IMG/VR virus record: IMGVR_UViG_3300038393_002515
Length of the DNA stretch: 64,000 bases
Source of the DNA: a virus
Direction: 5' to 3' (one strand)
The notes beneath the pieces are model-generated. The model had not been told where the DNA came from. It made no database searches and saw only the letters and a list, made by a program, of their open reading frames with translations. Positions within the stretch are counted from its first letter, which is position 1. Each line of letters starts with the position of its first letter. Made by a program: the position numbers and the translations under genes. This document shows positions 1 through 64,000 of this stretch, in pieces.

Positions 1-588
1 GGTTTCTCCAGCGCCTACCAGGACTGGCTGAAGAACGAGGGCAAGCGCGAGACGAAGCCCGAGCCGAAGGCCACGGCGGCCACCAAGCCTGAGAAGGAAG
101 TGCGCGTGTGCCCGGAGTGCGTGGAGCAGGGCGTCGAGACGCCTTTCAGCACCACGCACCCCCCGGCCTTGGGTGTCCACCGCCGCTCCAAGCACGGCGT
201 CGCTGGCAGCAGCCCTGAGGCCGTCCGTAAGCGGGGGGTCACGGCCGCCAAGAAGGGCGCCGCCAAGAAGACGGCCAAGAAGGCTCCGGCGGCCAAGAAG
301 ACGGCCCCCGCCCCGGTGCCCGCGCCCCGCACGGCCGTGCCGGTCCCGGCCAAGCAGGAGCCGCTGATCAACATCTCCGGCCTGCCCGTTTCGGTGGCCG
401 CGCCGCTCGGCGAGCTGCTCAACGCCATCAGTGCGACGAGTGGCGACGCGGAGGACCTGCAGAAGGAGGTCGAGATGCTGCGCGACTTCCGCGACCAGGT
501 CGAGGCCGAGGTCAGCGACGCCAACAAGCCCCCGGTCCTGGTCGTCGCCAGCATCCACTCCCTGGTCACGGAGATCAAGCAGAAGTAG
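1..588 (+). CDS. Zn-finger plus Lys/Ala-rich basic-tail DNA-binding protein (5' partial)
   Basis: Frame 1 is open from base 1 to TAG 586-588. CPEC..H..H block followed by AAKKGAAKKTAKKAPAAKK histone-H1-like repeats; GC-rich third positions. Confidence 0.6.
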   Translation, partial: GFSSAYQDWLKNEGKRETKPEPKATAATKPEKEVRVCPECVEQGVETPFSTTHPPALGVHRRSKHGVAGSSPEAVRKRGVTAAKKGAAKKTAKKAPAAKKTAPAPVPAPRTAVPVPAKQEPLINISGLPVSVAAPLGELLNAISATSGDAEDLQKEVEMLRDFRDQVEAEVSDANKPPVLVVASIHSLVTEIKQK

Positions 589-617
589 GCCTCCACCTGG
601 TGTGATCACCCCCATCC

Positions 618-647
618 TTGTCACGCATCTATGTGTGCGTTAGGGTG
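618..647 (+). promoter_or_regulatory. conserved promoter-operator element, copy 1
   Basis: TTGTCA-CGCATCTATGTGTGCGT-TAGGGTG. Confidence 0.6.
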
Positions 648-687
648 GGGGTGTTCCGTTGGCCGCCACAACCGGAGGAGGCGCCCC

Positions 688-1227
688 ATGCCCGCCGAAC
701 GCACGTCGCGCGCAGGAGAGCGCCGTCCCAGCCAGGAGATCGAAGCCGACCCCTTCAGCGTCGACATGTCCGAGATCCCTATGACCCCGGCCATGGTCGC
801 CCTCCACGAGGCCGCGAAACTGCGCTACCTCGTACGCAAGGCCGAGCAGCTCCTGGACGACATGGTCATCGACGGCTCTCAGCTCACGGTCGCCGAAGGC
901 CAGCTGATGCAGTTCATCATGCGAGCCCAGGGCAGGCCCTTCACCTGGCGCTCCCAGCTGAAGAAGCTCTTCGAACGCAGGCGCGGCATCAACCTCAGCG
1001 CCCGCACCTGGCGCCAACGCGCCGCTGGCACCATCGGCCTGGGAGAATCCGAGGAGGTCCCTGGCTACATGAACACCGAAACCCTCGCCGCGCTGCGCGA
1101 GCACATCGAGCCCCTCGCCGAACTGGTCGAGAACGCCGAGGCGCTGCGCAAGGAGCAGTTCCCGGCCCTCCAGCGGCGCACCAAGGCCGCCATCGAGGGC
1201 CCGGCCGTCGAGACCGAAGCCGTCTGA
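688..1227 (+). CDS. hypothetical protein (first gene behind promoter-operator copy 1)
   Basis: ATG 688 follows GGAGGAGG; 42 nt downstream of TAGGGT 641-646; normal composition; high GC3. Confidence 0.65.
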   Translation: MPAERTSRAGERRPSQEIEADPFSVDMSEIPMTPAMVALHEAAKLRYLVRKAEQLLDDMVIDGSQLTVAEGQLMQFIMRAQGRPFTWRSQLKKLFERRRGINLSARTWRQRAAGTIGLGESEEVPGYMNTETLAALREHIEPLAELVENAEALRKEQFPALQRRTKAAIEGPAVETEAV

Positions 1228-1331
1228 ACGAGGCAGCGCCCCCGACAAGGTCCCTGTCCGGACCCCAACGGAGGCGCTGCAACGACACGACCATCACCCA
1301 TTTTCCCGCCTAGGAAGAAGCGACGAGGACC

Positions 1332-2324
1332 ATGTCTGCCCCCCAGAGTACCGTCACCAACGCCGTGGTGTCCCACAGCACCACCACCTGGAAGACCAGA
1401 GCCACCCAGGCCGACTGGGACAAGATCATCACGGACGGGATGATCTACCTCCTCGCCGTCGGCGGCTTCTACCTCGGCTACCAGACCCTCTACGACCTCG
1501 CCACCACCGTCGGCTACACCCCCCACCAGGCCTTCGTCGCCGCCGCCCTCGCCGACATCGCGATCCTCGCCTACTCCCGCAAGGCCGTCGCCGAGATCAA
1601 GGCAGGCCGCTCCGCCTGGGGCATCCGCCTCATCGTCGCCGCCTTCTCCCTGGCCACCTTCGGCCTCCAGCTGCGCGCCGCCTGGCCCCACCCCACCGCC
1701 GTCGGCTTCCACGGCATGGCCCCCGCCGTCTGGATCCTCGGCCACGAGATGATGCTCCGAGGCCGCCTGCGCACCGCCAAGGCCGCCCGCCGCGCCGCCC
1801 AGGTCGCCGCCGGACTGCGCCCCGCCCCCCTCCCGGCCATCCGCCTGTCGTGGTGGCTGCTGGACCCGTACCACACCTTCATCATCTGGCGCCTGGTGAA
1901 GCTCTGGGAGAAGCCCCAGGACGAGGTCATCCGTAACGAGGCCGCCAAGCGCAAGGACAAGGGCAAGAACGTCCCCCGCGCCTGGGAGGGCTACCTGCTC
2001 ACCGCCGAGACTCCCGCCGCCGAGGAGACGGCGGAGGAGCCGGAGCAGGAAGAGGAGACCGCGCCGGAGACCGGCCTGTACCGACTGTCCGACCCCACCG
2101 AGAAGGTACCGACCGAGGACTTCGACGCCTTCCTGCTCAACCTCCCCGTCGCCCCGGTCAAGGGCCGCCCCGAAGACAAGGCCATCGAGTACATCCGCGA
2201 AGTCGACAAGCTGGCCGCCAAGGCCGACATCGCCGTCACCGACAGGTTCATCGCCGGACTGCTCGGCGTCCACGCCAGCCGCGTCTGCCGCCTGCGCAAG
2301 GTGATGGCTCCGGCCAACCCCTGA
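1332..2324 (+). CDS. DUF2637-like polytopic membrane protein with acidic C-terminal tail
   Basis: The N-terminal half has several hydrophobic helices (LLAVGGFYLGY, AAALADIAILAY, LIVAAFSLATFGL) and the C-terminus is Glu-rich. The resemblance to DUF2637 proteins of actinobacterial ICEs/plasmids is from memory. Confidence 0.6.
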   Translation: MSAPQSTVTNAVVSHSTTTWKTRATQADWDKIITDGMIYLLAVGGFYLGYQTLYDLATTVGYTPHQAFVAAALADIAILAYSRKAVAEIKAGRSAWGIRLIVAAFSLATFGLQLRAAWPHPTAVGFHGMAPAVWILGHEMMLRGRLRTAKAARRAAQVAAGLRPAPLPAIRLSWWLLDPYHTFIIWRLVKLWEKPQDEVIRNEAAKRKDKGKNVPRAWEGYLLTAETPAAEETAEEPEQEEETAPETGLYRLSDPTEKVPTEDFDAFLLNLPVAPVKGRPEDKAIEYIREVDKLAAKADIAVTDRFIAGLLGVHASRVCRLRKVMAPANP

Positions 2325-2345
2325 TACGCCGGTAGGGTGAATGAC

Positions 2346-2387
2346 AGCAGAGCCCAGACGGGAGTGACGGTCCGTCTGGGCTCTGCT
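2346..2387. terminator. bidirectional terminator hairpin between convergent genes
   Basis: 16-bp perfect stem AGCAGAGCCCAGACGG / CCGTCTGGGCTCTGCT. Confidence 0.65.
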
Positions 2388-2731
2388 CACAGGCTGTAGA
2401 AGGCCCGGTTCGACTCGTACAGGTCGTCCGCCACGGTGGCCAGCAGGTCGTCGCTGGAGCCCCGGTCGCACATGGTTCCCAGGTCGGCCTCGAACTGCTT
2501 GACCGTGCTCGTCGAGGGCGCCCCGTCATCGCCGTCCGCACTCTTGGCGTTAGCCAGCAGCTCCTGAGCCGCGTCCCAGCGCTCACTGTCACTCAGGTGC
2601 CCGGCCCAGTCCGAGCACGTCTGCGCCCCGTACGGCACCGAGGAGTCCTTGCCGTCGCCGGAGCTGCTCCCGCACGCGACGGCCGAGGCCGCCAGGACGA
2701 CGGCCGCCAGCAACAGGCCCGCTCTGCACAT
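2387..2731 (-). CDS. secreted lipoprotein
   Basis: MCRAGLLLAAVVLAASAVAC signal peptide with lipobox A-V-A-C; SD GGAGAGG upstream. Confidence 0.7.
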   Translation of the reverse strand: MCRAGLLLAAVVLAASAVACGSSSGDGKDSSVPYGAQTCSDWAGHLSDSERWDAAQELLANAKSADGDDGAPSTSTVKQFEADLGTMCDRGSSDDLLATVADDLYESNRAFYSL

Positions 2732-2777
2732 CAGTTCCCCACCTCTCCGGCCCGGCCCTCCCCGGCCGGGCGCGGGC

Positions 2778-3113
2778 CTATTGAACCAGGTCCGAGGAGA
2801 CGGCCAGCGCGCGACGGCATTCTTCGATGGCGGTCACGGGGTCCGGCCAGCAGAACAGCTGGTCGACGCTCAGGGCGCTGACGACCTCCACCCAGCCCAT
2901 CTGGGTCCAGGCACGCCCGCCTCCCCGAGCCATGGTGGAGACGCCCCAGCCAGGCTCCTTGGCCGCGCGCTGGCGGCGCACCAGAAGCTCCTCGCCGCCG
3001 TTCTCGGGGACGGGCACGCGGTACTCGGTGGCGTCGGCGGCGAGGGCCTTGGCAGCCGCCAGCTCGGCGCGCAGGCGGGCGATCTCTTCGGCGGGAGTCT
3101 CGGTCTGGCTCAT
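2778..3113 (-). CDS. hypothetical protein
   Basis: ATG at 3113 (MSQTETPAEE...). The ORF track extends to 3146, but those codons are AT-rich; high GC3 afterwards. Confidence 0.55.
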   Translation of the reverse strand: MSQTETPAEEIARLRAELAAAKALAADATEYRVPVPENGGEELLVRRQRAAKEPGWGVSTMARGGGRAWTQMGWVEVVSALSVDQLFCWPDPVTAIEECRRALAVSSDLVQ

Positions 3114-3152
3114 GTGCCCTCCTGGCGGGATGTGAGTTTTCATCATCTCGCA

Positions 3153-3977
3153 TCAGGCCCGCTCCAGTTCGCCGAACGGGCTGGGGGAGAGGGCGACCAT
3201 GTCGGGAGTGATGCGGGTGGGCAGCTCGGGGGCATCGGGGTCAGGGCAGGCGAGGGCCACGACCTGGCGCAGGATGGTGCGCGGCGTGTGCTGGGGGTCG
3301 AGCCGGTTGCCCCGGTAGCTGACCAGGAGCGGGCCCCGGTCCTCGAACGACTGCGGCGGCCGGTGGGTGCGCACCGGCAGGTAGGCGCGGACGGCGGCGC
3401 GGATCTCGTCGGGGAAGGCGTAGCGGCGGGTGCCGCCGCCCTTCTGCCAGACGTCGCCGATCATCCGGCCGGACTGCTCGAAGCGGACGCCGGGCAGCTC
3501 GAACTCGGTGATCTGCCGAGAGCGCAGCCCGGCCAGCTGCAGGTAGGCGAAGAGCCGGTCGCGCTCGGCCGTCTCGCCCTCAAGCTGGTCGGCGCCCCAG
3601 CGCAGCAGCTCCATCTGGCCGGGGGTGAGCAGCTCGGTCCTGGGTGCGTTCCAGGCGCCGGTGCCCATCTTCGGGTCGACCGGCGTGGTCGTGGTGTGCC
3701 CGAAGTGGTGGGCGTAGGTGTAGAAGGCGCCGACGGCGGAGACGCGCAGGGCCCGGGTGCGGATGCTGCCGCCCTGCATGTCGAGCCAGGTGACGAAGTG
3801 GGAGGGGCGGGCGCGCCAGGCGCCGATCTGGACAGTGTCCTCGATGAAGTCGAGCCAGGCACTCACGTGCTCGGCGTACCGCTCGGGGCTGGTGCCCTGC
3901 AGCAGGCGTCCTTGCTTGCCCCGTCGGTCGGGGTTGTTCTCGTCGAGCCAGGTGGCCAGCACGGTGCGCGCGTCCAT
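3153..3977 (-). CDS. tyrosine-recombinase-like protein lacking the catalytic C-terminus
   Basis: Core-binding-like N-terminus and LAGLRSRQI (Arg-I box). The protein ends ...ITPDMVALSPSPF with no HxxR box and no Tyr box. ATG 3977 is in frame with ORF 3153..4256. Confidence 0.55.
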   Translation of the reverse strand: MDARTVLATWLDENNPDRRGKQGRLLQGTSPERYAEHVSAWLDFIEDTVQIGAWRARPSHFVTWLDMQGGSIRTRALRVSAVGAFYTYAHHFGHTTTTPVDPKMGTGAWNAPRTELLTPGQMELLRWGADQLEGETAERDRLFAYLQLAGLRSRQITEFELPGVRFEQSGRMIGDVWQKGGGTRRYAFPDEIRAAVRAYLPVRTHRPPQSFEDRGPLLVSYRGNRLDPQHTPRTILRQVVALACPDPDAPELPTRITPDMVALSPSPFGELERA

Positions 3978-4013
3978 GGCGGACCATCCTGGCACCTGGG
4001 GCTGACAAACGCC

Positions 4014-4042
4014 GAAGGCCCCGTTGTGTACGCGGGGCCTTC
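4014..4042 (-). terminator. intrinsic terminator ending the 4.0-4.3 kb structured minus-strand RNA
   Basis: 10-bp stem GAAGGCCCCG / CGGGGCCTTC, then GGCGTTTGT on the minus strand. Confidence 0.55.
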
Positions 4043-4314
4043 GGGTGCTGCGGGCGTTCCCTGTGGAGCAGAGTCGGCCGTCGGCGTTTGGATCCTCGCC
4101 CTGGGCGCTGGTGAGCTTGTTTCGATCCCTCTCGGGCCGTATGACCTCCGCTAGCGCGGAGCCAAGCTCTGAGTCACCCCCGCTGACGCGGGGACCAACT
4201 CCGCTTGCGCGGAGCGACCGGCGAGGTCCCAGGGCCCTTGCCGGTGAGGAAGACATTACCTGTTCGCGGGCCGGGGTGTGGGCGGTTCGTCGAGATTCAC
4301 CCCAGCGGAGCGCG

Positions 4315-4572
4315 TCAGGACAGGAGTCCCAGCTTGCGCTGGTCGTTGCGGTCGGCGTTCTTGCACTCCCGGTCGCAGTAGGCGGCGTCGGAGCGCTTGC
4401 GCAGGCGTCGGTGGGGGCCGTCGCCGGTGGTGGCGCATGGTGCGTTCTGGGACTGGCACATGGAGCACCAGTCGATGGGGTCGATGTGGGCGCCGCACCA
4501 GGCGCAGTGGCGGGTGCCGTCGCCGTAGACGACGGCCTGCTCGGACTGACGGCGGGCGTACCGGTTCCTCAT
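4315..4572 (-). CDS. Cys-rich small protein (putative Zn-ribbon), probably leaderless
   Basis: CAWCG..CSMC..C and a C-terminal YCDRECKN motif. TAGGGT lies 6 nt upstream of ATG 4572 on the minus strand, with no SD. Confidence 0.6.
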   Translation of the reverse strand: MRNRYARRQSEQAVVYGDGTRHCAWCGAHIDPIDWCSMCQSQNAPCATTGDGPHRRLRKRSDAAYCDRECKNADRNDQRKLGLLS

Positions 4573-4578
4573 GGGTTC

Positions 4579-4610
4579 ACCCTACTCAGCATCGACTTCA
4601 TACAAAAGCC
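4579..4610 (-). promoter_or_regulatory. putative leaderless promoter for 4315..4572
   Basis: The minus strand reads GGCTTTTGTATGAAG-TCGATGCTGAG-TAGGGT-GAACCC-ATG. The -35 region coincides with the left arm of the 15-bp inverted repeat. Confidence 0.35.
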
Positions 4611-4714
4611 CAGCCGTTCCCAGGTGAAGGAGTCGGCTGAGGACGGCACGGAAAGTTCGGGGCGGGGCCGCGCGCGTGCGGGTTAGAGGGTGGTGCCTCG
4701 GCTTTTGTATGAAG
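4596..4714. repeat. 15-bp perfect AT-rich inverted repeat pair (4596-4610 / 4700-4714) bracketing 89 bp
   Basis: CTTCATACAAAAGCC ... GGCTTTTGTATGAAG in the divergent intergenic region. Confidence 0.8.
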
Positions 4715-4863
4715 TGACCGTATCCGGGTGGGAACGCCGGATGACCTGGGGTGCTGCAGAAGGGTTCGGCGGCTGGCGGGCCGCGTGGCGGATACCCCGA
4801 TCCTGCCACGGCCTCCACGGCGGAGGCCAGCAGCGCCGCGCCCCATTTCGCTAGGCTCCGCCC

Positions 4864-5259
4864 ATGCGAAGCACCGAGCCCGACCAGCCCCTCCACCCCG
4901 ACGACATGCCCCCCGAACTGCGGGCCGCCCTGGCCAAGATGAGCGAACGCGGCAACGTCGTCGACCTCGGCACCGGCGACGTCGTCGCCAAGGACGGCCA
5001 CCTCGTCGGCGACCTCGTCGCCTGCCAGGAATGCGCCCGCGCCGTCGCCCTCGGCTGGTGGGGCTCCACCGCCCGCCACTGCGGCGACCCGGGCTCCCCC
5101 GTCTGCCAGCTGTGCAGCGAAGGCGAAGCCACCCTGACGGCCACGGCCTGGTTCTCGCTGACACTGGAGCTGATCATCCGCAACACCGCCAGCGGCGCCC
5201 GGCGCACCTGGCGCGACGACTCCGTCAAAGGGCTCGGCATCACCCCGCCGCAGACATGA
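4864..5259 (+). CDS. hypothetical protein
   Basis: ATG 4864; high GC3; CQEC...CQLC pairs. Confidence 0.5.
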   Translation: MRSTEPDQPLHPDDMPPELRAALAKMSERGNVVDLGTGDVVAKDGHLVGDLVACQECARAVALGWWGSTARHCGDPGSPVCQLCSEGEATLTATAWFSLTLELIIRNTASGARRTWRDDSVKGLGITPPQT

Positions 5260-5411
5260 CGGTCCCGCCGGAGCGCGTCCGGGGGGAGGACAATGCGCAG
5301 CGTCGGCGGGACCTTGGCAGGCGTGTACCCGGGTCCCGCTTCTTCATGCGCACGCGAAAGGCCCCGCCCATGCGCCACGGGGGTAGCGCACGAGCGGGGC
5401 CGTCTGAGGGG

Positions 5412-6416
5412 TCAGGCTCCGGCGACCTTCCGGCGCCGGGTCGCGGGCCCGGAGGAGGCGCGGTGGCCGCCGTCCGGGGTGAAGACCCGCGTGGCCATGG
5501 CGGCCTGGGTGAGGTGGTCGGCGATGGCGCGGGAGATGACCATGCCGGTGGTGACCTCCACGAACCCGAACTGGCCCGAGGGGTTGGCCTCCAGGAACCA
5601 CCAGGTGCCATTGTGGTCGACCGCGAAGTCCAGGGCTGCGTACGCCAGGTCCAGCCTGCGCATCAGCGCCGTTACCTTCTTGGCCATCGGCAGCGTTATC
5701 GGCGCCGCCTCGTAGTGCTGCTCGTCCTCCGGCACGGCCCGCCAGTCCAGGCCGTCGGCGGTGATCTTGCAGGGGAACATGCGGTCCCCGATCACCGTCA
5801 GCCGGATGTCGTGCGTCTTGGCGATCGGCTGCTGGAAGTAGTGCACCCCGCGCTGGATGTTCTCCCAGCTGTCCCGGATCTCCTGGGTGGAGACCAGGCG
5901 GGCCTGCACGAAGCGGTCCGGGTGGCCGACGAGCGTCTTGCACACCACCTGGCCGCCGCACTCCTCGGCGAACACGGCGGCCTTGTCGGGCTCGTTGGTG
6001 AACAGCGCGTCCGGGGTACGGAAGCCGAGGTCGCGTGCCGTCTTGAGCTGCACCGGCCCCGGCCGGGCGGCCAGGGACCGGTGCGGGTGGTTCACCCACA
6101 GCACATCGCTCAGGCCGTACAGGAAGGACTCCAGGATGGTCCTGGACTCCGTCTGCGCCCATTCGGCCGGGTGCTCCGGATGCCACCAGAAGACCGACAC
6201 GATCGACGCCGACAGGGTGGTGCGGTGGCCGTCGTCGACGGTGAACCGCAGCGGCTCGCCGTCGGCCATGCCGGTCATGCGCAGCACGCCGGGCCGGGCC
6301 AGGTCGTTGGGGTCGATCCGGTGGACGTCCATGTCGCGGTCGGCGAGGTGCCGCACGACGAGATCGGCACCTACGTCATTGGGTGCGGCGACCATGAGCA
6401 CTGTGGGAGGGAGCAT
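5412..6416 (-). CDS. ATP-grasp ribosomal-peptide maturase (graspetide macrocyclase, MdnC/SAV_5884-like)
   Basis: RimK-type ATP-grasp layout with a C-terminal WWFLEANPSGQFGFVE block. The start ATG lies 2 nt after the stop of the precursor ORF (TGA-TC-ATG). Confidence 0.8.
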   Translation of the reverse strand: MLPPTVLMVAAPNDVGADLVVRHLADRDMDVHRIDPNDLARPGVLRMTGMADGEPLRFTVDDGHRTTLSASIVSVFWWHPEHPAEWAQTESRTILESFLYGLSDVLWVNHPHRSLAARPGPVQLKTARDLGFRTPDALFTNEPDKAAVFAEECGGQVVCKTLVGHPDRFVQARLVSTQEIRDSWENIQRGVHYFQQPIAKTHDIRLTVIGDRMFPCKITADGLDWRAVPEDEQHYEAAPITLPMAKKVTALMRRLDLAYAALDFAVDHNGTWWFLEANPSGQFGFVEVTTGMVISRAIADHLTQAAMATRVFTPDGGHRASSGPATRRRKVAGA

Positions 6417-6418
6417 GA

Positions 6419-6697
6419 TCAGTCGTCGTCCTTCGTGGTGCCGGAGGAGTTGACGGTGTAGGAGGGGCCGAAGAGCATCGACTTGGCCGGGGGCGGGGCG
6501 ACCCAGTCGTCGTCCTTCTTCGTGCCGGAGGAGTTGGTGGTGATGGTCTCGTTGGCCAGCTCGTGCCGGGCGACGTCGATGACGGGGGTGCCGCAGGAGG
6601 CCACGTTGAGCTGGCGGGCCCGGTCGTAGGTGAAGGCCGGAGTGCGGTCGGTGACCAGCGGGGGGCGCTCTGCGAGGAGGGCGAACGGAGAGGTCAT
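6419..6697 (-). CDS. graspetide (omega-ester/amide RiPP) precursor with two core repeats
   Basis: Leader SPFALLAERP resembles the microviridin PFFARFL leader motif. Two C-terminal repeats, TTNSSGTKKDDD and TVNSSGTTKDDD, are rich in Thr/Ser/Lys donors and Asp acceptors. SD GGAAGGA. Confidence 0.7.
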   Translation of the reverse strand: MTSPFALLAERPPLVTDRTPAFTYDRARQLNVASCGTPVIDVARHELANETITTNSSGTKKDDDWVAPPPAKSMLFGPSYTVNSSGTTKDDD

Positions 6698-6785
6698 GGT
6701 GGGATCCTTCCGAGCGTTGAGGGGAGCCTAGCGCGAGGCGGGGCTCAACTCGCCCCTGTGCGGGGCGGGTTCACTCATGAAGTTA

Positions 6786-6835
6786 TGACATATTCTCAGA
6801 TCGGAAAAAGTCCTCGGCGCGACTTGGCATATGCC
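6786..6835. repeat. left arm of ~50-bp imperfect inverted repeat
   Basis: TGACATATTCTC...GACTTGGCATATGCC; mirrored at 7642-7688. Confidence 0.7.
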
Positions 6836-6889
6836 ACTCCTGTCGGGCCCGCTCCGGCCAGCTCCAAGGGCTGGAGAGAGGAGCCCGCC

Positions 6890-7138
6890 ATGCCGCCCCG
6901 TCAGAAGAAGCCCGCCCGCACCGCCATCCGTCTCCCCGTCTGGCCCGAGCGGGCCTGCCGCGATCTGGTCGCCGGGGAGTTCGCCAACCACTCCTGCGAC
7001 GTTGTCGAGGGCCACCTGGGCCCGCACGCCTCGACGTCCGTGCCGATCTCCGTGGAGACGCGGCTGGCGTGGGAGAACAAGAACCTCGACAAGCTGGAGC
7101 CGACCGAGGCCGCCGACCCCTTCGTGAACGCGCTGTGA
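6890..7138 (+). CDS. hypothetical protein (gene 1 of IR-flanked three-gene cassette)
   Basis: GGAGAGAGGAG then CCCGCC-ATG 6890; high GC3. Confidence 0.55.
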   Translation: MPPRQKKPARTAIRLPVWPERACRDLVAGEFANHSCDVVEGHLGPHASTSVPISVETRLAWENKNLDKLEPTEAADPFVNAL

Positions 7139-7338
7139 GCGGCGCTGAGCAGTTCCCGGCGCCGCCGACGGCCGATCCCGCCATCGCCCTCCACGACGCG
7201 GCCGTGGCGGCCCTGCAGCGCCTGCACAACTGGCTGGCGGTGAACCGGCCCAAGACGTTGGCGGCCGCCGCCGGGGGCGAGGACGCGGTCGAGGTCGCCG
7301 TGCGACTGCTGGAGCAACTCCCACCGGAGCGCGCGTGA
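7135..7338 (+). CDS. hypothetical protein
   Basis: GTG 7135 overlaps the upstream stop (GTGA); Ala-rich helical sequence. Confidence 0.5.
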   Translation: MSGAEQFPAPPTADPAIALHDAAVAALQRLHNWLAVNRPKTLAAAAGGEDAVEVAVRLLEQLPPERA

Positions 7339-7634
7339 TGGGTGTCCGCGACCGCAGCAGTTCGCCGACCGAGTGGTGCGACTGGTGGACCGGGGTGCAC
7401 CCGCTGGCACCCCACATCGCCTACGGCTGGGTGCCCGAAGGGCTGACGGCAGACCCGTCCGACCCCAACCCCTGGTTCTGGCACTGGTGTTCTCAGCAGG
7501 GCCGGTGGATGGCGCAGGCGACACCCGACCACACCCTCGTCTCGCGCGAGCCGCTCCACATGGAGCCGTCTCTGCTGTGGCCGTGTTGCGGTACGCACGG
7601 GTTCGTCCGGGATGGCCAGTGGATCGACGTGTGA
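7338..7634 (+). CDS. Trp/Cys-rich protein, possibly DUF6527-like
   Basis: ATG 7338 shares one nt with the upstream TGA. C-terminal EPSLLWPCCGTHGFVRDGQWI resembles, from memory, the PS..C.HFF..G tail of DUF6527. Confidence 0.55.
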   Translation: MGVRDRSSSPTEWCDWWTGVHPLAPHIAYGWVPEGLTADPSDPNPWFWHWCSQQGRWMAQATPDHTLVSREPLHMEPSLLWPCCGTHGFVRDGQWIDV

Positions 7635-7641
7635 GCGTCCC

Positions 7642-7688
7642 GGCATATGCCAAGTCAGAGAATTCTCGCGGGAAGTGAGAAAATGTCA
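7642..7688. repeat. right arm of ~50-bp imperfect inverted repeat
   Basis: GGCATATGCCAAGTC...GAGAAAATGTCA. Confidence 0.7.
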
Positions 7689-7827
7689 CCCGCCCGGGTG
7701 CATACTGGTCTCACTTCGGCCTCACGGCCGGAGCAGACCCTGACTCCGTACAGCTCGTGCGGTGCCTGCAGACTCTGCCGCCGCGCAAGCTGAGGGTCGA
7801 CTGCGTCACAAGGAGATACCCCCGAAG

Positions 7828-7869
7828 CAAGAGGCCCTCACCAGCCGTCCCGCCGGTGAGGGCCTCTTG
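7828..7869. terminator. terminator hairpin downstream of 7898..8383
   Basis: 15-bp stem CAAGAGGCCCTCACC / GGTGAGGGCCTCTTG. Confidence 0.65.
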
Positions 7870-7897
7870 TCGTGCCGGATCGAGCGGGATGAGAACG

Positions 7898-8383
7898 TCA
7901 GTCCTCGTCGAAGACGTCGCCGGACTCCTCGGCGGCCATCCGGTCCAGCTGCTCCTCGAAGGCCTGCTGGATAGGGCCCATGCGCGGCTCGACCGGCACA
8001 CCGGTGCGGGCCTCCTCGGCCTCGGCCTCCAGAATCATCTGGTGGCGCTCCTCCAGCAGGGCACGCCACAGAGCCACGGAGCCGTTCTGGACCTTGTAGC
8101 GATGCCCCTGGTACTCCGCCTGGAAGGCGCCGAGGTGGGCCTTCATCGGGCCCGTGAACTTCACCGACGCCTTCGTCACGACGGACAGCCTGGTGCCCAT
8201 CCGGCCGCCCGGCGCCAGCATGAAGTTGAGCTGGGGCTTGGACGGCGCCGACGGCTCCGGCTCCGGGGTGGGGTCGGGGACGGCCTGCAGCACCCGCTCG
8301 GGGGGCTGCTCCTGCTCGGTCCGGGCAGCGGCCTGTGCCGCCGCACGCCGTGCTGCCCGCGCGGGACTCTGCTTCTTACCCAT
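7898..8383 (-). CDS. hypothetical protein (downstream of int, same strand)
   Basis: ATG 8383 after GGGAGG; basic N-terminus and acidic C-terminus. Confidence 0.6.
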   Translation of the reverse strand: MGKKQSPARAARRAAAQAAARTEQEQPPERVLQAVPDPTPEPEPSAPSKPQLNFMLAPGGRMGTRLSVVTKASVKFTGPMKAHLGAFQAEYQGHRYKVQNGSVALWRALLEERHQMILEAEAEEARTGVPVEPRMGPIQQAFEEQLDRMAAEESGDVFDED

Positions 8384-8414
8384 GACGACCTCCCACGGTG
8401 ATAGGCACCCAGTC

Positions 8415-8450
8415 TAACCGCATCAACGGACATGCGGTTATGCGGTTTTT
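8415..8450. repeat. hairpin plus tandem ATGCGGTT duplication at int 3' end
   Basis: TAACCGCAT-caacggac-ATGCGGTTA-TGCGGTTTTT; overlaps the int stop codon (8438-8440). Confidence 0.7.
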
Positions 8451-9403
8451 CCTTGATCGGGCGTCGCCAGGAACTTCGCCAGGTCGTACACCGGCGACTC
8501 GTCCAGGTCACCCCGGGACAGGTCGTAGCGGGTCGTGGTGCGTGGGTCGGCGTGGCCGAGGAAGCGCTGGACCTTCCGCAGCGGCACCTTGGCGTCCAGC
8601 ATCAGCGTGGCGCAGGTGTGTCGCAGGCCATGCGGGGAGATCCGTGTGACCCGGGCGGCCCGGCAGGAGCGGGAGACGATGACGGCGATGCGCCGGTTGG
8701 TCAGCCGGGCGCCGTCGGCGCACAGGATCAGCGGGTCCTCGGGCTGGCGGTGGGGCCGCATCGCGAGGTGGGCGTCGAGCGCCTTCGCCGCGTCCGGCGG
8801 CACCACGAGCGTCTGCTTCTTCGTCCGCTTGCGGGTGACCTGCAGCGTGCGGTGGCCGCGCTCGCCGTCGTAGTGCTGCACGTTGGCGCTCTCCAGCTCG
8901 GCCGAGCGCAGCCCCATGCCCAGCAGCACCTCGCAGACGGCCGAGTCCACCGCCCCGTACTCCCGGGCCATCTTGCGGAAGGCGCGGGCTTGCGCCCTGT
9001 CCAGGCCGAGCGTCTGCGACTCCTCGGAGACCTCGACGCGGTGCTTGCGCCGGTACGGCGAGCGCCGGATCTCGTACGCCTGCTCGTACTCGTCCAGGCC
9101 GAACTCGTACCAGCCGCTCATGGCGCTGAGCGCCTGGTTCACCGAGGACGGGGCGAACACCTCCTGCAGGTCGGCCGACCACTGCGCGGAGTGTTCACGG
9201 CGGGCCGCCAGCGGGGAGACCCCGTTGTCGAGCGTCCAGTCGAACCACGCCTCGATGCACCGCTTGTAGGCAGCGCGAGTGTGGGCGTTGCGGTGCTCCA
9301 GCAGCCACTGCCGCTCGATCTCCCCGCACACCCGGCGGATGTACGCCTCGTTCTCGTCCAGCTGCAGCGCGCCCGCCGGGGCGACGACCAGGTCAGTGGT
9401 CAT
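8438..9403 (-). CDS. int: tyrosine integrase / site-specific recombinase
   Basis: MGLRSAEL (Arg I), SPHGLRHTCAT (HxxR), LGHADPRTTTRYD (His/Tyr). ATG 9403 is in frame; the longer ORF-track N-terminus is Arg/Pro junk. Confidence 0.85.
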   Translation of the reverse strand: MTTDLVVAPAGALQLDENEAYIRRVCGEIERQWLLEHRNAHTRAAYKRCIEAWFDWTLDNGVSPLAARREHSAQWSADLQEVFAPSSVNQALSAMSGWYEFGLDEYEQAYEIRRSPYRRKHRVEVSEESQTLGLDRAQARAFRKMAREYGAVDSAVCEVLLGMGLRSAELESANVQHYDGERGHRTLQVTRKRTKKQTLVVPPDAAKALDAHLAMRPHRQPEDPLILCADGARLTNRRIAVIVSRSCRAARVTRISPHGLRHTCATLMLDAKVPLRKVQRFLGHADPRTTTRYDLSRGDLDESPVYDLAKFLATPDQGKTA

Positions 9404-9795
9404 GACGTGATCTTGCCGTACCTCTCCTCGATCTCGGCCTTGCACGGCCTGCAGGTGCTGTGCCCGTACGTCCAGGCCGTCTTGTCGAACTGGTCGCGGT
9501 CGAGCCAGCGGAAGCACGAGCCGCACAGCTCCTGGCCCTCCGTGGGCGGGCCCGAGTGCAGGCGCCAGCCGGTCTTGCGCTCCTTGCCCTGCTTGGTGGT
9601 GCCGGACTCGTGCAGGTTGCGGCGGGCGATCCAGCGGAAGCCGCCCAGGCGCTGGCCGCCGGACGGGTCCCAGACCTTGATCCTGTCGCCGTCCACGCTC
9701 CACACGACGAACGGCTTGTGGCGCGTCTCCCCCCAGAGGTAGTCCGTCTTGCACGGCACGTACGTCTGTTCCGGCAGCACCTCGAAGTCACTCAC
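9400..9795 (-). CDS. Cys-rich hypothetical protein translationally coupled to int (candidate directionality factor)
   Basis: GTG 9795 after AAGGGGGA. Its TGA overlaps the int ATG (ATGA, 9400-9403). CGSC...CRPC pairs. Confidence 0.55.
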   Translation of the reverse strand: MSDFEVLPEQTYVPCKTDYLWGETRHKPFVVWSVDGDRIKVWDPSGGQRLGGFRWIARRNLHESGTTKQGKERKTGWRLHSGPPTEGQELCGSCFRWLDRDQFDKTAWTYGHSTCRPCKAEIEERYGKITS

Positions 9796-10154
9796 GAGTC
9801 CCCCTTGGTCAGCTTGGCCACGGTGGCCTCCAGGTTGGCGATGCGCTGCTGCTGATAGACGAGCAGGCTGGCGAGGCGCTCGATGGCGTCGCTCTGGATC
9901 TCCCGGTAGTCGCCGGGGTCGTCCGGCGTGACGGCGTCGCACAACGCGGAGTTGACGTCCTGGGCGGTCACGGAGCCGACTCGGGTGCGTGCGGCGCACC
10001 ACTCGCCGACGGGCTCTCCGTTCCAGGCGTCGACACCGATGGCGGGTTCGTCGCCGCAGTAGCAGATGTTCGTGTTGGCGGTCACGGAGAGATTTTTACA
10101 TACCCCCCGAGGGTTCGCGTCGATAATGCCAGTTATCGACGCGTAGATGATCAA
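9792..10154 (-). CDS. hypothetical protein, start uncertain
   Basis: The stop overlaps the next GTG (GTGA). The only upstream in-frame start is TTG 10154, directly abutting a terminator T-run, and the first ~20 codons are AT-rich and contain a 9-bp palindrome. Confidence 0.4.
   Translation of the reverse strand: MIIYASITGIIDANPRGVCKNLSVTANTNICYCGDEPAIGVDAWNGEPVGEWCAARTRVGSVTAQDVNSALCDAVTPDDPGDYREIQSDAIERLASLLVYQQQRIANLEATVAKLTKGDS
10118..10141. repeat. 9-bp-arm palindrome in AT-rich patch at head of int operon
   Basis: CGTCGATAA-tgccag-TTATCGACG. Confidence 0.6.
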
Positions 10155-10160
10155 GAAAAA

Positions 10161-10180
10161 GGCCCCGCCGTCGCGGGGCC
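10161..10180 (-). terminator. intrinsic terminator after 10185..10673
   Basis: GGCCCCGC-cgtc-GCGGGGCC followed by TTTTT on the minus strand. Confidence 0.7.
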
Positions 10181-10184
10181 AGAC

Positions 10185-10673
10185 TCAGGGGCGCTCGTCC
10201 GGCTCCAGGAAGAGGCCGGTGTGAGCCACCGGCGCGCGGCGCGACTCCTCCGGCGCGGGAGGTTGGTGCTGCTGCGTCCCGTCGTCCTTGGCGTTGCGCT
10301 GGATGTTCCTGACGGCGATCCAGGTCCGGGAGATCGAGGTGGTGCGGTACCTGGTGATTCTCGTGGAGTCGAGATTCAGCAGGACGCCGTACCGGCCGAT
10401 CCGGCGGGGCGCTTCCAGGCGGAGTTGCGGCAGCTCACGGTGCTGGTAGACCCGGCCCGCCACGGCGCTGTAGGTGAGCAGCTCCACAAGGTGCTGGGCG
10501 GCCAGGTCCTCCGAGACGCCGTGGATGCGACTGTAGGTCTGCGCGGTCGCGGGAGAGACGTTTACCAGGCGGCCGAGGGCGGCGGCCTCCTCCGAGGTGA
10601 AGCCGTTCGTTTCCGCCCAGTCGGGATGGTTCGGCTTGAACCAACTCTCGTTCGTGCGCCCCCTGTCAGTCAT
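10185..10673 (-). CDS. hypothetical protein
   Basis: ATG 10673; followed by hairpin 10161-10180 plus a T-run. Confidence 0.55.
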   Translation of the reverse strand: MTDRGRTNESWFKPNHPDWAETNGFTSEEAAALGRLVNVSPATAQTYSRIHGVSEDLAAQHLVELLTYSAVAGRVYQHRELPQLRLEAPRRIGRYGVLLNLDSTRITRYRTTSISRTWIAVRNIQRNAKDDGTQQHQPPAPEESRRAPVAHTGLFLEPDERP

Positions 10674-10773
10674 GACGGCAGCGTACCGTCGCCGCGTCCT
10701 ACCGCGCTGTGGCTCTTACGGAGTCGACAGGAGGGGTAACGGAGGTAACCGCACCTATCGCGGCCCGGCAGGG

Positions 10774-11049
10774 CTATCCACCCTGCGCGTAGGCGCGCGC
10801 CTCGTCGTACTCGGCGGCGCAGAGGGCGCAGTCGTCGGTCAGCTCGGCGTGGCCGTGCTGCCAGCGTGCCTGGATGAAGAAGTACCGGCGCGAGGGACCG
10901 TAGGGGCCTGTCGGATCTGCGCCACGCCCGAGGACGCACCTGGCGTCCTGGCAAGCGTGGTCGTCGATGAGCGGTGCATAGATCAGGGGTGTGCCGTGGA
11001 TGGGGCACACGCAGGTCTCGTCGCACCGGTGCGGCATGGTGGCGGCCAT
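10774..11049 (-). CDS. Cys/His-rich hypothetical protein
   Basis: ATG 11049 (MAATMPHRCDETCVCPIHG...). The upstream extension of ORF 10774..11367 has lower GC3. Confidence 0.45.
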   Translation of the reverse strand: MAATMPHRCDETCVCPIHGTPLIYAPLIDDHACQDARCVLGRGADPTGPYGPSRRYFFIQARWQHGHAELTDDCALCAAEYDEARAYAQGG

Positions 11050-11279
11050 GGGGGAAGCGTACGGCCCTCCCGGGCGCCGTGCGGCGCCGCACCCCTCGGC
11101 ATAGTCGCGCCACCCGCGCGCCTCGAACGCAGGTTCGATAACGTGGGGCGCGGACCGAGAGGAGGTGTCCGAGCCGTCCGAGCGCAGGATCGCTCTCACA
11201 GAACTGTGTCGACGTCGAGAAGTTGAACATCGCTCACATCGCTCAACATACGTGCTGCCTGCACGAACGTTGCACCCAC

Positions 11280-11294
11280 CCCCTTGATGGGGTA
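11280..11294 (+). repeat. 15-bp direct repeat, left copy
   Basis: CCCCTTGATGGGGTA. Confidence 0.8.
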
Positions 11295-11424
11295 GGTTCG
11301 CGATTGCCTCGACATTCAACAATTTCGCCTTGATGTGATGTCGTTCAGTACCCGCCACCAGGCGCATTCACATCGGGCAAAGAAGGCATTAGTGCGCATG
11401 TAACGATACGAGAAAAGGCAGGCC

Positions 11425-11895
11425 ATGAGTGGGGAGTCCACTGCCGATAGCGACCCGGAATCCCGCCCCGAGTCCTTTCGGCTTGAACACCGCAACCGCA
11501 AAATGCCAAAACGCGCGTATCTCATGGGAATAGGGGGCCTGGTGCTCGGCCTTTTTGCCGGGTTCTCCATAGCCTCCCAGTCCGTACCTCCTGCGCCGCT
11601 GCCCTCGGTCGCGCCGCACACCCTGCAGACGCCTACGGCCTGGACCATCCCGGGGGAGGGCGAGTTCCTCGTCGGCGCGGACAGCCTGGCCGACGTCCGC
11701 CCCGGCCTGTACCGCTCGTCGCGCAACACCGAGCGGTGCATGTGGCAGCGGGAGAAGGACGCCACCGGCGAACATGTCATCGCCAGTGACAGTGCCGAAG
11801 GCATCACCTATGTCGAGCTGCACGCCGGTGAGTTCTTCGACACGTCGAGCTGCACCACCTGGCATCGCGTCGACGGCCCTGGGGCGCCCAGGTGA
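11425..11895 (+). CDS. membrane-anchored hypothetical protein (direct-repeat-flanked cassette)
   Basis: ATG 11425 after AAAAGGCAGG; one TM helix (LMGIGGLVLGLFAGFSIA); lower-GC leader. Confidence 0.6.
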   Translation: MSGESTADSDPESRPESFRLEHRNRKMPKRAYLMGIGGLVLGLFAGFSIASQSVPPAPLPSVAPHTLQTPTAWTIPGEGEFLVGADSLADVRPGLYRSSRNTERCMWQREKDATGEHVIASDSAEGITYVELHAGEFFDTSSCTTWHRVDGPGAPR

Positions 11896-11901
11896 CGGAG
11901 A

Positions 11902-11916
11902 CCCCTTGATGGGGTA
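11902..11916 (+). repeat. 15-bp direct repeat, right copy
   Basis: CCCCTTGATGGGGTA, 7 nt after the stop of 11425..11895. Confidence 0.8.
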
Positions 11917-11927
11917 CTAAATACAGG

Positions 11928-11962
11928 CGAGGCCCCGCCGAACTTTCCTCGGCGGGGCCTCG
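11928..11962. terminator. bidirectional terminator hairpin
   Basis: 14-bp stem CGAGGCCCCGCCGA / TCGGCGGGGCCTCG between convergent genes. Confidence 0.65.
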
Positions 11963-11979
11963 CTGTGTCTGAGGGAAGA

Positions 11980-12210
11980 TCAGACGGTCAGGCCGTCGAC
12001 GAACGCCGCCCAGGCCTCGGGCCGGAAGGCGAGAATGCGGGCGTCGGCGGAGTCCTGCTTGCTGTCGTAGACGCCGACGGCGGCCACGGCACCCGTGGTG
12101 TCCTGCTGGATTCCCTGGAAAACGCAGTTCTCGCCCGAACCGCTCTCGCTCGACTTGTGCCAGCCGGTGAACTGCTCCTTCGTGTACTGCATGGACTGCG
12201 TTCCTTTCAT
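11980..12210 (-). CDS. DUF397 domain protein (BldB-like)
   Basis: WHKSSESGSGENCV...VYDSKQ...ILAFRPEAWAAFV matches the DUF397 pattern. ATG 12210 lies 13 nt after the HTH gene stop. Confidence 0.75.
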   Translation of the reverse strand: MKGTQSMQYTKEQFTGWHKSSESGSGENCVFQGIQQDTTGAVAAVGVYDSKQDSADARILAFRPEAWAAFVDGLTV

Positions 12211-12223
12211 CGGTTTCCCCGGC

Positions 12224-13090
12224 TCACAAGCGGCTGAGGAAGTTGTGGAGGTACCGGCGGGAATCCGGTACCGACAGGGCTTGGCTCTGCAGCCTGTCAT
12301 AACGGGCACGGTACATGGAAACCTGCTCTTCGTCCTCGAAGAACGTTCCGTCTCCGTACCCCTCACGAAACGTCAACTCCACGTCAACTACGGTCAGTAG
12401 AGTGAAGGATCCAGACATCCCGGCGTGCAGGCCCGAGGCCAGAGGGAGGATCTGGATGCTGGCCCTCGTCTCTCCCAGGTTGAGCAGGTGTTGGATCTGT
12501 TCGCGATGCGCCTCGACGTCCCCCTCGGCAGGGGGCGTCAGGACCGCAGCCTCTCCTATGATCGCCCACACCTGCGGCGGGTGTTCGGTCTGCAGCAACT
12601 TCTTGCGCGTCTCACGCAGCGCCAAGTGCCCCTCGATCACCCCCGGATCCACCAGCGGCTGGCCCGGCTGGGCCAGATTGCCCCTGCGGATGGCCTCCTC
12701 GGAGGTTCGCGCCGTCTGCAGGAGGCCGGGGATGACGTACGGCTCCCAGGTACGCAGGGCGGTCGCCATGCTCTCCGCGTCGGCATAGTCGGTGTAGGTG
12801 GGCCCGAGACGGCTGGCCACACCAAGCGGAGCGCGCTCCTTGGCCCGGGTCGCCCACTCCTCCATGCGCTCGATCTGCCGGGAGTCGCTGATCCCGTAGA
12901 TACGGCAGTAGGCGCCGATCATGCCCTTCTTGACGGCCGTGTGACCGGACTCGTTCCGGTAGATCGTCGGCACAGACAGGCCGATCTTGTCGGCGACCTC
13001 CTTGGCTGTAAGTCCGGCCTCGTCACGGGCCAGCTTGAGCATGCGCCCGAGGATGCGTCTGCGGATGGTAGGCAGCGATCCGTACGCCAC
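12224..13090 (-). CDS. XRE-family HTH regulator with DUF5753 C-domain (WhiJ/Scr1-like)
   Basis: LKLARDEAGLTAKEVADKIGLSVPTIYRNESG HTH plus a long C-domain. GTG 13090 after GAGGGGAGGA. Confidence 0.75.
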   Translation of the reverse strand: MAYGSLPTIRRRILGRMLKLARDEAGLTAKEVADKIGLSVPTIYRNESGHTAVKKGMIGAYCRIYGISDSRQIERMEEWATRAKERAPLGVASRLGPTYTDYADAESMATALRTWEPYVIPGLLQTARTSEEAIRRGNLAQPGQPLVDPGVIEGHLALRETRKKLLQTEHPPQVWAIIGEAAVLTPPAEGDVEAHREQIQHLLNLGETRASIQILPLASGLHAGMSGSFTLLTVVDVELTFREGYGDGTFFEDEEQVSMYRARYDRLQSQALSVPDSRRYLHNFLSRL

Positions 13091-13294
13091 GAGCCTGTCC
13101 TCCCCTCGTCGGTCAGTGCGGCAAGTCTGCACCCCCGTCAGGCTCTTAGACCAGTCACCCGCATGTGCACATTCTCATTCTGAGGACTTGCAGAACGAGA
13201 GATCTTCCGCCACGGTGGGTGACAACCCGCTTGCGCCAGGTACCGCATCGGTGTGAGCAGGCCTCACCTGCCCATCCTGCAACGGGAGTTACAC

Positions 13295-13774
13295 ATGCAC
13301 TCCCAGACTCGCCAGGGTCCGCCAACCCTGGGTCTGCTTGGGAACATCCGCTACACCCGCGCCTATTCGAAGGAACTGGCGAGCGTGCCTCTCGCTCGTG
13401 CGCGGTTCCACGAGGCCGCCGACGACAGCAAGCTCGACCACGAGATCGCCGAGAAGGCCGTGCTGTGCCTGTCCGAGCTGGCCGGTAACGCCGTCAGACA
13501 CGCCCACGACCCGCGCAAGATCCGCCGGTTCCTCGTCGAGTCCACGATCCGCCCGATACGCCGCCGCTTCACCCTGGAGGTCAGCGTTTGGGACATCGAC
13601 CTCTGCCACATCCCCCCTCTGCCGGACCCCGCCACGGCCGCCGCGCGGCTCTTCTCCATGGACGAGGACGCCATGAGCGGGCGAGGGCTGCTGTTCGCCG
13701 CCTCCCTGTCCGACGGCATCGGCATCGACCGTGGCCCCCACGGCAAACGAGTCTGGTGCCGCTGGCACCTCTGA
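13295..13774 (+). CDS. HATPase_c_2 anti-sigma-factor-type Ser kinase-like ATP-binding protein
   Basis: LSELAGNAVRHA N-box and GRGLLF G-box; divergent from the WhiJ-like gene, which is the classic triad arrangement. Confidence 0.7.
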   Translation: MHSQTRQGPPTLGLLGNIRYTRAYSKELASVPLARARFHEAADDSKLDHEIAEKAVLCLSELAGNAVRHAHDPRKIRRFLVESTIRPIRRRFTLEVSVWDIDLCHIPPLPDPATAAARLFSMDEDAMSGRGLLFAASLSDGIGIDRGPHGKRVWCRWHL

Positions 13775-13802
13775 CCCCGCGCCCGGCGCGACGCCCCCAC
13801 CC

Positions 13803-13834
13803 TTGACGCACGCATCTATAGATGCGTTAGGGTG
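13803..13834 (+). promoter_or_regulatory. conserved promoter-operator element, copy 2
   Basis: TTGACG-c-ACGCATCTATAGATGCGT-TAGGGTG (perfect 18-bp palindrome). Confidence 0.65.
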
Positions 13835-13954
13835 GGGGCGTTGTCGTCGGAGCTGTTTCCAACTCGCGCCATCCACCGCCATGGAGCCGCGCGTAGCGTG
13901 AACACCCGACCGAGCAAGGGCCCGCCAGCCCTTCACCGTCAGGAGTCCCCCGCC

Positions 13955-14491
13955 ATGGACACCATCTCCCTGGAGCAGTTCGTCACCGGCCTCGATTCCG
14001 GCATCGCGGAACGGGTCACTGCCGAGGAGCTCACGCCCGGCTGTGTCATCGCCACCGGCTCGTGGAGGCGGCACGTCGTCGTCGAGCAGCCCCGGCGCCT
14101 GAACAGCCACACCGCGACGCTCGTCCTGCCCGTGCGCCACCTCGGCGGCGGACACACCTGCCTGCCGTACCTGCCCGGCGGCGCCAGCGTGATGCGCATC
14201 TACCGCACCCGCCTGCCGGAGTCCCTGCTGGCCGACGTGCCCTACGTCCCGCCGTGCGTGATCCCCGACGAACCCGCCGTCGGCGACCGTGTCGTGATGA
14301 ACTGGCGCACCGAGGGCCGCCCCTACGTCCACGAGTGGGACGGCGAACACTGGTGCTCGCCCGCCGTCGCCGAGGACGGGCACCCCCAGGTCGCGCGGTA
14401 CTCCACCCACGCGGTGCGCGCCTTCGTGCGGCTGGCGGACACGCCCATCCAGTACGGATGGTACGTCTACGAGCCCGCACAAACGGCCTGA
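13955..14491 (+). CDS. hypothetical protein
   Basis: CAGGAG-N9-ATG 13955; 122-nt leader behind promoter copy 2. Confidence 0.6.
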   Translation: MDTISLEQFVTGLDSGIAERVTAEELTPGCVIATGSWRRHVVVEQPRRLNSHTATLVLPVRHLGGGHTCLPYLPGGASVMRIYRTRLPESLLADVPYVPPCVIPDEPAVGDRVVMNWRTEGRPYVHEWDGEHWCSPAVAEDGHPQVARYSTHAVRAFVRLADTPIQYGWYVYEPAQTA

Positions 14492-14522
14492 CCTGCACGT
14501 TCGGCGGACCTTGCCCAACGGA

Positions 14523-14554
14523 TTGACACACGCATCTATGGATGCGTTAGGGTG
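14523..14554 (+). promoter_or_regulatory. conserved promoter-operator element, copy 3
   Basis: TTGACA-c-ACGCATCTATGGATGCGT-TAGGGTG. Confidence 0.65.
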
Positions 14555-14602
14555 GGATCCGTTGAGAGCAAGGCCCGCCCTTCCCGCCACCAGGAGAACA
14601 CC

Positions 14603-14818
14603 ATGAGCATCGCCGAGGGCGCCACGCCCGACCCGGCCACCATCCTCGCCGAGGTCATCAGCGCGTCGATGGAGTTCGAGACCGACCTGAACAGCGAGCG
14701 CTGCCGCACGGCGCACCACATCGCCATCGGCTTCGCCGACGCCTTGATGGTCCACCGCCCCGACTTCGACCGCGCCGCCTTCAGGGAGGCCTGCAAGCCC
14801 TCTTGGATGAACAAGTGA
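14603..14818 (+). CDS. hypothetical protein
   Basis: CAGGAGAACACC-ATG; behind promoter copy 3. Confidence 0.6.
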   Translation: MSIAEGATPDPATILAEVISASMEFETDLNSERCRTAHHIAIGFADALMVHRPDFDRAAFREACKPSWMNK

Positions 14819-15381
14819 TCGCCCGCAAGCTGCCGCCGCCGATCAAGCCGCGCACGCTGGTCCGGCGCAAGAACCCGATCCACGGCTACGACTACTCCAC
14901 CAACGACGGCCGGTACGAGATCTACCCGATCTACAAGGACCGCCGGTACAGCGGCCGGTCCAACGTCGTCGACTCCTGGGGGATCAGGGACCTGCACAGC
15001 GGCGAGAAGCGCGCCACGTACTACCCCCGGCTGGAGGACATCCGGCTGTACTACTGCACGCCGGTCAACGAGATGCCGTGGATCGTGCACGACGTGGACG
15101 ACGGCGTGCTGCGGGTGGAGCCGACCCGGAAGGCCGCCATCGCCTGGGCCTCCTCGCTCGCCGAGGCCACCAAGGTCCTGGAGCGCCACCGGTACGCCAG
15201 CGGCGGCTATGAGTACGTCTTCGGCGACTCCGACGGCGACGTCTGCGGCAACTACAACATCGTCCGCGCCGACCTCGCCTACATCGCCCACATCGACGCC
15301 ACGCAGCAGCCGCTGTACCCCTTCCCCGACGACCCGTTCGAGCAGGTCGACCGGCCCGCCCCGAAGACGGCCACCGCGTGA
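14815..15381 (+). CDS. hypothetical protein
   Basis: GTG 14815 overlaps the upstream TGA (GTGA); high GC3. Confidence 0.6.
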   Translation: MIARKLPPPIKPRTLVRRKNPIHGYDYSTNDGRYEIYPIYKDRRYSGRSNVVDSWGIRDLHSGEKRATYYPRLEDIRLYYCTPVNEMPWIVHDVDDGVLRVEPTRKAAIAWASSLAEATKVLERHRYASGGYEYVFGDSDGDVCGNYNIVRADLAYIAHIDATQQPLYPFPDDPFEQVDRPAPKTATA

Positions 15382-15629
15382 CCGGCGAGACCTGCGGCGC
15401 GGAGCACCCCGAGCAGCCCGGCACCACGTGCGACCGCAAGCCACACCACAACGTCGGCTTCCACCGCGACAGCCGCACCGGCACCGTCTGGGAGGCCGAC
15501 CCGCTGCCCGTCGTCGAGGGCAGCGGCCGGGCCGCCCTCGCCGCCATCGCCGCCCGCACCACCCGACACCACCACACCGGCCCCGCCACCGGGGCCGTCA
15601 ACACCTGGAAGGACCGCCATGGGGACTGA
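15378..15629 (+). CDS. hypothetical His-rich protein
   Basis: GTGA overlap at 15378-15381. Confidence 0.55.
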   Translation: MTGETCGAEHPEQPGTTCDRKPHHNVGFHRDSRTGTVWEADPLPVVEGSGRAALAAIAARTTRHHHTGPATGAVNTWKDRHGD

Positions 15630-16116
15630 CCCCGCCCGCCTGAAGATCACCGTCACCCGCGACGACGTACTGAAGGGCCTGGAGAAGCACGCCAGCAACC
15701 TCAGCACCATCGCCGACATCGCGCGCGCCGTCGTCGCCGGTGTCCACGGGGTCGAAGGCGTCTGGGACGGCAAGACCGCCCTGTCTTACGTCCATCAGGC
15801 CGACCTCAAGCGGCTGCTGGCCGACATGGTCGCCGACGGCTCCCTGATCCTGCGTCCGGGCCCCGAGTGGGTCGAGCGTGGCGCGCCCACGTGGAACATC
15901 CGCAAGGGCGGCCACTACTACGCCTTGCCGCAGGAGGCCCGCCAGTGGCAGGAGGCGGCCGACCAGAGGCGCGCCCAGGCCCGCCAGGAGACGGCCGAGC
16001 GGCTCGCCCGGAACAAGCTGGTCGAGCTGCACCCGCGCCAGTACGCGGACCTGGTGAACGAGTACCTCGCCGCGTACGACCGCGTCGGCGCCCAGGAGAC
16101 GGAGCCCCTCGCGTGA
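15619..16116 (+). CDS. hypothetical protein
   Basis: ATG 15619 after GGAAGGA; 11-nt overlap with the upstream gene. Confidence 0.6.
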   Translation: MGTDPARLKITVTRDDVLKGLEKHASNLSTIADIARAVVAGVHGVEGVWDGKTALSYVHQADLKRLLADMVADGSLILRPGPEWVERGAPTWNIRKGGHYYALPQEARQWQEAADQRRAQARQETAERLARNKLVELHPRQYADLVNEYLAAYDRVGAQETEPLA

Positions 16117-16658
16117 GCAGCCTGCAGACGCCGGAGCCGCTTCAGCGGCTGACCCGCAACGCCTACCACCTCAACGTGCACTCCCTGGTCGACTGGGCCG
16201 AGCGCCATTACGTCGACTTCGACCCGCCGTACCAGCGTCAGGCCGTGTGGGGCGTGCGACGTCGTCAGCGACTGATCATGTCCCTCCTTCAGCAGCTCGC
16301 CGTCGGCGGCATCACGGTCAACAAGCGCGACGACCGGCTGACCTGGCCGAACGAGGCCGCGTTTGCCGTCATCGACGGCAAGCAGCGTTGGCAGACGCTG
16401 CTGATGTTCATGCGCGACGAGCTGGCCGTGCCGCGCTCCTGGTGGGACTCCAGCGAGCTGACCGACGCCTACGAGGAGACCCCCGACGGCCCGCACGTGC
16501 GGTACTCCCAGCTCACCCAGCGCGGACAATTCCGGTTCGATGCCCTCGCCATCCCGTTCGATGAGATGTACCTGAAGAGCGTGGACGCCGAACACAAGGT
16601 GTTCCGCCTGCTCAACACGGGCGGCCTGGCCCAGGGCGAGGAGGACGACGACAGGTGA
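16113..16658 (+). CDS. DUF262 (ParB/Srx-fold, GmrSD N-domain-like) protein
   Basis: DFDPPYQRQAVW and VIDGKQRWQTL (DGQQR-type) motifs; GTGA overlap at 16113. Confidence 0.65.
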   Translation: MSSLQTPEPLQRLTRNAYHLNVHSLVDWAERHYVDFDPPYQRQAVWGVRRRQRLIMSLLQQLAVGGITVNKRDDRLTWPNEAAFAVIDGKQRWQTLLMFMRDELAVPRSWWDSSELTDAYEETPDGPHVRYSQLTQRGQFRFDALAIPFDEMYLKSVDAEHKVFRLLNTGGLAQGEEDDDR

Positions 16659-16689
16659 CGGCCGGGCATGTCAGTGCCCTCCCCTACGG

Positions 16690-16716
16690 TGGCGCCGAGC
16701 GTGATGCCCGGCGCCA
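16690..16716 (+). terminator. terminator after DUF262 operon
   Basis: TGGCGCCG / CGGCGCCA stem, then CATGCGTTTTC. Confidence 0.55.
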
Positions 16717-16736
16717 CATGCGTTTTCGGCACCGGG

Positions 16737-16768
16737 TTGACACATGCATCTATGGATGCGTTAGGGTG
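16737..16768 (+). promoter_or_regulatory. conserved promoter-operator element, copy 4
   Basis: TTGACA-c-ATGCATCTATGGATGCGT-TAGGGTG. Confidence 0.65.
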
Positions 16769-16798
16769 GAGTCAAGCCCGCCAAGGAAGGTGCACACC

Positions 16799-18502
16799 AT
16801 GACCCAGTCGCCCACCCTCGCCGAGACCCTTGCGATCCGGCCCGAGCAGCTCACCGGCCTCACGCCGGTCGAGGTCGACCGCTACAACGCCGTGCTGTGG
16901 ACCGAGTACGCCCGCCTCGCCGCCGCGATCGACAAGGCCGCCGACGGCATCCACAGCGCGCTGCTGCAGCGGAAGAAGAGCGAGCGGCACGGGCGCGGCT
17001 ACACCCAGGTGTGGCCGACGACGTTCGCCGAGGCCCTGCGCACGGCGCAGGAGCACCTGACCACCGGCTGGGAGCCGGACCAGGCCACCCGGGTGCAGCA
17101 CGGCCTGTACCGCGAGGGCGCCTACGCCGCGAGCCTGCGCAAGGCGCTGGACTTCTACAACGCCTTGGGCGCCGCGCGGCAGCGGCTCAGCGACGGCCCC
17201 GGCGCCGTCCTCGACGGTGAGTTCACCCGGCGGGGCGGCTGGTCGCGCATGTACCTGTGCACCTCCGACGGCGGCCACATCCACAGCGGCCGCCAGTGCC
17301 CGAGCATCGGCCCGCGCACCGAGCTGGCGTGGCTGCCGGACGTCTCCGGCATGGACTGGCGCGAGGCGTACAAGGCCCTGCCGCAGAACCTCTCCGCCGG
17401 GAGCCCGGCGATCATGTGCACCAAGTGCTACCCGGACGCCCCGGTCGACTGGACCGTCAAGCAGGCCGACCCGACCGTCTGTCCCGGCTCCGGCAAGTCC
17501 GCGTGGGAGCACATGACGGAGCACCAGCGCGGCCTGTACATGAAGTACGGCAAGTGCCCGTACTGCCCCGACGACGCCGACCTCGTGAGCGTGACCAGCG
17601 GGTGGAAGTTCCGCAAGCACAAGACGGCCGCCCAGGCGGCGCCGGTCGCCGAGGAGCAGCCCGCCCCGCCCGCCCCGAAGGCGGCCGCCCCCAAGCTGAC
17701 GCCGACCCAGCAGAGCGCCCTCGACCTCATGCGCTCCCGCCACACCGGCATGATCCACAGCGGCGAGGGCTTCGCCATCACCACGGTGGACGCCCTCGCC
17801 CGGCACGGCCTGTGCACGGTGGAGAAGTCCAGGCGCGCCGACGGCGTCCTCCGCACCACCGCGTACACCTACTTCGAGGCCACCCTGACCGACAAGGGCT
17901 GGGAGGGCCACGAGCGCCCCGCCGAGCCCGGCCCCGCCTACGGCGAGCCCACCCCGAACGACGAGCTCGGCAAGGGCGACCGGGTGATCAACATCCACAC
18001 CGGCTCCGAGGGAGTGTGGCAGGGCCCCAGCCAGCTGGGCGGCTGGAGCGTCCGGGAGGACATCGGCGCGACGTTCAACATCCATGCGGGCGGCGGCGAT
18101 CACTGGCGCCTCTTGGAGCGGGCCCCTGAGGCGCCTGCCGAGCCCGTCGTTGAGCCGCAGGAGGCCGCCAGCGCCCCGGCCGAGGACGACGTGCCCCTCG
18201 ACCAGGACAAGCCCGTGACGCACGCCTACGGGCCCGCCGGGGTCCGCTACGAGCCCGGCATGCGGGTGACCCGGCGCGGCCGTGACGGCATGTGGGAGCA
18301 CGGGGAGGTGACCGAGGTCTTTGAGGCCGCCCACACCCGGGAGCCGCGCCTGCGCTTCACGGTGGACGCCTACCAGGCCGCCCCGCCCCGGCGTAAGCAG
18401 AAGTGGATGGACAACAAGCCCGGCAAGCGCCGGTCGACCGAGCCCCGCTCGGCAATCGCCCTCGTCGCCGACAAGGACTTGAGCCCCGAAATCATCGCCT
18501 GA
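16799..18502 (+). CDS. large hypothetical protein with Cys clusters and an internal winged-helix-like segment
   Basis: AAGGAAGG-N8-ATG, 32 nt after promoter copy 4. The segment LTPTQQSALDLM...ALARHGL...LTDKG is wHTH-like. Confidence 0.65.
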   Translation: MTQSPTLAETLAIRPEQLTGLTPVEVDRYNAVLWTEYARLAAAIDKAADGIHSALLQRKKSERHGRGYTQVWPTTFAEALRTAQEHLTTGWEPDQATRVQHGLYREGAYAASLRKALDFYNALGAARQRLSDGPGAVLDGEFTRRGGWSRMYLCTSDGGHIHSGRQCPSIGPRTELAWLPDVSGMDWREAYKALPQNLSAGSPAIMCTKCYPDAPVDWTVKQADPTVCPGSGKSAWEHMTEHQRGLYMKYGKCPYCPDDADLVSVTSGWKFRKHKTAAQAAPVAEEQPAPPAPKAAAPKLTPTQQSALDLMRSRHTGMIHSGEGFAITTVDALARHGLCTVEKSRRADGVLRTTAYTYFEATLTDKGWEGHERPAEPGPAYGEPTPNDELGKGDRVINIHTGSEGVWQGPSQLGGWSVREDIGATFNIHAGGGDHWRLLERAPEAPAEPVVEPQEAASAPAEDDVPLDQDKPVTHAYGPAGVRYEPGMRVTRRGRDGMWEHGEVTEVFEAAHTREPRLRFTVDAYQAAPPRRKQKWMDNKPGKRRSTEPRSAIALVADKDLSPEIIA

Positions 18503-18512
18503 CCCGCATGGA

Positions 18513-18540
18513 CGGCCCGCCCCCAGACCGGGGCGGGCCG
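18513..18540 (+). terminator. intrinsic terminator
   Basis: CGGCCCGCCCC / GGGGCGGGCCG stem, then TGTTGTTCC. Confidence 0.65.
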
Positions 18541-18556
18541 TGTTGTTCCTGAAGGA

Positions 18557-18588
18557 TTGACACACGCATCTATGGATGCGTTAGGGTG
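18557..18588 (+). promoter_or_regulatory. conserved promoter-operator element, copy 5
   Basis: TTGACA-c-ACGCATCTATGGATGCGT-TAGGGTG. Confidence 0.65.
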
Positions 18589-18627
18589 AAGCTATCGATC
18601 CCGCCAAGGAAGACGAAGGAGGGCCGC

Positions 18628-19920
18628 ATGGCCACCCCCGAGAACGAGAAGAAGATCCGCCTTCAGACGGTGGGTTGGGTGCCCGCCGACGAGGTCGGAA
18701 ACCTGGAGGTCGGCGACCGGATCATGTGGAACGGCGGCAACACCTCCGAGGTCACCGACATCGAGCAGGTGTCGCGCTGCTTCCGGATGATCTCCCTCAA
18801 GTCCTCGGAGACCGGCAAGCCGCAGACGCCGCGCAGGCTCAAGACCACCGCCCTGGTCGCCCGCATCCCGCAGGCCAAGGAGGAAACCCCGACCACCGCC
18901 GAGATCCCGCCCGTCCGCCTGGCCATCGGTACCCGTGTGCGGCACTCCGGCCAGGAGTGGGCCACCAGCGTGCAGGCGCCCGAGGGCACCGCCATCGTGC
19001 TCGGTGTCGGCCGCACCCACGCCGATGGGTCGGTTGAGTACAAGGTACTGGCCGGACAGGACTTCTCCCGGCACATCGGCGGAGACAACCCCATGAACAC
19101 GCCGAAGGAGTGGAACAGCCTCCGCGTGCGGGAGGTCGCGCCGCCGCCCTTCGAGATGCCGGAGCCGCCCAACGGGTATCGGTTCGAGATCGAGCCGGGC
19201 CCGGGGCGGGTCACGGTGAAGATGTACGCCGACGGCATGGCCGCTCCCGTTCACCAGGACTGGACCGGGCACCCCATCGACAGCCCCGTCATCCCCGGCA
19301 TGGCCCGGGAAATGATCAGAGTGGAGACGGCCCACCGGGAGGAGACGGCCGCGCTGCTCGCCCTCGACGACGCCACCCTCTACGAGGTGTGCGAGTACCG
19401 GGGGAGCATGCCGACCGGGGACGCCGTCACGATGACCGGGAGCGCCGCGCGCGCCCGTCTCCAGGCCGCCCGCGAGGAGGCCGGGCCCGAGCGGCTCCAC
19501 GGCCGCAACTCGCCCCGTTTCACCCTGGAGCACTCTGGTGCCCACTGGTGGGCCACCACGCACGCCTACACCGCCGCCGGGCACCGGGACCAGGGGAACC
19601 GGCGCCACATCGCGGTGCAGCCCCTGGTTACGGCCCGCGCCGCCCAGGTGCTCATGGAGTACACGGGAGACGGCTGCATCACCCCGGTGGAGCAGCCCAG
19701 CGTGAGGGCGTTCGGCCCGTGGGTGCGGCCGGTGCCCAACTTCCCTGAGGACGTGGTGGTGCACTGGGTGACGTGCGGCACGCCGGTGCAGCCGGGGGCT
19801 GAGCGGTACGCGGACCACATGGAGACCTACCGGGCCGCCCTGGAGGGCGCCGGGTGGGAGTTCAAGGCCGCCACCGCCGACGGCGGCATGGTGTTCCAGG
19901 AGCCCGAGCGCACGGCCTGA
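18628..19920 (+). CDS. hypothetical protein
   Basis: GAAGGAGG-N5-ATG behind promoter copy 5. Confidence 0.65.
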   Translation: MATPENEKKIRLQTVGWVPADEVGNLEVGDRIMWNGGNTSEVTDIEQVSRCFRMISLKSSETGKPQTPRRLKTTALVARIPQAKEETPTTAEIPPVRLAIGTRVRHSGQEWATSVQAPEGTAIVLGVGRTHADGSVEYKVLAGQDFSRHIGGDNPMNTPKEWNSLRVREVAPPPFEMPEPPNGYRFEIEPGPGRVTVKMYADGMAAPVHQDWTGHPIDSPVIPGMAREMIRVETAHREETAALLALDDATLYEVCEYRGSMPTGDAVTMTGSAARARLQAAREEAGPERLHGRNSPRFTLEHSGAHWWATTHAYTAAGHRDQGNRRHIAVQPLVTARAAQVLMEYTGDGCITPVEQPSVRAFGPWVRPVPNFPEDVVVHWVTCGTPVQPGAERYADHMETYRAALEGAGWEFKAATADGGMVFQEPERTA

Positions 19921-19934
19921 CCTGCATAAACAGC

Positions 19935-19991
19935 GGCATGGCCCCACTCGCTAGACACGCATCTATGGATGCGTTAGGGTGGGGCCATGCC
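19935..19991. repeat. 13-bp perfect inverted repeat bracketing promoter copy 6
   Basis: GGCATGGCCCCAC (19935-19947) / GTGGGGCCATGCC (19979-19991). Confidence 0.75.
19952..19981 (+). promoter_or_regulatory. conserved promoter-operator element, copy 6
   Basis: TAGACA-CGCATCTATGGATGCGT-TAGGGTG (short-spacer class). Confidence 0.6.
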
Positions 19992-20039
19992 TGCCGGGGA
20001 AACCCGGCAGGAACCGACACTCCCGCCTAGGAGGAACCC

Positions 20040-20645
20040 GTGAGCGAGCAGCTGTTCAACGCCGGTGACCGCGTCCACATCGCCGAGAGCGAGCGCAACG
20101 GTCACACCTTCGGTGAGGCGTTCGGCCGCGTCGACCGCGACTACGGCGGCGAGTGGGTGAAGGTCTGCGTCGACGGCGAGCAGTACCCGTACCCGCACGA
20201 CGTCCCCGCGATCCCCCGCGAGCTGCTCACCCTGGTCGAGGCCGCCGAGGACGACGACGAGGAGGGGGAGACCGCGCCGCAGCCGCGCCGCGTCGAGTCG
20301 AGCAGCCAGGACCTGACCAGCGAGACCGCGTGGGACGGCACGAACTACCCGACGCACATGGTCGAGGTCTGGATCATGAACGACGGTAAGTTCATCGACA
20401 TCGCCCGCAACTTCGCCCGGTTCGACGAGACCGGCAAGCAGCTCGGCGAGTACCTCGGCCGCGTGCTGTTCGACCGGCGCGCGCTGCCCGCCGAGGAGCG
20501 CCGCCGGATCACCCGGGACACCGCCCACACGCTGGACCTGGTCGCCGGTGACCTCACGCAGGACGGCGACGACACCCCCGCCCGCGAGGCGCTGAAGCGG
20601 GTCGACTGGAAGCGCATCGCCTCCAGCCTGACCGACGGACAGTAG
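20040..20645 (+). CDS. hypothetical acidic protein
   Basis: CCCGCCTAGGAGG-N5-GTG behind promoter copy 6. Confidence 0.6.
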   Translation: MSEQLFNAGDRVHIAESERNGHTFGEAFGRVDRDYGGEWVKVCVDGEQYPYPHDVPAIPRELLTLVEAAEDDDEEGETAPQPRRVESSSQDLTSETAWDGTNYPTHMVEVWIMNDGKFIDIARNFARFDETGKQLGEYLGRVLFDRRALPAEERRRITRDTAHTLDLVAGDLTQDGDDTPAREALKRVDWKRIASSLTDGQ

Positions 20646-20653
20646 GCACGACG

Positions 20654-20717
20654 GCCCCGGCCCCGCCCACCCAGGGCGGGGCGGCGGACCGAGCCGGGTT
20701 CGATGCCCGGCCGGGGC
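20654..20717 (+). ncRNA. tRNA-like intercistronic element A (acceptor stem + hairpin + canonical T-arm, no D-arm/anticodon)
   Basis: GCCCCGG / CCCCGCCC-accca-GGGCGGGG / 12 nt / CCGGG-TTCGATG-CCCGG / CCGGGGC; starts 9 nt after stop 20645. Confidence 0.45.
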
Positions 20718-20755
20718 GCTCATCACCCACCCGCCACCACCACGAGGGGAACCCC

Positions 20756-21391
20756 ATGGCCGAGCGCCGCACCCGAGTCAGCAAGAGGACCGCCAACAAG
20801 GCCGCCGCCGAGGTGGCCGAACTGCTCGGCACCCTGGAGGGCTGGCAGAAGCGCAACCCCAACGTTGCCGACTACCGCGTGACCGAGGCCCTTGAGCACC
20901 TGCGCCGCGTCTCCGTCCTCGTGGGATACCTGGTCGACGACCGGGACCCCGAGGGGGACGCCGCCCGCGCCAAGCTGCGCGCGACTCGCGACGCCGAGGC
21001 GGCCCGAGGGATGGCCGACGCCGTTTGGAGCGACCTGCGAGACGGGAACGCCCACGTGGCCGACGTGTCCCCCAAGGGCGACGGTAAGACCTACACCCCG
21101 CCCACGGCCCTGCTGTTCCACTACGCCAGCCGTGACGTGCGCCTGACCCGGAGGAACGGCGCCGTGTACGCCACGATCACCGCCGGGCCGGGGACCGGCC
21201 GGGAGTGGTGGTCGAGCGCCGGAGCCGAGGAGGCCGTCAAGGCCATGGTTCGGGACCTCTACGGCGTCCACTGCGCCCACGAGTACGGCACCGGCCGCGA
21301 CTCCTGCCCCGGCTGCGACTACACCGAGGAGCAGTTCGAGGACCGCTACGCCGGGCGTCTGGGCATGATGCCCGCCAACCCGCTCGCCTGA
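20756..21391 (+). CDS. hypothetical protein
   Basis: GAGGGGAACCCC-ATG; lies between the two tRNA-like elements. Confidence 0.6.
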   Translation: MAERRTRVSKRTANKAAAEVAELLGTLEGWQKRNPNVADYRVTEALEHLRRVSVLVGYLVDDRDPEGDAARAKLRATRDAEAARGMADAVWSDLRDGNAHVADVSPKGDGKTYTPPTALLFHYASRDVRLTRRNGAVYATITAGPGTGREWWSSAGAEEAVKAMVRDLYGVHCAHEYGTGRDSCPGCDYTEEQFEDRYAGRLGMMPANPLA

Positions 21392-21398
21392 CACCACC

Positions 21399-21466
21399 GC
21401 CCCGGCCCCGCCCGCCGCCGACCGGGCGGGGCACGGTCCGAGACAGGTTCGATGCCTGTCCGGGGC
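21399..21466 (+). ncRNA. tRNA-like intercistronic element B
   Basis: GCCCCGG / CCCCGCCC-10 nt-GGGCGGGG / 11 nt / ACAGG-TTCGATG-CCTGT / CCGGGGC; starts 8 nt after stop 21391. The T-stem differs from element A by compensatory changes. Confidence 0.45.
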
Positions 21467-21502
21467 ACTCCTGACCGTCCCGCCAGACACAAGGGGGAGA
21501 GC

Positions 21503-22240
21503 ATGACCACCGCAACGCAACCCCGCCCGTCCGTCTCCAACGTCCGCGCGCTGGCCTCCTGGCTCGCCGACAACGACCTTCCCGGCCAGCGCAGCATGAC
21601 CGCCATCACGCGCCTGCGCCGCGAGCGCTCCACCAACCTGCCGCCCGTCGCCACCACGCCGGAGCCGGTGACCGCCCGGCTCGCCCGCCGCCTGGTCGCC
21701 GAGGCCCGCCGGGAGATCCGGCGCCGGGGCGGGGAAACCGTGATCCTGGGCAAGAACGACAGCGTGAGCGGCTCCCTGGTGCTCGCCGACCGCGACCGCG
21801 CGCAGCGCATCATCCTGGTGCGCGCCGAGGGCTGGCGCTACTACTCCAGCCGCTTCGGATCGCGGCACGTCGAACTGGCCTACCTGTACGGCCGCGACGA
21901 CGCCGGACCGTGGGCCGTGCGCGTCCCCGGCAGCATCACCACGGTGCGCGAGGGGCTCGCCTGGCTGACCCCGGCCGCCGTGAAGCAGGCCCGCGCCGAG
22001 AGGCGCCGGGTGCGCCGCCAGGGCGACGTGTACGCCGTGGAGACCACCGCCCGCCGCGACGGCCGGGGCGTGGCCGACCTGCCCGAGGCCCACGAGTGGC
22101 GCGCGTCCACGCGCCACCTGGTCCACAACCCCGACGACGGCCGCAAGCACCGCCCGCTGCGCCTGCCGTACCCGGTGGAGTTCATCCCCCAGCGCGCGTA
22201 CGAGATGGGCCGCAGCGGCGCGCGCGGCGCCGCCGACTGA
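21503..22240 (+). CDS. hypothetical protein
   Basis: AAGGGGGAGAGC-ATG 21503, in frame with ORF 21452..22240. Confidence 0.6.
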   Translation: MTTATQPRPSVSNVRALASWLADNDLPGQRSMTAITRLRRERSTNLPPVATTPEPVTARLARRLVAEARREIRRRGGETVILGKNDSVSGSLVLADRDRAQRIILVRAEGWRYYSSRFGSRHVELAYLYGRDDAGPWAVRVPGSITTVREGLAWLTPAAVKQARAERRRVRRQGDVYAVETTARRDGRGVADLPEAHEWRASTRHLVHNPDDGRKHRPLRLPYPVEFIPQRAYEMGRSGARGAAD

Positions 22241-22273
22241 CCACCATCCACCACCACACCCCGAGGGGGAGCC

Positions 22274-22660
22274 GTGAACATCCCGCGCATGGTGCGCAAG
22301 TACGCCCAGGATGCCCACAAGCGCTACACGACCGAGCTGGAGGCGATGCGCGAGCGCATCACGGAGCGCCCGGCAGATCTCACCGGAGACCGCTTCACCG
22401 AGTTCCACGCCGCCCGCGAGCTGTACAACCTCTACGCCAAGCCGCTTGCCCTGGACGCCGTCGGCAACAGTGCATACGACGACGCCAAGGTGTTGGACCG
22501 CATCGAGGACGCACGCCGCACCGCGCTCCGGTGGCTGCTGACCAGCAAGCCCCCCATGAGCGGCGTCATGGTCGTAGAGCAGCAGATCGCCGAGAACGAG
22601 GCGCGCCGGTTCCTCTCTCAGATGCAGGTGCTCGACATGCAGGAGGGCGAGGAGCAGTGA
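22274..22660 (+). CDS. hypothetical helical protein (paralog pair, member 1)
   Basis: GAGGGGGAGCC-GTG. ELEAMRERI and RRFLSQMQ blocks are shared with the next gene. Confidence 0.55.
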   Translation: MNIPRMVRKYAQDAHKRYTTELEAMRERITERPADLTGDRFTEFHAARELYNLYAKPLALDAVGNSAYDDAKVLDRIEDARRTALRWLLTSKPPMSGVMVVEQQIAENEARRFLSQMQVLDMQEGEEQ

Positions 22661-23061
22661 GCAAGAGCAGCGCCGCTCTGCTGGCCGAATTGCAGACGAA
22701 GGCGACGGCCGCCGTCGCCCACCTGGAGGCCATGCGCGAACGCATGCGCCGCCAGCTGGACCAGGGTTTTTACCTGGACGAGTTCGCCGCTTATGACCTC
22801 TTGTTGGCCGAAGGCATTCATGCCCAGTACCGGGAGATCGGCATCACGGCCGACGGTACCCTGCGCCGCCACGACGGTGAGACCGACGCCGACATGATCC
22901 AGGGCGCCCGCAACATCCGCCAGGAGATCCGGCGCAGGCTGGTCGAGGTGCCCGAGAGCATTCAGGTTGGCCTCTCCGCCGTCCGCCAGCACCAGACCCG
23001 GGAGGGCATGCGCCGCTTCCTTCGGGAGACCGAGTTCCTCGCCAAGGAGGTGACCGAGTGA
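22657..23061 (+). CDS. hypothetical helical protein (paralog pair, member 2)
   Basis: GTGA overlap at 22657; HLEAMRERM and RRFLRETE blocks. Confidence 0.55.
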   Translation: MSKSSAALLAELQTKATAAVAHLEAMRERMRRQLDQGFYLDEFAAYDLLLAEGIHAQYREIGITADGTLRRHDGETDADMIQGARNIRQEIRRRLVEVPESIQVGLSAVRQHQTREGMRRFLRETEFLAKEVTE

Positions 23062-23121
23062 GCCACCCGCGCCACCCCAAGAGGCCGAAGAGGCCGAGCC
23101 GCCCCCGGTAGGAGAGAGATC

Positions 23122-23358
23122 GTGAGCGAGATGCAGTGGCCCGCCCGGGGGGCGACCGTGCTGGTTCAGGACGTCATGAGCGAGGCTCTCGCGCAGATGA
23201 GGACCAGCAAGGAGCCGCCCGCCCGTAGGGGCGTGGTGGTCGAGACGCCCGCCGACGGCGGCGTTCATCTGACCATCGACACCGGCGGCGAGTACGGATG
23301 CGTGACCTACCCCGCGTTCGGCTTCGCCTCCTCGCACACCTGGAAGGGAGCCGCCTAG
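23122..23358 (+). CDS. hypothetical protein
   Basis: TAGGAGAGAGATC-GTG. Confidence 0.5.
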   Translation: MSEMQWPARGATVLVQDVMSEALAQMRTSKEPPARRGVVVETPADGGVHLTIDTGGEYGCVTYPAFGFASSHTWKGAA

Positions 23359-23379
23359 ACGGTAGCCATCGGCGGGAGT

Positions 23380-23429
23380 CCAGCAGGCCAGTGACCAGGG
23401 CAGATACGCCCCGGTTGCTGGCCTGCTGG
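23380..23429 (+). terminator. long-loop hairpin upstream of promoter copy 7
   Basis: 12-bp stem CCAGCAGGCCAG / CTGGCCTGCTGG with a 26-nt loop. Confidence 0.4.
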
Positions 23430-23449
23430 CATTGGTGCGCTCAAGGGGC

Positions 23450-23481
23450 TTGACTCATGCATCTATGGATGCGTTAGGGTG
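23450..23481 (+). promoter_or_regulatory. conserved promoter-operator element, copy 7
   Basis: AAGGGGC-TTGACT-c-ATGCATCTATGGATGCGT-TAGGGTG. Confidence 0.65.
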
Positions 23482-23524
23482 GGACCAGTCCCGCCGGACA
23501 CCACCACCCGAAGGAGGGCCCACC

Positions 23525-25489
23525 ATGGCCACCACGCGACTCAGCGACACGATGATCACTGCGCTGCTGGACGCGCTCACCCACAGGGGGAGCGACGGCC
23601 GCTATCAGCTTCTCACCCGGGGCGCCACCCGCGCCGCGCTGGAGGCTCGCGGCAAGGTCGAGCGAGAGGACGGCCGCGACAACTACGGACGGCCGCGCAC
23701 GCACCACTACCTCACCGCCGACGCCGTCACCTACCTGCGCAACGCGCTGGAGTACACGCTGAACCAGCGCGGCGAGGACCGTGACCGGGTGTGGCAGGAG
23801 TGGCTGAACGCTGATCGCCGCCACGAGTGGGCCTTGATCGACTTCCTGGGCCTGACGGCCGACACGTACGAGATCACCACCACCACGCCCCAGGAGCGCA
23901 AGCCGCACCGCGAGACCCTCGGCCGCGCGGACGCCTGGGAGCGCATCGGCAACACCCTGCGCAACGGCCAGCGCATCACCCTGGACGACGGCGCCATGAC
24001 GGCACACACCAAGCTGGGTGCCACCTGGACGTTCACGCCGATCCGCCCGGCCGCCGAGGAGGCCCCGGCCGCGCCCGAGCCGCGCCCGGCCGCCGAGGTG
24101 CTCGCCGCCGACCCGATCCCGGCGGACACCTCGGTCCTGGAGGGCATGCCGGGCCAGCCGGTCGGCCGCGAGGGCGTGCCCACCACGGACGCGGTCACGC
24201 ACGAGGCGTACGTGGTCCAGATCCGCAACAGGGACGCGTGGCAGCTCCCCAACCACGACGACGGCGCCCACATGACGCGCGCCAGCGTGATCAGCTCGCT
24301 GGCGTGGGCGCGCCAGGCCGCCCCGGGCCACACGCGGGCCTCGGTCGACACGGACGGCACGGTGTACGTGTCCACGGGCCGCCAGGCCGCCCGCTACATC
24401 CCCGCCTCGCTGCTCGCCGACTACTCCGCCGACACCTGCCCCGGCTGCGGCACCGCGTACGCCACGAACGGCGACGGCCCGTGTGACGGCTGGGCCGCCC
24501 TGCCCTCCCTGCCGGTCGCCGAGGAGGCCGACCCCGAGGCCAAGCCGTGCGAGGGCTGCGGCGCCCCTGCGGGTGAGCCGTGCGAGCCCATGAGCATGTG
24601 CGAGGCCGCCCGCGAGGAGGCCGTGTCGGCGCGGCTCGCCGAGGAGGACGGGGAGCGCGGCATGGTCTACGGGCCGCACCGCATCACCAACACCGGCGAC
24701 GACATCGAACACACGGCCCAGGACGGCGGCAAGTACGGCATCCGTGCGTTCGAATGCACCCGGTGCCACAAGCGCGCCATCCTTGCTGACTTCGAGTACG
24801 GCCGCGTGGAGTGCACCGAGGAGGCCGAGGCCGAGTGGGCCCGCGAGCGCGCTGAGGGGCTGCTCAACGACCACTTCTTCAAGGGCGCCACCGCGTATGA
24901 GGTGGACGTGCCCACCGACGACAAGGGCGGGAGCGTCACCTACACCCACGACCGGGAGACGGCCGCGCGGTTCGTCGCTGCCCTGCTCGGCCTGGGGGCG
25001 ACTCACGGATGGTTCCGTGATGGTCTGCGCCTGACGCACGACGGCAGTGTGAACAAGGTGCGGCCCGTTGTTGCGCGGGTGCAGGAGGACGAGGAGGCCG
25101 AGCCCCTCGACGAGATGGGCACTGATGCCCTCCTGGAGGTGCTGCGCGAGCACGCGGGCGAGCTCCCCGCCGACAGCACGTTCGCCAAGGCGTGGGCGCT
25201 CATGGACCGCATCTTGACCGACGGCGGCATCGAGTGCCTTCCCGCGCCGTGGGACGGCTACGCCGACCAGGCGGAGCCCATCGACCTGCAGGCGCTTCCG
25301 CCCCGCGCCAAGTACGTGACGGTGGGTGAGCTGCAGGTGGGTGACGTGTTCGTGACGCGCTGCGCGTGGATCGTGCGCGCCATCGACGGCGGCACGTTCA
25401 CCGCTGAGCGGTGGGACGGTGAGCAGACGGTGACTCAGACCGTGCCGGAGAGCACGAAGGTTCTGCGGACGCGCCGCGCCCAGGGCTGA
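23525..25489 (+). CDS. large hypothetical protein, N-terminal winged-helix-like module
   Basis: GAAGGAGG-N7-ATG behind promoter copy 7. The N-terminus (TRLSDTMITALLDAL...ARGKV...YLTADA) is paralogous to the next large gene. Confidence 0.65.
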   Translation: MATTRLSDTMITALLDALTHRGSDGRYQLLTRGATRAALEARGKVEREDGRDNYGRPRTHHYLTADAVTYLRNALEYTLNQRGEDRDRVWQEWLNADRRHEWALIDFLGLTADTYEITTTTPQERKPHRETLGRADAWERIGNTLRNGQRITLDDGAMTAHTKLGATWTFTPIRPAAEEAPAAPEPRPAAEVLAADPIPADTSVLEGMPGQPVGREGVPTTDAVTHEAYVVQIRNRDAWQLPNHDDGAHMTRASVISSLAWARQAAPGHTRASVDTDGTVYVSTGRQAARYIPASLLADYSADTCPGCGTAYATNGDGPCDGWAALPSLPVAEEADPEAKPCEGCGAPAGEPCEPMSMCEAAREEAVSARLAEEDGERGMVYGPHRITNTGDDIEHTAQDGGKYGIRAFECTRCHKRAILADFEYGRVECTEEAEAEWARERAEGLLNDHFFKGATAYEVDVPTDDKGGSVTYTHDRETAARFVAALLGLGATHGWFRDGLRLTHDGSVNKVRPVVARVQEDEEAEPLDEMGTDALLEVLREHAGELPADSTFAKAWALMDRILTDGGIECLPAPWDGYADQAEPIDLQALPPRAKYVTVGELQVGDVFVTRCAWIVRAIDGGTFTAERWDGEQTVTQTVPESTKVLRTRRAQG

Positions 25490-25565
25490 CCAGCACGAAC
25501 AGCGGGGGTCGGGAGCAGCACCCCGGCCCCTGCTGTCATGCCCGGGGCCGGTCGGCACAAGGGGC

Positions 25566-25597
25566 TTGACTCATGCATCTATGGATGCGTTAGGGTG
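25566..25597 (+). promoter_or_regulatory. conserved promoter-operator element, copy 8
   Basis: AAGGGGC-TTGACT-c-ATGCATCTATGGATGCGT-TAGGGTG, identical to copy 7. Confidence 0.65.
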
Positions 25598-25637
25598 GGC
25601 CAGTCCCGCCGGACACCACCACCCGAAGGAGCACCAC

Positions 25638-27056
25638 ATGACCACGAAGCTGAAGATCACCAAGACGATGGGCGAGCACCTGGTGCGCGCGCTCGCCAAC
25701 GGCAACCGCGAGGTCGTCGGCGCCCGCACCAACACCGAGCGCGCCATGATCGGTCACGGACTCGTGCGTCACCAGGAGCTGAAGACGCGCGTCACGGACT
25801 CGCATGGTCACCTGGTCCGCTCGCACGGCCTGGTGCTCACCGAGCAGGGTGAGGCCGAGGCCAAGCGCCTGACGGGGCCGACGACCACCGAGGAGCGCGC
25901 GGCGGCCGTCACCCGCGAGGACGTGGCCGAGGGTGTGCGGCTGGCGCTGAACTACCTCGGGTTCGGCGAGCGCCGCCGGGAGGCCGAGCAGGCCCCCGCC
26001 TCCGAGGTGCTGGAGGGTGAGTTCCAGCGGATTCGCCGCGTGATGCGCCGCGCCATGAAGCACAACGGCGCCGAGGCCGCACACCAGGCGCTCAAGCAGT
26101 ACAACCACACCGAGGCGCTGCTGATCGCGGCGCGCCGGTTCGAGGCGGAGGACGCGGCCCAGGAGGCCGCCCAGGAGGGGAGCAAGGTGGAGGAGCAGCA
26201 GGAGCAGGGGGCACCGGTGACCGAGCAGCCCGCCGACCGCATGGCGTGCGGGTGCACGCTGGAGGAGGTCGCCAACAAGCACCGGTCCGGCTGCGGCTTC
26301 AACCGCCGCCCCGGCTACAACCCGTGGGCGCCGTACATGAGCCGCAACAGCGGCCCGTACCGGGACCCGCGCCCGGCGCTGGCCATCTGCTCGGTGCACG
26401 AGGGTGAGCACATGGGTTCGGCTGAGTGCCGTTACCCCTACATTCCGGCGCGCGCCGCCGTCAATGAGCCCGCTGAATTCCGGGGGCTCACCCGCGCCGA
26501 CGTCGCCGAGGAGGCCGCGCGGGCGCTGGAGACGCTGAGCGCCGAGGACCGGGCCACGGTCGAGGGACACGCGCCGTCCGTGATTCTGGGCATGGCGTTC
26601 CGCCGGGCGCAGACGGCCTACTGCGCCGACCGCCGCGAGCGCACCGCCGAGGAGGAGGCCGCTTACGATCGTTGCGCCAACATCGCGAGCGCCGCCCTGA
26701 TCTTCGAGCGGGCCGACGACCCCGAGGCCGCCGCCGCCGCGCGGGCCGATGACTTCCGCATCACGAGCGCCGAGCGCGCCGAGGAGGCCAAGCGCCGCGA
26801 GGAGGCGCACGCGCGGGTGATGGCGGCCCAGTGGCGCGGCGCGCAGCGTCACGGTAAGTACCTGGTGCGCACCGAGGAGGTTGGTCACGGCCTGGTGCGG
26901 GTGTGGGTCCGGGGCCCGGCCACGGAGATCGAGAGCATCGAGCGCGCGTCGGTCGCGTACGCCCGGGGCAACGGTCTGCGCCCGGGAGCGTCCGCCGGGG
27001 GCGGGGAGTTCTTCGAGGGCGACTACATCGCCCAGCGCGCCTACCACCGCGCCTGA
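25638..27056 (+). CDS. large hypothetical protein, N-terminal winged-helix-like module
   Basis: Promoter copy 8 and its leader are nearly identical to copy 7. N-terminus KLKITKTMGEHLVRAL...GHGLV...LVLTEQG. Confidence 0.65.
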   Translation: MTTKLKITKTMGEHLVRALANGNREVVGARTNTERAMIGHGLVRHQELKTRVTDSHGHLVRSHGLVLTEQGEAEAKRLTGPTTTEERAAAVTREDVAEGVRLALNYLGFGERRREAEQAPASEVLEGEFQRIRRVMRRAMKHNGAEAAHQALKQYNHTEALLIAARRFEAEDAAQEAAQEGSKVEEQQEQGAPVTEQPADRMACGCTLEEVANKHRSGCGFNRRPGYNPWAPYMSRNSGPYRDPRPALAICSVHEGEHMGSAECRYPYIPARAAVNEPAEFRGLTRADVAEEAARALETLSAEDRATVEGHAPSVILGMAFRRAQTAYCADRRERTAEEEAAYDRCANIASAALIFERADDPEAAAAARADDFRITSAERAEEAKRREEAHARVMAAQWRGAQRHGKYLVRTEEVGHGLVRVWVRGPATEIESIERASVAYARGNGLRPGASAGGGEFFEGDYIAQRAYHRA

Positions 27057-27089
27057 GCGCCCAGGTCGCAGAGCTGACAGCACCACCAC

Positions 27090-27116
27090 GGGCGCCCCGA
27101 CCCCACCGGGGCGCCC
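27090..27116 (+). terminator. GC hairpin after 25638..27056
   Basis: GGGCGCCCCG-accccac-CGGGGCGCCC. Confidence 0.55.
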
Positions 27117-27184
27117 CCGCACAGACAGAAGACCGAGCACCCCATGACGGTGGTGCGCCGACTGGAGCCGGGGGAGTGGCAGTA

Positions 27185-27499
27185 GTGAGCTGGCTGGAGG
27201 AGTACCGGGCGTACAGGGCGCCGGACAACGTGGAGCAGGCACGCCACCGTAAGGCCATGCGGGGAGTCGCGGTGTACCCCATGGCGCCCGTGCGTGAGGG
27301 GGCGACGCTGGAGGAGTGGGCGGCGTGGCTGGAGGCAGACCAGACCGAGCGCGACTACATGAGCGCGTACAGGGAGAGCGGGTACGGGTTCATGCACCCC
27401 ATCGTGACGGCACTCAGTGAGTACCGGGCGGTGGCCCAGGCGGTGCACGGACGGATGGAGTACACGAACGCCCACCGGGACGAGTGGGGCGACGAGTAG
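27185..27499 (+). CDS. hypothetical protein
   Basis: GGGGGAG-N8-GTG 27185, in frame with ORF 26903..27499; normal composition only from this point. Confidence 0.5.
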   Translation: MSWLEEYRAYRAPDNVEQARHRKAMRGVAVYPMAPVREGATLEEWAAWLEADQTERDYMSAYRESGYGFMHPIVTALSEYRAVAQAVHGRMEYTNAHRDEWGDE

Positions 27500-27515
27500 G
27501 GGCAGGAGCCAGCGA

Positions 27516-27551
27516 ACGGCAGGGGCAGGCACAGGAGCGCGCCCCTGCCGT
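27516..27551 (+). terminator. terminator hairpin
   Basis: ACGGCAGGGGC / GCCCCTGCCGT stem, then TTCGTATG. Confidence 0.55.
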
Positions 27552-27652
27552 TTCGTATGCCTGTGTGCGCATATGTGGCGAGTCGGACACCCCTTGGGAG
27601 GGGGTGAGACCGGGCCGGGCCTGGGCGCTCCGGATTGATTCGGGTAAGGGGC

Positions 27653-27684
27653 TTGACCCATGCATCTATGGATGCGTTAGGGTG
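27653..27684 (+). promoter_or_regulatory. conserved promoter-operator element, copy 9
   Basis: AAGGGGC-TTGACC-c-ATGCATCTATGGATGCGT-TAGGGTG. Confidence 0.65.
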
Positions 27685-27716
27685 AGGCTCCCGCCGTACA
27701 GTGAGGAGCATTGATC

Positions 27717-29096
27717 ATGAGCATCATTCGTTGCACCGACCCGCACGCCGCCGCCGACCAGGGCTACAGCCCCAACAGCTCCGGCCTGGGCGCGGCCTGG
27801 GAGGCGCACCAGGAGGCCGCGCACGAGGAGACGTTCAAGGGCGCGGTGCTGCGCCTGAGGGAGCGCAACGGCTACGACGACAGTGACTTCTACGCCCTGG
27901 TGTGGGACGAGGAGCAGCAGGCGACGCGGGAGATCATGTACGCGACCACGCGCGGGTGGACGTACCACAACGGCGCCGACATCGACGCGACCCGTGAGGT
28001 GATCGGCAAGGCCATCGCATGGGAGACGGAGCAGCGTTTCAAGGAGGCGCAGCGCCGCTACCAGGAGACGCCGCGCAAGGGCTGCACGGCGCGCGCCACG
28101 GAGCGGGGGCAGGTCGTCGAGGGCGTCATCGCGTGGGTGGGTGAGGACAAGCCGCGCTCGCAGTGGGCGGCCCGCTACGGCACCCGTACCGCTCGCTACG
28201 GCATCCGCGTCGAGGGGCGCAGGGGCCTGGTGTTCCGTAACGCCGACGCGGCCGACTTCGAGTTCGACGTGCCCCCGGTGAGCGAGGAGGATGCGGCGGA
28301 GTGGCGGGCCACGTGCGCCCACAACGCGCGGGCCGAGTTCTCCCAGGCGCTGGCGCTGGCCGACAAGCGCGAGCCGCTGCCGGGCCCGGGTGACGTGGTG
28401 GACGCCCAGGAGGCGGACGCGGACGGGTGGCGGCTGTACGCCATCGGCGAGAGCTTCTGCGATGACGAGTGGGCGCAGCGGGTGGCGGTGGCCGTGGTCG
28501 ACGAGGCGGCCGAGTACCGGGTGACGGGGGTGCGCGCCGACGGGCGGCCCATGGCGGTGCGGGAGGCCACGGCGTTCCAGGCGCTGCGGCACGTGTCGCG
28601 GTGGGCGGACGTGGACGGCACGCGGATCATGCACGACGGTGCGGGGGCGGTGCTCATGGTCCGTGAGGACGGCGGGCGGCTGGTGCTGCGGCCGGTGCGC
28701 GCCGGGGAGGGGCCGCAGGAGGGTGTGAGCGGGCCCGTGGGGGCCGAGGAGCAGCGGGAGGGCCAGGAGGGCGCCGACGGCGTCCAGGGGGCCCAGGAGG
28801 ACGTGACGGGGGCCGAGGGTGACCCGGCGTGGGTGGCGCGCCGTGATGTGGCGTGGCGGGCGCTGGGGGACGTGTTGGACGGGGGTGCGGCGCGGTACCG
28901 GCGGGCGGTGCTGGTCGAGGGTTCGGAGGCGCGGGGGGTGTCGGACACGATGCCGACGGAGGCGGCGCGGGTGTACCTGGCGGGGGAGCTGGCCGACGGG
29001 GGCGAGCTGTCCAAGTCGGGCATGGGGGTGCGGCTGGTGTTGACGCGGGCGAACGGGGCGCGGCTGGAGCTGTACCCGGTGCGGGGCGTGGCGTAG
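27717..29096 (+). CDS. hypothetical protein
   Basis: GAGGAG-CATTGATC-ATG behind promoter copy 9. Confidence 0.6.
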   Translation: MSIIRCTDPHAAADQGYSPNSSGLGAAWEAHQEAAHEETFKGAVLRLRERNGYDDSDFYALVWDEEQQATREIMYATTRGWTYHNGADIDATREVIGKAIAWETEQRFKEAQRRYQETPRKGCTARATERGQVVEGVIAWVGEDKPRSQWAARYGTRTARYGIRVEGRRGLVFRNADAADFEFDVPPVSEEDAAEWRATCAHNARAEFSQALALADKREPLPGPGDVVDAQEADADGWRLYAIGESFCDDEWAQRVAVAVVDEAAEYRVTGVRADGRPMAVREATAFQALRHVSRWADVDGTRIMHDGAGAVLMVREDGGRLVLRPVRAGEGPQEGVSGPVGAEEQREGQEGADGVQGAQEDVTGAEGDPAWVARRDVAWRALGDVLDGGAARYRRAVLVEGSEARGVSDTMPTEAARVYLAGELADGGELSKSGMGVRLVLTRANGARLELYPVRGVA

Positions 29097-29190
29097 TTGC
29101 GGATTCCGTGGTGTCCGCCGGTGGGCCGACCGTGCGTTTTCGTTGCGGCGGCCCCTGGTGGGTGCGGATTTCGTTGTTTTGCTGCGCCCT

Positions 29191-29222
29191 CTCCCTCATG
29201 CATCTATGGATGCGTTAGGGTG
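29191..29222 (+). promoter_or_regulatory. conserved promoter-operator element, copy 10 (no -35 hexamer)
   Basis: CTCCCTC-ATGCATCTATGGATGCGT-TAGGGTG. Confidence 0.5.
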
Positions 29223-29253
29223 GACTCCCCGCCAGACACTGAGGAGCATGATC

Positions 29254-30546
29254 ATGAACGCCACCACCGTCGAGACCGTCACGCTGATCTTCGAGATGAC
29301 CCCGTGCGGGCGCTGCGGAGGCACCGGCCAGCACCTGTACAACCAGCGTGACGGCCGCGTGTGCTGGGGCTGCTCCGGCGCCGGTGAGCACCTCTCCCCC
29401 CGGGGCAAGCGCGCCGCCGAGGCCCTCGATGTGGCGATGCGCGAGTCGGCGGGCACCGTGGCCGTCGCCGACATCACGCCCGGCATGCGCATCAAGTGCC
29501 CGGCGCACGGCGGCCTCGACGGCCAGGCGCGCCCCTGGAACTACAAGCCCGCATGGCGCACCGTGGCCTCCGTCGAGATCACCGAGTACACCGGGCGCGG
29601 CCAGGAGGGCGGGTACATCATCGACGTGCCGTGCGTGCGCGCCTCGCTCGTCTTCGAGGACGGCAAGACCTGGACGGCGGAGTCTTCCGACCACCCCGCC
29701 TACTGGGCCAAGGGCGCGTTCCGCACGACCTACAGCGAGCGCTCGTTCTGGCTCGGCGGCGAGGAGGCCCGCGCCGCCCGCATGGAGGTGCGCCGCGCCA
29801 TCGCCCGCCGGTTCGTCGGCGCCTGGCTGGAGGGCGAGGAGCCCCCGGCGCGCCCCGAGCGCAAGCCCCGCACCCCCAAGCCCGCCCAGGAGGCCCCCGC
29901 GCCCAAGCCGCTCGCCTCCAACAGGTTCGCCGGTGACTGCCGCAAGTGCGGCACCCGGGTGGAGGCGGAGCAGGGCGAGCGCGAGCGCGTGGACGGCCGC
30001 TGGGAGGTCCAGCACAAGGCCGGTGAGTGCCAGGAGCGCCCGGCCGCCGAGGAGGCCCAGGAGGCGCCCCAGGGGGCCGCCGCTCCCGCCCAGGAGCGCC
30101 CGGCTCGCCCCGCCATGGTGAACAAGTTCCCCGGCAAGTGCGCGCGCTGCGGTGTGCGGGTGCTGGCCGAGCAGGGCGAGCGGGTGCGCGTGGACGGCGA
30201 GTGGATCACCCGGCACCGTGAGGGCGAGTGCCCCGCCAGCACCACGACCATGATCACCGAGGAGGGCATGTACGCCCGCGAGGGGGAGGTGTACCGGGTC
30301 CGTCGCTCCGAGAGCGGCAACCTCTACGCCGAGCGTCTCACCCCGCCCGCCCACGCGGACGGCGGCGCCACGTTCACGTACGACCCGGCCGCCGTGTACG
30401 CCCTCACCCCCGCCGACCGCATGACGGTGGAGGCGGCCGCCGAGGTGGGCCGACGGCTTCACGCGTGCTGCGTGTGCGGGCAGCGCCTCACCGACCCGGC
30501 GAGCGTGAAGCGGGGGATCGGCCCGGTGTGCCGCAAGCGGGTGTAG
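29254..30546 (+). CDS. multi-Zn-ribbon protein with DUF6011-like C-terminus
   Basis: CGRCGGTG..CWGCSG. Duplicated block N(R/K)F(A/P)G.C.(K/R)CG.RV.AEQGER.RVDG.W..(H/R).(K/R).GEC. C-terminal CVCGQRLTDPASVKRGIGPVCRK. Confidence 0.6.
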   Translation: MNATTVETVTLIFEMTPCGRCGGTGQHLYNQRDGRVCWGCSGAGEHLSPRGKRAAEALDVAMRESAGTVAVADITPGMRIKCPAHGGLDGQARPWNYKPAWRTVASVEITEYTGRGQEGGYIIDVPCVRASLVFEDGKTWTAESSDHPAYWAKGAFRTTYSERSFWLGGEEARAARMEVRRAIARRFVGAWLEGEEPPARPERKPRTPKPAQEAPAPKPLASNRFAGDCRKCGTRVEAEQGERERVDGRWEVQHKAGECQERPAAEEAQEAPQGAAAPAQERPARPAMVNKFPGKCARCGVRVLAEQGERVRVDGEWITRHREGECPASTTTMITEEGMYAREGEVYRVRRSESGNLYAERLTPPAHADGGATFTYDPAAVYALTPADRMTVEAAAEVGRRLHACCVCGQRLTDPASVKRGIGPVCRKRV

Positions 30547-30555
30547 CAGGGCGCG

Positions 30556-30596
30556 CCACGGGGGCCGGGTGGACCGCCACTGCCCGGCCCCCGTGG
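30556..30596 (+). terminator. terminator hairpin
   Basis: 14-bp stem CCACGGGGGCCGGG / CCCGGCCCCCGTGG, then GCGAGTTTCC. Confidence 0.65.
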
Positions 30597-30615
30597 GCGA
30601 GTTTCCGCAACCCGC

Positions 30616-30647
30616 TTGACCCACGCATCTATGGATGCGTTAGGGTG
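30616..30647 (+). promoter_or_regulatory. conserved promoter-operator element, copy 11
   Basis: TTGACC-c-ACGCATCTATGGATGCGT-TAGGGTG. Confidence 0.65.
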
Positions 30648-30677
30648 GACTACCCGCCGTTGATAAGGAGCATGATC

Positions 30678-32129
30678 ATGAACAACCTCGACACCCTCCA
30701 GAGCATCCTCGACGGCTACTACCACGACGGCGCCGACCTGGAGACCCTCGCCGCCCAGGTGAGCCGCCTCGCCGCCGAGACCCGCGCCCCCTCCCTGCTC
30801 GCCGCCGCCGAGGGCTACTACGGCAACACCCTCGACGCCGAGGAGTTCATCGGCCTCGCCGCCAGCGCCCGGCGCGAACTGACCAACCCCCAGCCCCAGG
30901 AGGCCCCCACCATGCCGACCACCCCCGCCCCCGCCGAGGACACCGTGACCCTGCGCATCCCCGGCCGCGTCGCCGCCTTCTTCCAGGACCGCACCCCCGA
31001 CGCGCACGCCAGCCTCGACGCCATGGACCGCGACATTGCCCGCGCCCTGGACACCGCCGAGGAGCGCCGCCACGGCAAGACCGGCACCGTCACCATCATG
31101 ATCACCACCCCCGCCGTCGCCGCCGGATTCCTCGCCACCCTCGCCAACCTCTGCGAGATCGAGTTCGACGCCGACGACGCCGACACCAAGACCGCCACCG
31201 CCGGACTCGCCTACGTCCAGCGCTGCCAGGCCCAGGGCATCACCACCACCATCCCCGACGACTACCGCATGCAGGACCCGGCCGCCCAGGCCGCCCTCGA
31301 CGCCGACCGCGCCCAGGCCGCCCAGGAAGCGCAGCAGCGCGCCGCCCAGCGCGAGGAGAACACCACCCACCGCGCCGCCTGGGAGTCCCTCACCCGCGAG
31401 GAGCGCCAGGAGCGCACCACCGCCCTCCTCGACGCCGCGTGCACCGTGCTCGGCCTCCAGCGCGCCGACCGCCGCAACTGGCTCGACATGGGCAGCGTCG
31501 CCGCCAGCGTCACCGACGGCCGCCTGTACATGGAGGTCCGCCGCCTCGCCGACCCCACCGCCCAGCCCGCCCTCGACGCCGCCCGCAACGCCCTGCAGGC
31601 CGCCGGATGGACCGTGACCGACTGGGGCACCCACTTCTACGCCCAGGCCCCCCAGGAGCCCGCCCAGGGGCCCCAGGAGGCCCGGGAGGTCCTGTTCACC
31701 GACCACCACCGCTGCGAGCACCGCAAGACCGCCAGCGCCGACCACGCCCCCACCTGCCCCGTGTACGACGAGGGCGCCACCGCCGAGCGCTGCACCTGCC
31801 ACTACTCCGACGCCCTGTGCGAGGAGCGCCAGACCACCGCCACCCCCGTCACCGTCGAGTGGACCCACACCGTGCGCGGCCACCGCAACGGCACCGCCCG
31901 GATCGGCTCCACCACCTACCGGATCACCCACATCACCCACGCCAGCCGCAAGCGCGGCGCCCTGGGCGACCACCTCGCCCACACCCCCGCCGCCGACGGC
32001 CGCACGGGCCCCTACGTCGCCCGCACCTGGGGCCTGCCCGACCTGCTCGCCACCCTCGCCCAGCGTGAGGGGATCACCGGCCCCCTCGACGTCCGCGAGA
32101 CCGGCCGCGAGCGCCTCACCCGCCGCTGA
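30678..32129 (+). CDS. hypothetical protein
   Basis: AAGGAG-CATGATC-ATG behind promoter copy 11. Confidence 0.6.
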   Translation: MNNLDTLQSILDGYYHDGADLETLAAQVSRLAAETRAPSLLAAAEGYYGNTLDAEEFIGLAASARRELTNPQPQEAPTMPTTPAPAEDTVTLRIPGRVAAFFQDRTPDAHASLDAMDRDIARALDTAEERRHGKTGTVTIMITTPAVAAGFLATLANLCEIEFDADDADTKTATAGLAYVQRCQAQGITTTIPDDYRMQDPAAQAALDADRAQAAQEAQQRAAQREENTTHRAAWESLTREERQERTTALLDAACTVLGLQRADRRNWLDMGSVAASVTDGRLYMEVRRLADPTAQPALDAARNALQAAGWTVTDWGTHFYAQAPQEPAQGPQEAREVLFTDHHRCEHRKTASADHAPTCPVYDEGATAERCTCHYSDALCEERQTTATPVTVEWTHTVRGHRNGTARIGSTTYRITHITHASRKRGALGDHLAHTPAADGRTGPYVARTWGLPDLLATLAQREGITGPLDVRETGRERLTRR

Positions 32130-32137
32130 CACACCCC

Positions 32138-32166
32138 GGGGCGCTCCCGCCACCCGGGAGCGCCCC
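32138..32166 (+). terminator. cassette-junction hairpin
   Basis: GGGGCGCTCCCG-ccacc-CGGGAGCGCCCC; no U-tract. Confidence 0.5.
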
Positions 32167-32216
32167 ACCCCCGCCGACCACCCGCCAGCACGCCAGACAC
32201 CCCAGGAGCGCCCACC

Positions 32217-32534
32217 ATGACCACCACCGCCCCCGCCGTCCTCACCGCCGGACTCGCCATCACCGACGAGCACACCATCACCCGCATCACCGTCAAGCAC
32301 GGGCACCGCGTCGTCGGCATCGTGGAGGGCAGCGACGAGCGCGGCTACGTGGCTGAGTACTGGTGGCCCGCCGTGAACGCGGACGGCAACTGGTACGGCC
32401 CGTACGAAACCGAGCACTTCCCGCAGACGTTCGACGGCCCCCAGGGCCGCGCCAACGCCCTCGGCTGGCTCTCCGACGTGTTCAACGTCCGCCCCACCGG
32501 CCGCGCCCTGGGAGCGCCCACCCTGACCCGCTGA
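32217..32534 (+). CDS. hypothetical protein (cassette array 1)
   Basis: CCCAGGAGCGCCCACC-ATG junction unit. Confidence 0.55.
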   Translation: MTTTAPAVLTAGLAITDEHTITRITVKHGHRVVGIVEGSDERGYVAEYWWPAVNADGNWYGPYETEHFPQTFDGPQGRANALGWLSDVFNVRPTGRALGAPTLTR

Positions 32535-32546
32535 ACGCCCCGCCAC

Positions 32547-32577
32547 GGCCCGGCCGGACCACAACCCCGGCCGGGCC
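32547..32577 (+). terminator. cassette-junction hairpin
   Basis: GGCCCGGCCGG / CCGGCCGGGCC; no U-tract. Confidence 0.5.
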
Positions 32578-32622
32578 CCCACCGCCCGCCAGCCGCCCGC
32601 ACAGACCCCAGGAGCGCCCGCC

Positions 32623-32982
32623 ATGCCGGTCACCTTCGGAGCCCCCACCGCCCCCACCGCCGACGACGACCAGCCGCGCCCCGTCCCTGTGGAGATCGTC
32701 TGGATGCGCGCCGACGGCAACCGGCTCGGCGGCATGATCCAGCTCGGCCCCCTCCACCCCGCCGACATCGCCGCCGTGGAAGCCACCGGCAAGACCGACC
32801 AGGCCCACATCACCGGCGGACGCCGCCGCACCACCCTGGACGCCTTCAGCGACTACGACCCCGCCGACACCTGGACCCTCACCCGCGCCACCCCCGAGCA
32901 GGCCGCCCGCCACCTCGCCGACTGGCTCGGCCTCACCGGCCGCCCCGTCGCCCTCACCGTCATCGACGAGACCCGCATGTGA
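32623..32982 (+). CDS. hypothetical protein (cassette array 2)
   Basis: CCCAGGAGCGCCCGCC-ATG junction unit. Confidence 0.55.
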   Translation: MPVTFGAPTAPTADDDQPRPVPVEIVWMRADGNRLGGMIQLGPLHPADIAAVEATGKTDQAHITGGRRRTTLDAFSDYDPADTWTLTRATPEQAARHLADWLGLTGRPVALTVIDETRM

Positions 32983-33002
32983 GGCCCTGACAGCCCCCAG
33001 GA

Positions 33003-33033
33003 GCGCCCGGGGCCGCCCCCACGGCCCCGGCGC
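33003..33033 (+). terminator. cassette-junction hairpin
   Basis: GCGCCCGGGGCCG / CGGCCCCGGCGC with a one-nt bulge. Confidence 0.45.
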
Positions 33034-33080
33034 CCACCGACCACCCGCCAGCCCCGCACACACCCCAGGAGCGCCCCGCC

Positions 33081-33515
33081 ATGACCGACACCACCGCCAC
33101 CGCCACCCCCACCGCCGACGACGCCCCCGCCACCGGCCACCGCGTCACCTGGATGGACACCACCACCGGCCGCGTGTACTCCCGCGTCGTCCTCACCGAC
33201 CTGGAGGCGCTCCACATGATCGAGGCCGCCACCCTGTACGCCAACCTGGAGCCCCTCGGCTGCACCCCCGCCCCCGACTGGACCCGCTACGGCACCGGGC
33301 GCGCCCTGGCCGACGCCATCGCCGCCGGACGCGCCCGCCAGACCGCCGACCTGATCGCCGAATGGGAGCGCACCGCCCGCCCCTGGAGGCGCGCCAACAG
33401 CAACCTCACCGAGCGCCTCCAGGGCCACGCCCGCATCACCGGCGCCGCCATGCCCGACCCCGGCGACTGGGAGGCCGTCGCCGCCTACGTCACCGCCGCC
33501 CGCACCACCGCCTAG
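33081..33515 (+). CDS. hypothetical protein (cassette array 3)
   Basis: CCCAGGAGCGCCCCGCC-ATG. N-terminal TPTADDAP..VTWM is similar to cassette 2 (APTADDD..IVWM). Confidence 0.55.
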   Translation: MTDTTATATPTADDAPATGHRVTWMDTTTGRVYSRVVLTDLEALHMIEAATLYANLEPLGCTPAPDWTRYGTGRALADAIAAGRARQTADLIAEWERTARPWRRANSNLTERLQGHARITGAAMPDPGDWEAVAAYVTAARTTA

Positions 33516-33537
33516 CCGCCCGCCAGCGCCCCCAGGA

Positions 33538-33570
33538 GCGCCCCGCACGCCCACACCGGGCCCGGGGCGC
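33538..33570 (+). terminator. cassette-junction hairpin
   Basis: GCGCCCCG / CGGGGCGC. The left arm is part of a decayed CAGGAGCGCCCC junction with no start codon behind it. Confidence 0.45.
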
Positions 33571-33607
33571 CCCCGACCCCCCGACGGCCCGCCAGCGCCC
33601 CGCCAGA

Positions 33608-33702
33608 CAGCGCGGAGCGCTGGCCCCCGGGACACCGTGGCGCGGAGCGCCACAGCCACCCGCCGCCGCGTAGCGGAGGAGCGCCGAGCCTGCGGAGCAG
33701 GC
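33608..33702 (+). other. three hairpins with identical GGA triloops in a 240-bp non-coding gap
   Basis: CAGCGC-GGA-GCGCTG (33608-33622), GTGGCGC-GGA-GCGCCAC (33637-33653), GCCTGC-GGA-GCAGGC (33688-33702). Confidence 0.5.
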
Positions 33703-33756
33703 CGCGCGCCCAGGAGACACCCGACCACCCGCCCCGCCACACCAGGAGCGCGCGCC

Positions 33757-34269
33757 ATGGACTACACCCTGACCGTCACCCGGCCCGGCCAGCCCACCGA
33801 CCCCGACCCCCGCCACCACACCGACGCCACCGCCGCCCTGCTGATCACCACGGCGCTGCGCCAGGGGCTCACCCTCACCGCCGACGCCGACACCGGCCGG
33901 ATCACCCTCACCGACGACGGCCGCCGCGTCACCCTCACCCCCGCCGCGCCCCTGCCCGCCTGGACGACCGCGCAGCGCCGCGAGACGCTCGCCCTGGCCG
34001 CCAGCGACGAGCCCCTCGTGTGGCGCTACGGCCGCAGCAACGTCGCCCGCCTCGCCGACGGCCCCCGCTGGCTCACCCACTCCACCACCATGGCGCTCCT
34101 GCGCGGCGGCTACCTCACCGACCCCGCCCAGGGCGCGCCCCGCCTCACCCTGCTCGCGTACCTCACCCTCGGCACCCGCCCCAGCACCCGCCCCAAGGCC
34201 GTCCGCGACGAGGCCCTCGCCGCCATGCTCCGCAACGTCTACCGCCAGCCCACCCCCGCACCGGCCTGA
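33757..34269 (+). CDS. hypothetical protein (cassette array 4)
   Basis: CCAGGAGCGCGCGCC-ATG 33757, in frame with ORF 33637..34269. Confidence 0.55.
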   Translation: MDYTLTVTRPGQPTDPDPRHHTDATAALLITTALRQGLTLTADADTGRITLTDDGRRVTLTPAAPLPAWTTAQRRETLALAASDEPLVWRYGRSNVARLADGPRWLTHSTTMALLRGGYLTDPAQGAPRLTLLAYLTLGTRPSTRPKAVRDEALAAMLRNVYRQPTPAPA

Positions 34270-34279
34270 GCGCCCCGCC

Positions 34280-34308
34280 GCGCCCCGCCCACGACCCGGA
34301 CGGGGCGC
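34280..34308 (+). terminator. cassette-junction hairpin
   Basis: GCGCCCCG / CGGGGCGC. Confidence 0.45.
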
Positions 34309-34358
34309 AGCACCCCCGAACCCCCGACAGCCCGCCACACAGCCCCAGGAGCCCGCCC

Positions 34359-34685
34359 GTGCCCACCGCCCGAATCCTCATCCCCGCCGAGTACCTCGAC
34401 GCCCACCGCGCCGACCCGCACCCCGACATGCCCGCCGCCCTGCTGGCCCTCCTCGCCGACGCCGACACCATCGGCCCGGCCAGCAACCGCCGCGCCGTCG
34501 TCCACGTCCCCGCCGAACACCTGCCCGCCCTCGACGCCATCGCCCTCGCCCAGTTCACCGAGTGGGGCGACACCTACACCCGCCACCGCCGCAACATGCC
34601 CGCCGACGAGGCCGAGGCCCTGCGCCGCCTCTCCCGCGCCGCCTACCAGGTCCACCACCAGGCCCGCTACGCCGCCAACCGCTGA
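34359..34685 (+). CDS. hypothetical protein (cassette array 5)
   Basis: CCCAGGAGCCCGCCC-GTG 34359, in frame with ORF 34020..34685. Confidence 0.5.
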   Translation: MPTARILIPAEYLDAHRADPHPDMPAALLALLADADTIGPASNRRAVVHVPAEHLPALDAIALAQFTEWGDTYTRHRRNMPADEAEALRRLSRAAYQVHHQARYAANR

Positions 34686-34715
34686 CACCCGCCACACACC
34701 CGAGGAGCGCCCCCG

Positions 34716-35135
34716 ATGACCCGCCCCGCCCGCCGCCCCGGCATCCACGCCAAGTGCGGCGCCACCGAACCCCGCCTCGGCTACACCCTCATGTGCGCCC
34801 GCTCCCCACAGCACATCCACAGCGCCGACCCCGAGCGCCGCAAGCACTACGACCCCGGCCACGAGGAGACGTGGACCGAGGAACGCCCCGCGCCGACCGG
34901 CATCCTGCCGCCGCCCGGCAAGACCTACGCCACCCGCCGCGTCACCGGCCGCCCCGGCTGGCACTGGGTGTACGACAGCGCCGGGAAGCTGCGCGCCATG
35001 GCCGAGCGCCGCCCCTCCTGGTGGCACCTGTACTGGGCCAGCGACGAGGAGCCCGGCGCGCACGGCGCGCCCCAGCGGTACGAGACCCTTGCCGACGGCG
35101 CCGACGCCTACACCTGCACGCCCGCCGACCAGTGA
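34716..35135 (+). CDS. hypothetical protein (cassette array 6)
   Basis: CCGAGGAGCGCCCCCG-ATG. Confidence 0.55.
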   Translation: MTRPARRPGIHAKCGATEPRLGYTLMCARSPQHIHSADPERRKHYDPGHEETWTEERPAPTGILPPPGKTYATRRVTGRPGWHWVYDSAGKLRAMAERRPSWWHLYWASDEEPGAHGAPQRYETLADGADAYTCTPADQ

Positions 35136-35222
35136 CCCGGAGCGCCCCGCCGACCGCCACGGCCGGGCGTAGCCTCACCCCGGGCCCGCCAGCCCGCCAA
35201 TACGCCCCAGGAGCAACCCGCC

Positions 35223-35462
35223 ATGCCCCACCCCGACGACGAGACCGACGAGGAGCAGGCCCGCACCGCGCGGCTCCTGCGCATCCCGGCCGATCGGATC
35301 GCCTACTACAGCGCCGAGACCGTGTGCGCCTGGCTCCTCGCCCGCAACGAGCAGCACCGCACCCGACTGCGCGCCGCCTGCCAGGAGTTGCGGGCAGCGG
35401 CCGCCCAGGAGCGTTGCGCCCTTGCTGCGCTCTACCGCGCCACCGCCCAGGAGCGCCCCTGA
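35223..35462 (+). CDS. hypothetical protein (cassette array 7)
   Basis: CCCAGGAGCAACCCGCC-ATG. Confidence 0.55.
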   Translation: MPHPDDETDEEQARTARLLRIPADRIAYYSAETVCAWLLARNEQHRTRLRAACQELRAAAAQERCALAALYRATAQERP

Positions 35463-35773
35463 TGGCCGTCATCGACGGCCGCCAGAGCTGGCAGCGCCTG
35501 CGCCCCGCCACCCTCGCCCAGCTCGCCGCGACCATGACCGCCCCGGAGATCGCCGACATGTTCGGCGTCCCCCTGGGCACCGTCCGCTCGCGCCTCGCCG
35601 CCCACCGCATCACCGCCCGCTCCGCCCGCCCGGCAGCCAGCCCTCGGCCCGCCATCCCCCGATGCTCCGCCCCGCTCGCCCTCACCGGCGCACCCTGCGC
35701 CGCCCCGCTCGACCCCGACGGCTCGTGCCGCTGGGCTCACCAGCACACCGACCACACCGCCCAGGAGGCGTGA
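35462..35773 (+). CDS. small sigma-70-region-4/LuxR-type HTH DNA-binding protein
   Basis: MTAPEIADMFGVPLGTVRSRLA HTH. ATG 35462 shares one nt with the upstream TGA and is preceded by CAGGAGCGCCCC. Confidence 0.55.
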   Translation: MAVIDGRQSWQRLRPATLAQLAATMTAPEIADMFGVPLGTVRSRLAAHRITARSARPAASPRPAIPRCSAPLALTGAPCAAPLDPDGSCRWAHQHTDHTAQEA

Positions 35774-35777
35774 CCCC

Positions 35778-36167
35778 GTGAAGATCCGGATCACCCGTGC
35801 CGCCGCCGAGTTCACCGTGCGCGGCACGATCGGGCGCGGCCCGCACCTCGCCTACGGTCGCAACCTCGAACACACCATGACCGCCGAGGAGTTCACCGCC
35901 ACGGTGCGCCCCTGGGCCGACGGCGACGGCCCGGCCCGCTGGTCGGTGGCCACGCTCACCATCGAGGGCCGCGCGGTCGACGGCCGCCGCATCACCCCCG
36001 CATGGCAGGCCCGGGGGTTCTACTCCCCACTCGAAGTCCCCGACGCCGACACGCCCGCATGGTTGCTCGACCTCGCCCGCGCCTGCCTGCCCGCCCAGGA
36101 CGCGCCCGCCGTCCCCGTGCGCCCGTTCACCATCCACGCCACGACCGCCCAGGAGCAGCCCCGATGA
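35778..36167 (+). CDS. hypothetical protein
   Basis: CAGGAGG-N9-GTG 35778. Confidence 0.55.
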   Translation: MKIRITRAAAEFTVRGTIGRGPHLAYGRNLEHTMTAEEFTATVRPWADGDGPARWSVATLTIEGRAVDGRRITPAWQARGFYSPLEVPDADTPAWLLDLARACLPAQDAPAVPVRPFTIHATTAQEQPR

Positions 36168-36568
36168 ACCGCGACGACATGGCCGCCGTGCGCGCCACCG
36201 CCGACCGCCGCGAGGCCGAGTACCGCGCCCACTTCGACGGCTGCCCCGACTGCCCCGGCAGCCCGGACGGCGAGTGCGCCCGCGCCCAGGAGCTGTACCG
36301 CGCCTGGACCGCCGCCCGGGAACTCTCCACCCTCCGCTGCCAGCCCGGCCAGGACCAGCCGCAGGAGCACCCGCGCCCGCCGCACGACCTCATGGCCACC
36401 ATCGCTGCCGCCGAGACCGAACACGCCCGGCTGGTCGCCCTCCTCATCGCCGGAGGCCAGACCAAGGAGGCTGCCTGGCAAGCCGTCGACCGCCTGATCA
36501 TCGCTCTGCGCGACGCCGATGACGCTCGCGCGCTGATCGCCGCCAAGGCTCCCCGGGAGCAGCCGTGA
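36164..36568 (+). CDS. hypothetical protein
   Basis: ATGA overlap at 36164; CAGGAGCAGCCCCG upstream. Confidence 0.55.
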   Translation: MNRDDMAAVRATADRREAEYRAHFDGCPDCPGSPDGECARAQELYRAWTAARELSTLRCQPGQDQPQEHPRPPHDLMATIAAAETEHARLVALLIAGGQTKEAAWQAVDRLIIALRDADDARALIAAKAPREQP

Positions 36569-37005
36569 CCGTCCAGCCGCCCGCGCCGCGCCCCTGCGCC
36601 TCCTGCCCGTACCGCACCGACGTCCCGGCGGGCGTCTGGGCCGCCAGCGAGTACGCCAAGCTCGGCGCCTACGACGAGCCGACCCACCTGCAGCCCGCCG
36701 GTCTCTTCCTGTGCCACCAGACCGACCACGACGACGAGCGCGCCCGGGTGTGCTCGGGCTGGGCCGGATGCCACGACATGGACGAGAGCATGGCGCTGCG
36801 CGTCGCCGCCGTCTCCGGTGAGATCAGCGCCGAGGCCGTCCAGACGGTCCGCGACTACGTCTCGCCGGTGCCGCTGTTCGCCTCCGGCACCCAGGCCGCC
36901 GCCCACGGCATGAGCGGCATCGAGGAGCCCGGCGAGGACGCCCGGCGGGTGATTCGGAAGATCGAACGCACCCGAACCGACCTCACTACTGGCAAGGAGG
37001 GCTGA
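36565..37005 (+). CDS. Cys-rich hypothetical protein
   Basis: GTGA overlap at 36565; CASCPYR...LFLCH...CSGWAGC. Confidence 0.55.
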   Translation: MTVQPPAPRPCASCPYRTDVPAGVWAASEYAKLGAYDEPTHLQPAGLFLCHQTDHDDERARVCSGWAGCHDMDESMALRVAAVSGEISAEAVQTVRDYVSPVPLFASGTQAAAHGMSGIEEPGEDARRVIRKIERTRTDLTTGKEG

Positions 37006-37006
37006 G

Positions 37007-37204
37007 ATGGGACGCGGGAAGCCGCGCGTGAGCAACGCCGCCGTGCAGACGCGCAAGGCCGTCCTGGACGCGCTGCAGGCGGGCAAGCCGCTGACCGAAC
37101 CGGAGGCGCGCGCCCTGGTGGAGGAGCTGGAGCGCGAGTACCGGCACTCCGGATGGAGCGAGGGCTACGACGAGGGCCACCACGACGGGACCTGGCAGGA
37201 CTGA
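37007..37204 (+). CDS. hypothetical small protein
   Basis: AAGGAGGGCTGAG-ATG. Confidence 0.5.
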   Translation: MGRGKPRVSNAAVQTRKAVLDALQAGKPLTEPEARALVEELEREYRHSGWSEGYDEGHHDGTWQD

Positions 37205-37228
37205 CCTGCGAAAACACAGGAATTCACC

Positions 37229-37272
37229 GAACCCCACCCTAACGCAGCTATAGATGCGCTAGGGTGGGGTTC
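37229..37272. promoter_or_regulatory. mirrored copy 12: 44-bp near-perfect palindrome with TAGGGTG boxes facing both ways
   Basis: GAACCCCACCCTAACGCAGCTA|TAGATGCGCTAGGGTGGGGTTC; two mismatches per 22-nt arm; no TTGAC on either side. Confidence 0.55.
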
Positions 37273-37346
37273 GTTGGCAGCGAGACCGGGTGTCCGACCC
37301 GTCCTCTACGCTGCCCTCCACCACCCCGCCTAGGAGAACAAGACAC

Positions 37347-38225
37347 ATGGGACTCCCGAAGGTCGACGAGGCCACCACCATCGCCCTGGAAGCCATCCGC
37401 GACGCCGCCCCCGCCCTGCTCACCGTGACCGAGGTCTCCAAGAAGGTCGCCTCGGCCGCCGACGTCTCCGTCGGCACCGCCCGCAGCCGGGTGCGCGCCG
37501 CCTTCGAGGCGGGCGGGCTCCTCGAACTCAAGCCCTGGTCGCGGAAGTTCTTCATCGAGCTGCCCGGCGCGGAGGCCGCCGGTCTCGGCCCGTTCTACAT
37601 CGCCCGCGAGTGGACGGGGACCGGCCGCGAACACCGCCACGTGATCACCACCGACGACAGCGCGATGCGCCCCAGCTCCTACGGCCCCGGCAACACCACG
37701 TACGTGGCCGACCCCGAGCAGATCCGCGAGTACGTCCAGCGGCTCACCGACGAGAAGAAGGCCAAGGAGGACGCCGAGGCCGAGGCTTGGAGGAACGACA
37801 GGAAGGCGCAGGTCAAGGAGATCGCCCGTCGCTTCCCCGGACTGCGCAAGGCGCTGCGCATGCTCGAACTTCTCGGCACCTTCGCCAACCCGACCGACGC
37901 GCACGGCTCCATGCTGACCGCCAGGGTGTACCTGGACACCTCCCGCCACCAGGCTCAGGACGCGCCGGTCTCCGAGCGGAACTCGAACATGGTGATCCAG
38001 GTGGAGGGTGACGAGAACGTGGGCATCCTGCAGACGATCCTGAGCGCCGGGCTCTCCTCCCTCCTCGCGGAACAGCCCGTCACCCACTGCAAGCACTGCT
38101 CGGGCCGCATCCTGTACGCCCAGGCCAGGTTCGGCACCGGCTGGTGGCACGTCGACACCACCAACGGCTCCTGCGGCGAGGACACCGACACCAAGGCCGA
38201 GCCCGCCGAGACCGAGGAGAACTGA
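37347..38225 (+). CDS. hypothetical protein with N-terminal winged-helix-like segment and C-terminal CxxC pair
   Basis: CCCGCCTAGGAG-N10-ATG 37347; first gene to the right of the 44-bp palindrome. Confidence 0.6.
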   Translation: MGLPKVDEATTIALEAIRDAAPALLTVTEVSKKVASAADVSVGTARSRVRAAFEAGGLLELKPWSRKFFIELPGAEAAGLGPFYIAREWTGTGREHRHVITTDDSAMRPSSYGPGNTTYVADPEQIREYVQRLTDEKKAKEDAEAEAWRNDRKAQVKEIARRFPGLRKALRMLELLGTFANPTDAHGSMLTARVYLDTSRHQAQDAPVSERNSNMVIQVEGDENVGILQTILSAGLSSLLAEQPVTHCKHCSGRILYAQARFGTGWWHVDTTNGSCGEDTDTKAEPAETEEN

Positions 38226-38228
38226 CCC

Positions 38229-38660
38229 ATGCGCACGTCCGCCACCTGCCCCGGCTGCAGGCAGTACCCCGTCACCGTCACGCCGACCGGCGCGCTGCGC
38301 GCCCACGACTCCGGCAACGGCATCCCGTGCCCCGGCAAGGGCTTCCGCCTCGACCAGCCCATCTACCCGCAGCTCATCAAGCTGTGGGGCTGGGAGACCG
38401 GCCAGAAGCTCATGAAGCAGGAGTTCCCCGAGTGGGTGTCGCCGATGGACAGCGGCCCGCACCCTATCGGCACCCTGCAGAAGCTGGTCCTCAAGGCGTA
38501 CCCCAGCGCTGACGCCTTCGGGTACACCAGCGGCCGGGGCATCACCTTCTGCGTCAGCAAGCGCTGGTACTTCGCCACGCCGGACGGCCACGTCGGCGAG
38601 AAGTACCCCACCCGCGTCGCCGCCGCCGACGCCGCCGACGAGTACCTCAAGGAGAAGTGA
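38229..38660 (+). CDS. hypothetical protein
   Basis: GAGGAGAACTGACCC-ATG. Confidence 0.55.
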   Translation: MRTSATCPGCRQYPVTVTPTGALRAHDSGNGIPCPGKGFRLDQPIYPQLIKLWGWETGQKLMKQEFPEWVSPMDSGPHPIGTLQKLVLKAYPSADAFGYTSGRGITFCVSKRWYFATPDGHVGEKYPTRVAAADAADEYLKEK

Positions 38661-38662
38661 TC

Positions 38663-39019
38663 ATGGACGACAACCGCCTGCACTCCGACGAGGACCGCGA
38701 GGACCGCGAGGACGCCCTGCCCAAGTGGGCGCAGCTCAAGCTCGACCTGTACCGGCGGCGCCTCACCGACGAGCGGAAGATCAACGCCGAGCTCAGCGGT
38801 GACGTCGAGGAGAGCGACACCCTCATCCGGTGGCACGGCATCCGCGCCGACCACCTGCTGCCCCGCCGCGCCGAGATCACCTTCCTCCCCGACCTCACCC
38901 GCCCGGACCACGCGATCGACTGCACCATGCGCGACGGCGTGCTGCGCGTCCACGGCAGCAGGACCCTGGTCATCAAGCCGAGCGTGACCAACGCCCTCAC
39001 CATCGAGCTGGAGAAGTGA
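38663..39019 (+). CDS. hypothetical protein
   Basis: AAGGAGAAGTGATC-ATG 38663. Confidence 0.55.
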   Translation: MDDNRLHSDEDREDREDALPKWAQLKLDLYRRRLTDERKINAELSGDVEESDTLIRWHGIRADHLLPRRAEITFLPDLTRPDHAIDCTMRDGVLRVHGSRTLVIKPSVTNALTIELEK

Positions 39020-39021
39020 TC

Positions 39022-39261
39022 ATGGCCGACGACTTCGCCCCGCGCGCCGCTGCCGATGTCACCGACGAACTCGTCCAACAGGCCCTCGGCATCGTGGAGG
39101 GCTGGTACGACGAGGGCCCGATCGACTGGGAGGACGTCTGGGACCGGCTGGAGCGCCGCGTCCTCGACGACGGCCGGGGCATCGACCTTGGCGAGGACCT
39201 CGGCTCGCCCGCCCTCAAGGCCCTCCAGCGCCGCGTGCGCGCCGCCCGCAAGGAGAACTGA
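39022..39261 (+). CDS. hypothetical acidic protein
   Basis: GGAGAAGTGATC-ATG 39022, in frame with ORF 38830..39261. Confidence 0.55.
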   Translation: MADDFAPRAAADVTDELVQQALGIVEGWYDEGPIDWEDVWDRLERRVLDDGRGIDLGEDLGSPALKALQRRVRAARKEN

Positions 39262-39263
39262 TC

Positions 39264-39551
39264 ATGTCGTTCAGCATGAGCACCCGCCGGGACGGGCGGC
39301 TGGGAGCCAAGACCGGTGCGCAGCCGGTCACGGTGTGGGGGTCCGACGCGGACGGCGGGGAGGACGGTCTGCCGGTCGTCGTCGCCCGTGGCTCGGTCCG
39401 CGTTCACCGCGACGGCCCCGAACTGTGCACCGTCACGACCCCTGAGGGCGTGATGTTCGAGGCCGCCGAGACGTCCTGGGCGCCGCTGCGCGGCGAGTGG
39501 ACGATCGAGGCCCGCAGGATCGATCCGGCCCCGGGGAGTCCCGGTGAGTGA
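39264..39551 (+). CDS. hypothetical protein
   Basis: AAGGAGAACTGATC-ATG. Confidence 0.55.
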   Translation: MSFSMSTRRDGRLGAKTGAQPVTVWGSDADGGEDGLPVVVARGSVRVHRDGPELCTVTTPEGVMFEAAETSWAPLRGEWTIEARRIDPAPGSPGE

Positions 39552-39771
39552 GCCCAGGATCATCCAGCCGGTCAGGCCGACCCGGCCGAGCTACAGTCTG
39601 CGGGAGGCCGAGTTGCTGATGCGGATTCTCCTGAGCAGCGGGCATCCGCAGGCCGAGCATCTGGTCACCAAGCTGGTCACCGCCGCTGAACAGCCCGGGG
39701 CGTACATAGAGTTGATGGAGCGTGTGCGGGCCTCGGTCATCTTGAATCACGAAGGGCCTCGCACCCCGTAG
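39544..39771 (+). CDS. hypothetical protein
   Basis: GTG 39544 after GGGGAG. Its TAG stop is part of the TAGACA of promoter copy 13. Confidence 0.5.
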   Translation: MSEPRIIQPVRPTRPSYSLREAELLMRILLSSGHPQAEHLVTKLVTAAEQPGAYIELMERVRASVILNHEGPRTP

Positions 39772-39798
39772 ACACGCATCTATGTGTGCGTTAGGGTG
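39769..39798 (+). promoter_or_regulatory. conserved promoter-operator element, copy 13
   Basis: TAGACA-CGCATCTATGTGTGCGT-TAGGGTG; same variant right half-site as copy 1. Confidence 0.6.
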
Positions 39799-39885
39799 GG
39801 GTTCGTTCTCAGGTGCTCAGGCCCGCCAGCCGGGCACCTGGTGACACCACCACCAGCCTCGACCCGCCACGAGGAGAACCTCACC

Positions 39886-40089
39886 ATGCCCATGCGTGAC
39901 TTCCTGGGCTTCCTGCCCATACTCCCGTCCGCGCTGACGCCCGCCGTCTGGCTGTGGCTGCACCACCACTACGCCGACACGCCCCAGGGCCGCGCCCTGT
40001 GCAGCAACCTGACCGTCCTGTACCTGGTCCTCACCGTCATCCTGGCCCTCGTCGGCCGCGCCTGGTCGGCCCCGAGGAGCGAGCGGTGA
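39886..40089 (+). CDS. small two-TM membrane protein
   Basis: GAGGAG-N9-ATG; hydrophobic FLGFLPILPSALTPAVWLWL and LTVLYLVLTVILALV. Confidence 0.55.
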   Translation: MPMRDFLGFLPILPSALTPAVWLWLHHHYADTPQGRALCSNLTVLYLVLTVILALVGRAWSAPRSER

Positions 40090-40424
40090 GCGACGACGGC
40101 CGCAGAGAGTGGGTCGAAGCCAACCGCGCCCGCTTCGCCGAACTCCTCATCCCCCGCGCGTTCCTGGCCGCCAGCGCCGTCGCGGACGAGCCCGACGCCC
40201 CCGAGGAGCTGAACGCCCGGCTCGGCGTCGCCTCCGGGTGCCGCCCGGCCGCCGGGGACTGCGTGCGCATCGACTGGCCCGTCGACCTTCTGACGCCACT
40301 CGCCGACTACGCCGAGGACTGCGCCCGTGCCTGGAGCACCGGCCGCACCTGGCGCACCGCGCACATCGCCGCCGGTGCCCTCGCCACCCACACCCGCCAC
40401 ATGATCGCCAGGGAGTCCCAGTGA
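40086..40424 (+). CDS. hypothetical protein
   Basis: GTGA overlap at 40086. Confidence 0.55.
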   Translation: MSDDGRREWVEANRARFAELLIPRAFLAASAVADEPDAPEELNARLGVASGCRPAAGDCVRIDWPVDLLTPLADYAEDCARAWSTGRTWRTAHIAAGALATHTRHMIARESQ

Positions 40425-40744
40425 TGCAGCCCATCACCATGGAGGAGGCCGCCGACCTCGGCGTGCCGGAGTGCTTCTCCGCCGAGTTCGCCTTCCACGA
40501 GCGCAACGGGACGCTGCCGCCGTACGCGGGGCCGGTCGAACGGGACTGGGGCAGCGACGCCTACGACCTCTACCCCGAGCCGCCGGTGTACGAACCGCAT
40601 CCCGACGAGGCCCCGGAGCGCAAGCCGTGCCAGGGCCCGGCGCGCACCTTCGAGTTCCTCGGGATGCCGGAGCGCTGGCGCGCTCACGAAGGGGGCTGCT
40701 GGGACCTGCACGTCCCCAGCGAGTCCTGCCCGCCGCCGTTCTGA
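40424..40744 (+). CDS. hypothetical protein
   Basis: ATG 40424 shares one nt with the upstream TGA; in frame with ORF 40109..40744. Confidence 0.55.
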   Translation: MQPITMEEAADLGVPECFSAEFAFHERNGTLPPYAGPVERDWGSDAYDLYPEPPVYEPHPDEAPERKPCQGPARTFEFLGMPERWRAHEGGCWDLHVPSESCPPPF

Positions 40745-40753
40745 GAGGACGCC

Positions 40754-41217
<464 letters not shown>

Positions 41218-41335
41218 CGCCCGGTCCGCCCCGCCTGTACCACGGGGCCTCGGGATTCACCATCCGGGGCGGACACCATGCGCGCCGCCGCTACGGTGCG
41301 CAGCAGCAACACCCGTATCCCAAGGGGGGATTCAC

Positions 41336-41818
41336 ATGAAGGCCACCAAGCTGAACCGGTACTTCTTCCCGGTCATCACGCTCGCCGCCACGGTGCTGCT
41401 CACCGCGTGCGAGGCGGGCACCGGCAGCGACGGCTCCAGCCCGGCGCCGACGAAGACGGTCACCATGTCCCCGTCGCCGACGTCGGCCGACGACGCCCTC
41501 AAGAAGATCCAGGAGCACAACAAGAAGGGCCAGGACGACCTGAAGAAGGCGATCGAGGAGGCCTCGAAGTCGGCCGCCGCCGCCGCTCCCGAGACCGGCA
41601 CGCTGCCGGACTTCGTCGGCATGGACCTGCAGGACGCCCAGGACTCCGCGCAGGCCGCCGGGTTCTACAACCTGCGCGACAAGGACGCCTCCGGCCAGGG
41701 CCGGTTCCAGATCCTCGACCACGACTGGAAGGTCTGCTCCCAGGAGCCCGCCCCCGGCAGCCACGGCCTGGAGATCACCGTGACCATGTACGCGGTCAAG
41801 AAGTACGAGTCCTGCTGA
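41336..41818 (+). CDS. lipoprotein with C-terminal PASTA-like domain
   Basis: MKATKLNRY..LLTAC lipobox. LPDFVGMDLQDAQDSAQAAGF...VCSQEPAPG is PASTA-like. Confidence 0.65.
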   Translation: MKATKLNRYFFPVITLAATVLLTACEAGTGSDGSSPAPTKTVTMSPSPTSADDALKKIQEHNKKGQDDLKKAIEEASKSAAAAAPETGTLPDFVGMDLQDAQDSAQAAGFYNLRDKDASGQGRFQILDHDWKVCSQEPAPGSHGLEITVTMYAVKKYESC

Positions 41819-41856
41819 ACCGCCACCAACCACCACATCCCTAGGGGGGATCGACC

Positions 41857-42219
41857 GTGAAGGTCACCAAGCTCAACCGCTACCTCCTTCCGCCCGCCGC
41901 TGTCGCGGCCGCCGCGCTGCTCCTCAGCGCCTGCAGCGGCATGGAGGCCAAGCCGGACCGGATCGCCGCCGACGTGATGTGCCACGACTTCGTCAAGGAC
42001 AAGCTCAAGAGCCCCGGCACCGCGAAGTTCGCCGGGGTCACCGAGTACAAGTACAAGACCCTGCACGCCACCAAGCCGTACAAGTTCCGCATCACCTCCT
42101 GGGTCGACAGCCAGAACAGCTTCGGCGGCGTCGTGCGCAACCCCTACGTGTGCACCGTGTCCACCAAGGACGGCAAGAACTGGCACCTGGACGACCTGCA
42201 GTTCACCCACCCGAACTGA
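41857..42219 (+). CDS. lipoprotein (signal peptide paralogous to 41336 gene)
   Basis: MKVTKLNRY..LLSAC lipobox; GTG after TAGGGGGGAT. Confidence 0.65.
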   Translation: MKVTKLNRYLLPPAAVAAAALLLSACSGMEAKPDRIAADVMCHDFVKDKLKSPGTAKFAGVTEYKYKTLHATKPYKFRITSWVDSQNSFGGVVRNPYVCTVSTKDGKNWHLDDLQFTHPN

Positions 42220-42234
42220 CCAAGGAGACCTCTC

Positions 42235-42585
42235 ATGGGACTGAACTCCCGCAAGGCCCAGATCGTCATGGGCGCGCTGCCCATCGTGACCCTGAGCCTG
42301 TTCATCTTCTTCCCGTTCGTGTGGCGGGCGCTGAAGACCAGGAGGGCCAGCGACATCCGTCTGGCCGTCCTGTTCAGCGCGGCCGAGCTGGCGGGCCTGG
42401 TGGGCCTCTCGCTCTCGCCGACGACTCACAAGGACGGCCCGGACAACCTGATCGCCATGCTGATGTGGGTCGTGATCCTCGCCGCGACCGTCACGGCCGC
42501 CTACCTGTACCGTCCGCTCAGCAAGGACGAGCGGATGGACCAGGCCGCCCGTGACGCCCGGCCCGGCTCCTCCTACCTGAACTGA
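42235..42585 (+). CDS. integral membrane protein
   Basis: AAGGAG-N7-ATG; three hydrophobic helices. Confidence 0.6.
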   Translation: MGLNSRKAQIVMGALPIVTLSLFIFFPFVWRALKTRRASDIRLAVLFSAAELAGLVGLSLSPTTHKDGPDNLIAMLMWVVILAATVTAAYLYRPLSKDERMDQAARDARPGSSYLN

Positions 42586-42595
42586 CCCGCCCCGG

Positions 42596-42625
42596 CGGCC
42601 GCGCCCGACACAATGGGCGCGGCCG
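42596..42625 (+). terminator. intrinsic terminator
   Basis: 11-bp stem CGGCCGCGCCC / GGGCGCGGCCG, then TCCTCTTCC. Confidence 0.6.
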
Positions 42626-42650
42626 TCCTCTTCCCGCCTAGGAGAACCTC

Positions 42651-43268
42651 ATGCACAACCTGCTCAACATGTCCGTCATGGAGCGCCGGGGTGACTACTC
42701 GGAGCAGTTCGCGCTGACGGAGGAGGCCCCACGAGTCCTGGACCCCAAGGGGGGCGGGAAGTCCTTCCAGCCGGACATGATCAAGATCGTGTTCTTCTGC
42801 TGGGACGACACCGGGTGGAAGGTCAGCTTCGTCTTCCTGAGCGGCAAGCTGATCCTGACCGACGGCACGGTCGGCAAGAAGCGGCAGCAGCTCGACTACA
42901 ACGACCCGCTCGACCCGGATCACGTCGAGGAGGACCGGGCGCCGGAGTGGGTGCGCGAGATCGCCTCCGAGCGGCTGGCGCTCCTGCGCGGCGAGAGTGC
43001 ACCCGCCGCCGAGCGCGCCACCATGAGCGGGCCCGAGGCGTACTCGAAGGCGCTGGAGTGCTTCGCCGAGTCTGACAAGGTGACGCGGACGTACGAGGAG
43101 GAGGCGCCCGAGGCCGACCGGCTCATCCGGTTGGGCGCCGGGTACGCCGCCCTCGCCTCGGCCGCCGCGCAGGCCCTGGGTGCCACGGGGAAGCTCACGC
43201 CGGAGCAGTGCGAGGAGTGGCAGCACGTGGCCGGGGCGATCGGTGACCGGGAGACGGTCCATGACTGA
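42651..43268 (+). CDS. hypothetical protein
   Basis: CCCGCCTAGGAG-N6-ATG after terminator 42596-42625. Confidence 0.6.
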   Translation: MHNLLNMSVMERRGDYSEQFALTEEAPRVLDPKGGGKSFQPDMIKIVFFCWDDTGWKVSFVFLSGKLILTDGTVGKKRQQLDYNDPLDPDHVEEDRAPEWVREIASERLALLRGESAPAAERATMSGPEAYSKALECFAESDKVTRTYEEEAPEADRLIRLGAGYAALASAAAQALGATGKLTPEQCEEWQHVAGAIGDRETVHD

Positions 43269-43833
43269 CAAGCCCACCTGCGGAGCCATGGGCTTCCTGC
43301 GGGCGCAGGAGGTCTGGTGCACCCGGCGGCCGCACAAGCACCGCGACCACCAGAACGAGGCTGGCGACAGCTGGCCCAGCTACGAAGGGGAGAACGACGA
43401 GATGCTGGTCATCACCACCGACGACCTGCGCAGGCTGCTGGACGGGCCCAGCGAGAGGCCGGTGCTCTACGTGGCTCGTGACAGCACCACCGGCGAGCCG
43501 GTTCAGCTGGCCGTCTGGGACGACGCCTACGTCTCCGACGCCGACATCATCGTCCGTCAGCACGAGCTGGTCGACGCCCTCGGCGGCCCGAACCACCCCG
43601 ACGGCGTGACCCAGGACGCCCTGGAGCACCTGCTGGAGGGCTACCAGGCCACCGTCGACGAGATCGAGGAGGCCAGCGAGGTCCCCGACGACGCCTGTGT
43701 CGACGCCGACGACAACGTCCACCCCGAGCACGACTACCCGCCGGAGGGTCAGGGCAGCGAGTGCCGCCGGTGCGGCGCCGAGGCCGACGATTCCATGGAG
43801 CCGGACGGCGTCTACGACGGAGAAATCCGCTGA
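43261..43833 (+). CDS. hypothetical acidic protein
   Basis: ATG 43261 overlaps the upstream end by 8 nt; GGGAGACGGTCC upstream. Confidence 0.55.
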   Translation: MTDKPTCGAMGFLRAQEVWCTRRPHKHRDHQNEAGDSWPSYEGENDEMLVITTDDLRRLLDGPSERPVLYVARDSTTGEPVQLAVWDDAYVSDADIIVRQHELVDALGGPNHPDGVTQDALEHLLEGYQATVDEIEEASEVPDDACVDADDNVHPEHDYPPEGQGSECRRCGAEADDSMEPDGVYDGEIR

Positions 43834-43847
43834 TCGGATAGCACAAG

Positions 43848-43871
43848 GCCCGCCCCTTCGCTGGGGCGGGC
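43848..43871 (+). terminator. intrinsic terminator
   Basis: GCCCGCCCC-ttcgct-GGGGCGGGC, then TTTCGCGCTTTCC. Confidence 0.65.
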
Positions 43872-43892
43872 TTTCGCGCTTTCCGGGATCCG

Positions 43893-43922
43893 TAGACATG
43901 CATCTATGGATACGTTAGGGTG
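43893..43922 (+). promoter_or_regulatory. conserved promoter-operator element, copy 14
   Basis: TAGACA-TGCATCTATGGATACGT-TAGGGTG. Confidence 0.6.
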
Positions 43923-43952
43923 AGATTCACCGCCCAGGAGAAGGAGAGGCAC

Positions 43953-44381
43953 ATGCCCGCCGACGCACTGACCATGGACACTCCCCACTGGAGCCGAGAC
44001 GACGTCACCACGGTCCTCGTCGAAAAGCTCGGCTTCACGCCCGACCCCAACGCCCCCGGCGTCAACTTCCTCCGGGGCAAGAACCTCCGGCTGAGCATCG
44101 TGGACGGCTACGGCAAGGTCCAGCTGGCGCACGACAACCCGCTGTGGGCCGCGACCTTCACCTCGTCCGTGCCCGCGAGCATCATCCTCAAGGCGGTCCG
44201 CCAGGCCGCCACCGAGGACGACTACGTCTACTGCCGACACTGCGCCCTGCGGATCGCGAAGGTCCCGCAAGACAGGGTGAAGAGTGGGTCGAGCGAGGTC
44301 CACTGGTGGCACCCCGACACCGGCAAGGGTGCCTGCTCCGTCGGCGGCACCGTGGCCGAGCCCGCACCCGCAGAGGACTGA
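43953..44381 (+). CDS. hypothetical protein
   Basis: AGGAGAAGGAGAGG-N3-ATG behind promoter copy 14. Confidence 0.6.
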   Translation: MPADALTMDTPHWSRDDVTTVLVEKLGFTPDPNAPGVNFLRGKNLRLSIVDGYGKVQLAHDNPLWAATFTSSVPASIILKAVRQAATEDDYVYCRHCALRIAKVPQDRVKSGSSEVHWWHPDTGKGACSVGGTVAEPAPAED

Positions 44382-44406
44382 GTGACCAACTGGAGGCGAA
44401 GCGCTG

Positions 44407-44712
44407 ATGTTCATGGTGCCCATTCCCGAGGACTGGGATCCCGCCGAGCACGGCTGGCGCCCCGCCGACAGGAGGGTTGATCTGTCGGGCACCACGGAGT
44501 GGTTGCACCGATGGGCGCCGCCGGTACGGTTCCCCGCCTCGCTGACCATCTTCCGCAACCCGTTCACGGGCCAGCGGGTCGCCTGGTACGGACCGCTGGC
44601 CACCGAAGACGCGGAACAGATACGCCAGGGCGCGCTGCTTGCCGAGATCGGCATCACCTCGGCCGATTGGGGTCCGGAGGACCGCCAGCCGGAGATGGGC
44701 CGACAAAGATAG
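44407..44712 (+). CDS. hypothetical protein
   Basis: TGGAGG-N10-ATG. Confidence 0.55.
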   Translation: MFMVPIPEDWDPAEHGWRPADRRVDLSGTTEWLHRWAPPVRFPASLTIFRNPFTGQRVAWYGPLATEDAEQIRQGALLAEIGITSADWGPEDRQPEMGRQR

Positions 44713-44725
44713 TAACGAGTAAGCA

Positions 44726-44750
44726 AAAAACCGCATTTCCGTTGATCCGC
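44726..44750. repeat. 25-nt sequence matching (inverted) the int 3' end region
   Basis: AAAAACCGCATTTCCGTTGATCCGC against the reverse complement of 8418-8450 with one ATGCGGTT unit removed. I count 22 of 25 identical. Confidence 0.55.
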
Positions 44751-44775
44751 TGAAGCGGACTTCGGCAAGATAAGT

Positions 44776-44814
44776 GACGGCCGCCACCACTGACCGCCAT
44801 CAGCGGCGGCCGTC
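44776..44814 (+). terminator. terminator hairpin
   Basis: GACGGCCGCC / GGCGGCCGTC stem, then CCCGTTTACC. Confidence 0.5.
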
Positions 44815-44850
44815 CCCGTTTACCTCTTGACCCGCCACAGGAGGCCCCCA

Positions 44851-45129
44851 ATGTCACAGATGACCGCCACCGTCGGACCGTTGGTCCGCCTCGGCGGAAC
44901 GATCCGCCTGACCGCCCGGCGCAGCGACGGCTGCACCATCGAGATGGAGCTGACCCGGGGCAGGGAGCGCGGGCATGTCACCCACGCCGTGACCAGCGAG
45001 GACGGCCGCCTGGTGTCCGTGGCGGCTCGGTCGTGGCCGCTGACCGGCGCCGAGCCGAAGCTGGCCGCCGACGTCCGTGACGCCATCCAGATCGCCGAGA
45101 AAGGCCTCGCCGAGGCCTGCGCGCGCTAG
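44851..45129 (+). CDS. hypothetical protein
   Basis: CCCGCCACAGGAGG-N6-ATG 44851. Confidence 0.55.
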   Translation: MSQMTATVGPLVRLGGTIRLTARRSDGCTIEMELTRGRERGHVTHAVTSEDGRLVSVAARSWPLTGAEPKLAADVRDAIQIAEKGLAEACAR

Positions 45130-45185
45130 CCTCGAACTGCCCGCCAGGCACCCCTTCCGTTCCGACTCACCGCCAGGAGTCCCCC

Positions 45186-45557
45186 ATGGCCGCCAAGTCA
45201 TCGACCCGCAGGCTGACCGCCGCCGAGCGTCAGGCCCTGCTCCACGCCGACCCGGCCACCGGTCGGATCAACGCATCCGGCTTCAACTTCCGCGAGGAGT
45301 TGCGCCGCAAGGGCTACGCCGAGTCCTCGCATGGAACCCTGTATCTGACCGAGTACGGCTGGCGGCTGCACGCCCGGCTGAAGGAGGAGCACCGGGAGTT
45401 CGCCGTCGAGGGTGTGCCCTGGGTGAAGATCCAGGAGATCACCGACCTGTACCTGTTGACCGGGCTCGGCATCGGCGAGATCTCACGGCGCACCCGTGTG
45501 ACCGGAGAAGGGGTCAGGGCCGCGCTCGCCTTTCGCAAGGTCCTTCCCGCCGCCTGA
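45186..45557 (+). CDS. small DNA-binding protein (winged-helix-like N-half, HTH C-half); repressor/regulator candidate
   Basis: RRKGYAESSHGTLYLTEYG wing pattern, then ITDLYLLTGLGIGEISRRTRVTGEGVRAAL HTH. Ends 14 nt before promoter copy 15. Confidence 0.55.
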   Translation: MAAKSSTRRLTAAERQALLHADPATGRINASGFNFREELRRKGYAESSHGTLYLTEYGWRLHARLKEEHREFAVEGVPWVKIQEITDLYLLTGLGIGEISRRTRVTGEGVRAALAFRKVLPAA

Positions 45558-45570
45558 AAGGTGCCCTCGC

Positions 45571-45601
45571 CACCCCTCGCATCCATAGATGCGTTAGGGT
45601 G
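45571..45601 (+). promoter_or_regulatory. conserved promoter-operator element, copy 15 (no -35 hexamer)
   Basis: CACCCC-TCGCATCCATAGATGCGT-TAGGGTG. Confidence 0.5.
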
Positions 45602-45636
45602 AGAGTTGTTGTCTGAAGCCGCCCTGGGAGCCCGCC

Positions 45637-46227
45637 ATGAGGATGTCCGACCTGAAGCCGCTGGAGCTGTACGCCACCAAGGCCCCCTCCCGCGCTGTGA
45701 GCCGCCGCTCCACCGGTCCGGTGCTGCTGCTGTCCACCCGCCTGTGGGATCTCGTTCCCGGGCCTCAGGGAAGTTCCATCGCTCCTGCGCCCGAGGACGC
45801 CCCGAGGTCGGAGGTCCTGAGCAGTATGGGAGCCCGTCGTGGGCTGCTCGTCGTTCAGGCGGCCCCTCTCGGTCTCTACACCGGCGCCCTCGACGAGCAG
45901 GAGATCGCCTCCCAGTTGTCCGCCATCCCCAAGAAGGGTGCCCGGAAGCTGTCCCGTCTCGTGCGCCGGGACGCTCTCGACCGCGCCCTGGAAGAGTTCC
46001 GCCAGAGCCTGCCCGAGACGCTCATGATCAACGTGGTGCTCCTGCAGTCCGTCGTGGAGCCCTTGAGCAAGCCCGAGAAGTACCCGTGCCCCGCCTGCCC
46101 GAACGACGTCAGCCTCGACGCCGTCGGCCGTATCCGGGCCCACGAGGCAGCAGACGGCACGCGATGCCCCGCCACCCGCACGTACATGCCCAGCAAGGAG
46201 CGCAAGACCAACCTCCTCGCGCCCTGA
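45637..46227 (+). CDS. hypothetical protein
   Basis: GGGAG-CCCGCC-ATG behind promoter copy 15. Confidence 0.55.
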   Translation: MRMSDLKPLELYATKAPSRAVSRRSTGPVLLLSTRLWDLVPGPQGSSIAPAPEDAPRSEVLSSMGARRGLLVVQAAPLGLYTGALDEQEIASQLSAIPKKGARKLSRLVRRDALDRALEEFRQSLPETLMINVVLLQSVVEPLSKPEKYPCPACPNDVSLDAVGRIRAHEAADGTRCPATRTYMPSKERKTNLLAP

Positions 46228-46243
46228 CACCACCAGGAGAGCC

Positions 46244-46552
46244 ATGCTCAGAACCGCCCTTGACCGGATCACCGCCTCGTCGGTCACCATCGCCCTCAAG
46301 CGGGCCGGGCTGACCAAGGCCGAGAAGAACCCGGTCGCCCACAACGGCCAGCGCGCCACCATGACGTTCGGCTTCCGCACCATGCAGTACGCACCCACTG
46401 AGGTCCACGTGGTGCATTACGAGAACGACGTCGTCAAGCAGGCCCACGAACTGGGCCGCTGCGAGCAGGCCCTGATCCTCGCGGGCTACGCCGTCGAGAT
46501 GGCCGCCCCGCGCGACCGGCGCATGTACCTGAAGGTGACCCGATCCTCATGA
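46244..46552 (+). CDS. hypothetical protein
   Basis: CAGGAGAGCC-ATG. Confidence 0.55.
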   Translation: MLRTALDRITASSVTIALKRAGLTKAEKNPVAHNGQRATMTFGFRTMQYAPTEVHVVHYENDVVKQAHELGRCEQALILAGYAVEMAAPRDRRMYLKVTRSS

Positions 46553-46890
46553 CCGAGAAGCCCTACGCCCTGGTCCTGGCCTCGGAGCACAAGCAGGGCC
46601 TGCACGAGGACACCCCGCACAAGATGTGCAGGCAGTGCCACCCCGCAGAAGCCGAGCTTCTGGACGGACTGGAGGAGCGCCTGCCGAACGTTCACATCGA
46701 GGTGGACGCCCACGCCGTCAACGTCCGCTGGACCGACAAGGAACCCGACGGGGAGCACGTCTTCGCCACCCTGGAAGAGGCCAAGGCCCGTGCGATACGC
46801 ACGGCCATCACTGAACGGAACGCCTGGATGCAGTGCGTCCGCGACGCCCAGGCGCTGACCATGGACGACATCGCACCGTCCTGGGACTGA
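46549..46890 (+). CDS. hypothetical protein
   Basis: ATGA overlap at 46549. Confidence 0.55.
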   Translation: MTEKPYALVLASEHKQGLHEDTPHKMCRQCHPAEAELLDGLEERLPNVHIEVDAHAVNVRWTDKEPDGEHVFATLEEAKARAIRTAITERNAWMQCVRDAQALTMDDIAPSWD

Positions 46891-46976
46891 CCGGCCGGGC
46901 AGCCCGCCAGCTGTCCGGTCCCGTCACTTCTTTACAACTCCATCAGCAGTTCCTCGACCCGCCACGAAGGAACACC

Positions 46977-47429
46977 ATGACCGCCATCATGAACGGGCGG
47001 CGCGCTCTCGCAGGCGCCGACGCCTACCTGCGTCTGAACCACCGCACCCGTCACGCCGAGGTCGTCCACGGCTCCCAGGTCAACTTCGTCCTCACCCAGA
47101 TCCACCCGGACCGCGACGTGAAGCCGCAGAGGGGTGGAGGGTTCGTCGTCACCGCCGACGACTGGACCGTCATCCAGTACATCCCGCTCCACTACAGCCA
47201 GGACCTGCGCAAGCTGGCCGACCAGTACGAGCACCGGGCGGCGCCCGACGGCGGCAAGCCGCTCACGCAGAACGAGCCCATGAGCAGCAAGGGTCTGCAG
47301 ATGCTCATCCGGCGCGCGCCGGGCCGGTTCTACCTGACCCGGGTCGGCGAGATTGTCCACCTGGACGGCGGCCGGATTCGCAACCAGTTCAGGCCGTTGA
47401 CGGCCGCCGACATGGCCCCGGCCGCCTGA
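46977..47429 (+). CDS. hypothetical protein
   Basis: CCCGCCACGAAGGAACACC-ATG 46977. Confidence 0.55.
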   Translation: MTAIMNGRRALAGADAYLRLNHRTRHAEVVHGSQVNFVLTQIHPDRDVKPQRGGGFVVTADDWTVIQYIPLHYSQDLRKLADQYEHRAAPDGGKPLTQNEPMSSKGLQMLIRRAPGRFYLTRVGEIVHLDGGRIRNQFRPLTAADMAPAA

Positions 47430-47433
47430 GAGG

Positions 47434-47847
47434 ATGACCGGCATGACGAAGGGTGTGCCTCCCCATGAGGAGACGACAGGGAAGCTGACGGCGACGTACT
47501 TCGTGTACGTGTCTGTCGACGAAGAAGAGCAGATCCCGGAGGCCGCAAGGGGGCTGGAGGCACCACTGCGGCGCGCCGTCGAAGAGTCGTACCCCGGCCA
47601 GGGCGGGTGTGCGACGGTGCAGAAGGTGACCAGCATGACGCCTCCCCCGAAGTCTGGGTACACGGGGTGGACGGTCATGGTGACGGTGCTCATCGACCTG
47701 ACAGTGTGGCGTCGGGACCTGAGTCTGGTGGACGGCAGGTACGCGGCCATGACGGTGCGCGATCTCCTCGCCGACGCCGACCTGACGGCCAGCGTCGCCC
47801 GGCTCGACAAGGTGGAGACCAAGATGCTCGCGCACGCTCCGGCGTAG
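47434..47847 (+). CDS. hypothetical protein
   Basis: ATG 47434 abuts GAGAGG, so ATG 47443 has better SD spacing. Followed by hairpin 47859-47893. Confidence 0.5.
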   Translation: MTGMTKGVPPHEETTGKLTATYFVYVSVDEEEQIPEAARGLEAPLRRAVEESYPGQGGCATVQKVTSMTPPPKSGYTGWTVMVTVLIDLTVWRRDLSLVDGRYAAMTVRDLLADADLTASVARLDKVETKMLAHAPA

Positions 47848-47858
47848 TGTGAGATCGC

Positions 47859-47893
47859 GGAGCCCCGTCACCTTCCTGGAGTGGCGGGGCTTC
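47859..47893 (+). terminator. terminator hairpin closing the early + strand block
   Basis: GGAGCCCCGTCAC / GTGGCGGGGCTTC (with G-U pairs). Confidence 0.5.
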
Positions 47894-48048
47894 CGTCATG
47901 TCCCGCTCTGGCCTGCGAAAGTCACTGAGTGTCAGTTTTCTGCATATGCCTGGCCAAGGTGTTATGTGCGTGTAGAGTGAAGGCCACGCGGACCCGCCAG
48001 TCTGCAAGATCAAGTTTCTTCAATCTCCATCCCGCCAGGAGATCCTTC

Positions 48049-48321
48049 ATGCCTGCATCCACGTGCGCCATGCCCTCGAAGCCGCGCATCTCCGCCGAGA
48101 ACCTCAAGAAGCACGAGGTCGGCGACTACACGTTCACCCCGGAACTCGCGCGCGAGTGGCTCGGGCTGAGCCAGGCGGAACTGGACGAACTGGTGGAACG
48201 GTCGCAGCTGAACGCCTCGCGTGGACTGTTCGGCCCGCTGGTCCTGGTCAACGGGGGACAGAGCTTCACGATGGCCTCCGTGTTCTTCTGCCGCCGCCTG
48301 CTGGCAGCAACCCCTCACTGA
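48049..48321 (+). CDS. hypothetical protein (first gene after AT-rich 47.9-kb gap)
   Basis: CCCGCCAGGAG-N7-ATG 48049. Confidence 0.55.
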   Translation: MPASTCAMPSKPRISAENLKKHEVGDYTFTPELAREWLGLSQAELDELVERSQLNASRGLFGPLVLVNGGQSFTMASVFFCRRLLAATPH

Positions 48322-48347
48322 ACCTTCAGAAAGTAGGGCAACCCGCC

Positions 48348-48887
48348 ATGCCCCACCCTCACCTGTTCGCGGTCCGCGACAACCTGGGTCTCGCCGACAA
48401 GCAGGTCCACCGCATGGTCGCCATGGCCGCGATCGACGACATCACCACCCGGTCCCGGCCCCAGTGGCAGTGGACCCATCGCGACATGGCCCAGATGATG
48501 GGCGTGCCGCAGCCGTTCGTGTCCCTGGTCGGCAGTTACCTCGACTACCGGCGCAACCAGCGGAAAATCGGCACCGAGGTCGGCATTCGCCCCTTCAGGT
48601 CCACCTGCGCCCAGACGTTCCTCTACGAGGAGAAGGACCACCCGCTGGACATCCTGAACCTGGGCACCAGCGGGGACCAGACGGAGCAGATGGCTCAGCT
48701 GCTGATGGAGGCCACCTGCCGCAAGATCCGCGTCGAGCCGGACACCATGCACAAAATCGAGCGGATGCTGGGCCGCTTCTGCGGGATGTCCTGGGAAGTC
48801 ATCATCAACGCGGTCCAGCGCCAGCAGGCCGCCCGCAACAACGTCACCACCCTCACCACCACCGCCATGGGGGTCAAGGCAGCATGA
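48348..48887 (+). CDS. hypothetical protein with HTH-like segment
   Basis: CCCGCC-ATG 48348; WTHRDMAQMMGVPQPFVSLV is HTH-like. Confidence 0.5.
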   Translation: MPHPHLFAVRDNLGLADKQVHRMVAMAAIDDITTRSRPQWQWTHRDMAQMMGVPQPFVSLVGSYLDYRRNQRKIGTEVGIRPFRSTCAQTFLYEEKDHPLDILNLGTSGDQTEQMAQLLMEATCRKIRVEPDTMHKIERMLGRFCGMSWEVIINAVQRQQAARNNVTTLTTTAMGVKAA

Positions 48888-49456
48888 ACGACATCACCGC
48901 CGAGCGCACCGGCACCACCGTCACCCTCGTCTACTGGCCCGGGTGGAGCGAGGAGCTCGCCAAGCGCTCCTTCCACGGGCTGACCGACGACGACGTCGTC
49001 TTCATCGTCAGCGGCCTCGCCGGACGCCGGTACGAGACTCCCGCGCTCCACGCCGCCGACATGCGGCAGCTCAAGGCCTCGCGGGAGGCGCAGATGCGCT
49101 GGTACGCCGACCGGATGCTGGAGGCCCTGTACGACGGGATGGGGCGCTGGTTCAAGTGGGTGCCGCTTCGCGTGCGCCGGAACACCGTCCAGCTGCTCAT
49201 GGACTACCTGCGGGACATCACCGCCGTCTGGACCAACGAGTTGGTCGCCGTGCACGCCGAGGTCGCCCGCACGCATGAGCAGGCCCGCGTGCTGCGCCCG
49301 GCTCCGGCTCCCGAGCCCCTTGTTTCCTGCCGCTGCTGCTCGGCCACCTTCGAGCGCGCCGACTTCCTGCCCGAGGGCTGGACGGCGGACGACGACGCTT
49401 TCCCGCGCTGCCCCAAGCACCGGGTCGTCACGCTGGTGAAGGACCGGGTGGGATGA
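48884..49456 (+). CDS. hypothetical protein
   Basis: ATGA overlap at 48884, in frame with ORF 48221..49456. Confidence 0.55.
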   Translation: MNDITAERTGTTVTLVYWPGWSEELAKRSFHGLTDDDVVFIVSGLAGRRYETPALHAADMRQLKASREAQMRWYADRMLEALYDGMGRWFKWVPLRVRRNTVQLLMDYLRDITAVWTNELVAVHAEVARTHEQARVLRPAPAPEPLVSCRCCSATFERADFLPEGWTADDDAFPRCPKHRVVTLVKDRVG

Positions 49457-49629
49457 GGTTCTTCGTCGGAGTGATTGTCGGCGCCATCGGCGCCGCCGTT
49501 GCCCACCACACTGACCAGACCGCGACGGTCGTCTACCTCGTCGGCTTCGGGTTGTGCATCGCCGTGTGGTGCCGTCTGTTCGACCTCGGGTGGGACCTGC
49601 TCTGCGCGGCGCTGGGGTGGGACGACTGA
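49453..49629 (+). CDS. small membrane protein (58 aa)
   Basis: ATGA overlap at 49453; hand translation MRFFVGVIVGAIGAAVAHH...LVGFGLCIAVWC has two hydrophobic helices. Confidence 0.5.
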   Translation: MRFFVGVIVGAIGAAVAHHTDQTATVVYLVGFGLCIAVWCRLFDLGWDLLCAALGWDD

Positions 49630-49784
49630 TGCGCGCTGTCATCGGCGCGGCCGCCGGTATCGCCACTGGCGCCACCGTCTGGTTCGTCAAGGACTCCGGT
49701 GCGGGCATCTGCGCCGGGGCCCTTGTCGGTATCACCATATGGTTCTGGGCCTGGGGGCCGGTTCTGGGCGGCCGTCGTGGCTAA
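49629..49784 (+). CDS. small membrane protein (51 aa)
   Basis: ATG 49629 shares one nt with the upstream TGA; Gly/Ala-rich helices. Confidence 0.45.
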   Translation: MRAVIGAAAGIATGATVWFVKDSGAGICAGALVGITIWFWAWGPVLGGRRG

Positions 49785-49971
49785 GGCGATCGACAAGGTG
49801 TGCTCGCGCTGCGGTGTCGTCCACTTCAGCGTGGAGACCGAGGCCGATGGCGACCTGGTGCACTTCCAGCTCGTGGTGACGAAGTGGCCCTGCACGGCCC
49901 CTGCTGTTCCCGAGCGCCCCCGGCTGGCCGACATGGTGGCCACGGCGCTCGTGAGTGAAACGGCGGCGTAG
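49777..49971 (+). CDS. hypothetical small protein
   Basis: GTG 49777, in frame with ORF 49699..49971; CSRCG motif. Confidence 0.4.
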   Translation: MAKAIDKVCSRCGVVHFSVETEADGDLVHFQLVVTKWPCTAPAVPERPRLADMVATALVSETAA

Positions 49972-50026
49972 TAGCTGTCGCGTCGCCGGTCGGCGGCCCC
50001 ATGGGGTGGAGAAAGGGGACCACCAC

Positions 50027-50575
50027 ATGCTCGCCGACTGGCAGATCAAGAACGCCCTCTACACCGAGGGCCACCTGGACATCTCTCCGTTCGACCCGGA
50101 GCGGGTACAGCCCGCCTCCGTGGACCTGCTGCTCGACCAGTACGTGCGCACGCTGAACGACCCGGAGACGGGAGAGATCGACGTCGCGGACGTGAAGGAA
50201 GGGCACACCACGCTCGCCGAGATCAGTGAAGGAGGCTGGCTGATGCAGCCCGGCGACTTCCTTCTCGGCAGCACGGTCGAGCGGGTGACTCTCCCGAACG
50301 GGCTCGCGGCGAGAGTCGAAGGCAAGAGTTCCCTGGGCCGGTTGGGCCTGACCGTGCACGTGACGGCGGGCTTCATCGACCCGGGGTTCAGCGGGCAGAT
50401 CACGCTGGAGATCGCCAACCTGTCCGGCAAGCCGATCCGGCTCCGGCGGCTGATGCCGATCGCCCAGCTGTGTCTCATCCCGATGCAGGCCGTCCCCACG
50501 AGGCCGTACGGGATCGCGGGCAACCACTACCAGAACCAGTTCGGCCCCACCGAATCTCGCTACGAAATGCGCTGA
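50027..50575 (+). CDS. dcd: dCTP deaminase (possibly bifunctional dCTP deaminase/dUTPase type)
   Basis: ARVEGKSSLGRLGL and TAGFIDPGFSGQITLE catalytic blocks, C-terminal YQNQ tail; AGAAAGGGGA-N7-ATG. Confidence 0.85.
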   Translation: MLADWQIKNALYTEGHLDISPFDPERVQPASVDLLLDQYVRTLNDPETGEIDVADVKEGHTTLAEISEGGWLMQPGDFLLGSTVERVTLPNGLAARVEGKSSLGRLGLTVHVTAGFIDPGFSGQITLEIANLSGKPIRLRRLMPIAQLCLIPMQAVPTRPYGIAGNHYQNQFGPTESRYEMR

Positions 50576-50669
50576 TCTTTGCGTTTCGTCGCCGGATTTC
50601 TCCGGTCTGGCAGTGGTTGTCAGTGGCCGCCACCACAATGCAAACACCCGCCAACTGAAGGAGAACACC

Positions 50670-52418
50670 ATGGCCAAGCGGAAGTCGCTTCAGCCCTGGC
50701 CGGAGACGGTATGGCACAGCTCTGGCCGAGTCCGCGAGAGCACCTCGTTGCAGGTGATCCGCCAGCATCTGCAGAACTCGGTCGGCTTCGACACGATCGA
50801 GCGGTGGCGCGAGTTCACCCCGGAAGACGAGTCGCCGTGGTGGTGGGGATTCGATTCCGCCTGGAGGACTCCCGACGGTGACCGCGTCAAGGCCCGCCTG
50901 CTGCTGGCGCCGGACACCACCTTCGTCAAGCGCATGAAGCTCTCCAGGCAGGACCTGGAGGCCAAGAACATAGACGTCGAGCTCGCATGGGTTCTGACCG
51001 CCGAGGCCGACACCCCCTGGGACAACAACTGGAGGTCCCCGCTGGGGATGTTCGGCGACCGCCGGACGTACGACTGGGCCAGCGGGCGCATGCCGCTCAT
51101 GACCTACACCGGCTTCACCGAGATGGACACCGACCACATGCGGGAGGGGTTCGAGGAGCTCGCGGAATGCCCCTGGTACATCACGGTCATCACCCACGAC
51201 ACGCGGCCCTTGCACGAGGCCTCGGAGGGTGATGGGTGCGTCGCATCGTTCGTGCCGCCGTCCCTGCAGGGCCGGGTTCTGGAGTTCCGCGTCTTCGGAG
51301 ACCAGGACGCCATCATCAACGCCGACGGAGTCCTGCCGGACAGCAAGCTGAGACTGAAGATGGGCGGGGCACTGATCCTGCCGACCGTTCCTCGGCAGGA
51401 CGGATGGTCCTTCGCCGACTACGCCATCCGGCGGCCGCTCGGCGGAGACCTGGAGCAGCTGCTGAAGGAGGCGGCCGAGACCGTCGCCCGCTACGGCGCG
51501 CTGCAGCCGCACTACTGCGAAAACGCTCGCTGGGCTGTGGAGGACCTGCGCCGGTCGTGGGTGCTCCCGGAGATCGAGGAGGCGCCCCGGCGGGTCCTGT
51601 TGGAGAAGCAGCGCTCCGAGGAGCAGGTCGTAGAGCTGCAGGGTGCGCTGCAGAAGCTGCGGGGTGAGGCCGAGCAGGAGCGGCGGGAGCACAGGGCGAC
51701 CCGGCAGGAGAAGGACGAGGCCGTGAGGCGGCTGACGGAGCTCACGAAGAGCCCGCTGGTGCAGGGGGCTCACGAGGCCCGTCGCGAGGCTGAGATGGCG
51801 TGGTCGGCGCAGGAGGCGACCGACGAGCTGGCCGAGCGGCTCGCGTCCGAGATCGGCTGGCTGCGGCGGCAGCTGGCCGAGAGGCCCGGCCGCTCGTACG
51901 ACGAGAAGGCGCCGGAACTTCCCAAGGGCCCCGAGTCCTGGGAGGAGCTGCTGGTGCTCGCTCCGGAGCTGCTGCCGAAGATCCGCGTCCTCGACGACGT
52001 CCTCGACTCGGTGTCCAAGATCGACCGCCACCCCAAGACGAAGCTGTGGCTGCGCCGGACGTGGACCGCGCTGGAGGCCTACCAGGCCTACGCCGAGGCC
52101 AAGGAGTCCCAGGGGCCGGTGGTGCTGCCGACCATGCAGGCGTACCTGCAGTGGGAGCTGGCCGACACCATCTTCCCCCAGTCCTGGCACGCCGGTAAGG
52201 AGGCAAGCATGACGCGGAGGGATCCGAAGTACGCGGCCCTGCGGACCTTCACTGTGCCGGAGCACGGGCCGGTGCTCATGGGCGAGCACGTCCGGATCGG
52301 CGACAACCGGCCCCCGGCGCCGCGCATGTACCTCTTCGACGACACCTCCGGGCCGACCGGCCTGATCTGGGTCGGCTACATCGGCCCGCACCTGCCCAAC
52401 GGTGTGAAGGTGTCCTGA
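50670..52418 (+). CDS. large hypothetical protein with central coiled coil
   Basis: GAAGGAG-N6-ATG. Residues ~330-440 are Glu/Arg/Gln heptad-like. The C-terminal ...PRMYLFDDTSGPTGLIWVGYIGPHLP tail is unassigned. Confidence 0.6.
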   Translation: MAKRKSLQPWPETVWHSSGRVRESTSLQVIRQHLQNSVGFDTIERWREFTPEDESPWWWGFDSAWRTPDGDRVKARLLLAPDTTFVKRMKLSRQDLEAKNIDVELAWVLTAEADTPWDNNWRSPLGMFGDRRTYDWASGRMPLMTYTGFTEMDTDHMREGFEELAECPWYITVITHDTRPLHEASEGDGCVASFVPPSLQGRVLEFRVFGDQDAIINADGVLPDSKLRLKMGGALILPTVPRQDGWSFADYAIRRPLGGDLEQLLKEAAETVARYGALQPHYCENARWAVEDLRRSWVLPEIEEAPRRVLLEKQRSEEQVVELQGALQKLRGEAEQERREHRATRQEKDEAVRRLTELTKSPLVQGAHEARREAEMAWSAQEATDELAERLASEIGWLRRQLAERPGRSYDEKAPELPKGPESWEELLVLAPELLPKIRVLDDVLDSVSKIDRHPKTKLWLRRTWTALEAYQAYAEAKESQGPVVLPTMQAYLQWELADTIFPQSWHAGKEASMTRRDPKYAALRTFTVPEHGPVLMGEHVRIGDNRPPAPRMYLFDDTSGPTGLIWVGYIGPHLPNGVKVS

Positions 52419-52439
52419 CCCTCCTCTCTTCCTGTCTCA

Positions 52440-52475
52440 CCCCTCCCTCGGCCCCTCAAGGGGCGGAAGGAGGGG
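52440..52475 (+). terminator. nested hairpin between 50670..52418 and 52484..54661
   Basis: CCCCTCC / GGAGGGG outer stem and GCCCC-tcaa-GGGGC inner stem. The right arm overlaps the SD of the next gene. Confidence 0.4.
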
Positions 52476-52483
52476 TGTTTCGC

Positions 52484-54661
52484 ATGTACGACGCCGTTGA
52501 GCCGAGCCCGTACGACTCGCTGAACATCAACGACCCGTGGGCCGACGAGGACCGCGAGCGCACGAGCGAGCCGATGCGCCCTCATGAGCGCGGCCCGCGC
52601 CGCAACCCCTCCCGTGAAGACCGTTCCGTACGTCGCCGGATGCGCCGCGCGGGCGCGCAGGAGGAGAACAGCATGCCCAGCCCTGACCGCTCCGAGCTGC
52701 TGAAGCGGATCGAGAGTGCCAAGACCTTCGACGAACAGGTCCAGCTCGTCGCCCAGCTTCACGAGCTCGACCGGCGGGCCCAGCGCACCGCCGCGCTGGA
52801 GCGCGAGGCCGACCTGGCCAACACCTCCATCCGCGAGGCGTTCACGCCGGTCATCTCCGCCACCGCGCGCGGCACCACGGCCTCCGACTGGCTGGACACC
52901 GAGGTCGCCGACGCACCGTTCGACCACGGCCAGCTGATCGCGCAGGCCGCGCTGTGGTTCAAGGACGTGCCGGACTTCGTCCGCGCCGACCGGGACGAGT
53001 TCACCGAGCAGGCCGTCGGCAAGGCCCGTCAGGTCACCTCCAGCCTCGGCGCGCAGGCAGGGACGGCCGAGGACATCTTCGTCGGCTACGCCCACTTTCT
53101 GCGTGGCCAGTCGGTCGTCGTCGAGGCCGCCTCGGGCCTGGACCAGATCCAGCAGACGACCGCGCCGGACGGCGTCACCAGCAAGCCCACGCCGCTCCCG
53201 CCCGACGCGTTCGACAACTTCGCGCCGCCGGTCGCCGACATCAACACCGCCGTCTCCGGCACGGAGACCTCCAGCGCGGCTCCGGCGATCCAGATGGCCG
53301 TCGGCGGCGGCGGGAACTCCAGCCCCGAGGTGCCCGGCGGCCACGACAGCAGCGGCCAGCTGACCGGTCCCGGCGCCGAGCCGTCCCTGTCCGGCGGTGG
53401 CGGCAACTCCTCGCCGGAGCGCGCGGGCGGCCACTCCATCTCCGGGGACGTCCCGGCGCAGGGCGGCCCTACCAACGCCGCGCCGCAGGCCGAACCGGCG
53501 CAGGAGGAGACCGAGCAGACCCAGGAGGCCGGGGACGTCTCCCAGCGGCCCAAGACGGCCGCGTCCGGCCTGCAGCAGGTCCAGCAGTCGGTCGACGTCC
53601 ACGACCAGAACCACACCACGCCGCTGCCGACCACCGTGGCCTTCCCCTGGACCATGGACGAGGGCGAGTCGGCCGACGGCATGACCGGCGAGGCCCACTA
53701 CGACCAGGGCGGCCAGGTCTCCTCCGGCCACCAGGCGCACGCCAGCCTGCAGCGGCAGGCCGACTCCTGGACCCAGCCGAACCAGATCATCGAGCCGAAC
53801 ATCGCCAACTCGCCCCGCTCCACGCCGCCTCGGAACGTGGGGCAGGCCGGTGACGGCGCGGCCGACGCCCGCGCGGCCGAGACGCAGCCTTCGTTCGGTG
53901 ACGCGCACGCCGCGCCCCAGTACACACAGGGCTACACCAGCGCTGCCCCGGCCGCGCCCGCGCAGGACGTGCCGGTGTCGATGGGCGGCGACAACGGACA
54001 GTCCCTGAAGCACCCGGCGTTCGCCTCGCGGCGCGTCGCCAGCAAGCAGGACATGCAGCACCCGGACTTCCAGAAGGGCTACAAGTACGCGGCCCGCTGG
54101 CAGGAGGGCACCCCCGTCGTGCGTCCCGGCTCTCCGGAGCTGGAAGCCGGTATCTACGCCGCCTTCACCGACCGGCCGCAGCACCGGGCGGCGTGGCTGT
54201 CCGCGCACGCGGCGCTGGCCAGTGTCGAACCGGGCCTGGGCCGCCGGATCGCCAAGCACAGGGAGCTGACCCACAAGGTGGCGGCCGCGCAGGCGCTGCC
54301 GACTGACGGCACCTACCTGCAGGTCCAGGCCGCCACCGGGATCGACCTGGACACCACCAACCCGTCCACGTCGCCGTCGCCGACCGGCGACACCCCGATC
54401 AACGGCCCCGGCAAGCCCGGCCCGCTCGCCGGACAGATGGACGCGGCCGCCCCGGCCGGTGCCGCCCCCTACAACGGCGCCGAACCGTTCGGGCAGCCGG
54501 TCGTGCCGTCCGCTCCGGCCGTTCCGCAGGGCCAGCCGGTGACCATCCCCGACAGCGGCATGGCGTCCGCCTACAACAGCGGCTCCGGCCTGTCCCCGAC
54601 GGCGGCTGCGTTCCGCCGCCAGGTTCAGGCGGGCCTCCTCGCCGAGAGGACCGGCCGATGA
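52484..54661 (+). CDS. large low-complexity (Gly/Pro/Ala/Ser/Gln-rich) protein, possible virion protein
   Basis: GGAAGGAGGGG-N8-ATG 52484 (alternative ATG 52673 after CAGGAGGAG). Internal repeat GGGGNSSPE(V/R)(P/A)GGH. Confidence 0.55.
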   Translation: MYDAVEPSPYDSLNINDPWADEDRERTSEPMRPHERGPRRNPSREDRSVRRRMRRAGAQEENSMPSPDRSELLKRIESAKTFDEQVQLVAQLHELDRRAQRTAALEREADLANTSIREAFTPVISATARGTTASDWLDTEVADAPFDHGQLIAQAALWFKDVPDFVRADRDEFTEQAVGKARQVTSSLGAQAGTAEDIFVGYAHFLRGQSVVVEAASGLDQIQQTTAPDGVTSKPTPLPPDAFDNFAPPVADINTAVSGTETSSAAPAIQMAVGGGGNSSPEVPGGHDSSGQLTGPGAEPSLSGGGGNSSPERAGGHSISGDVPAQGGPTNAAPQAEPAQEETEQTQEAGDVSQRPKTAASGLQQVQQSVDVHDQNHTTPLPTTVAFPWTMDEGESADGMTGEAHYDQGGQVSSGHQAHASLQRQADSWTQPNQIIEPNIANSPRSTPPRNVGQAGDGAADARAAETQPSFGDAHAAPQYTQGYTSAAPAAPAQDVPVSMGGDNGQSLKHPAFASRRVASKQDMQHPDFQKGYKYAARWQEGTPVVRPGSPELEAGIYAAFTDRPQHRAAWLSAHAALASVEPGLGRRIAKHRELTHKVAAAQALPTDGTYLQVQAATGIDLDTTNPSTSPSPTGDTPINGPGKPGPLAGQMDAAAPAGAAPYNGAEPFGQPVVPSAPAVPQGQPVTIPDSGMASAYNSGSGLSPTAAAFRRQVQAGLLAERTGR

Positions 54662-55047
54662 GCGCTGAACTGACCGAACTTGCCGAGCTGTGGAGCCGGT
54701 TCGCCGAACAGGCCGCTGGCGCGGAGCCCGACCGGGCCAGGGGGATCTTCCTCATCAAGGCCGACGGGAGCGGCGAAATGCTGGCCGTCGACCACGAGGG
54801 CGGACTGCGGACCGCCGACTTCTCGGCCGAGAACCTGGCTTATCAGTCGGCAACCCCGCTCAAGCAGTGCATCTCGATGCTGCGGCTCATGTGCAAGGAC
54901 GCCGACCGGCCCCCCGGCCAGCGCACATACCCGCTGCCCCAGTCCATCGACCGCGTCCGGGCCCTCCTGGGCGAGGCGGGCCTGGACGCCCCCGAAGTCC
55001 ACATCTGGGAGGTCTACACGACCTCCGCCGCCGAGAAGGGCGCCTGA
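54658..55047 (+). CDS. hypothetical protein
   Basis: ATGA overlap at 54658. Confidence 0.55.
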   Translation: MSAELTELAELWSRFAEQAAGAEPDRARGIFLIKADGSGEMLAVDHEGGLRTADFSAENLAYQSATPLKQCISMLRLMCKDADRPPGQRTYPLPQSIDRVRALLGEAGLDAPEVHIWEVYTTSAAEKGA

Positions 55048-55050
55048 GCC

Positions 55051-56313
55051 ATGGACATCGCATCCCTGATGTGGGACGAGACCGGCCGCGACATCGACCA
55101 CGAGCAGCGTGAGCTGGCCCGTACGGCCGCCCTGAACGACGCGGAGCGCCTGGTCGGCCAGTTCCTCTACCAGGCGGCCAGCGACGCCGACCTGACCAAC
55201 CGTCTCGCGCTGGCCGACGAGCGGCTGCAGGCCGTCGCATCCGTGCGCGGCTACCCGATGCAGGACCTGACCGGCGATCTGAAGGAGCGCTGGCGGCTGC
55301 TGTCCCAGGCCCGGACGGCGACCGCGCAGAAGACGGCCGCCGTCCGGCAGGTGACGGCCGCCCAGGAACGCGCCATGGACGCGGTGGCGGCCCGCCTGGC
55401 GGCCGTGGCGGCGCGGCAGAACCCGTCCGTGCCGATGTCCGAGTGCCTGAAGCTGGCCGTCGAGGCCGTCCGCAAGCACGCCGACGCCTACCCGCTGGCG
55501 TACGAGTCGTGGGGAGGCACGGCCGACGGTCCCATCACCAACCGGGTCAAGAACTTCACGCCGGGCAACCTGCCGAAGTCCTATGACCCCAGCGGCGCGC
55601 CGGACGCGGACCCGGGCATGTTCGACTCGGTCCACAAGCGCCTGGACGACATGGAGACGAAGCTGGCCGGGCCCTCCAGCCCCTCTGGCCCGGCCTCCGG
55701 GCCGCCGTCGGGACCCGCCGGACCCGGCAGTCCGACCACCGCGTCTCTGGAGCCCACCGTCGCCGGGTTTTTCGAGCGGCTGAAGGACTGGTGGCACGGA
55801 CCGAGCCAGGAGCCGACCACAGCCCCGGCCCCGGCGGCCGAGGAGCGGGCCCCTTACATGATCCCGAGCAACAACGCGGCCTCCGACCACGTCGATGACG
55901 CCGTCGCGCGCCACCACGACGAGCAGGGGCGCCGGGAGTTCGACGAGATCATGCGGCGTCTGGACAGCGACCAGGCCGAGATGAACCACAAGTGGGACAC
56001 CGCCCGCGAGGACCGCTTCGAGAGCCCTGCGGAGACCAACCAGCGCACGCGGTACCTGCAGGACGCTCACGACCGGCGGACGACCGACATGGAGCGGCGT
56101 CTGGACGAGATGGGGCGCACTCCTTCCCGGCTTCCGTTCTCGCACGCCGAGCCCGAACAGAGCGGGTCGTCGGCGCCGCTGGACCACCCGGCCCCGGCCA
56201 GCTTCTCCCACGCCGACACCGGCGCCAGCGGCGGCCAGCAGGTGCTGCCGACCGACCCGGCCGAGCACGCCTTCTCCCACCGAGCCAGCCTCCAGCACAG
56301 CCTGTTCGAGTAG
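55051..56313 (+). CDS. hypothetical helical/low-complexity protein
   Basis: GAAGGG-N10-ATG. Confidence 0.55.
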   Translation: MDIASLMWDETGRDIDHEQRELARTAALNDAERLVGQFLYQAASDADLTNRLALADERLQAVASVRGYPMQDLTGDLKERWRLLSQARTATAQKTAAVRQVTAAQERAMDAVAARLAAVAARQNPSVPMSECLKLAVEAVRKHADAYPLAYESWGGTADGPITNRVKNFTPGNLPKSYDPSGAPDADPGMFDSVHKRLDDMETKLAGPSSPSGPASGPPSGPAGPGSPTTASLEPTVAGFFERLKDWWHGPSQEPTTAPAPAAEERAPYMIPSNNAASDHVDDAVARHHDEQGRREFDEIMRRLDSDQAEMNHKWDTAREDRFESPAETNQRTRYLQDAHDRRTTDMERRLDEMGRTPSRLPFSHAEPEQSGSSAPLDHPAPASFSHADTGASGGQQVLPTDPAEHAFSHRASLQHSLFE

Positions 56314-56322
56314 GAGCCGACC

Positions 56323-56541
56323 GTGGACCTGGACCCGAACATCGCCTGGGGCACGATCCTCGGTGCCGCGTTCGCCTACGAGATGTACGGCGTCTTCAAC
56401 GGCCGCGAGGGCGACACGCTCTCCGAGCGGATCCGGACCTGGTTCCACACCAGTAGCAGGCCCGGCAAGGCGGTCTTTGTCGTCGCCTGGCTGGGCCTGA
56501 CGGCCTGGTTCATCCCGCACATCATCTTCGGAGGCAAGTAG
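56323..56541 (+). CDS. small two-TM membrane protein
   Basis: TAGGAG-N6-GTG; hydrophobic WGTILGAAFAY and VFVVAWLGLTAWFIPHIIF. Confidence 0.5.
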   Translation: MDLDPNIAWGTILGAAFAYEMYGVFNGREGDTLSERIRTWFHTSSRPGKAVFVVAWLGLTAWFIPHIIFGGK

Positions 56542-56901
56542 GTGTTCATCTACCAGGCCACCGTGGACAAGGTGGTCGACGGGGACACCCTGGACCTGCA
56601 GGTCGACCTGGGGTTCGGGGTGTTCACCCGGCAACGGGTACGCCTCCTGGGGATCAACGCGCCCGAGCACAACACCGACGACGGCAAGAAGGCCATCGCC
56701 TTCGTCCAGGCGTGGGTGAAGGAGCACGGACCCACCTTCACTGTGCGCACCCTGAAGGACAAGAAGGAGAAGTACGGCCGGTACTTGGCCACGCTCCTCT
56801 CCGACACCGAGGAGCTGGGTCAGGCCCTGGTCGATGCCGGGCTCGCCGTGCCCTGGGACGGCGAGGGCGCCCGGCCGGTTCCTGCCACGGCGGCCAGTTG
56901 A
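56542..56901 (+). CDS. staphylococcal-nuclease (thermonuclease)-fold nuclease
   Basis: VVDGDTLDL, RVRLLGINAPE, KYGRYLA and LVDAGLA blocks typical of the SNase fold. Confidence 0.7.
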   Translation: MFIYQATVDKVVDGDTLDLQVDLGFGVFTRQRVRLLGINAPEHNTDDGKKAIAFVQAWVKEHGPTFTVRTLKDKKEKYGRYLATLLSDTEELGQALVDAGLAVPWDGEGARPVPATAAS

Positions 56902-56948
56902 TACGGTGATACGGCAGCTACAAGCCGATGTGTAGCGCCCAACACAAC

Positions 56949-56978
56949 GCCCCCTCCGGATACCAGCCGAGAGGGGGC
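56949..56978 (+). terminator. hairpin after nuclease gene
   Basis: GCCCCCTC / GAGGGGGC stem. Confidence 0.45.
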
Positions 56979-57030
56979 ATTGTGCTGTCCGGGGACGCTC
57001 CCGTCACCGTAGGGGGTGGAGGTGAGCGGT

Positions 57031-57552
57031 ATGACGCTGCGCGCGGTGGTGGCGCATCAGTCCGGCGATGGGGTGACCATCTGCCACTGCCCGTTCTGCG
57101 GCTCGGGGCAGGTCATCGGCCGCTCGGACGGCAACACGGAGTGCTCGTTCTGCAATCAGTCGTTCCTGGTCAGGGTGCAGCCGATGTTCTCGGCGTTCCC
57201 ACAGTCGATCGACGGGATGCCGGTGCAGATCCCCGGGATGCCGCCTCCGACCATGCCCGGGATGCCGCCGGGCGGCGACCCCAACGACCCGAACGCGATG
57301 CCGCCCGGCGCCGAGGGGCCGGAGGGTGGTCCCGAGGGCGGCGATGACGGCGGCGCGCCTCCGTTCGGCGGTGGCAGCGACTCAAGCGACTCGGGCTCCG
57401 ACTCGGGCGGGTCGGACGACTCCGGCTCCGACGACTCCGGCGGCGGGCCGCCGTTCGGGAAGAAGGAGTCCTCCTTCCGTGCGGGAGGCCGCACGCTCGG
57501 GCGGGCCGCTTACGTCGACTACCTCGCCGGACTCCTGGGAGGCCAGCAGTGA
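57031..57552 (+). CDS. Zn-ribbon protein with Pro/Gly/Asp/Ser low-complexity tail
   Basis: GGTGGAGGTGA-N5-ATG 57031; CHCPFCGSG...CSFCNQ. Confidence 0.55.
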   Translation: MTLRAVVAHQSGDGVTICHCPFCGSGQVIGRSDGNTECSFCNQSFLVRVQPMFSAFPQSIDGMPVQIPGMPPPTMPGMPPGGDPNDPNAMPPGAEGPEGGPEGGDDGGAPPFGGGSDSSDSGSDSGGSDDSGSDDSGGGPPFGKKESSFRAGGRTLGRAAYVDYLAGLLGGQQ

Positions 57553-57776
57553 GCATCGCCCTGCAGGCGCTCGTACAGCTGGAGATCGACGGCGCCGTCT
57601 ACCAGCCCGGCGAGTGGATCACCCTGCCTGACGGCCAGGAGGCCCGCGCGGCCGAGCTGCAGTCGTACGGCTACGCCGACGAGCTGGTCACCGGCTCCGA
57701 AGAGGCGCCGGTGGCTGTGCAGGAGGCGGCCGCGCCGGTGAGGACGCGGCGGAAGCGGACTGCCTCCACCTCCTGA
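57549..57776 (+). CDS. hypothetical small protein
   Basis: GTGA overlap at 57549. Confidence 0.5.
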   Translation: MSIALQALVQLEIDGAVYQPGEWITLPDGQEARAAELQSYGYADELVTGSEEAPVAVQEAAAPVRTRRKRTASTS

Positions 57777-57807
57777 CCAGCACGCCCTGTCTGTGGCGGC
57801 TCGTCCA

Positions 57808-57822
57808 CCCCCAAGGGGTGAG
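57808..57822 (+). promoter_or_regulatory. late-gene-associated motif CCCCAAGGGGTGAG (upstream of portal-like gene)
   Basis: GCGGCT-N9-CAAGGGGTGAG-CCACCAC, 18 nt before ATG 57840. Confidence 0.4.
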
Positions 57823-57839
57823 CCACCACAGGAGGATTC

Positions 57840-60005
57840 ATGGCACAGCGGGGCGCCAGCGGGCCGAACTACGAGGGCGAGCAGTCGCGGATCGACCGCC
57901 TGTTCCGTCGCTTCTCGTCGCGGCCGGGCGAGTCGGGTGAAGAGGCCGAGATGCGCGCCAACCGGCGCGTGGCCCGGCGCAAGACCGCTGCGGCCGGATT
58001 CACCGGCGGCGGCCATGCCGGTCCAGCGGTGGACTTCGCCACGGTCCGGCCCCGCGACCCGCTGTTCTACTGGCGGCAGAACAACCTGCCGTTCCAGTTC
58101 GACGACCCCGCGCAGATGCAGAAGATGCGGGCGTACTGCCGACTTCTTTACATCTCGCACCCGCTGGTCGGCTCCTGCGTCGACATCTACTCGAAGTACC
58201 CGCTGCTCGGGCTGAAGATGACCTGCAAGGACGAGCGGCTCACCGAGTTCTACACCGACCACTTCCTCTCCGAGGACGGCCTGGACTACCAGAAGTTCCT
58301 GCCCAAGCTGGGCCGGGAGTACTGGACGGTCGGCGAGGCGTGGCCGCTGGGCACCTTCAACGAGGACCTCGGCGTGTGGGACACCGAGGAGCTGCTCAAC
58401 CCCGACGACGTCGAGGTGCAGCCCTCCCCGTTCCTGCGCGAGCCGAGGTTCCTGATCCGGCTGCCGCAGAACATGAAGGAACTCATCCGCACCCGGCAGC
58501 CCGCCTGGGAGTACGAGAAGCTGATCACGGCGTACCCGGAGCTGACGTACTACGCCGATGACAACGCCCTCATGCCGGTGTCGAACATCCTGCTGCGGCA
58601 GATGAAGTTCGAGGCCGACAACTTCAACCCCCGGGGCATCCCCCTGCTGTACCGCGCGATGCGGTCGCTGATGCAGGAGGAGATGCTCAACGCGGCCGTC
58701 GACTCCATCGCCGACCGGCTCTACACGCCGCTCATCCACGCCAAGCTCGGCGCCTCTGCCTCGGACCTGGGCACGAACGTGCCGTGGATTCCGACCCTGG
58801 ACGACCTCGCCGACTTCGAGGAGGCCGTGGACGCTGCCCTGGCGGGCGACTTCCGCATCATCATGACCCACTTCGCGGTCCAGATGGAGTCGGTGCTGGG
58901 CAAGGAGGACATCCCCGACCTCACGGGCGACTTCGACCGGATCGAGGGCCGGGTCCTGCAGACCTTCGGTCTGTCCAAGACGATGCTGGCCGGTGCGTCC
59001 TCCGGTGAGACGTACGCGGCCGACGCCCTCAACCGCGACCTGGTCACGCAGATGCTGACCAGTTACCAGAACCTGATCTCCTCCCACTACCGCCAGCGCG
59101 CCCTCGTCGTTGCCGAGGCCCAGGAGCACTTCGACTACGAAGAGCGCAACGGCAAGCGGTACGTGAAGATGGAGGAGATCTACGAGGTCGACGAGGAGAC
59201 CGGCGAGGGCCGGATCGTCGAGCAGCCCAAGCTCCTCATCCCCGACCTGCAGTTCAAGACGATGAGCCTCCAGGACGAGGCCGCGCAGAACGAGTTCTTC
59301 GAGGCCCTGCGCGAGGCCGGTGTCCCGATCTCGGTCAAGACCCGCCTGCACAACGTCAACATCGACTTCGACGAGGAGATCGAGAAGTCGCGCGACGAGG
59401 CCGTCGAGATGGCGGTCGCCGAACAGGAGACCCGCAAGGCCATCTACATCGCGCTCAAGGACAAGGGCCTGCCGATCCCGCAGGACCTGCGCTCTGACTT
59501 CGAGCCGCGCGCCCTGCCCGAGGATCAGGACCCGAACCAGATGCCGACGGCTCCGTCGCGCATCCCGATCCTCGGCATGGACCCGGTCACCTCGCAGCCC
59601 ACGCTCGCGCCGACCATGCAGGACCTGACCTCGATCCCGCCGGACGGCGGCGTGGCCATGCCTGGCGGCGTGCCGGAGCCGGTCGACGCCGACCAGGGCG
59701 AGGGCGAGCAGCGGCCGGACGAGTCCGACGAGGCGCGAGGCGACATGCCCAAGGAGTCCTCGCTGATCCCGTACCCCCGGCCGCGCCTGGACGACGCCAC
59801 AGGCCTGTTCCAGAACCACGAGCGGATGAAGGCGCTGGCCGACGAGCACCGGCCCAAGGTCCTGGTGCCCGTCGCCCAGGAGGGCGCGGAAAAGCCCGAG
59901 GCGATCCAGCGCAAGCAGGCCGTCGGCCTCTACCAGGGCCCGCGCCACCTCGGCATGCGCCGCCACATCCAGGAGGACGAGATCAACAAGGAGTTGCAGG
60001 CATGA
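57840..60005 (+). CDS. putative portal (head-tail connector) protein
   Basis: 721 aa with an acidic disordered C-terminus, directly upstream of and coupled to the tailspike-like gene. The portal assignment is from my recollection of actinophage portal-like sequences and is not verified. Confidence 0.45.
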   Translation: MAQRGASGPNYEGEQSRIDRLFRRFSSRPGESGEEAEMRANRRVARRKTAAAGFTGGGHAGPAVDFATVRPRDPLFYWRQNNLPFQFDDPAQMQKMRAYCRLLYISHPLVGSCVDIYSKYPLLGLKMTCKDERLTEFYTDHFLSEDGLDYQKFLPKLGREYWTVGEAWPLGTFNEDLGVWDTEELLNPDDVEVQPSPFLREPRFLIRLPQNMKELIRTRQPAWEYEKLITAYPELTYYADDNALMPVSNILLRQMKFEADNFNPRGIPLLYRAMRSLMQEEMLNAAVDSIADRLYTPLIHAKLGASASDLGTNVPWIPTLDDLADFEEAVDAALAGDFRIIMTHFAVQMESVLGKEDIPDLTGDFDRIEGRVLQTFGLSKTMLAGASSGETYAADALNRDLVTQMLTSYQNLISSHYRQRALVVAEAQEHFDYEERNGKRYVKMEEIYEVDEETGEGRIVEQPKLLIPDLQFKTMSLQDEAAQNEFFEALREAGVPISVKTRLHNVNIDFDEEIEKSRDEAVEMAVAEQETRKAIYIALKDKGLPIPQDLRSDFEPRALPEDQDPNQMPTAPSRIPILGMDPVTSQPTLAPTMQDLTSIPPDGGVAMPGGVPEPVDADQGEGEQRPDESDEARGDMPKESSLIPYPRPRLDDATGLFQNHERMKALADEHRPKVLVPVAQEGAEKPEAIQRKQAVGLYQGPRHLGMRRHIQEDEINKELQA

Positions 60006-62902
60006 CGTTCACCCTGGTCCCGATCACGCGGACCTACCTCGACGGCTCGGGGAACCCGCGTACCGGAACGGTTCGGCTGCAACTCGTCGGCGTGCTCACC
60101 AACAACGGGGAGATCGCCGACCGGCGGCCGTACAGCGCCACGCTGGACGCGCAGGGGAAGATATCCCTGAGCGTCCCGGCCACCAACGACCCGGACACGC
60201 TCCCGGTTGGGGGCGGCACCTACGAGGTGACCGAGACCCTGTCCGGGCTGGCCACGGCCACATACTTCATCGCCGTGCCGTACGACGGAGGCCCGATCGA
60301 CCTGGCGACGGCGCCCCGGCTCGCGCAGGCCCTCGCGCCGGGCATCTTCTTCCAGCCCATCAACCAGCGCGGTCTGCCCAACGGGTACGCGATCCTGGAC
60401 GGCTCCGGCCGCGTCCCCTACAGCCAGCTGCCCACCGACATCGGCTCCGGCGGCGGGGGCGGCGGGGGCGCCACCCCGATCAGCGGCGACGACACCGACA
60501 TCCAGTCCCTGGGCGTGCGGGCCGCTGGAGCCAGCGGCAAGGCCGCCGACGCCCGGCACGTCCACCAGATGCCGCTCCTGCACCAGGTGGGCAAGCCGAC
60601 CTCGGACGTCGATCTGAACGGCAGGCGGATCACGAACGCCGCCGACGGCATCAACCCGCAGGACTACGCCACCGTAGCCCAGCTCGGCCAGTCTGTCCTC
60701 GGCTGGTTCAACGTCAAGGACAAGCAGTACGGCGCCAAGGGCGACGGCACCACGGACGACACGGCGGCCATCCAGGCCGCGATCGACGCGTGCCCGGCCG
60801 GTGGCGTCGTCTACCTGCCGCAGGGCATCTACCGCACCTCCTCGACGCTGTACCCGAAGCCGGGCATCGTCATCCAGGGAGCGCACGCGTCCCTGATGTC
60901 CGGGGTCAACCTCACCGACCCGCCCTGCTACATCCAGCCGCTGACCTCGTTCACCGGCAACGCGCTGATCACCTTCAAGGACCAGGCCTCCGGGGGCTAC
61001 GCGAACCTGCCCGCCGAGCACCGGCTGAACGACATCATGCTCGACGGCTCGACACTGGACGGCACCAAGCCGGTCGACGGCATCTACGCGGCCGGGAACA
61101 TCCAGAACGTCGTCATGCGCAACGTGACGATCCGGAAGATGTCGAACAACGGCATCGTCACCGCCGGGATCGACAACGTCTTCCCCTACAGCTGGCGCCT
61201 GCACTCGGTGATGATCGACAACTGCCGTGGCAACGGCATGCTCATCACCCGCATGACCGACCTCACCATGATCGACTGTCAGGCGATCGGCTGCTGGGCC
61301 ACCGGCTTCAAGTTCACGAACATCGCCAACTCCACCCTGTCGGTCTGCCGGGCCGAGTGGAACGGCAACCACGGCTTCTGGCTCACCGGCTCCTGGGGTA
61401 ACGCCGCCGGATCCGGCGGCGCCATCCTGTCCGCCTGCAGCACCGACCGCAACGGCTGGGACGGCGTACACGTGGACGCCACCGGCAACGGCCCGCTCAC
61501 CATCAGCGCGCTCACCACGCGGCGCGACGGACGCAACGGCGGCTCCGGCGGCGGCGGGTATGCGGGCCTGGCCATCAAGAACGCCACGCTGCCCGTCGTC
61601 GTCGATGGCGTCACCTGCTACACCAGCACCGACGACGACGGTACCGGCGCCCCCTCCCCCGACTACGGCGCCAGCATCACCGGCAACACCAGCGTGCAGC
61701 TGTCCGTCGGCTACCTGCACGGCTTTCTCGGCGGTCTGCACGACGACAACACCAATGCCAGCCTCGTCCTCACCCCGGGCGTCACCCTGGTCAGCGGCCC
61801 GACCACCAACCCGGCGCGTACGGTGAAGCCCTCACCGACGGACTGGATCAACGCCAAAGACCCCAAGTACGGCGCCAGGGGCGACGGCGTCACCGACGAC
61901 ACGGCCGCGCTGCAGGCCGCAGTAAGCGCCGCCGCCGCCCTGAAGACCACCCTCTACATACCCAACGGCACCTACATCGTGTCCACGCCCGTCGTCCTCC
62001 CGGCCGGAGAGGGCTACTCCATCGTCGGCTCCGGCTGGGGCACGTCCCTGAAGCTGAAGGCAGCCTCCAACTGCTTCATCCTAAAGATGACCGGCGCCGA
62101 CACCCGGGTCACCATCCGCGACCTGACCCTCGACGGCAACTGCCTGGAGCAGGGCGCCACCGGCACCTCCGGCGGCATCGACGGCTCCGGCGCCGTCGCC
62201 TGCCGCATCGACAACGTGCACTTCACCGCCTGCCGCGACGACGGGCTCTACCTCGCCGGACAGACGGGCGGAGCGTTCGGGCACAACAACCGCATCATCG
62301 GCTGCTTGTTCGACCAGTCCATGACGTCGACCGGCCCCGGCCGGGGCATCCAGATGAACAGCAACGACGAGAACCAGATCATCGGCTGTGACTTCGAGTT
62401 CCTCGGCGGCTCCGGCGGCACGGGTGCCGATACCGCCGTGTGCATCCTCGACAAGGCGGGCACGCAGTTCATCTCCGACTGCAATTTCGTCGGCGGAGCC
62501 ACGAACAACACCAAGGGCGTCCGCCTGCAGGACTGCAGCGCAACCAAGATCGAGGGATGCAACTTCGACGGCACCGCCGGTGACTCGATCTTCGTCGCCG
62601 CCACCGGCAACGTCATCGTCGGCAACACCATCTTCAGCCCCGGCGAAGTCGGCACCCTCAGCGGCCAGGTCTCCGGCATCCACCTGGAATACGCCACCAA
62701 GAACAACCTGATCAGCGCCAACTCCATCGCCTCCTCGCCCACCAACGGCAAGACCCGCAGCCTCATCCGCGAGGAAGCAACAGGCAGCGCCGGACCCAAC
62801 CTCATCACCAACAACGTCCTGATCACCAAGGGGACGCTCGCGGTGGCGGCCACCGAGTTCGCGGGCGCCGGATCCATCACGACCCCCAACCTCGGCGTCT
62901 GA
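60002..62902 (+). CDS. tailspike/depolymerase with two tandem right-handed beta-helix (pectate-lyase-3-like) modules
   Basis: The N-cap signature occurs twice: YGAKGDGTTDDTAAIQAAIDACPAGGVVYLPQGIY and YGARGDGVTDDTAALQAAVSAAAALKTTLYIPNGTY. ATGA overlap at 60002. Confidence 0.7.
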   Translation: MTFTLVPITRTYLDGSGNPRTGTVRLQLVGVLTNNGEIADRRPYSATLDAQGKISLSVPATNDPDTLPVGGGTYEVTETLSGLATATYFIAVPYDGGPIDLATAPRLAQALAPGIFFQPINQRGLPNGYAILDGSGRVPYSQLPTDIGSGGGGGGGATPISGDDTDIQSLGVRAAGASGKAADARHVHQMPLLHQVGKPTSDVDLNGRRITNAADGINPQDYATVAQLGQSVLGWFNVKDKQYGAKGDGTTDDTAAIQAAIDACPAGGVVYLPQGIYRTSSTLYPKPGIVIQGAHASLMSGVNLTDPPCYIQPLTSFTGNALITFKDQASGGYANLPAEHRLNDIMLDGSTLDGTKPVDGIYAAGNIQNVVMRNVTIRKMSNNGIVTAGIDNVFPYSWRLHSVMIDNCRGNGMLITRMTDLTMIDCQAIGCWATGFKFTNIANSTLSVCRAEWNGNHGFWLTGSWGNAAGSGGAILSACSTDRNGWDGVHVDATGNGPLTISALTTRRDGRNGGSGGGGYAGLAIKNATLPVVVDGVTCYTSTDDDGTGAPSPDYGASITGNTSVQLSVGYLHGFLGGLHDDNTNASLVLTPGVTLVSGPTTNPARTVKPSPTDWINAKDPKYGARGDGVTDDTAALQAAVSAAAALKTTLYIPNGTYIVSTPVVLPAGEGYSIVGSGWGTSLKLKAASNCFILKMTGADTRVTIRDLTLDGNCLEQGATGTSGGIDGSGAVACRIDNVHFTACRDDGLYLAGQTGGAFGHNNRIIGCLFDQSMTSTGPGRGIQMNSNDENQIIGCDFEFLGGSGGTGADTAVCILDKAGTQFISDCNFVGGATNNTKGVRLQDCSATKIEGCNFDGTAGDSIFVAATGNVIVGNTIFSPGEVGTLSGQVSGIHLEYATKNNLISANSIASSPTNGKTRSLIREEATGSAGPNLITNNVLITKGTLAVAATEFAGAGSITTPNLGV

Positions 62903-62927
62903 CTGCTGTCCCGGCCCGGCGGCTCCT

Positions 62928-62941
62928 CCCCAAGGGGTGAG
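62928..62941 (+). promoter_or_regulatory. late-gene-associated motif CCCCAAGGGGTGAG (upstream of endolysin)
   Basis: GCGGCT-N6-CAAGGGGTGAG-N6-CACCAC. Confidence 0.4.
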
Positions 62942-62972
62942 ATCTCACACCACCCCTTCGGGAGGGCACCCC

Positions 62973-63842
62973 ATGACCACGACCCCCGACTGGCGCCGCC
63001 TGGTCGACCACGTCCAGTCCATACCCGAGAAGATCTACGAGACCTGGAACAGCCGCGACGGCTGGGACAACCACACCATCTTCGGCAAGGAGTACGGCTG
63101 GGACGGTGTGGCCTGGTGCTGCATCTTCGACTGGGACATGTACCACGACTGCGGCCTCGACGCGATCGTCCCCAAGACCGCGTCCGTCGCGGGCATGACC
63201 GCCTGGGCCAAGCAGAAGGGCCAGTGGAGCGAGTACCCGAGCATCGGCGCCTGGGTCAACTTCTCCAACGGCGGCCACACCGAGATCGTCGTCGGCTTCG
63301 ACGAGACGTGGGTGTACACCAAGGGCGGCAACAGCATCCAGACCGGGTCCGAGGACAACGGCCAGGGCAACGGCGTCTGGTCCCACACCACCGCCCGCCG
63401 CGCCACCAAGGTCGTCGGCTACTTCGCCCCGCACTTCCCCGACGGCGTCTGCCCTCCCACCGCCGACCCCAACGACCCGCGCGGCGGCAAGGCGGTCGCC
63501 TCCTGGCGCTGGTCGCCGCAGGTCACCCCCGCGCCGACCAAGCCGACCCCGTCCACCCCGGCGCCGACCAAGCCGAAGTGCCCGGCCTTCCCCGGCCGCC
63601 AGTACTTCAAGCTCGGCGCGAAGAACAAGTACGCCAAGCAGCTGCAGACCTGGCTCGACAAGGGCAACTGGGGCCCCAAGTACGTCATCGGCCCGTCCGA
63701 CACCATGACCCAGAAGGACCTCGACAAGGTCAAGGCGCTGCAGGCGCACTACCTCTCCGCGCTCGGCCCGGCCGACGGCCTGTGCGGCCCGAAGACCTGG
63801 CAGTACGCCTTCGAGGTCGCCAACGGTCTGCGCAAGAAGTAG
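62973..63842 (+). CDS. endolysin: N-terminal CHAP peptidase plus C-terminal peptidoglycan-binding-like domain
   Basis: Catalytic-like Cys in GVAWCCIF and His in GGHTEIVVG; Pro/Thr linker; C-terminal LQTWL..GP..DG.CGPKTW repeat-like PG_binding_1 pattern. Confidence 0.7.
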   Translation: MTTTPDWRRLVDHVQSIPEKIYETWNSRDGWDNHTIFGKEYGWDGVAWCCIFDWDMYHDCGLDAIVPKTASVAGMTAWAKQKGQWSEYPSIGAWVNFSNGGHTEIVVGFDETWVYTKGGNSIQTGSEDNGQGNGVWSHTTARRATKVVGYFAPHFPDGVCPPTADPNDPRGGKAVASWRWSPQVTPAPTKPTPSTPAPTKPKCPAFPGRQYFKLGAKNKYAKQLQTWLDKGNWGPKYVIGPSDTMTQKDLDKVKALQAHYLSALGPADGLCGPKTWQYAFEVANGLRKK

Positions 63843-63852
63843 CACGCACGGT

Positions 63853-63890
63853 GAAGGCCCGGATTGTGATCATCCGCAATCCGGGCCTTC
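63853..63890 (+). terminator. terminator after endolysin
   Basis: 14-bp stem GAAGGCCCGGATTG / CAATCCGGGCCTTC. Confidence 0.65.
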
Positions 63891-63917
63891 GCCCTGTCTG
63901 GCATGCACGCGGCTGCC

Positions 63918-63931
63918 GCCAAGGGGTGAAG
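63918..63931 (+). promoter_or_regulatory. late-gene-associated motif GCCAAGGGGTGAAG
   Basis: GCGGCT-N5-CAAGGGGTGAAG-N8-CACACCACCAC, upstream of ATG 63971. Confidence 0.4.
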
Positions 63932-63970
63932 ACGCCCCCACACCACCACCCTGAAGCAGGAGTTGCGCCC

Positions 63971-64000
63971 ATGGCCCAGCAGACCGACCCCACCACCCTG
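63971..64000 (+). CDS. hypothetical protein (3' partial, only 10 codons in window)
   Basis: CAGGAG-N8-ATG 63971, downstream of terminator 63853-63890 and the CAAGGGGTGA motif. Confidence 0.35.
   Translation, partial: MAQQTDPTTL

Follow-up and report, generated by a model that had tools for sequence, protein, structure and literature searches.

The window, i.e. the whole 64-kb stretch of viral DNA analysed here, contains 15 copies of a repeat with the consensus (C)A(C/T)GCATCTATGGATGCGT-TAGGGTG, against a chance expectation of 0. Each of the 15 positions listed by the first-pass annotation bears the element (Table 1). A search with GCATCTATGGATGCGTTAGGGTG, allowing up to three mismatches, returned 16 matches, namely the 15 sites and the reverse strand of copy 12, with 0 expected based on 100 dinucleotide-preserving shuffles. 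The exact 23-mer is present in nine of the 15 copies. In a PWM scan of the window, the real sites score between 39 and 52 bits, and nothing else exceeds 8 bits except their own reverse strands.

As had been claimed, all copies are intergenic and on the + strand, with copy 13 overlapping the last codon of its upstream ORF. The end of the -10 lies 26-88 nt before the start codon in the 15 copies, each with an SD and start codon downstream. TAGGGT fits TANNNT in every copy, and a consensus-like -35 is located at 17 or 19 nt in 12 of them. The two spacing classes described earlier were recovered, with TTGACN and a 19-nt spacer in eight copies (2, 3, 4, 5, 7, 8, 9 and 11) and TTGTCA or TAGACA with a 17-nt spacer in four (1, 6, 13 and 14). 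Copies 10, 12 and 15 lack a -35, as reported before. Two features had been missed, i.e. the mirrored CACCCTAA-like left flank of these three copies and the 44-nt near-perfect palindrome that encloses copy 12, the reverse strand of which also scores as a site. The spacer is occupied by an 18-bp dyad, ACGCATC-TATG-GATGCGT, which is fixed in register with the -10 and is perfect in copy 2, as first described. The window spacer is conserved throughout, including the dyad centre.

Table 1. Promoter-like elements and neighbouring features in the window.
Feature	Position	Strand	-35, spacer, -10	Remarks
DUF397 small protein	11980..12210	-		Usual partner of WhiJ-like regulators; same position in relatives
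WhiJ-like Xre HTH + DUF5753 protein	12224..13090	-		Candidate regulator (putative)
HATPase_c_2 (anti-sigma-factor-like) protein	13253..13774	+		Third of the WhiJ-type trio; directly upstream of copy 2
Copy 1	618..647	+	TTGTCA, 17 nt, TAGGGT	Right dyad arm degenerate (TGTGCGT); ORF 688-1227 downstream, then DUF2637 gene 1332-2324
Copy 2	13803..13834	+	TTGACG, 19 nt, TAGGGT	Palindrome ACGCATCTATAGATGCGT; first promoter of the rightward gene block
Copy 3	14523..14554	+	TTGACA, 19 nt, TAGGGT	Core exact
Copy 4	16737..16768	+	TTGACA, 19 nt, TAGGGT	GC hairpin upstream; heads ORF 16799-18502
12-bp GC hairpin	18512-18541			Precedes copy 5
Copy 5	18557..18588	+	TTGACA, 19 nt, TAGGGT	Heads ORF 18628-19920
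Copy 6	19952..19981	+	TAGACA, 17 nt, TAGGGT	Heads ORF 20040-20645
Copy 7	23450..23481	+	TTGACT, 19 nt, TAGGGT	Heads ORF 23525-25489
Copy 8	25566..25597	+	TTGACT, 19 nt, TAGGGT	Heads ORF 25638-27056
Copy 9	27653..27684	+	TTGACC, 19 nt, TAGGGT	Heads ORF 27717-29096
Copy 10	29191..29222	+	No -35	Left flank CTCCCTCA partly mirrors the -10 side; ORF 29248-30546 downstream, C-terminus DUF6011
Copy 11	30616..30647	+	TTGACC, 19 nt, TAGGGT	Heads ORF 30678-32129
Copy 12	37229..37272	+	No -35	Core within 44-nt near-perfect palindrome GAACCCCACCCTAACGCAGCTATAGATGCGCTAGGGTGGGGTTC; heads ORF 37347-38225
Copy 13	39769..39798	+	TAGACA, 17 nt, TAGGGT	Right arm degenerate (TGTGCGT); kept at orthologous L001 site
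Hairpin GGCCCGCCCC..GGGGCGGGC				Precedes copy 14
Copy 14	43893..43922	+	TAGACA, 17 nt, TAGGGT	Right arm GATACGT; conserved in L001
Copy 15	45571..45601	+	No -35	Left flank CACCCCT; heads ORF 45637-46227; conserved in L001

No paralogy was seen among the genes that follow the copies, and the flanks are unrelated for most copies. A promoter and leader of about 75 nt, placed before unrelated genes, is common to copies 7 and 8, where it is nearly identical, and to copies 9, 10 and 11. That most copies sit just after a terminator hairpin holds only roughly, as a strong GC-rich hairpin lies within 95 nt upstream in about eight of the 15. Other intergenic spacers of this genome harbour tRNA-like structured RNA elements.

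Sequence comparison places the window as a piece of a family of circular Streptomyces phage-plasmids of about 155 kb; its phage family is undescribed. The complete relative pRLB1-9.1, a circular plasmid of 154,158 bp from Streptomyces sp. RLB1-9, is syntenic with the window, with 91% identity between the portal proteins. It carries 19 sites, all on one strand and within the homologous 50 kb (64.8-114.3 kb), in the same two classes as the window (TTGACA-19-TAGAGT and TAGACA-17-TAGAGT). The site orthologous to copy 15 lacks a -35 here as well. Its dyad differs from that of the window, being GCAAC-N4-G(T/A/G)TGC (GCAAC-N4-GTTGC). Positions in the dyad arms, the -10 and G-6 to G-4 have an information content of about 2 bits, compared with only 0.1-0.6 bits for the 2-nt linker and the centre of the dyad. 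Conservation is limited to the arms, the -10 and the GGG that follows. In the IMG/VR relative L001, the motif is retained at orthologous intergenic sites, with proteins that are 35-82% identical.

Eight related Streptomyces elements of about 155 kb have retained both hexamers at sites of this kind. The -35 is TTGACA or TAGACA, with degenerate versions in some copies, and the -10 fits TANNNT, in most cases TAGNNT. Two of the eight also retain both spacing classes. The spacer is swapped for a lineage-specific sequence, which is a dyad in seven of the eight. In six relatives besides pRLB1-9.1, found on contigs of about 151-158 kb from soil metagenomes or other Streptomyces, a spacer particular to each separates TANNNT from a -35-like hexamer that is TAGACA or TTGACA in most copies. 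These spacers include ATGCAYAT-CS-ATRTGCAT, ACGCACTG-AA-CAGTGCGT, ACGCACTG-AA-CAGTACGC, ACGCACTA-GC-TAGTGCGC and CGCACTC-GC-GAGTACG. One operator is common to L025 and L027. The L029 spacer, seen in only two copies, is conserved yet non-palindromic.

This comparative evidence appears decisive for our reading, in which the 15 elements are probably sigma-HrdB-type promoters and the spacer dyad would be the operator of one element-encoded dimeric regulator. The simplest interpretation of the first-pass annotation, a HrdB-type -35/-10 promoter with an operator spacer in front of a large ORFan block, is therefore favoured by the constant hexamers and lineage-specific dyads of the relatives.

Another possibility might be that the elements are promoters alone, with a spacer kept by RNAP-contact tuning or by spread of a cassette within the genome through recombination or gene conversion, and with no dedicated regulator. 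In T4-type phages, such mobile cassettes are known as PeSLs (promoter-early stem-loops), a hairpin and early-promoter module found before many ORFan genes in a plastic region and near-identical before unrelated genes. The shared 75-nt promoters and 5'UTRs fit this explanation, as does the hairpin upstream of about half of the copies, a position also seen for PeSLs. The conserved dyad centre in the window could, on its own, mean recent spread. However, most copies have unrelated flanks and seven of the eight lineage-specific spacers are dyads. Moreover, pRLB1-9.1 keeps the arms only and lets centre and linker vary, as is typical of an operator made of half-sites; this pattern is not predicted by hitch-hiking and is at odds with plain common descent of a cassette. 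PeSLs, which are not known to contain an operator, differ from the window, which is set apart by the operator-like conservation of its spacer dyad and by the lineage-specific alleles. Spread without a regulator is therefore considered unlikely.

The same comparison bears on the reading that a phage-encoded RNA polymerase or sigma factor uses the elements, as promoters of T7-like (TTA|GGG) or N4-like hairpin type. The block of about 25 bp is nearly invariant, three copies miss the -35, and the palindrome folds well as ssDNA (-8.2 kcal/mol, z = -5.8; -19.9 kcal/mol for copy 12). In addition, pRLB1-9.1 encodes a small sigma-70 region 4 protein, outside the part homologous to the window. Nevertheless, neither the window ORFs nor the annotation of pRLB1-9.1 yielded an RNAP, and conservation ends at about -4 rather than spanning the start site, so the T7-like single-subunit promoter that had been put forward was not borne out. 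The -35 and -10 match the host consensus and stay constant while the intervening block changes by lineage. The N4-like variant was not supported either; stem mismatches are uncompensated in window copies 1, 13 and 14 and in nine of the 19 pRLB1-9.1 copies. Overall, a dedicated phage polymerase or sigma factor is highly improbable.

It is equally improbable that the palindrome, rather than being a DNA-binding site, works at the RNA level, where it would be a site of processing or a terminator hairpin in read-through transcripts. Copy 12, which has no separate terminator upstream, would form a hairpin of about 20 bp, and structured RNAs do occupy other spacers of this genome. Against this, the arms show no covariation, and the position of the dyad is tied to the -10 hexamer rather than to where the upstream gene ends. 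In most copies, a separate hairpin is already present or a stop codon comes immediately before.

The dyad could also be an activator site, used e.g. by a MerR-like protein realigning an over-long 19-bp spacer or by another factor that switches the block on. In MerR-family promoters (merT, soxS, tipA), a good -35 and -10 are 19 bp apart, with a 7-4-7 dyad in the centre of this spacer. Eight of the 15 copies have this geometry, as they combine a consensus TTGACN and a 19-nt spacer with a perfect 7-4-7 dyad midway between the hexamers. The TTGACA-19 class is found again in pRLB1-9.1 and L037, and the three copies without a -35 might need help. However, the same dyad occurs with 17- or 18-nt spacers in four window copies and in many copies of the relatives, and no MerR-type domain was detected in the window ORFs or is annotated in pRLB1-9.1. 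Activation is thus quite unlikely.

Outside the family, only three of 185,579 species genomes contain the exact 23-mer. S. echinoruber, NPDC046759 and NPDC001714 each have it once, in an AICE-like locus and within a longer common stretch of at least 28 nt. Related copies are present in plasmids of NBC_00285 and S. hygroscopicus 5008 and in one IMG/VR prophage. These copies are not accounted for by a phage-private repressor. They would fit a host-encoded regulator, or one widely shared among mobile elements, into which the phage-plasmid, AICEs and plasmids plug; in keeping with this, no regulator gene shared with the window was found in their available flanks. Such a factor is nonetheless very unlikely, as close phage-plasmids of the same genus have quite different dyads, which is unexpected for a conserved host protein. 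Being present in so few species genomes, the 23-mer is not a host regulon site.

Returning to an element-encoded regulator, the best candidate is the WhiJ-like Xre/DUF5753 protein, a best guess that is more likely to be wrong than right. Its gene is divergent from the promoter-bearing block, within an integrase-proximal module, and every relative has a WhiJ-like HTH gene in the interval from the integrase to the first promoter. The arrangement with the HATPase_c_2 gene recurs in relatives as well. The WhiJ-like protein is only 46% identical between the window and pRLB1-9.1, whereas many of the genes around it reach about 60-85%. The recognition helix of the WhiJ-like protein is different in every lineage with a different operator and identical in L025 and L027, a match that is confounded by overall genome divergence. 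No copy of the element is present upstream of the WhiJ-like gene. Further HTH proteins are encoded outside the window, elsewhere in the genome of about 155 kb. The HTH protein at 45186-45557, one of the candidates proposed earlier, shares 82% identity with its counterpart in pRLB1-9.1 despite the different operator there, which speaks against it.

Based on these data, the host principal RNA polymerase holoenzyme (sigma-HrdB type) would read the elements through the -35 (TTGACN or TAGACA), the -10 (TAGGGT) and a G-rich discriminator. With a start site about 7 nt past the -10 hexamer, the dyad centre would fall near -21.5. A dimeric regulator bound to the 18-bp dyad would then cover -30 to -13 and block RNA polymerase. 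In this way, a single protein might keep a mostly ORFan block of about 45 kb (618 and 13.8-47.8 kb) switched off and derepress it as a whole, with each unit having its own promoter and about half their own upstream hairpin. The use of host RNAP, repression rather than activation and the identity of the regulator are what we infer from these patterns.

Mycobacteriophage L5 and other cluster A phages offer one precedent, being actinophages with dozens of sites for a single repressor (gp71) oriented with transcription. These stoperators are asymmetric 13-mers, mostly within transcription units, that block elongation, whereas the window sites are symmetric and inside promoters. By analogy, the closest known systems appear to be the P1 C1 regulon and the CIR/early-promoter system of phiC31. 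P1 is a large myovirus kept as a plasmid, in which the C1 repressor acts on many dispersed operators overlapping promoters. These operators are asymmetric 17-mers scattered genome-wide; the window differs, by description, in having a dyad, at a constant promoter position and in one block of about 50 kb only. PhiC31 is likewise a temperate Streptomyces phage, in which a palindromic operator and a promoter type are each repeated about ten times in early-block intergenic regions and a single repressor (c) governs many early units. Its repeats were confirmed directly in NC_001978, with at least 10 copies of CCTACTCACGTGAGTAGG and 9-10 copies of CCGGGTTGCCGACTCCCTTAC. PhiC31 and the window are unrelated in sequence. 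Both phiC31 motifs are absent from the window, which also encodes no homologue of the c repressor or gp12. The phiC31 operator is a motif distinct from the promoter, which does not resemble sigma-70 promoters, whereas the putative operator of the window fills the spacer between a consensus-like -35 and -10 and keeps a fixed register with the latter. One regulator over the whole block of about 45 kb would thus represent a familiar logic in a new sequence.

The promoter-like element was present at all 15 positions where the first-pass annotation had placed it. A search of the window with the 23-mer GCATCTATGGATGCGTTAGGGTG, allowing up to three mismatches, returned 16 matches, i.e. the 15 sites and the reverse strand of copy 12. 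Nine copies are exact, and no match is expected based on 100 dinucleotide-preserving shuffles. The real sites score 39–52 bits with a position weight matrix derived from the copies, and scanning the 64 kb with it gave nothing else above 8 bits apart from the reverse strands of the same sites. Therefore, there is no halo of degenerate copies, and none lies within genes. Within each copy, the spacer between the -35 and -10 positions holds a dyad organised as 7-4-7, the putative operator. Reading the sequence bore out that copy 2 is a perfect 18-bp palindrome, that copies 10, 12 and 15 have no -35 and that the others fall into two spacing classes, TTGACN with a 19-nt spacer (n = 8) and TAGACA or TTGTCA with a 17-nt spacer (n = 4). 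As also claimed, every copy is intergenic, on the + strand and oriented with the genes. The end of the -10 lies 26–88 nt before a start codon preceded by a Shine-Dalgarno (SD) sequence in all 15. The statement that most copies sit after a terminator hairpin was slightly generous, with a strong GC-rich hairpin preceding about eight of the 15; the upstream regions were folded for this purpose, as a generic promoter/terminator scan (tuned to TATAAT and T-rich tails) is uninformative at the 70% GC of the window. About 75 nt of promoter and leader are common to copies 7 and 8 and to copies 9, 10 and 11. Gene duplication was ruled out as the origin of the repeats, since the genes downstream of the copies, compared within the window, are not paralogues.

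No close relative was found among sequenced phages in near-DNA and protein searches. Distant portal relatives (37–40% identity) occur in cluster C mycobacteriophages and in Rhodococcus and Gordonia myoviruses, and an identical portal was found in soil metagenomes. A PLSDB search with the portal gave one record only, at 91% identity: pRLB1-9.1, a circular 154,158-bp plasmid of Streptomyces sp. RLB1-9 (NZ_CP041653.1; loci L030–L033). The window (1–63 kb) is syntenic with 64.2–132.9 kb of this plasmid, which also encodes ParA, a ParB-like protein, baseplate J, an HK97-fold capsid, Pol III alpha, DnaB and WhiB. Based on this synteny and gene content, the window belongs to a family of ~155-kb temperate, myovirus-like phage-plasmids, with myovirus-like structural genes and two tyrosine recombinases, whose members are seen as contigs of 151–158 kb in the assemblies of many Streptomyces isolates. 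Contigs of the family in NCBI include CP191269.1, JAPEOV010000003.1, JBSFYH010000015.1, JBFBHY010000019.1 and JBEYWI010000020.1. The WhiJ-like protein (Xre HTH + DUF5753) has homologues of 50–79% identity on contigs of this size, and a 100%-identical one lies on a 309,833-bp contig, about 2x 155 kb. In the literature found, pRLB1-9.1 is treated simply as a circular plasmid, and the family seems not to have been described as such before.

The WhiJ-like protein, the DUF397 protein and the HATPase_c_2 protein make up a trio typical of Streptomyces, which is complete in the window and occupies the same place in every relative examined. The stretch from 13.8 to 47.8 kb is nearly all ORFan, and for a 601-aa ORFan no related loci were found. 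Domains recognised among the promoter-headed ORFans are the nuclease-like GmrSD_N (DUF262) and, at the C-terminus, DUF6011, and L037, one of the relatives, has a Tad2-like gene in the same block; these genes hint that the block holds defence or anti-defence functions. Separately, the window has a gene for an ATP-grasp enzyme with a small ORF upstream of it; the annotation of pRLB1-9.1 gives their counterparts as an ATP-grasp ligase of the MvdC/MvdD type and as tgmA, the precursor of an ATP-grasp-modified RiPP, making a RiPP cluster carried by the phage-plasmid possible.

Coordinates of features in the window and in other elements (window unless stated otherwise)
Feature	Position	Strand
Repeated element, copies 1–15	618, 13803, 14523, 16737, 18557, 19952, 23450, 25566, 27653, 29191, 30616, 37229, 39769, 43893, 45571	+
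Mirror image of the -10 side in copies without a -35	29191; 37229-37272 (44-nt near-perfect palindrome around copy 12); 45571	
DUF2637 protein	1332-2324	
ATP-grasp enzyme and small upstream ORF	5412-6697	-
Tyrosine recombinase	8438-9754	-
WhiJ-type trio	11980-13774	
DUF397 protein	11980-12210	-
WhiJ-like protein, Xre HTH + DUF5753	12224-13090	-
Anti-sigma-like HATPase_c_2 protein	13253-13774	+
GmrSD_N (DUF262) domain	~15867-16658	
DUF6011 domain, C-terminal	29143-30546	
dCTP deaminase	49955-50575	
Portal	57840-60005	
Tailspike-like protein	60002-62902	
tRNA-like elements	20654-20718, 21399-21467	+
tRNA-like element, pRLB1-9.1	~87.1 kb	
CCCGCC box, examples	14583, 16777, 20022, 20730, 33733, 38202, 42633, 46958, 50647	+
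Sites in pRLB1-9.1 without a -35	103,335; 113,617	
Exact 23-mer, AICE-like loci	L002 3821-3843; L003 1158-1180; L004 7817-7839	
Diverged copies, plasmids and prophage	L010 ~6003; L011 ~6001; L018 ~4089	

Next, the repeat was followed through the family. The motif of the window is absent from all ~155-kb relatives examined. Each of these has its own repeat, which follows a hairpin or the end of a gene and precedes a CCCGCC box, SD sequence and start codon. Among eight relatives, seven different spacers occur, the -35/-10-type hexamers being held at the same positions, and the spacer is a dyad in seven of the eight lineages. In other words, the host sigma-70-type hexamers and their geometry are constant across the family and the intervening sequence is swapped lineage by lineage (compare the dyads ACGCATCTATAGATGCGT and GGCAACGACTGTTGCC). 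Most lineages have a GCA-N8-TGC frame, 2 nt from the -10. L001, an IMG/VR fragment from a closer relative, carries the same allele as the window: the intergenic sites orthologous to copies 13, 14 and 15 keep the motif, and there is one extra copy.

Repeats of the relatives (counts are copies found)
Relative	Copies	-35 (and spacer length)	Spacer	-10
pRLB1-9.1	19	TTGACA-19 or TAGACA-17	GCAAC-N4-G(T/A/G)TGC	TAGAGT
L025, L027	2 each	TAGACA	ATGCAYATCSATRTGCAT	TAG(A/G)TT
L026 (sp. cg35)	3	TAGACA or degenerate	ACGCACTGAACAGTACGC	TAGAGT, TAGGTT, TACGGT
L028 (NBC_01242)	5	TAGACA, TTGTCA, degenerate variants	perfect palindrome ACGCACTGAACAGTGCGT or close variants	mostly TAGGTT
L029	2	TAGACG or TTCACA	conserved, non-palindromic	TAACGT, TAAAGT
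L036	2	TAGACA	ACGCACTAGCTAGTGCGC	TAGGTT
L037	3	TTGACA-19 or TAGACA-17	CGCACTCGCGAGTACGT	TAAGGT, TACGGT

All copies in pRLB1-9.1 are on the gene strand and within 64.8–114.3 kb of the 154-kb genome; the 15 copies of the window and the 19 of the plasmid are restricted to the homologous ~50 kb. In the plasmid copies, the dyad arms, the -10 and the three G's that follow it carry ~2 bits of information per position, the dyad centre and linker 0.1–0.6 bits. This profile fits an operator of two half-sites, but neither a phage-polymerase promoter nor a cassette whose conservation is due to descent. The repeat is probably a promoter-operator regulon with lineage-specific alleles. A 14-bp palindrome of another type, TTGCGYTARCGCAA, is conserved in the divergent control region of L026, L027 and L029, in the gap that precedes their first leftward early gene; L025 has a different palindrome at this place. 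The 14-bp palindrome may be a second operator.

The proposal that the element is a HrdB-type promoter is supported by its hexamers, its placement and the constancy of the hexamers across the relatives. The -10 fits TANNNT, being TAGGGT in 15/15 window copies and a TANNNT variant (TAGAGT, TAGGTT, TAGATT, TACGGT, TAAGGT, others) in most copies of the relatives. A -35 near TTGACA is located 17 or 19 nt before the -10, within the 16–19 nt expected of this promoter type, in 12 of the 15. Very probably, the copies form a family of host-type promoters. The other proposal in the first-pass annotation, a T7-like promoter for a single-subunit RNA polymerase (RNAP), was not supported, as no such polymerase was found and the conserved block stops short of the expected initiation site. 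No RNAP domain was detected in the window ORFs (Pfam, PHROGs) and no RNAP product is present among the 185 annotated features of pRLB1-9.1. From ~4 nt downstream of the -10 onwards, conservation does not exceed 0.6 bits, and the block does not span about -17 to +6. For the 19-nt class, activation in a MerR-like manner was also considered. This mode is disfavoured because the same dyad occurs at 17- and 18-nt spacing and no MerR-type protein was detected. A 19–20-bp spacing is not universal in the window (eight copies with 19 nt, four with 17 nt), and the relatives use 17, 18 and 19 nt; neither MerR nor HTH_17 matched any window ORF at E ≤ 0.01, and none is annotated in pRLB1-9.1. Finally, the palindrome folds well as single-stranded DNA, as a function through a hairpin (an N4-like promoter or an RNA stem-loop) would have it. 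However, arm mismatches lack a compensating change in three window copies (1, 13 and 14) and in 9 of the 19 copies of pRLB1-9.1, which argues against such a function.

The three copies without a -35 have a feature missed by the first-pass annotation: their left flank holds a mirrored CACCCTAA-like sequence, which repeats the -10 side in mirror image. Also missed was the near-perfect palindrome within which copy 12 lies. Two orthologous sites in pRLB1-9.1 lack a -35 as well and keep an outer CCCCAC...GTGGGG symmetry. Possible readings of these copies are bidirectional promoters, fusions of terminator and promoter, or extended binding sites.

Outside the family, three Streptomyces genomes have the exact 23-mer in an AICE-like locus, one copy each, within a longer shared stretch of at least 28 nt. 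These loci carry GntR KorSA-like, TraB-like and DUF2637 genes. Related, more diverged single copies of operator and -10 are found in two Streptomyces plasmids and one IMG/VR prophage. In the available flanks, no regulator is common to the window and these loci. The sole protein that the window shares with an AICE locus is an Xre/DUF5753 paralogue of generic type whose recognition helix is different, and no proteins are common to the window and the plasmid loci. An exchange of promoter cassettes between co-resident mobile elements is possible, as is regulatory eavesdropping. Most palindrome-only matches in IMG/VR were rejected as low-GC chance matches, and the sole match of a metagenome pattern scan, on a 49% GC contig, was also due to chance. 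The motif is absent from sequenced phages, and full-text literature searches for its sequence or for a matching described Streptomyces regulon gave nothing relevant.

Two other types of intergenic element were observed. tRNA-like elements are present in the window, in pRLB1-9.1 and in L025–L028, in intergenic spacers without the promoter motif. Their acceptor-like stem has 7 bp (GCCCCGG/CCGGGGC) and is accompanied by a stacked GC hairpin and a T-arm whose loop reads GGTTCGAnnCC; a D-arm and a normal anticodon arm are lacking. Three pairs show compensatory changes (10 copies, six genomes), and the elements are not called by ARAGORN or Rfam. A role as processing signals of the RNase P/Z type, punctuating polycistronic mRNAs, is possible. 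In addition, a CCCGCC box is located 0–15 nt upstream of the SD sequence of at least 21 + strand genes, with three pattern matches on the - strand. The leaders of the 15 promoters contain 14 CCCGCC boxes, compared to 2.3 expected; the box also precedes genes without a promoter of their own, and all relatives have kept it. It is reminiscent of the start-associated sequences known from cluster K mycobacteriophages.

In the proposed mechanism, host RNAP (HrdB-type) would read the promoters, and a dimeric regulator encoded by the element would occupy each spacer, centred near -21.5, and exclude the polymerase, so that one protein could gate the whole gene block. Two promoter classes are common to the window and pRLB1-9.1. 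In the first, a consensus TTGACA and a 19-nt spacer go with a perfect dyad; in the second, TAGACA and a 17-nt spacer go with a right arm that is often imperfect. The existence of these classes hints at two grades of control.

Among the proteins of the window, only the WhiJ-like one could be recognised with confidence as a sequence-specific DNA-binding protein. In every relative examined, its gene lies divergently between the recombinase and the first promoter. Its identity between the window and pRLB1-9.1 (WP_143626663.1) is 46%, placing it among the more divergent syntenic genes, compared to 64–68% for its immediate neighbours. The recognition helix differs wherever the operator differs, a correlation confounded by overall genome divergence, and is identical in L025 and L027, two lineages with a common operator. 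This pattern is consistent with the WhiJ-like protein as candidate regulator, with genome divergence as a confounder, in a comparison that covers the HTH proteins of the window, other HTH proteins being encoded elsewhere in the 155-kb genome. The HTH protein at 45186-45557, also named as a candidate in the first-pass annotation, is unlikely to determine specificity, because it is 82% identical in pRLB1-9.1 although the operator differs. A weak Sigma70_r4-like HTH at 35462-35773 has no counterpart in pRLB1-9.1 and was rejected. A more far-reaching model, which we consider rather improbable, is that the WhiJ-type module with the dyad as its target was recruited as the immunity switch of the ~155-kb phage-plasmids, operator and helix co-diversifying into immunity types, and AICEs and small plasmids using the identical operator-promoter to eavesdrop on the state of the phage-plasmid. 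If true, the WhiJ paralogues, a very large and poorly understood family, would have an operator defined for the first time; a WhiJ-like regulator would give a DNA target to a family with dozens of paralogues per Streptomyces genome.

The element offers a handle on the control of a 45–50-kb block of unknown genes, probably with host-takeover or accessory roles, in a large Streptomyces phage-plasmid. There is one short operator and one regulator to find, the natural allelic variants in the relatives suit specificity swaps, and the complete relative pRLB1-9.1 has a culturable host, Streptomyces sp. RLB1-9. With a consensus -35, a TAGNGT -10, a GGG discriminator and a putatively repressible spacer, the promoters are candidate parts for orthogonal, switchable expression in Streptomyces. 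The regulatory logic is not surprising, but the system is clean, lends itself to experiments and could teach something about WhiJ-type regulators.

The closest described system is that of phiC31, with its repeated palindromic operator CCTACTCACGTGAGTAGG (CIR) and a separate repeated early promoter, both confirmed in its genome. Neither CIR-like nor early-promoter-like sites occur in the window at up to three mismatches. In tblastn searches, the phiC31 proteins c and gp12 had no match in the window and only a non-significant one for gp12 in pRLB1-9.1 (E = 0.73), and a full-text literature search on the CIR system gave nothing relevant. The P1 C1 regulon, L5 stoperators, MerR promoters and T4-type PeSL cassettes each have one aspect in common with the element. 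One site repeated over a gene block, conserved dyad arms and lineage-specific alleles are features of a multi-operator repressor regulon, and the sequences compared here combine them. The logic is the same as in phiC31, but operator and promoter, separate in that phage, are fused in the element of the window.

Follow-up and report, generated by a model that had tools for sequence, protein, structure and literature searches.

The pair of genes described here lies on a 64,000-nt stretch of viral DNA, the whole of which we call the window. It raises the question of whether so short a locus encodes a complete graspetide pathway, and what such a pathway would do for the element that carries it. In our judgement the locus is probably a self-contained graspetide operon of two genes, which a temperate Streptomyces phage or phage-plasmid carries as movable cargo. 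The two genes and the region upstream of them are as follows.

5412 to 6416, minus strand: ATP-grasp macrocyclase (ligase), 334 aa, with ATP-grasp lysines K160 and K200 and metal-binding motif E276-x-N278

6419 to 6697, minus strand: graspetide precursor gene, 92 aa, comprising leader M1-E50, core 1, linker, core 2 and stop codon TGA at 6419-6421

6698 to 6843, minus strand: upstream region travelling with the operon, read from the sequence, with a Shine-Dalgarno motif GGAAGGA 5' of the precursor gene (6705-6711), a -10-like hexamer TAGGCT and an AT-rich stretch

The preliminary description of this DNA had reported translational coupling of the two genes through TGA-TC-ATG at 6414-6421, and coordinates and junction were as described, with both genes on the minus strand. 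In both the ORF listing and the sequence, a 2-nt gap separates the genes, with the precursor stop TGA (6421-6419) followed by TC and by the ligase start ATG (6416-6414). In homologues the junction is conserved, either as GACGACTGAnnATG or with stop and start overlapping as TGATG. The precursor has a GC3 of 0.96 and the ligase one of 0.95, as genuine genes do in this genome of 70% GC, and intact homologues of the small ORF, with 49-60% amino-acid identity, lie directly upstream of the ligase homologue at more than 13 independent loci. The GC3 values, the TIGR04186 score of the precursor given below, the homologous small ORFs and the conserved junction together argue that the gene pair is not a product of chance. 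The identical precursor was found on 19 contigs from several samples. The 334-aa start of the ligase is favoured, since homologues keep the N-terminal MPLPPTVLVV; one gene caller chose a 327-aa start. In the upstream region, the TAGGCT hexamer sits inside CGCTAGGCTCC (6723-6733). The match of CGCTAGGCTCC upstream of both convergent genes was statistically not significant, and neither an Rfam nor a tRNA scan of the window gave a match.

The best NCBIfam match of the ligase is TIGR04187 (E 1.6e-75, 254.2 bits), yet the cutoff of 350 is not reached; scores against TIGR04185 and TIGR04184 were 121 bits (cutoff 425) and 94 bits (cutoff 475), respectively. The precursor passes NCBIfam TIGR04186 with 26.5 bits (cutoff 25) and scores below the cutoff for Pfam Strep_pep (PF14404; 22.4, cutoff 25). 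All six PDB sequence matches of the ligase are graspetide ligases (PruB, MdnB, AMdnB, MdnC, PsnB and CdnC), and neither the ATP-grasp lysines nor the E-x-N motif varies among 35 homologues. When the AF2 model of the enzyme (pLDDT 91.5) was searched with Foldseek, ranks 1-32 were all graspetide macrocyclases with 9bou (PruB) at the top, and RimK and LysX appeared from rank 33 only. The earlier RimK-type label is therefore better replaced by PruB/MvdC/MvdD type.

The same results bear on the possibility that the enzyme is a RimK/LysX-like amino-acid ligase for another protein or a metabolite, with the small ORF incidental or untranslated. The score under the curated TIGR04187 cutoff and the weak matches to RimK (5.6e-14) and LysX are what such an enzyme might give. 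However, both families match far more weakly than graspetide ligases do in sequence and in fold, and the small ORF has the codon usage of a real gene, passes TIGR04186, is conserved with invariant core residues and is always found directly upstream of the ligase at the loci counted above. We find this explanation hardly credible. Sequence and fold both place the enzyme nearest to graspetide ligases, and the graspetide assignment made from the letters alone holds by HMM, sequence and fold.

One part of the ligase sets it apart from the canonical enzymes.

5415 to 5492, minus strand: C-terminal tail of the ligase, conserved and predicted to be disordered, containing ATRVFTPDGGHRASSG; a clade marker

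The tail motif is present in 23 of the 24 clade ligases and in none of the 11 canonical TgmB/PruB-type ligases. Within the AF2 model, residues 316-328 have pLDDT below 50.

The precursor is divided into the following parts.

6548 to 6697, minus strand: leader peptide, with PFALL at aa 4-8 and YDRARQLNV at aa 24-32; presumed ligase-docking region

6506 to 6547, minus strand: core 1, internal copy, T51-D64, TITTNSSGTKKDDD (= ETITTNSSGTKKDDD)

6422 to 6463, minus strand: core 2, C-terminal copy, S79-D92, SYTVNSSGTTKDDD

The PFALL motif of the leader had been noted before, and it is followed by YDxxRQLNV; both are part of a leader that shares ancestry with those of canonical TgmA/Strep_pep precursors (hhalign to TgmA leaders: probability 97%, E 5.6e-11, 43 columns), with the leader alone aligning. 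In the alignment of homologues, leader residues F5, A6, L7, L8, D25, Q29 and N31 are invariant or almost so. The claim of two near-identical C-terminal cores was also borne out, both copies being visible in the DNA as a 39-nt direct repeat with 90% identity, 84 nt apart. The core motif of the clade is [ST]xTxNxxGx[KT]KDDD, as a rule in two copies. Residues G77, T81, N83, K89, D90, D91 and D92 are invariant in 13 of 13 aligned precursors, and the position of the Lys differs among homologues (KK, TK, RK, KR). Core 1 is found in most homologues, is degenerate in NPDC006872 and is missing from Tu6071, NPDC058440 and NPDC001822. Core 2 is probably the ancestral copy.

The degenerate first core of NPDC006872 is one of two observations that would suit a decaying, non-functional remnant hitch-hiking in the accessory region of a phage; the other is a ligase in one metagenome-assembled genome (MAG) that has no adjoining precursor and IS605/TnpB genes on either side. 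Against decay, the ORFs of the window are intact, have strong codon bias and retain every invariant ligase and core residue, and the identical precursor recurs across the 19 contigs. Moreover, the C-terminal core is invariant across homologues that have diverged by about 50%, which indicates purifying selection. We regard a remnant as very improbable.

A comparison to known graspetide systems shows both where the pair belongs and how it differs. PruB (PDB 9bou) of the Streptomyces PruA/PruB (prunipeptin) system is the closest solved ligase, with 34% identity (sequence E 5.7e-38; Foldseek E 1.5e-28, TM 0.76-0.88). Prunipeptin was reportedly described by Unno and Kodani in 2021 as the product of a minimal precursor-plus-ligase cluster of Streptomyces whose core has C-terminal Asp. 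Our literature search found no paper on PruB or 9bou. Canonical precursors of this enzyme and leader family have a single ...STAGSKTHxDD end, whereas the present clade has the core [ST]xTxNxxGxKKDDD, usually twice, together with the additional ligase tail, and the pair is phage-borne. With the TgmA/TgmB(/TgmC) systems (TIGR04186/TIGR04187, PF14404) it shares the homologous leader, the TIGR04186 pass, TIGR04187 as best ligase match and the association with an XRE-DUF5753 regulator and a HATPase gene. However, identity of the ligase to named TgmB proteins is just 33-38% and its score lies below the family cutoff, the core cannot be aligned to canonical Tgm cores, and the C-terminal tail is specific to the clade. 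Clusters of the TgmC/graspimiditide type contain a PIMT-like O-methyltransferase (TIGR04188); the neighbours of the present pair include none.

The microviridin ligases MdnB and MdnC have the same fold (TM ~0.8 to MdnC and AMdnB), the leader of the window has a motif of the P-h-h-x-h type that resembles theirs, and the inferred chemistry, with cross-links from Thr/Ser/Lys to acidic side chains, would be alike. Microviridins nevertheless use two ligases where the present pair has one, with no GNAT and no exporter; their core TxKYPSDWEE is absent from the precursor, and their hosts are cyanobacteria and Bacteroidetes, while this pair is in an actinobacterial phage. Plesiocin and thuringinin are similar in having tandem cores in one precursor, a single ligase and, for PsnB, a matching fold. 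They differ in sequence (20-21% identity), in the plesiocin core TTxxxxEE, in having ester links only and in having three to four repeats. Judged from the sequences and the structural model, the pair is a predicted graspetide gene cluster of a distinct subclade, with its own core and its own conserved ligase tail.

The preliminary description had suggested that the core might define an undescribed topology. Some description of the KKDDD core exists already, since one homologue, from Streptomyces sp. NRRL S-455, is on record as the uncharacterised singleton precursor 'cluster6377' in the Makarova 2022 supplement, where it is placed in the Actinobacterial branch (PMC8939145). Its precursor and ligase (loci L004/L088) are 53% and 68% identical to those of the window. 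The phage context, the spread among phages and the family motif are all absent from the description of cluster6377. What is new here is the carriage of the lineage by phages, prophages and phage-plasmids, its presence on at least 8 unrelated backbones and the cassette swap relative to pRLB1-9.1 presented below. About 30 ligases of the clade carry the name 'hypothetical protein' in public records, and a literature search found no report of phage carriage of this two-gene graspetide kit. The supplement of a 2026 graspetide dataset (PMC13097080) gave no match, but the common motif STAGS was unmatched there too, which makes this null uninformative. A word-indexed search with the precursor returned itself and one relative only; the precursors of most relatives were recovered by translating the DNA upstream of ligase homologues.

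The carrier is, by its gene content, probably a temperate Streptomyces phage or phage-plasmid. The window encodes a portal protein (phrog_2833, 7.7e-140), a tail protein (phrog_11699, 3.6e-90) and an endolysin. No capsid or terminase gene was identified in the window, which may not span the whole element and contains large ORFs at 50613-56313 with no PHROG or Pfam match; the term phage thus relies on the genes for portal, tail protein and lysin and on the relatives. Most of the large ORFs tested have no PHROG or Pfam match, and the element consists mostly of ORFans. Of the two carriers proposed earlier, phage or ICE, the first agrees with these genes and the second is unsupported because no conjugation gene was identified in the carrier. 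The neighbouring genes to which we refer are listed here.

8438 to 9403, minus strand: Xer-like tyrosine recombinase/integrase (PF00589 6e-22; TIGR02224 1.4e-32)

3153 to 3977, minus strand: second, divergent Xer-like tyrosine recombinase (weak XerC match, 8.5e-8), with a homologue in pRLB1-9.1 that is 77% identical and annotated as a tyrosine-type recombinase

11980 to 13774, both strands: WhiJ-like regulator trio, from Pfam calls on the identical contig L097 and a Sco1979-family match

11980 to 12192, minus strand: DUF397 gene of the trio

12224 to 13042, minus strand: XRE-DUF5753 gene of the trio

13295 to 13774, plus strand: HATPase_c_2 gene of the trio

The two recombinases flank the region, in agreement with the placement of the pair among integrase genes. 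The XRE-DUF5753/DUF397 pair recurs beside the graspetide pair in other prophages, and an association of XRE-DUF5753 and HATPase genes with actinobacterial ATP-grasp loci has been noted (PMC8939145). As reported previously, the neighbouring genes that were scanned include no protease, transporter or methyltransferase. The idea of repeat-flanked cassettes was not upheld for the pair: no repeats bracket it, and the repeats of the region are promoter- or operator-like motifs that occur elsewhere. An exhaustive search also gave a match between the repeat protein P0088 and a CnaB-like repeat protein, which we rejected as spurious.

The boundaries of the mobile unit were visible in a blastn comparison of the window to locus L001.

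5404 to 6843: swappable cassette, consisting of the operon and its 146-nt upstream region

Flanking sequence aligns at 81-85% identity as far as 5403 and resumes at 6844, with the interior unaligned save for a 70% patch within the ligase gene. The syntenic plasmid pRLB1-9.1 has a different graspetide pair in exactly this slot, which is a clean cassette swap, and the upstream region (6698-6843) falls within the stretch that has no homology to pRLB1-9.1. Close copies of the pair were found in at least 8 unrelated Streptomyces phage or prophage backbones, and the pair is the sole content common to the window and seven others. The view of the pair as accessory cargo is thereby strengthened. All relatives with readable context, save the one MAG, are in a phage, prophage or phage-plasmid. 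Genes seen among the relatives are those for terminase, portal, holin, amidase, tape-measure, RusA, DnaB and Lsr2. IMG/VR holds seven related loci on six distinct contigs, and pRLB1-9.1 is in IMG/VR as well. Among INPHARED phages, a nucleotide search with the first 25 kb gave no match, and the only proteins matched were ligases of 27% identity, in Leptospira phage LE1 and a gut phage; no cultured Streptomyces phage in INPHARED carries the pair. The result is a distinct graspetide lineage that is almost confined to Streptomyces phages and hops among unrelated backbones. Near-exclusive phage carriage, backbone hopping and exchange at a fixed slot suggest selection for a function in the biology of the phage, not in ordinary secondary metabolism.

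From the gene layout and the conserved residues, the following biosynthesis may be proposed. The two genes would be co-transcribed, with translation of the ligase coupled to that of the precursor through the 2-nt gap. The ligase would dock on the leader, at the PFALL helix and YDxxRQLNV, and phosphorylate side-chain carboxylates of the terminal Asp triad of each core. The hydroxyls of Thr/Ser (S/T79 and T81) may then capture the activated carboxylates as omega-esters, and the Lys just before the triad would probably do so as an omega-amide, although the amide link is uncertain because the Lys position varies. We infer that each tandem core would become a small cage through as many as three or so dehydrations. 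Analogy with microviridins and plesiocin makes a bivalent (two-headed) protease inhibitor the most likely product. Since neither an exporter nor a leader protease is dedicated to it, it would act within the lysogen or else once lysis by the phage has set it free.

The missing exporter and leader protease, absent from every locus examined, may also be read differently. With the biosynthesis unchanged, the uncleaved cross-linked precursor might be an intracellular conflict weapon that inhibits a protease of a competing phage (e.g. its capsid-maturation serine protease, giving superinfection exclusion) or a protease-based defence or stress protease of the host. The pair adjoins integrase or XRE immunity-type regulators, the usual site of lysogen-expressed cargo, and related elements exchange graspetide types at a single slot, as an arms race predicts. 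Graspetides with antiviral activity have been reported, with serine proteases on which viruses depend as the suggested route (PMC11626197); these data, however, are for eukaryotic viruses, and PADLOC defence models matched neither the pair nor eight neighbours. We consider such a weapon possible but on the unlikely side. The broader proposal is more speculative, and we would bet against it: that Streptomyces temperate phages keep and trade graspetide cassettes as conflict weapons, the peptide being a lysogen-made protease inhibitor that blocks the capsid-maturation protease of a superinfecting phage or a protease-dependent host defence, with slot swapping as the arms race. Were the conflict role true, it would be the first case of a RiPP class that phages encode for use in conflicts with other phages or between phage and host.

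Whichever target the putative bivalent inhibitor has, its carriage by phages is unusual, as RiPP gene clusters are rare on phages. Of 2,112 actinobacterial prophages surveyed, only 0.6% carried a biosynthetic cluster of any kind; the survey highlighted clusters of the class I lanthipeptide and type III PKS types and left ATP-grasp RiPPs unmentioned (PMC10023795). The two-copy [ST]xTxNxxGxKKDDD core is uncharacterised and could yield a new ring topology, and the conserved disordered tail of the ligase is an unexplained feature of enzyme recognition. The operon, at 1.3 kb and with no tailoring genes, is simple to express.

The graspetide interpretation of the preliminary description is supported, with two refinements that concern the type of the ligase and the nature of the carrier. 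Both open reading frames were found on the minus strand where they had been placed, and the junction reads TGA-TC-ATG as claimed: the precursor stop (6421-6419) is followed by TC and then by the ligase start (6416-6414), leaving a gap of 2 nt.

6419-6697, minus strand: precursor gene, 92 aa (ORF listing and sequence)
5412-6416, minus strand: ligase gene, 334 aa (ORF listing and sequence)
5415-5492, minus strand: ligase tail ...FTPDGGHRASSG, residues 309-334, conserved and predicted to be disordered (AlphaFold)

A Shine-Dalgarno sequence, GGAAGGA, precedes the precursor ATG by 7 nt. GC3 values of 0.96 (precursor) and 0.95 (ligase) match those of real genes in a sequence of 70% GC. One gene caller chose a 327-aa ligase start; the 334-aa start is favoured because homologues conserve the N-terminus MPLPPTVLVV. 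The precursor consists of four segments, MTSPFALLAERPPLVTDRTPAFTYDRARQLNVASCGTPVIDVARHELANE-TITTNSSGTKKDDD-WVAPPPAKSMLFGP-SYTVNSSGTTKDDD, and its two cores also stand out at DNA level: they form a direct repeat of 39 nt with 90% identity, the copies being 84 nt apart. The conserved KKDDD codons (AAGAAGGACGACGAC, 6419-6440, minus strand) are purine-rich and Shine-Dalgarno-like just upstream of the ligase ATG, so their nucleotide conservation may in part serve initiation of ligase translation.

The HMM results agree with a graspetide reading. At 26.5 against a cutoff of 25, the precursor qualifies for TIGR04186 ("putative ATP-grasp-modified RiPP"), and it falls narrowly under the cutoff of Pfam Strep_pep (22.4, cutoff 25). 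Among NCBIfam models the ligase matches TIGR04187 best ("ATP-grasp ribosomal peptide maturase", E 1.6e-75), at 254 bits and thus under the curated cutoff of 350; MvdC and MvdD come next, with RimK and LysX much weaker. Sequence search of the PDB gave six matches, every one a graspetide macrocyclase. A confident AlphaFold model built from 35 homologues (pLDDT 91.5) retrieved only graspetide ligases at Foldseek ranks 1-32, with RimK and LysX from rank 33; PruB of the prunipeptin pathway (9bou, 34% identity) ranked first, followed by AMdnB, MdnC, CdnC, MdnB and PsnB. Grouping of the ligase with non-RiPP ligases would have spoken against the earlier proposal, and it was not seen. It is an ATP-grasp RiPP enzyme as proposed, of PruB/MvdC type rather than RimK type. 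Lysines and an E-x-N motif are catalytic signatures of ATP-grasp enzymes, and K160, K200 and E276-x-N278 are invariant in the alignment of homologues. Among characterised systems, prunipeptin PruA/PruB is the closest; as a family, the pair falls into the actinobacterial TgmA/TgmB group, reportedly first noted by Iyer in 2009 and now represented by Strep_pep.

About 30 ligases, named "hypothetical protein" in public records, are 57-73% identical to that of the window; named TgmB/MvdC-type ligases are merely 33-38% identical. Translating the DNA upstream of ligase homologues recovered the precursors of relatives, 13 of which align well. They share the leader elements PFALL, DRTP and YDxxRQLNV and a nearly invariant C-terminal core, G-[PD]-[ST]-x-T-x-N-x-x-[GE]-x-[KT]-K-D-D-D-stop. 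The majority carry an extra internal copy that ends in KKDDD and then Phe or Trp. Precursors of Tu6071, NPDC058440 and NPDC001822 have a single core, and the first core is decayed in NPDC006872, so the C-terminal core looks ancestral and the internal one a duplication. Compared as profiles, these precursors and the canonical TgmA ones (...STAGSKTHxDD) align in the leader alone (probability 97%, E 5.6e-11). The tail [FY]TP[DG]GGH[RKH]ASS is specific to ligases paired with KKDDD precursors (23 of 24 clade members, none of 11 canonical ligases). When 1.84 billion representative proteins were searched exhaustively with phmmer, only 4 true precursor relatives came up; either the family is small or such short ORFs are often left uncalled.

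The two genes form an operon of graspetide type in which precursor and ligase are coupled and the nucleophile and acceptor residues are conserved. The mechanism of MdnC and PsnB-type ligases is established, and the steps for the window pair are inferred from it. The ligase would bind the leader and form acyl-phosphates on Asp side chains; attack by Thr/Ser would then give omega-esters and attack by Lys an omega-amide. Up to three rings per core are possible, given three invariant Asp, two conserved hydroxyl residues and one Lys or more in each; the amide link is uncertain because the position of Lys varies (KK, TK, RK, KR). By analogy, the product would most likely be a bivalent protease inhibitor, acting inside the lysogen or after release by phage lysis.

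The window is a phage-like element. A phage or ICE carrier had been proposed; the following genes favour a phage or phage-plasmid and not an ICE.

57840-60005: portal (phrog_2833, E 7.7e-140)
60002-62902: tail protein (PHROG/Pfam scans)
62937-63842: endolysin (PHROG/Pfam scans)

A dCTP deaminase gene is also present. Most of the larger window ORFs scanned had no Pfam or PHROG match, including many of 420-728 aa in 16655-56313 (among them 50613-56313, adjoining the portal), and the element is largely uncharted. The phage collection held no nucleotide relative of any extent; the only one in the plasmid collection was pRLB1-9.1, a 154-kb circular Streptomyces plasmid also listed as viral in IMG/VR. 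Both elements encode a protein of ~915 aa with ART-PolyVal (ADP-ribosyltransferase-like) and 2'-5' RNA ligase domains, followed by a 1,292-aa ORF; the two-domain protein lies at 16938-19685 of L097, the identical contig extending the window leftward (just left of window position 1), and at 5230-7716 of L001, the pRLB1-9.1 locus.

The genes around the pair, most of them leftward, make up a 13-kb block that includes an XRE-DUF5753/DUF397/HATPase trio and two Xer-like recombinases, in keeping with the integrase genes noted earlier. As also noted, no protease, transporter or methyltransferase is adjacent, and the operon has no tailoring, protease or export gene. XRE-DUF5753 and DUF397 (11980-13774, there with HATPase_c_2) recur within a few kb of the pair in unrelated prophages (loci L106, L108, L109, L110, L111 and L113) and could be a dedicated regulator or a prophage immunity module. 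These families were also noted near actinobacterial ATP-grasp loci by Makarova 2022 (PMC8939145).

Flanking genes in the window and pRLB1-9.1 are 60-80% identical in protein and 81-85% in DNA. Homology stops at window position 5403 and restarts at 6844. The 1,440 bp between (the operon and 146 nt upstream) are substituted in pRLB1-9.1 by a canonical tgmA, an MvdC/MvdD-type ligase merely 37% identical and one additional small gene. At this fixed slot, one cassette has been cleanly swapped for another.

Apart from the pair itself, the flanks of its close homologues have no ORF in common with the window. Their contexts include a phage genome family of ~92-96 kb (terminase, portal, GP88, lysin), mostly listed in IMG/VR and including S. 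africanus and NRRL S-455 contigs; a GDS52 "plasmid" with holin, amidase, Dit and tape-measure genes; and prophages in NPDC006872, Tu6071, NPDC001822, NPDC058440 and GCA_049998355 (tape-measure, CHAP, RusA, DnaB, Lsr2, DUF3987, integrase at host junctions). For a 45%-identical relative, the setting is a small island that encodes a serine recombinase and a small terminase. There are two exceptions. The ligase of MAG contig_41549 (L109, 8100-11014) is flanked by IS605/TnpB genes and a restriction-modification pair, with no recognisable precursor upstream, and may be a disrupted copy; the M2CJ-2 pair is at a contig end beside host-type genes, where context cannot be read. No close homologue occurs in the cultured phages of INPHARED. 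The GDS52 record (JBQQCR010000003.1, L104/L105) appears to be a concatemer, longer than one unit, of a ~88-kb phage genome rather than a plasmid, because the same ligase gene and neighbours occur twice in 126,646 bp, 87,785 bp apart. Since their size is near that unit, NZ_CP108500.1 and NZ_CP130725.1 (Streptomyces sp. NBC_01240 and NBC_01238; plasmids of ~88-89 kb, MvdC/MvdD-type ligases 38% identical to that of the window) may likewise be phage-plasmids that carry graspetide genes as cargo.

Multi-core graspetides are known (plesiocin, thuringinin). The NRRL S-455 homologue is listed as singleton "cluster6377" of the Actinobacterial branch (Makarova 2022 supplement, PMC8939145), so the peptide type was already catalogued, although uncharacterised. 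No account of graspetides carried by phages turned up in our literature search. Of the actinobacterial prophages covered by one survey (PMC10023795), only 0.6% had biosynthetic clusters; class I lanthipeptides and type III PKS are singled out there, with no mention of ATP-grasp or RiPPs. A second survey, on clusters encoded by phages, likewise leaves ATP-grasp RiPPs unmentioned. New here are the phage-restricted distribution, the movement between backbones with the cassette swap, the tandem core ending in KKDDD, and the ligase tail.

A 30-nt motif, CACGCATCTATGGATGCGTTAGGGTGGGGG, made of the palindrome GCATCTATAGATGC and a -10-like hexamer TAGGGT, occurs 12 times in the window (0 expected).

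622, 13809, 14529, 16743, 18563, 19956, 23456, 25572, 27659, 30622, 39773, plus strand: copies of CACGCATCTATGGATGCGTTAGGGTGGGGG (motif search)
37231, minus strand: copy of CACGCATCTATGGATGCGTTAGGGTGGGGG (motif search)

Several copies are just upstream of rightward genes and a few at or just inside predicted ORF starts; the motif is probably an element-specific promoter/operator. Two copies flank the 13-kb leftward block with the pair, and none is within. A second motif, TGACAT[AT]TTCTC (3 matches, 0.26 expected; one copy kept in pRLB1-9.1), may be a regulator binding site. Its inverted pair (6786-6797, plus strand; 7677-7688, minus strand) encloses three small rightward genes (6890-7634) beside the graspetide operon.
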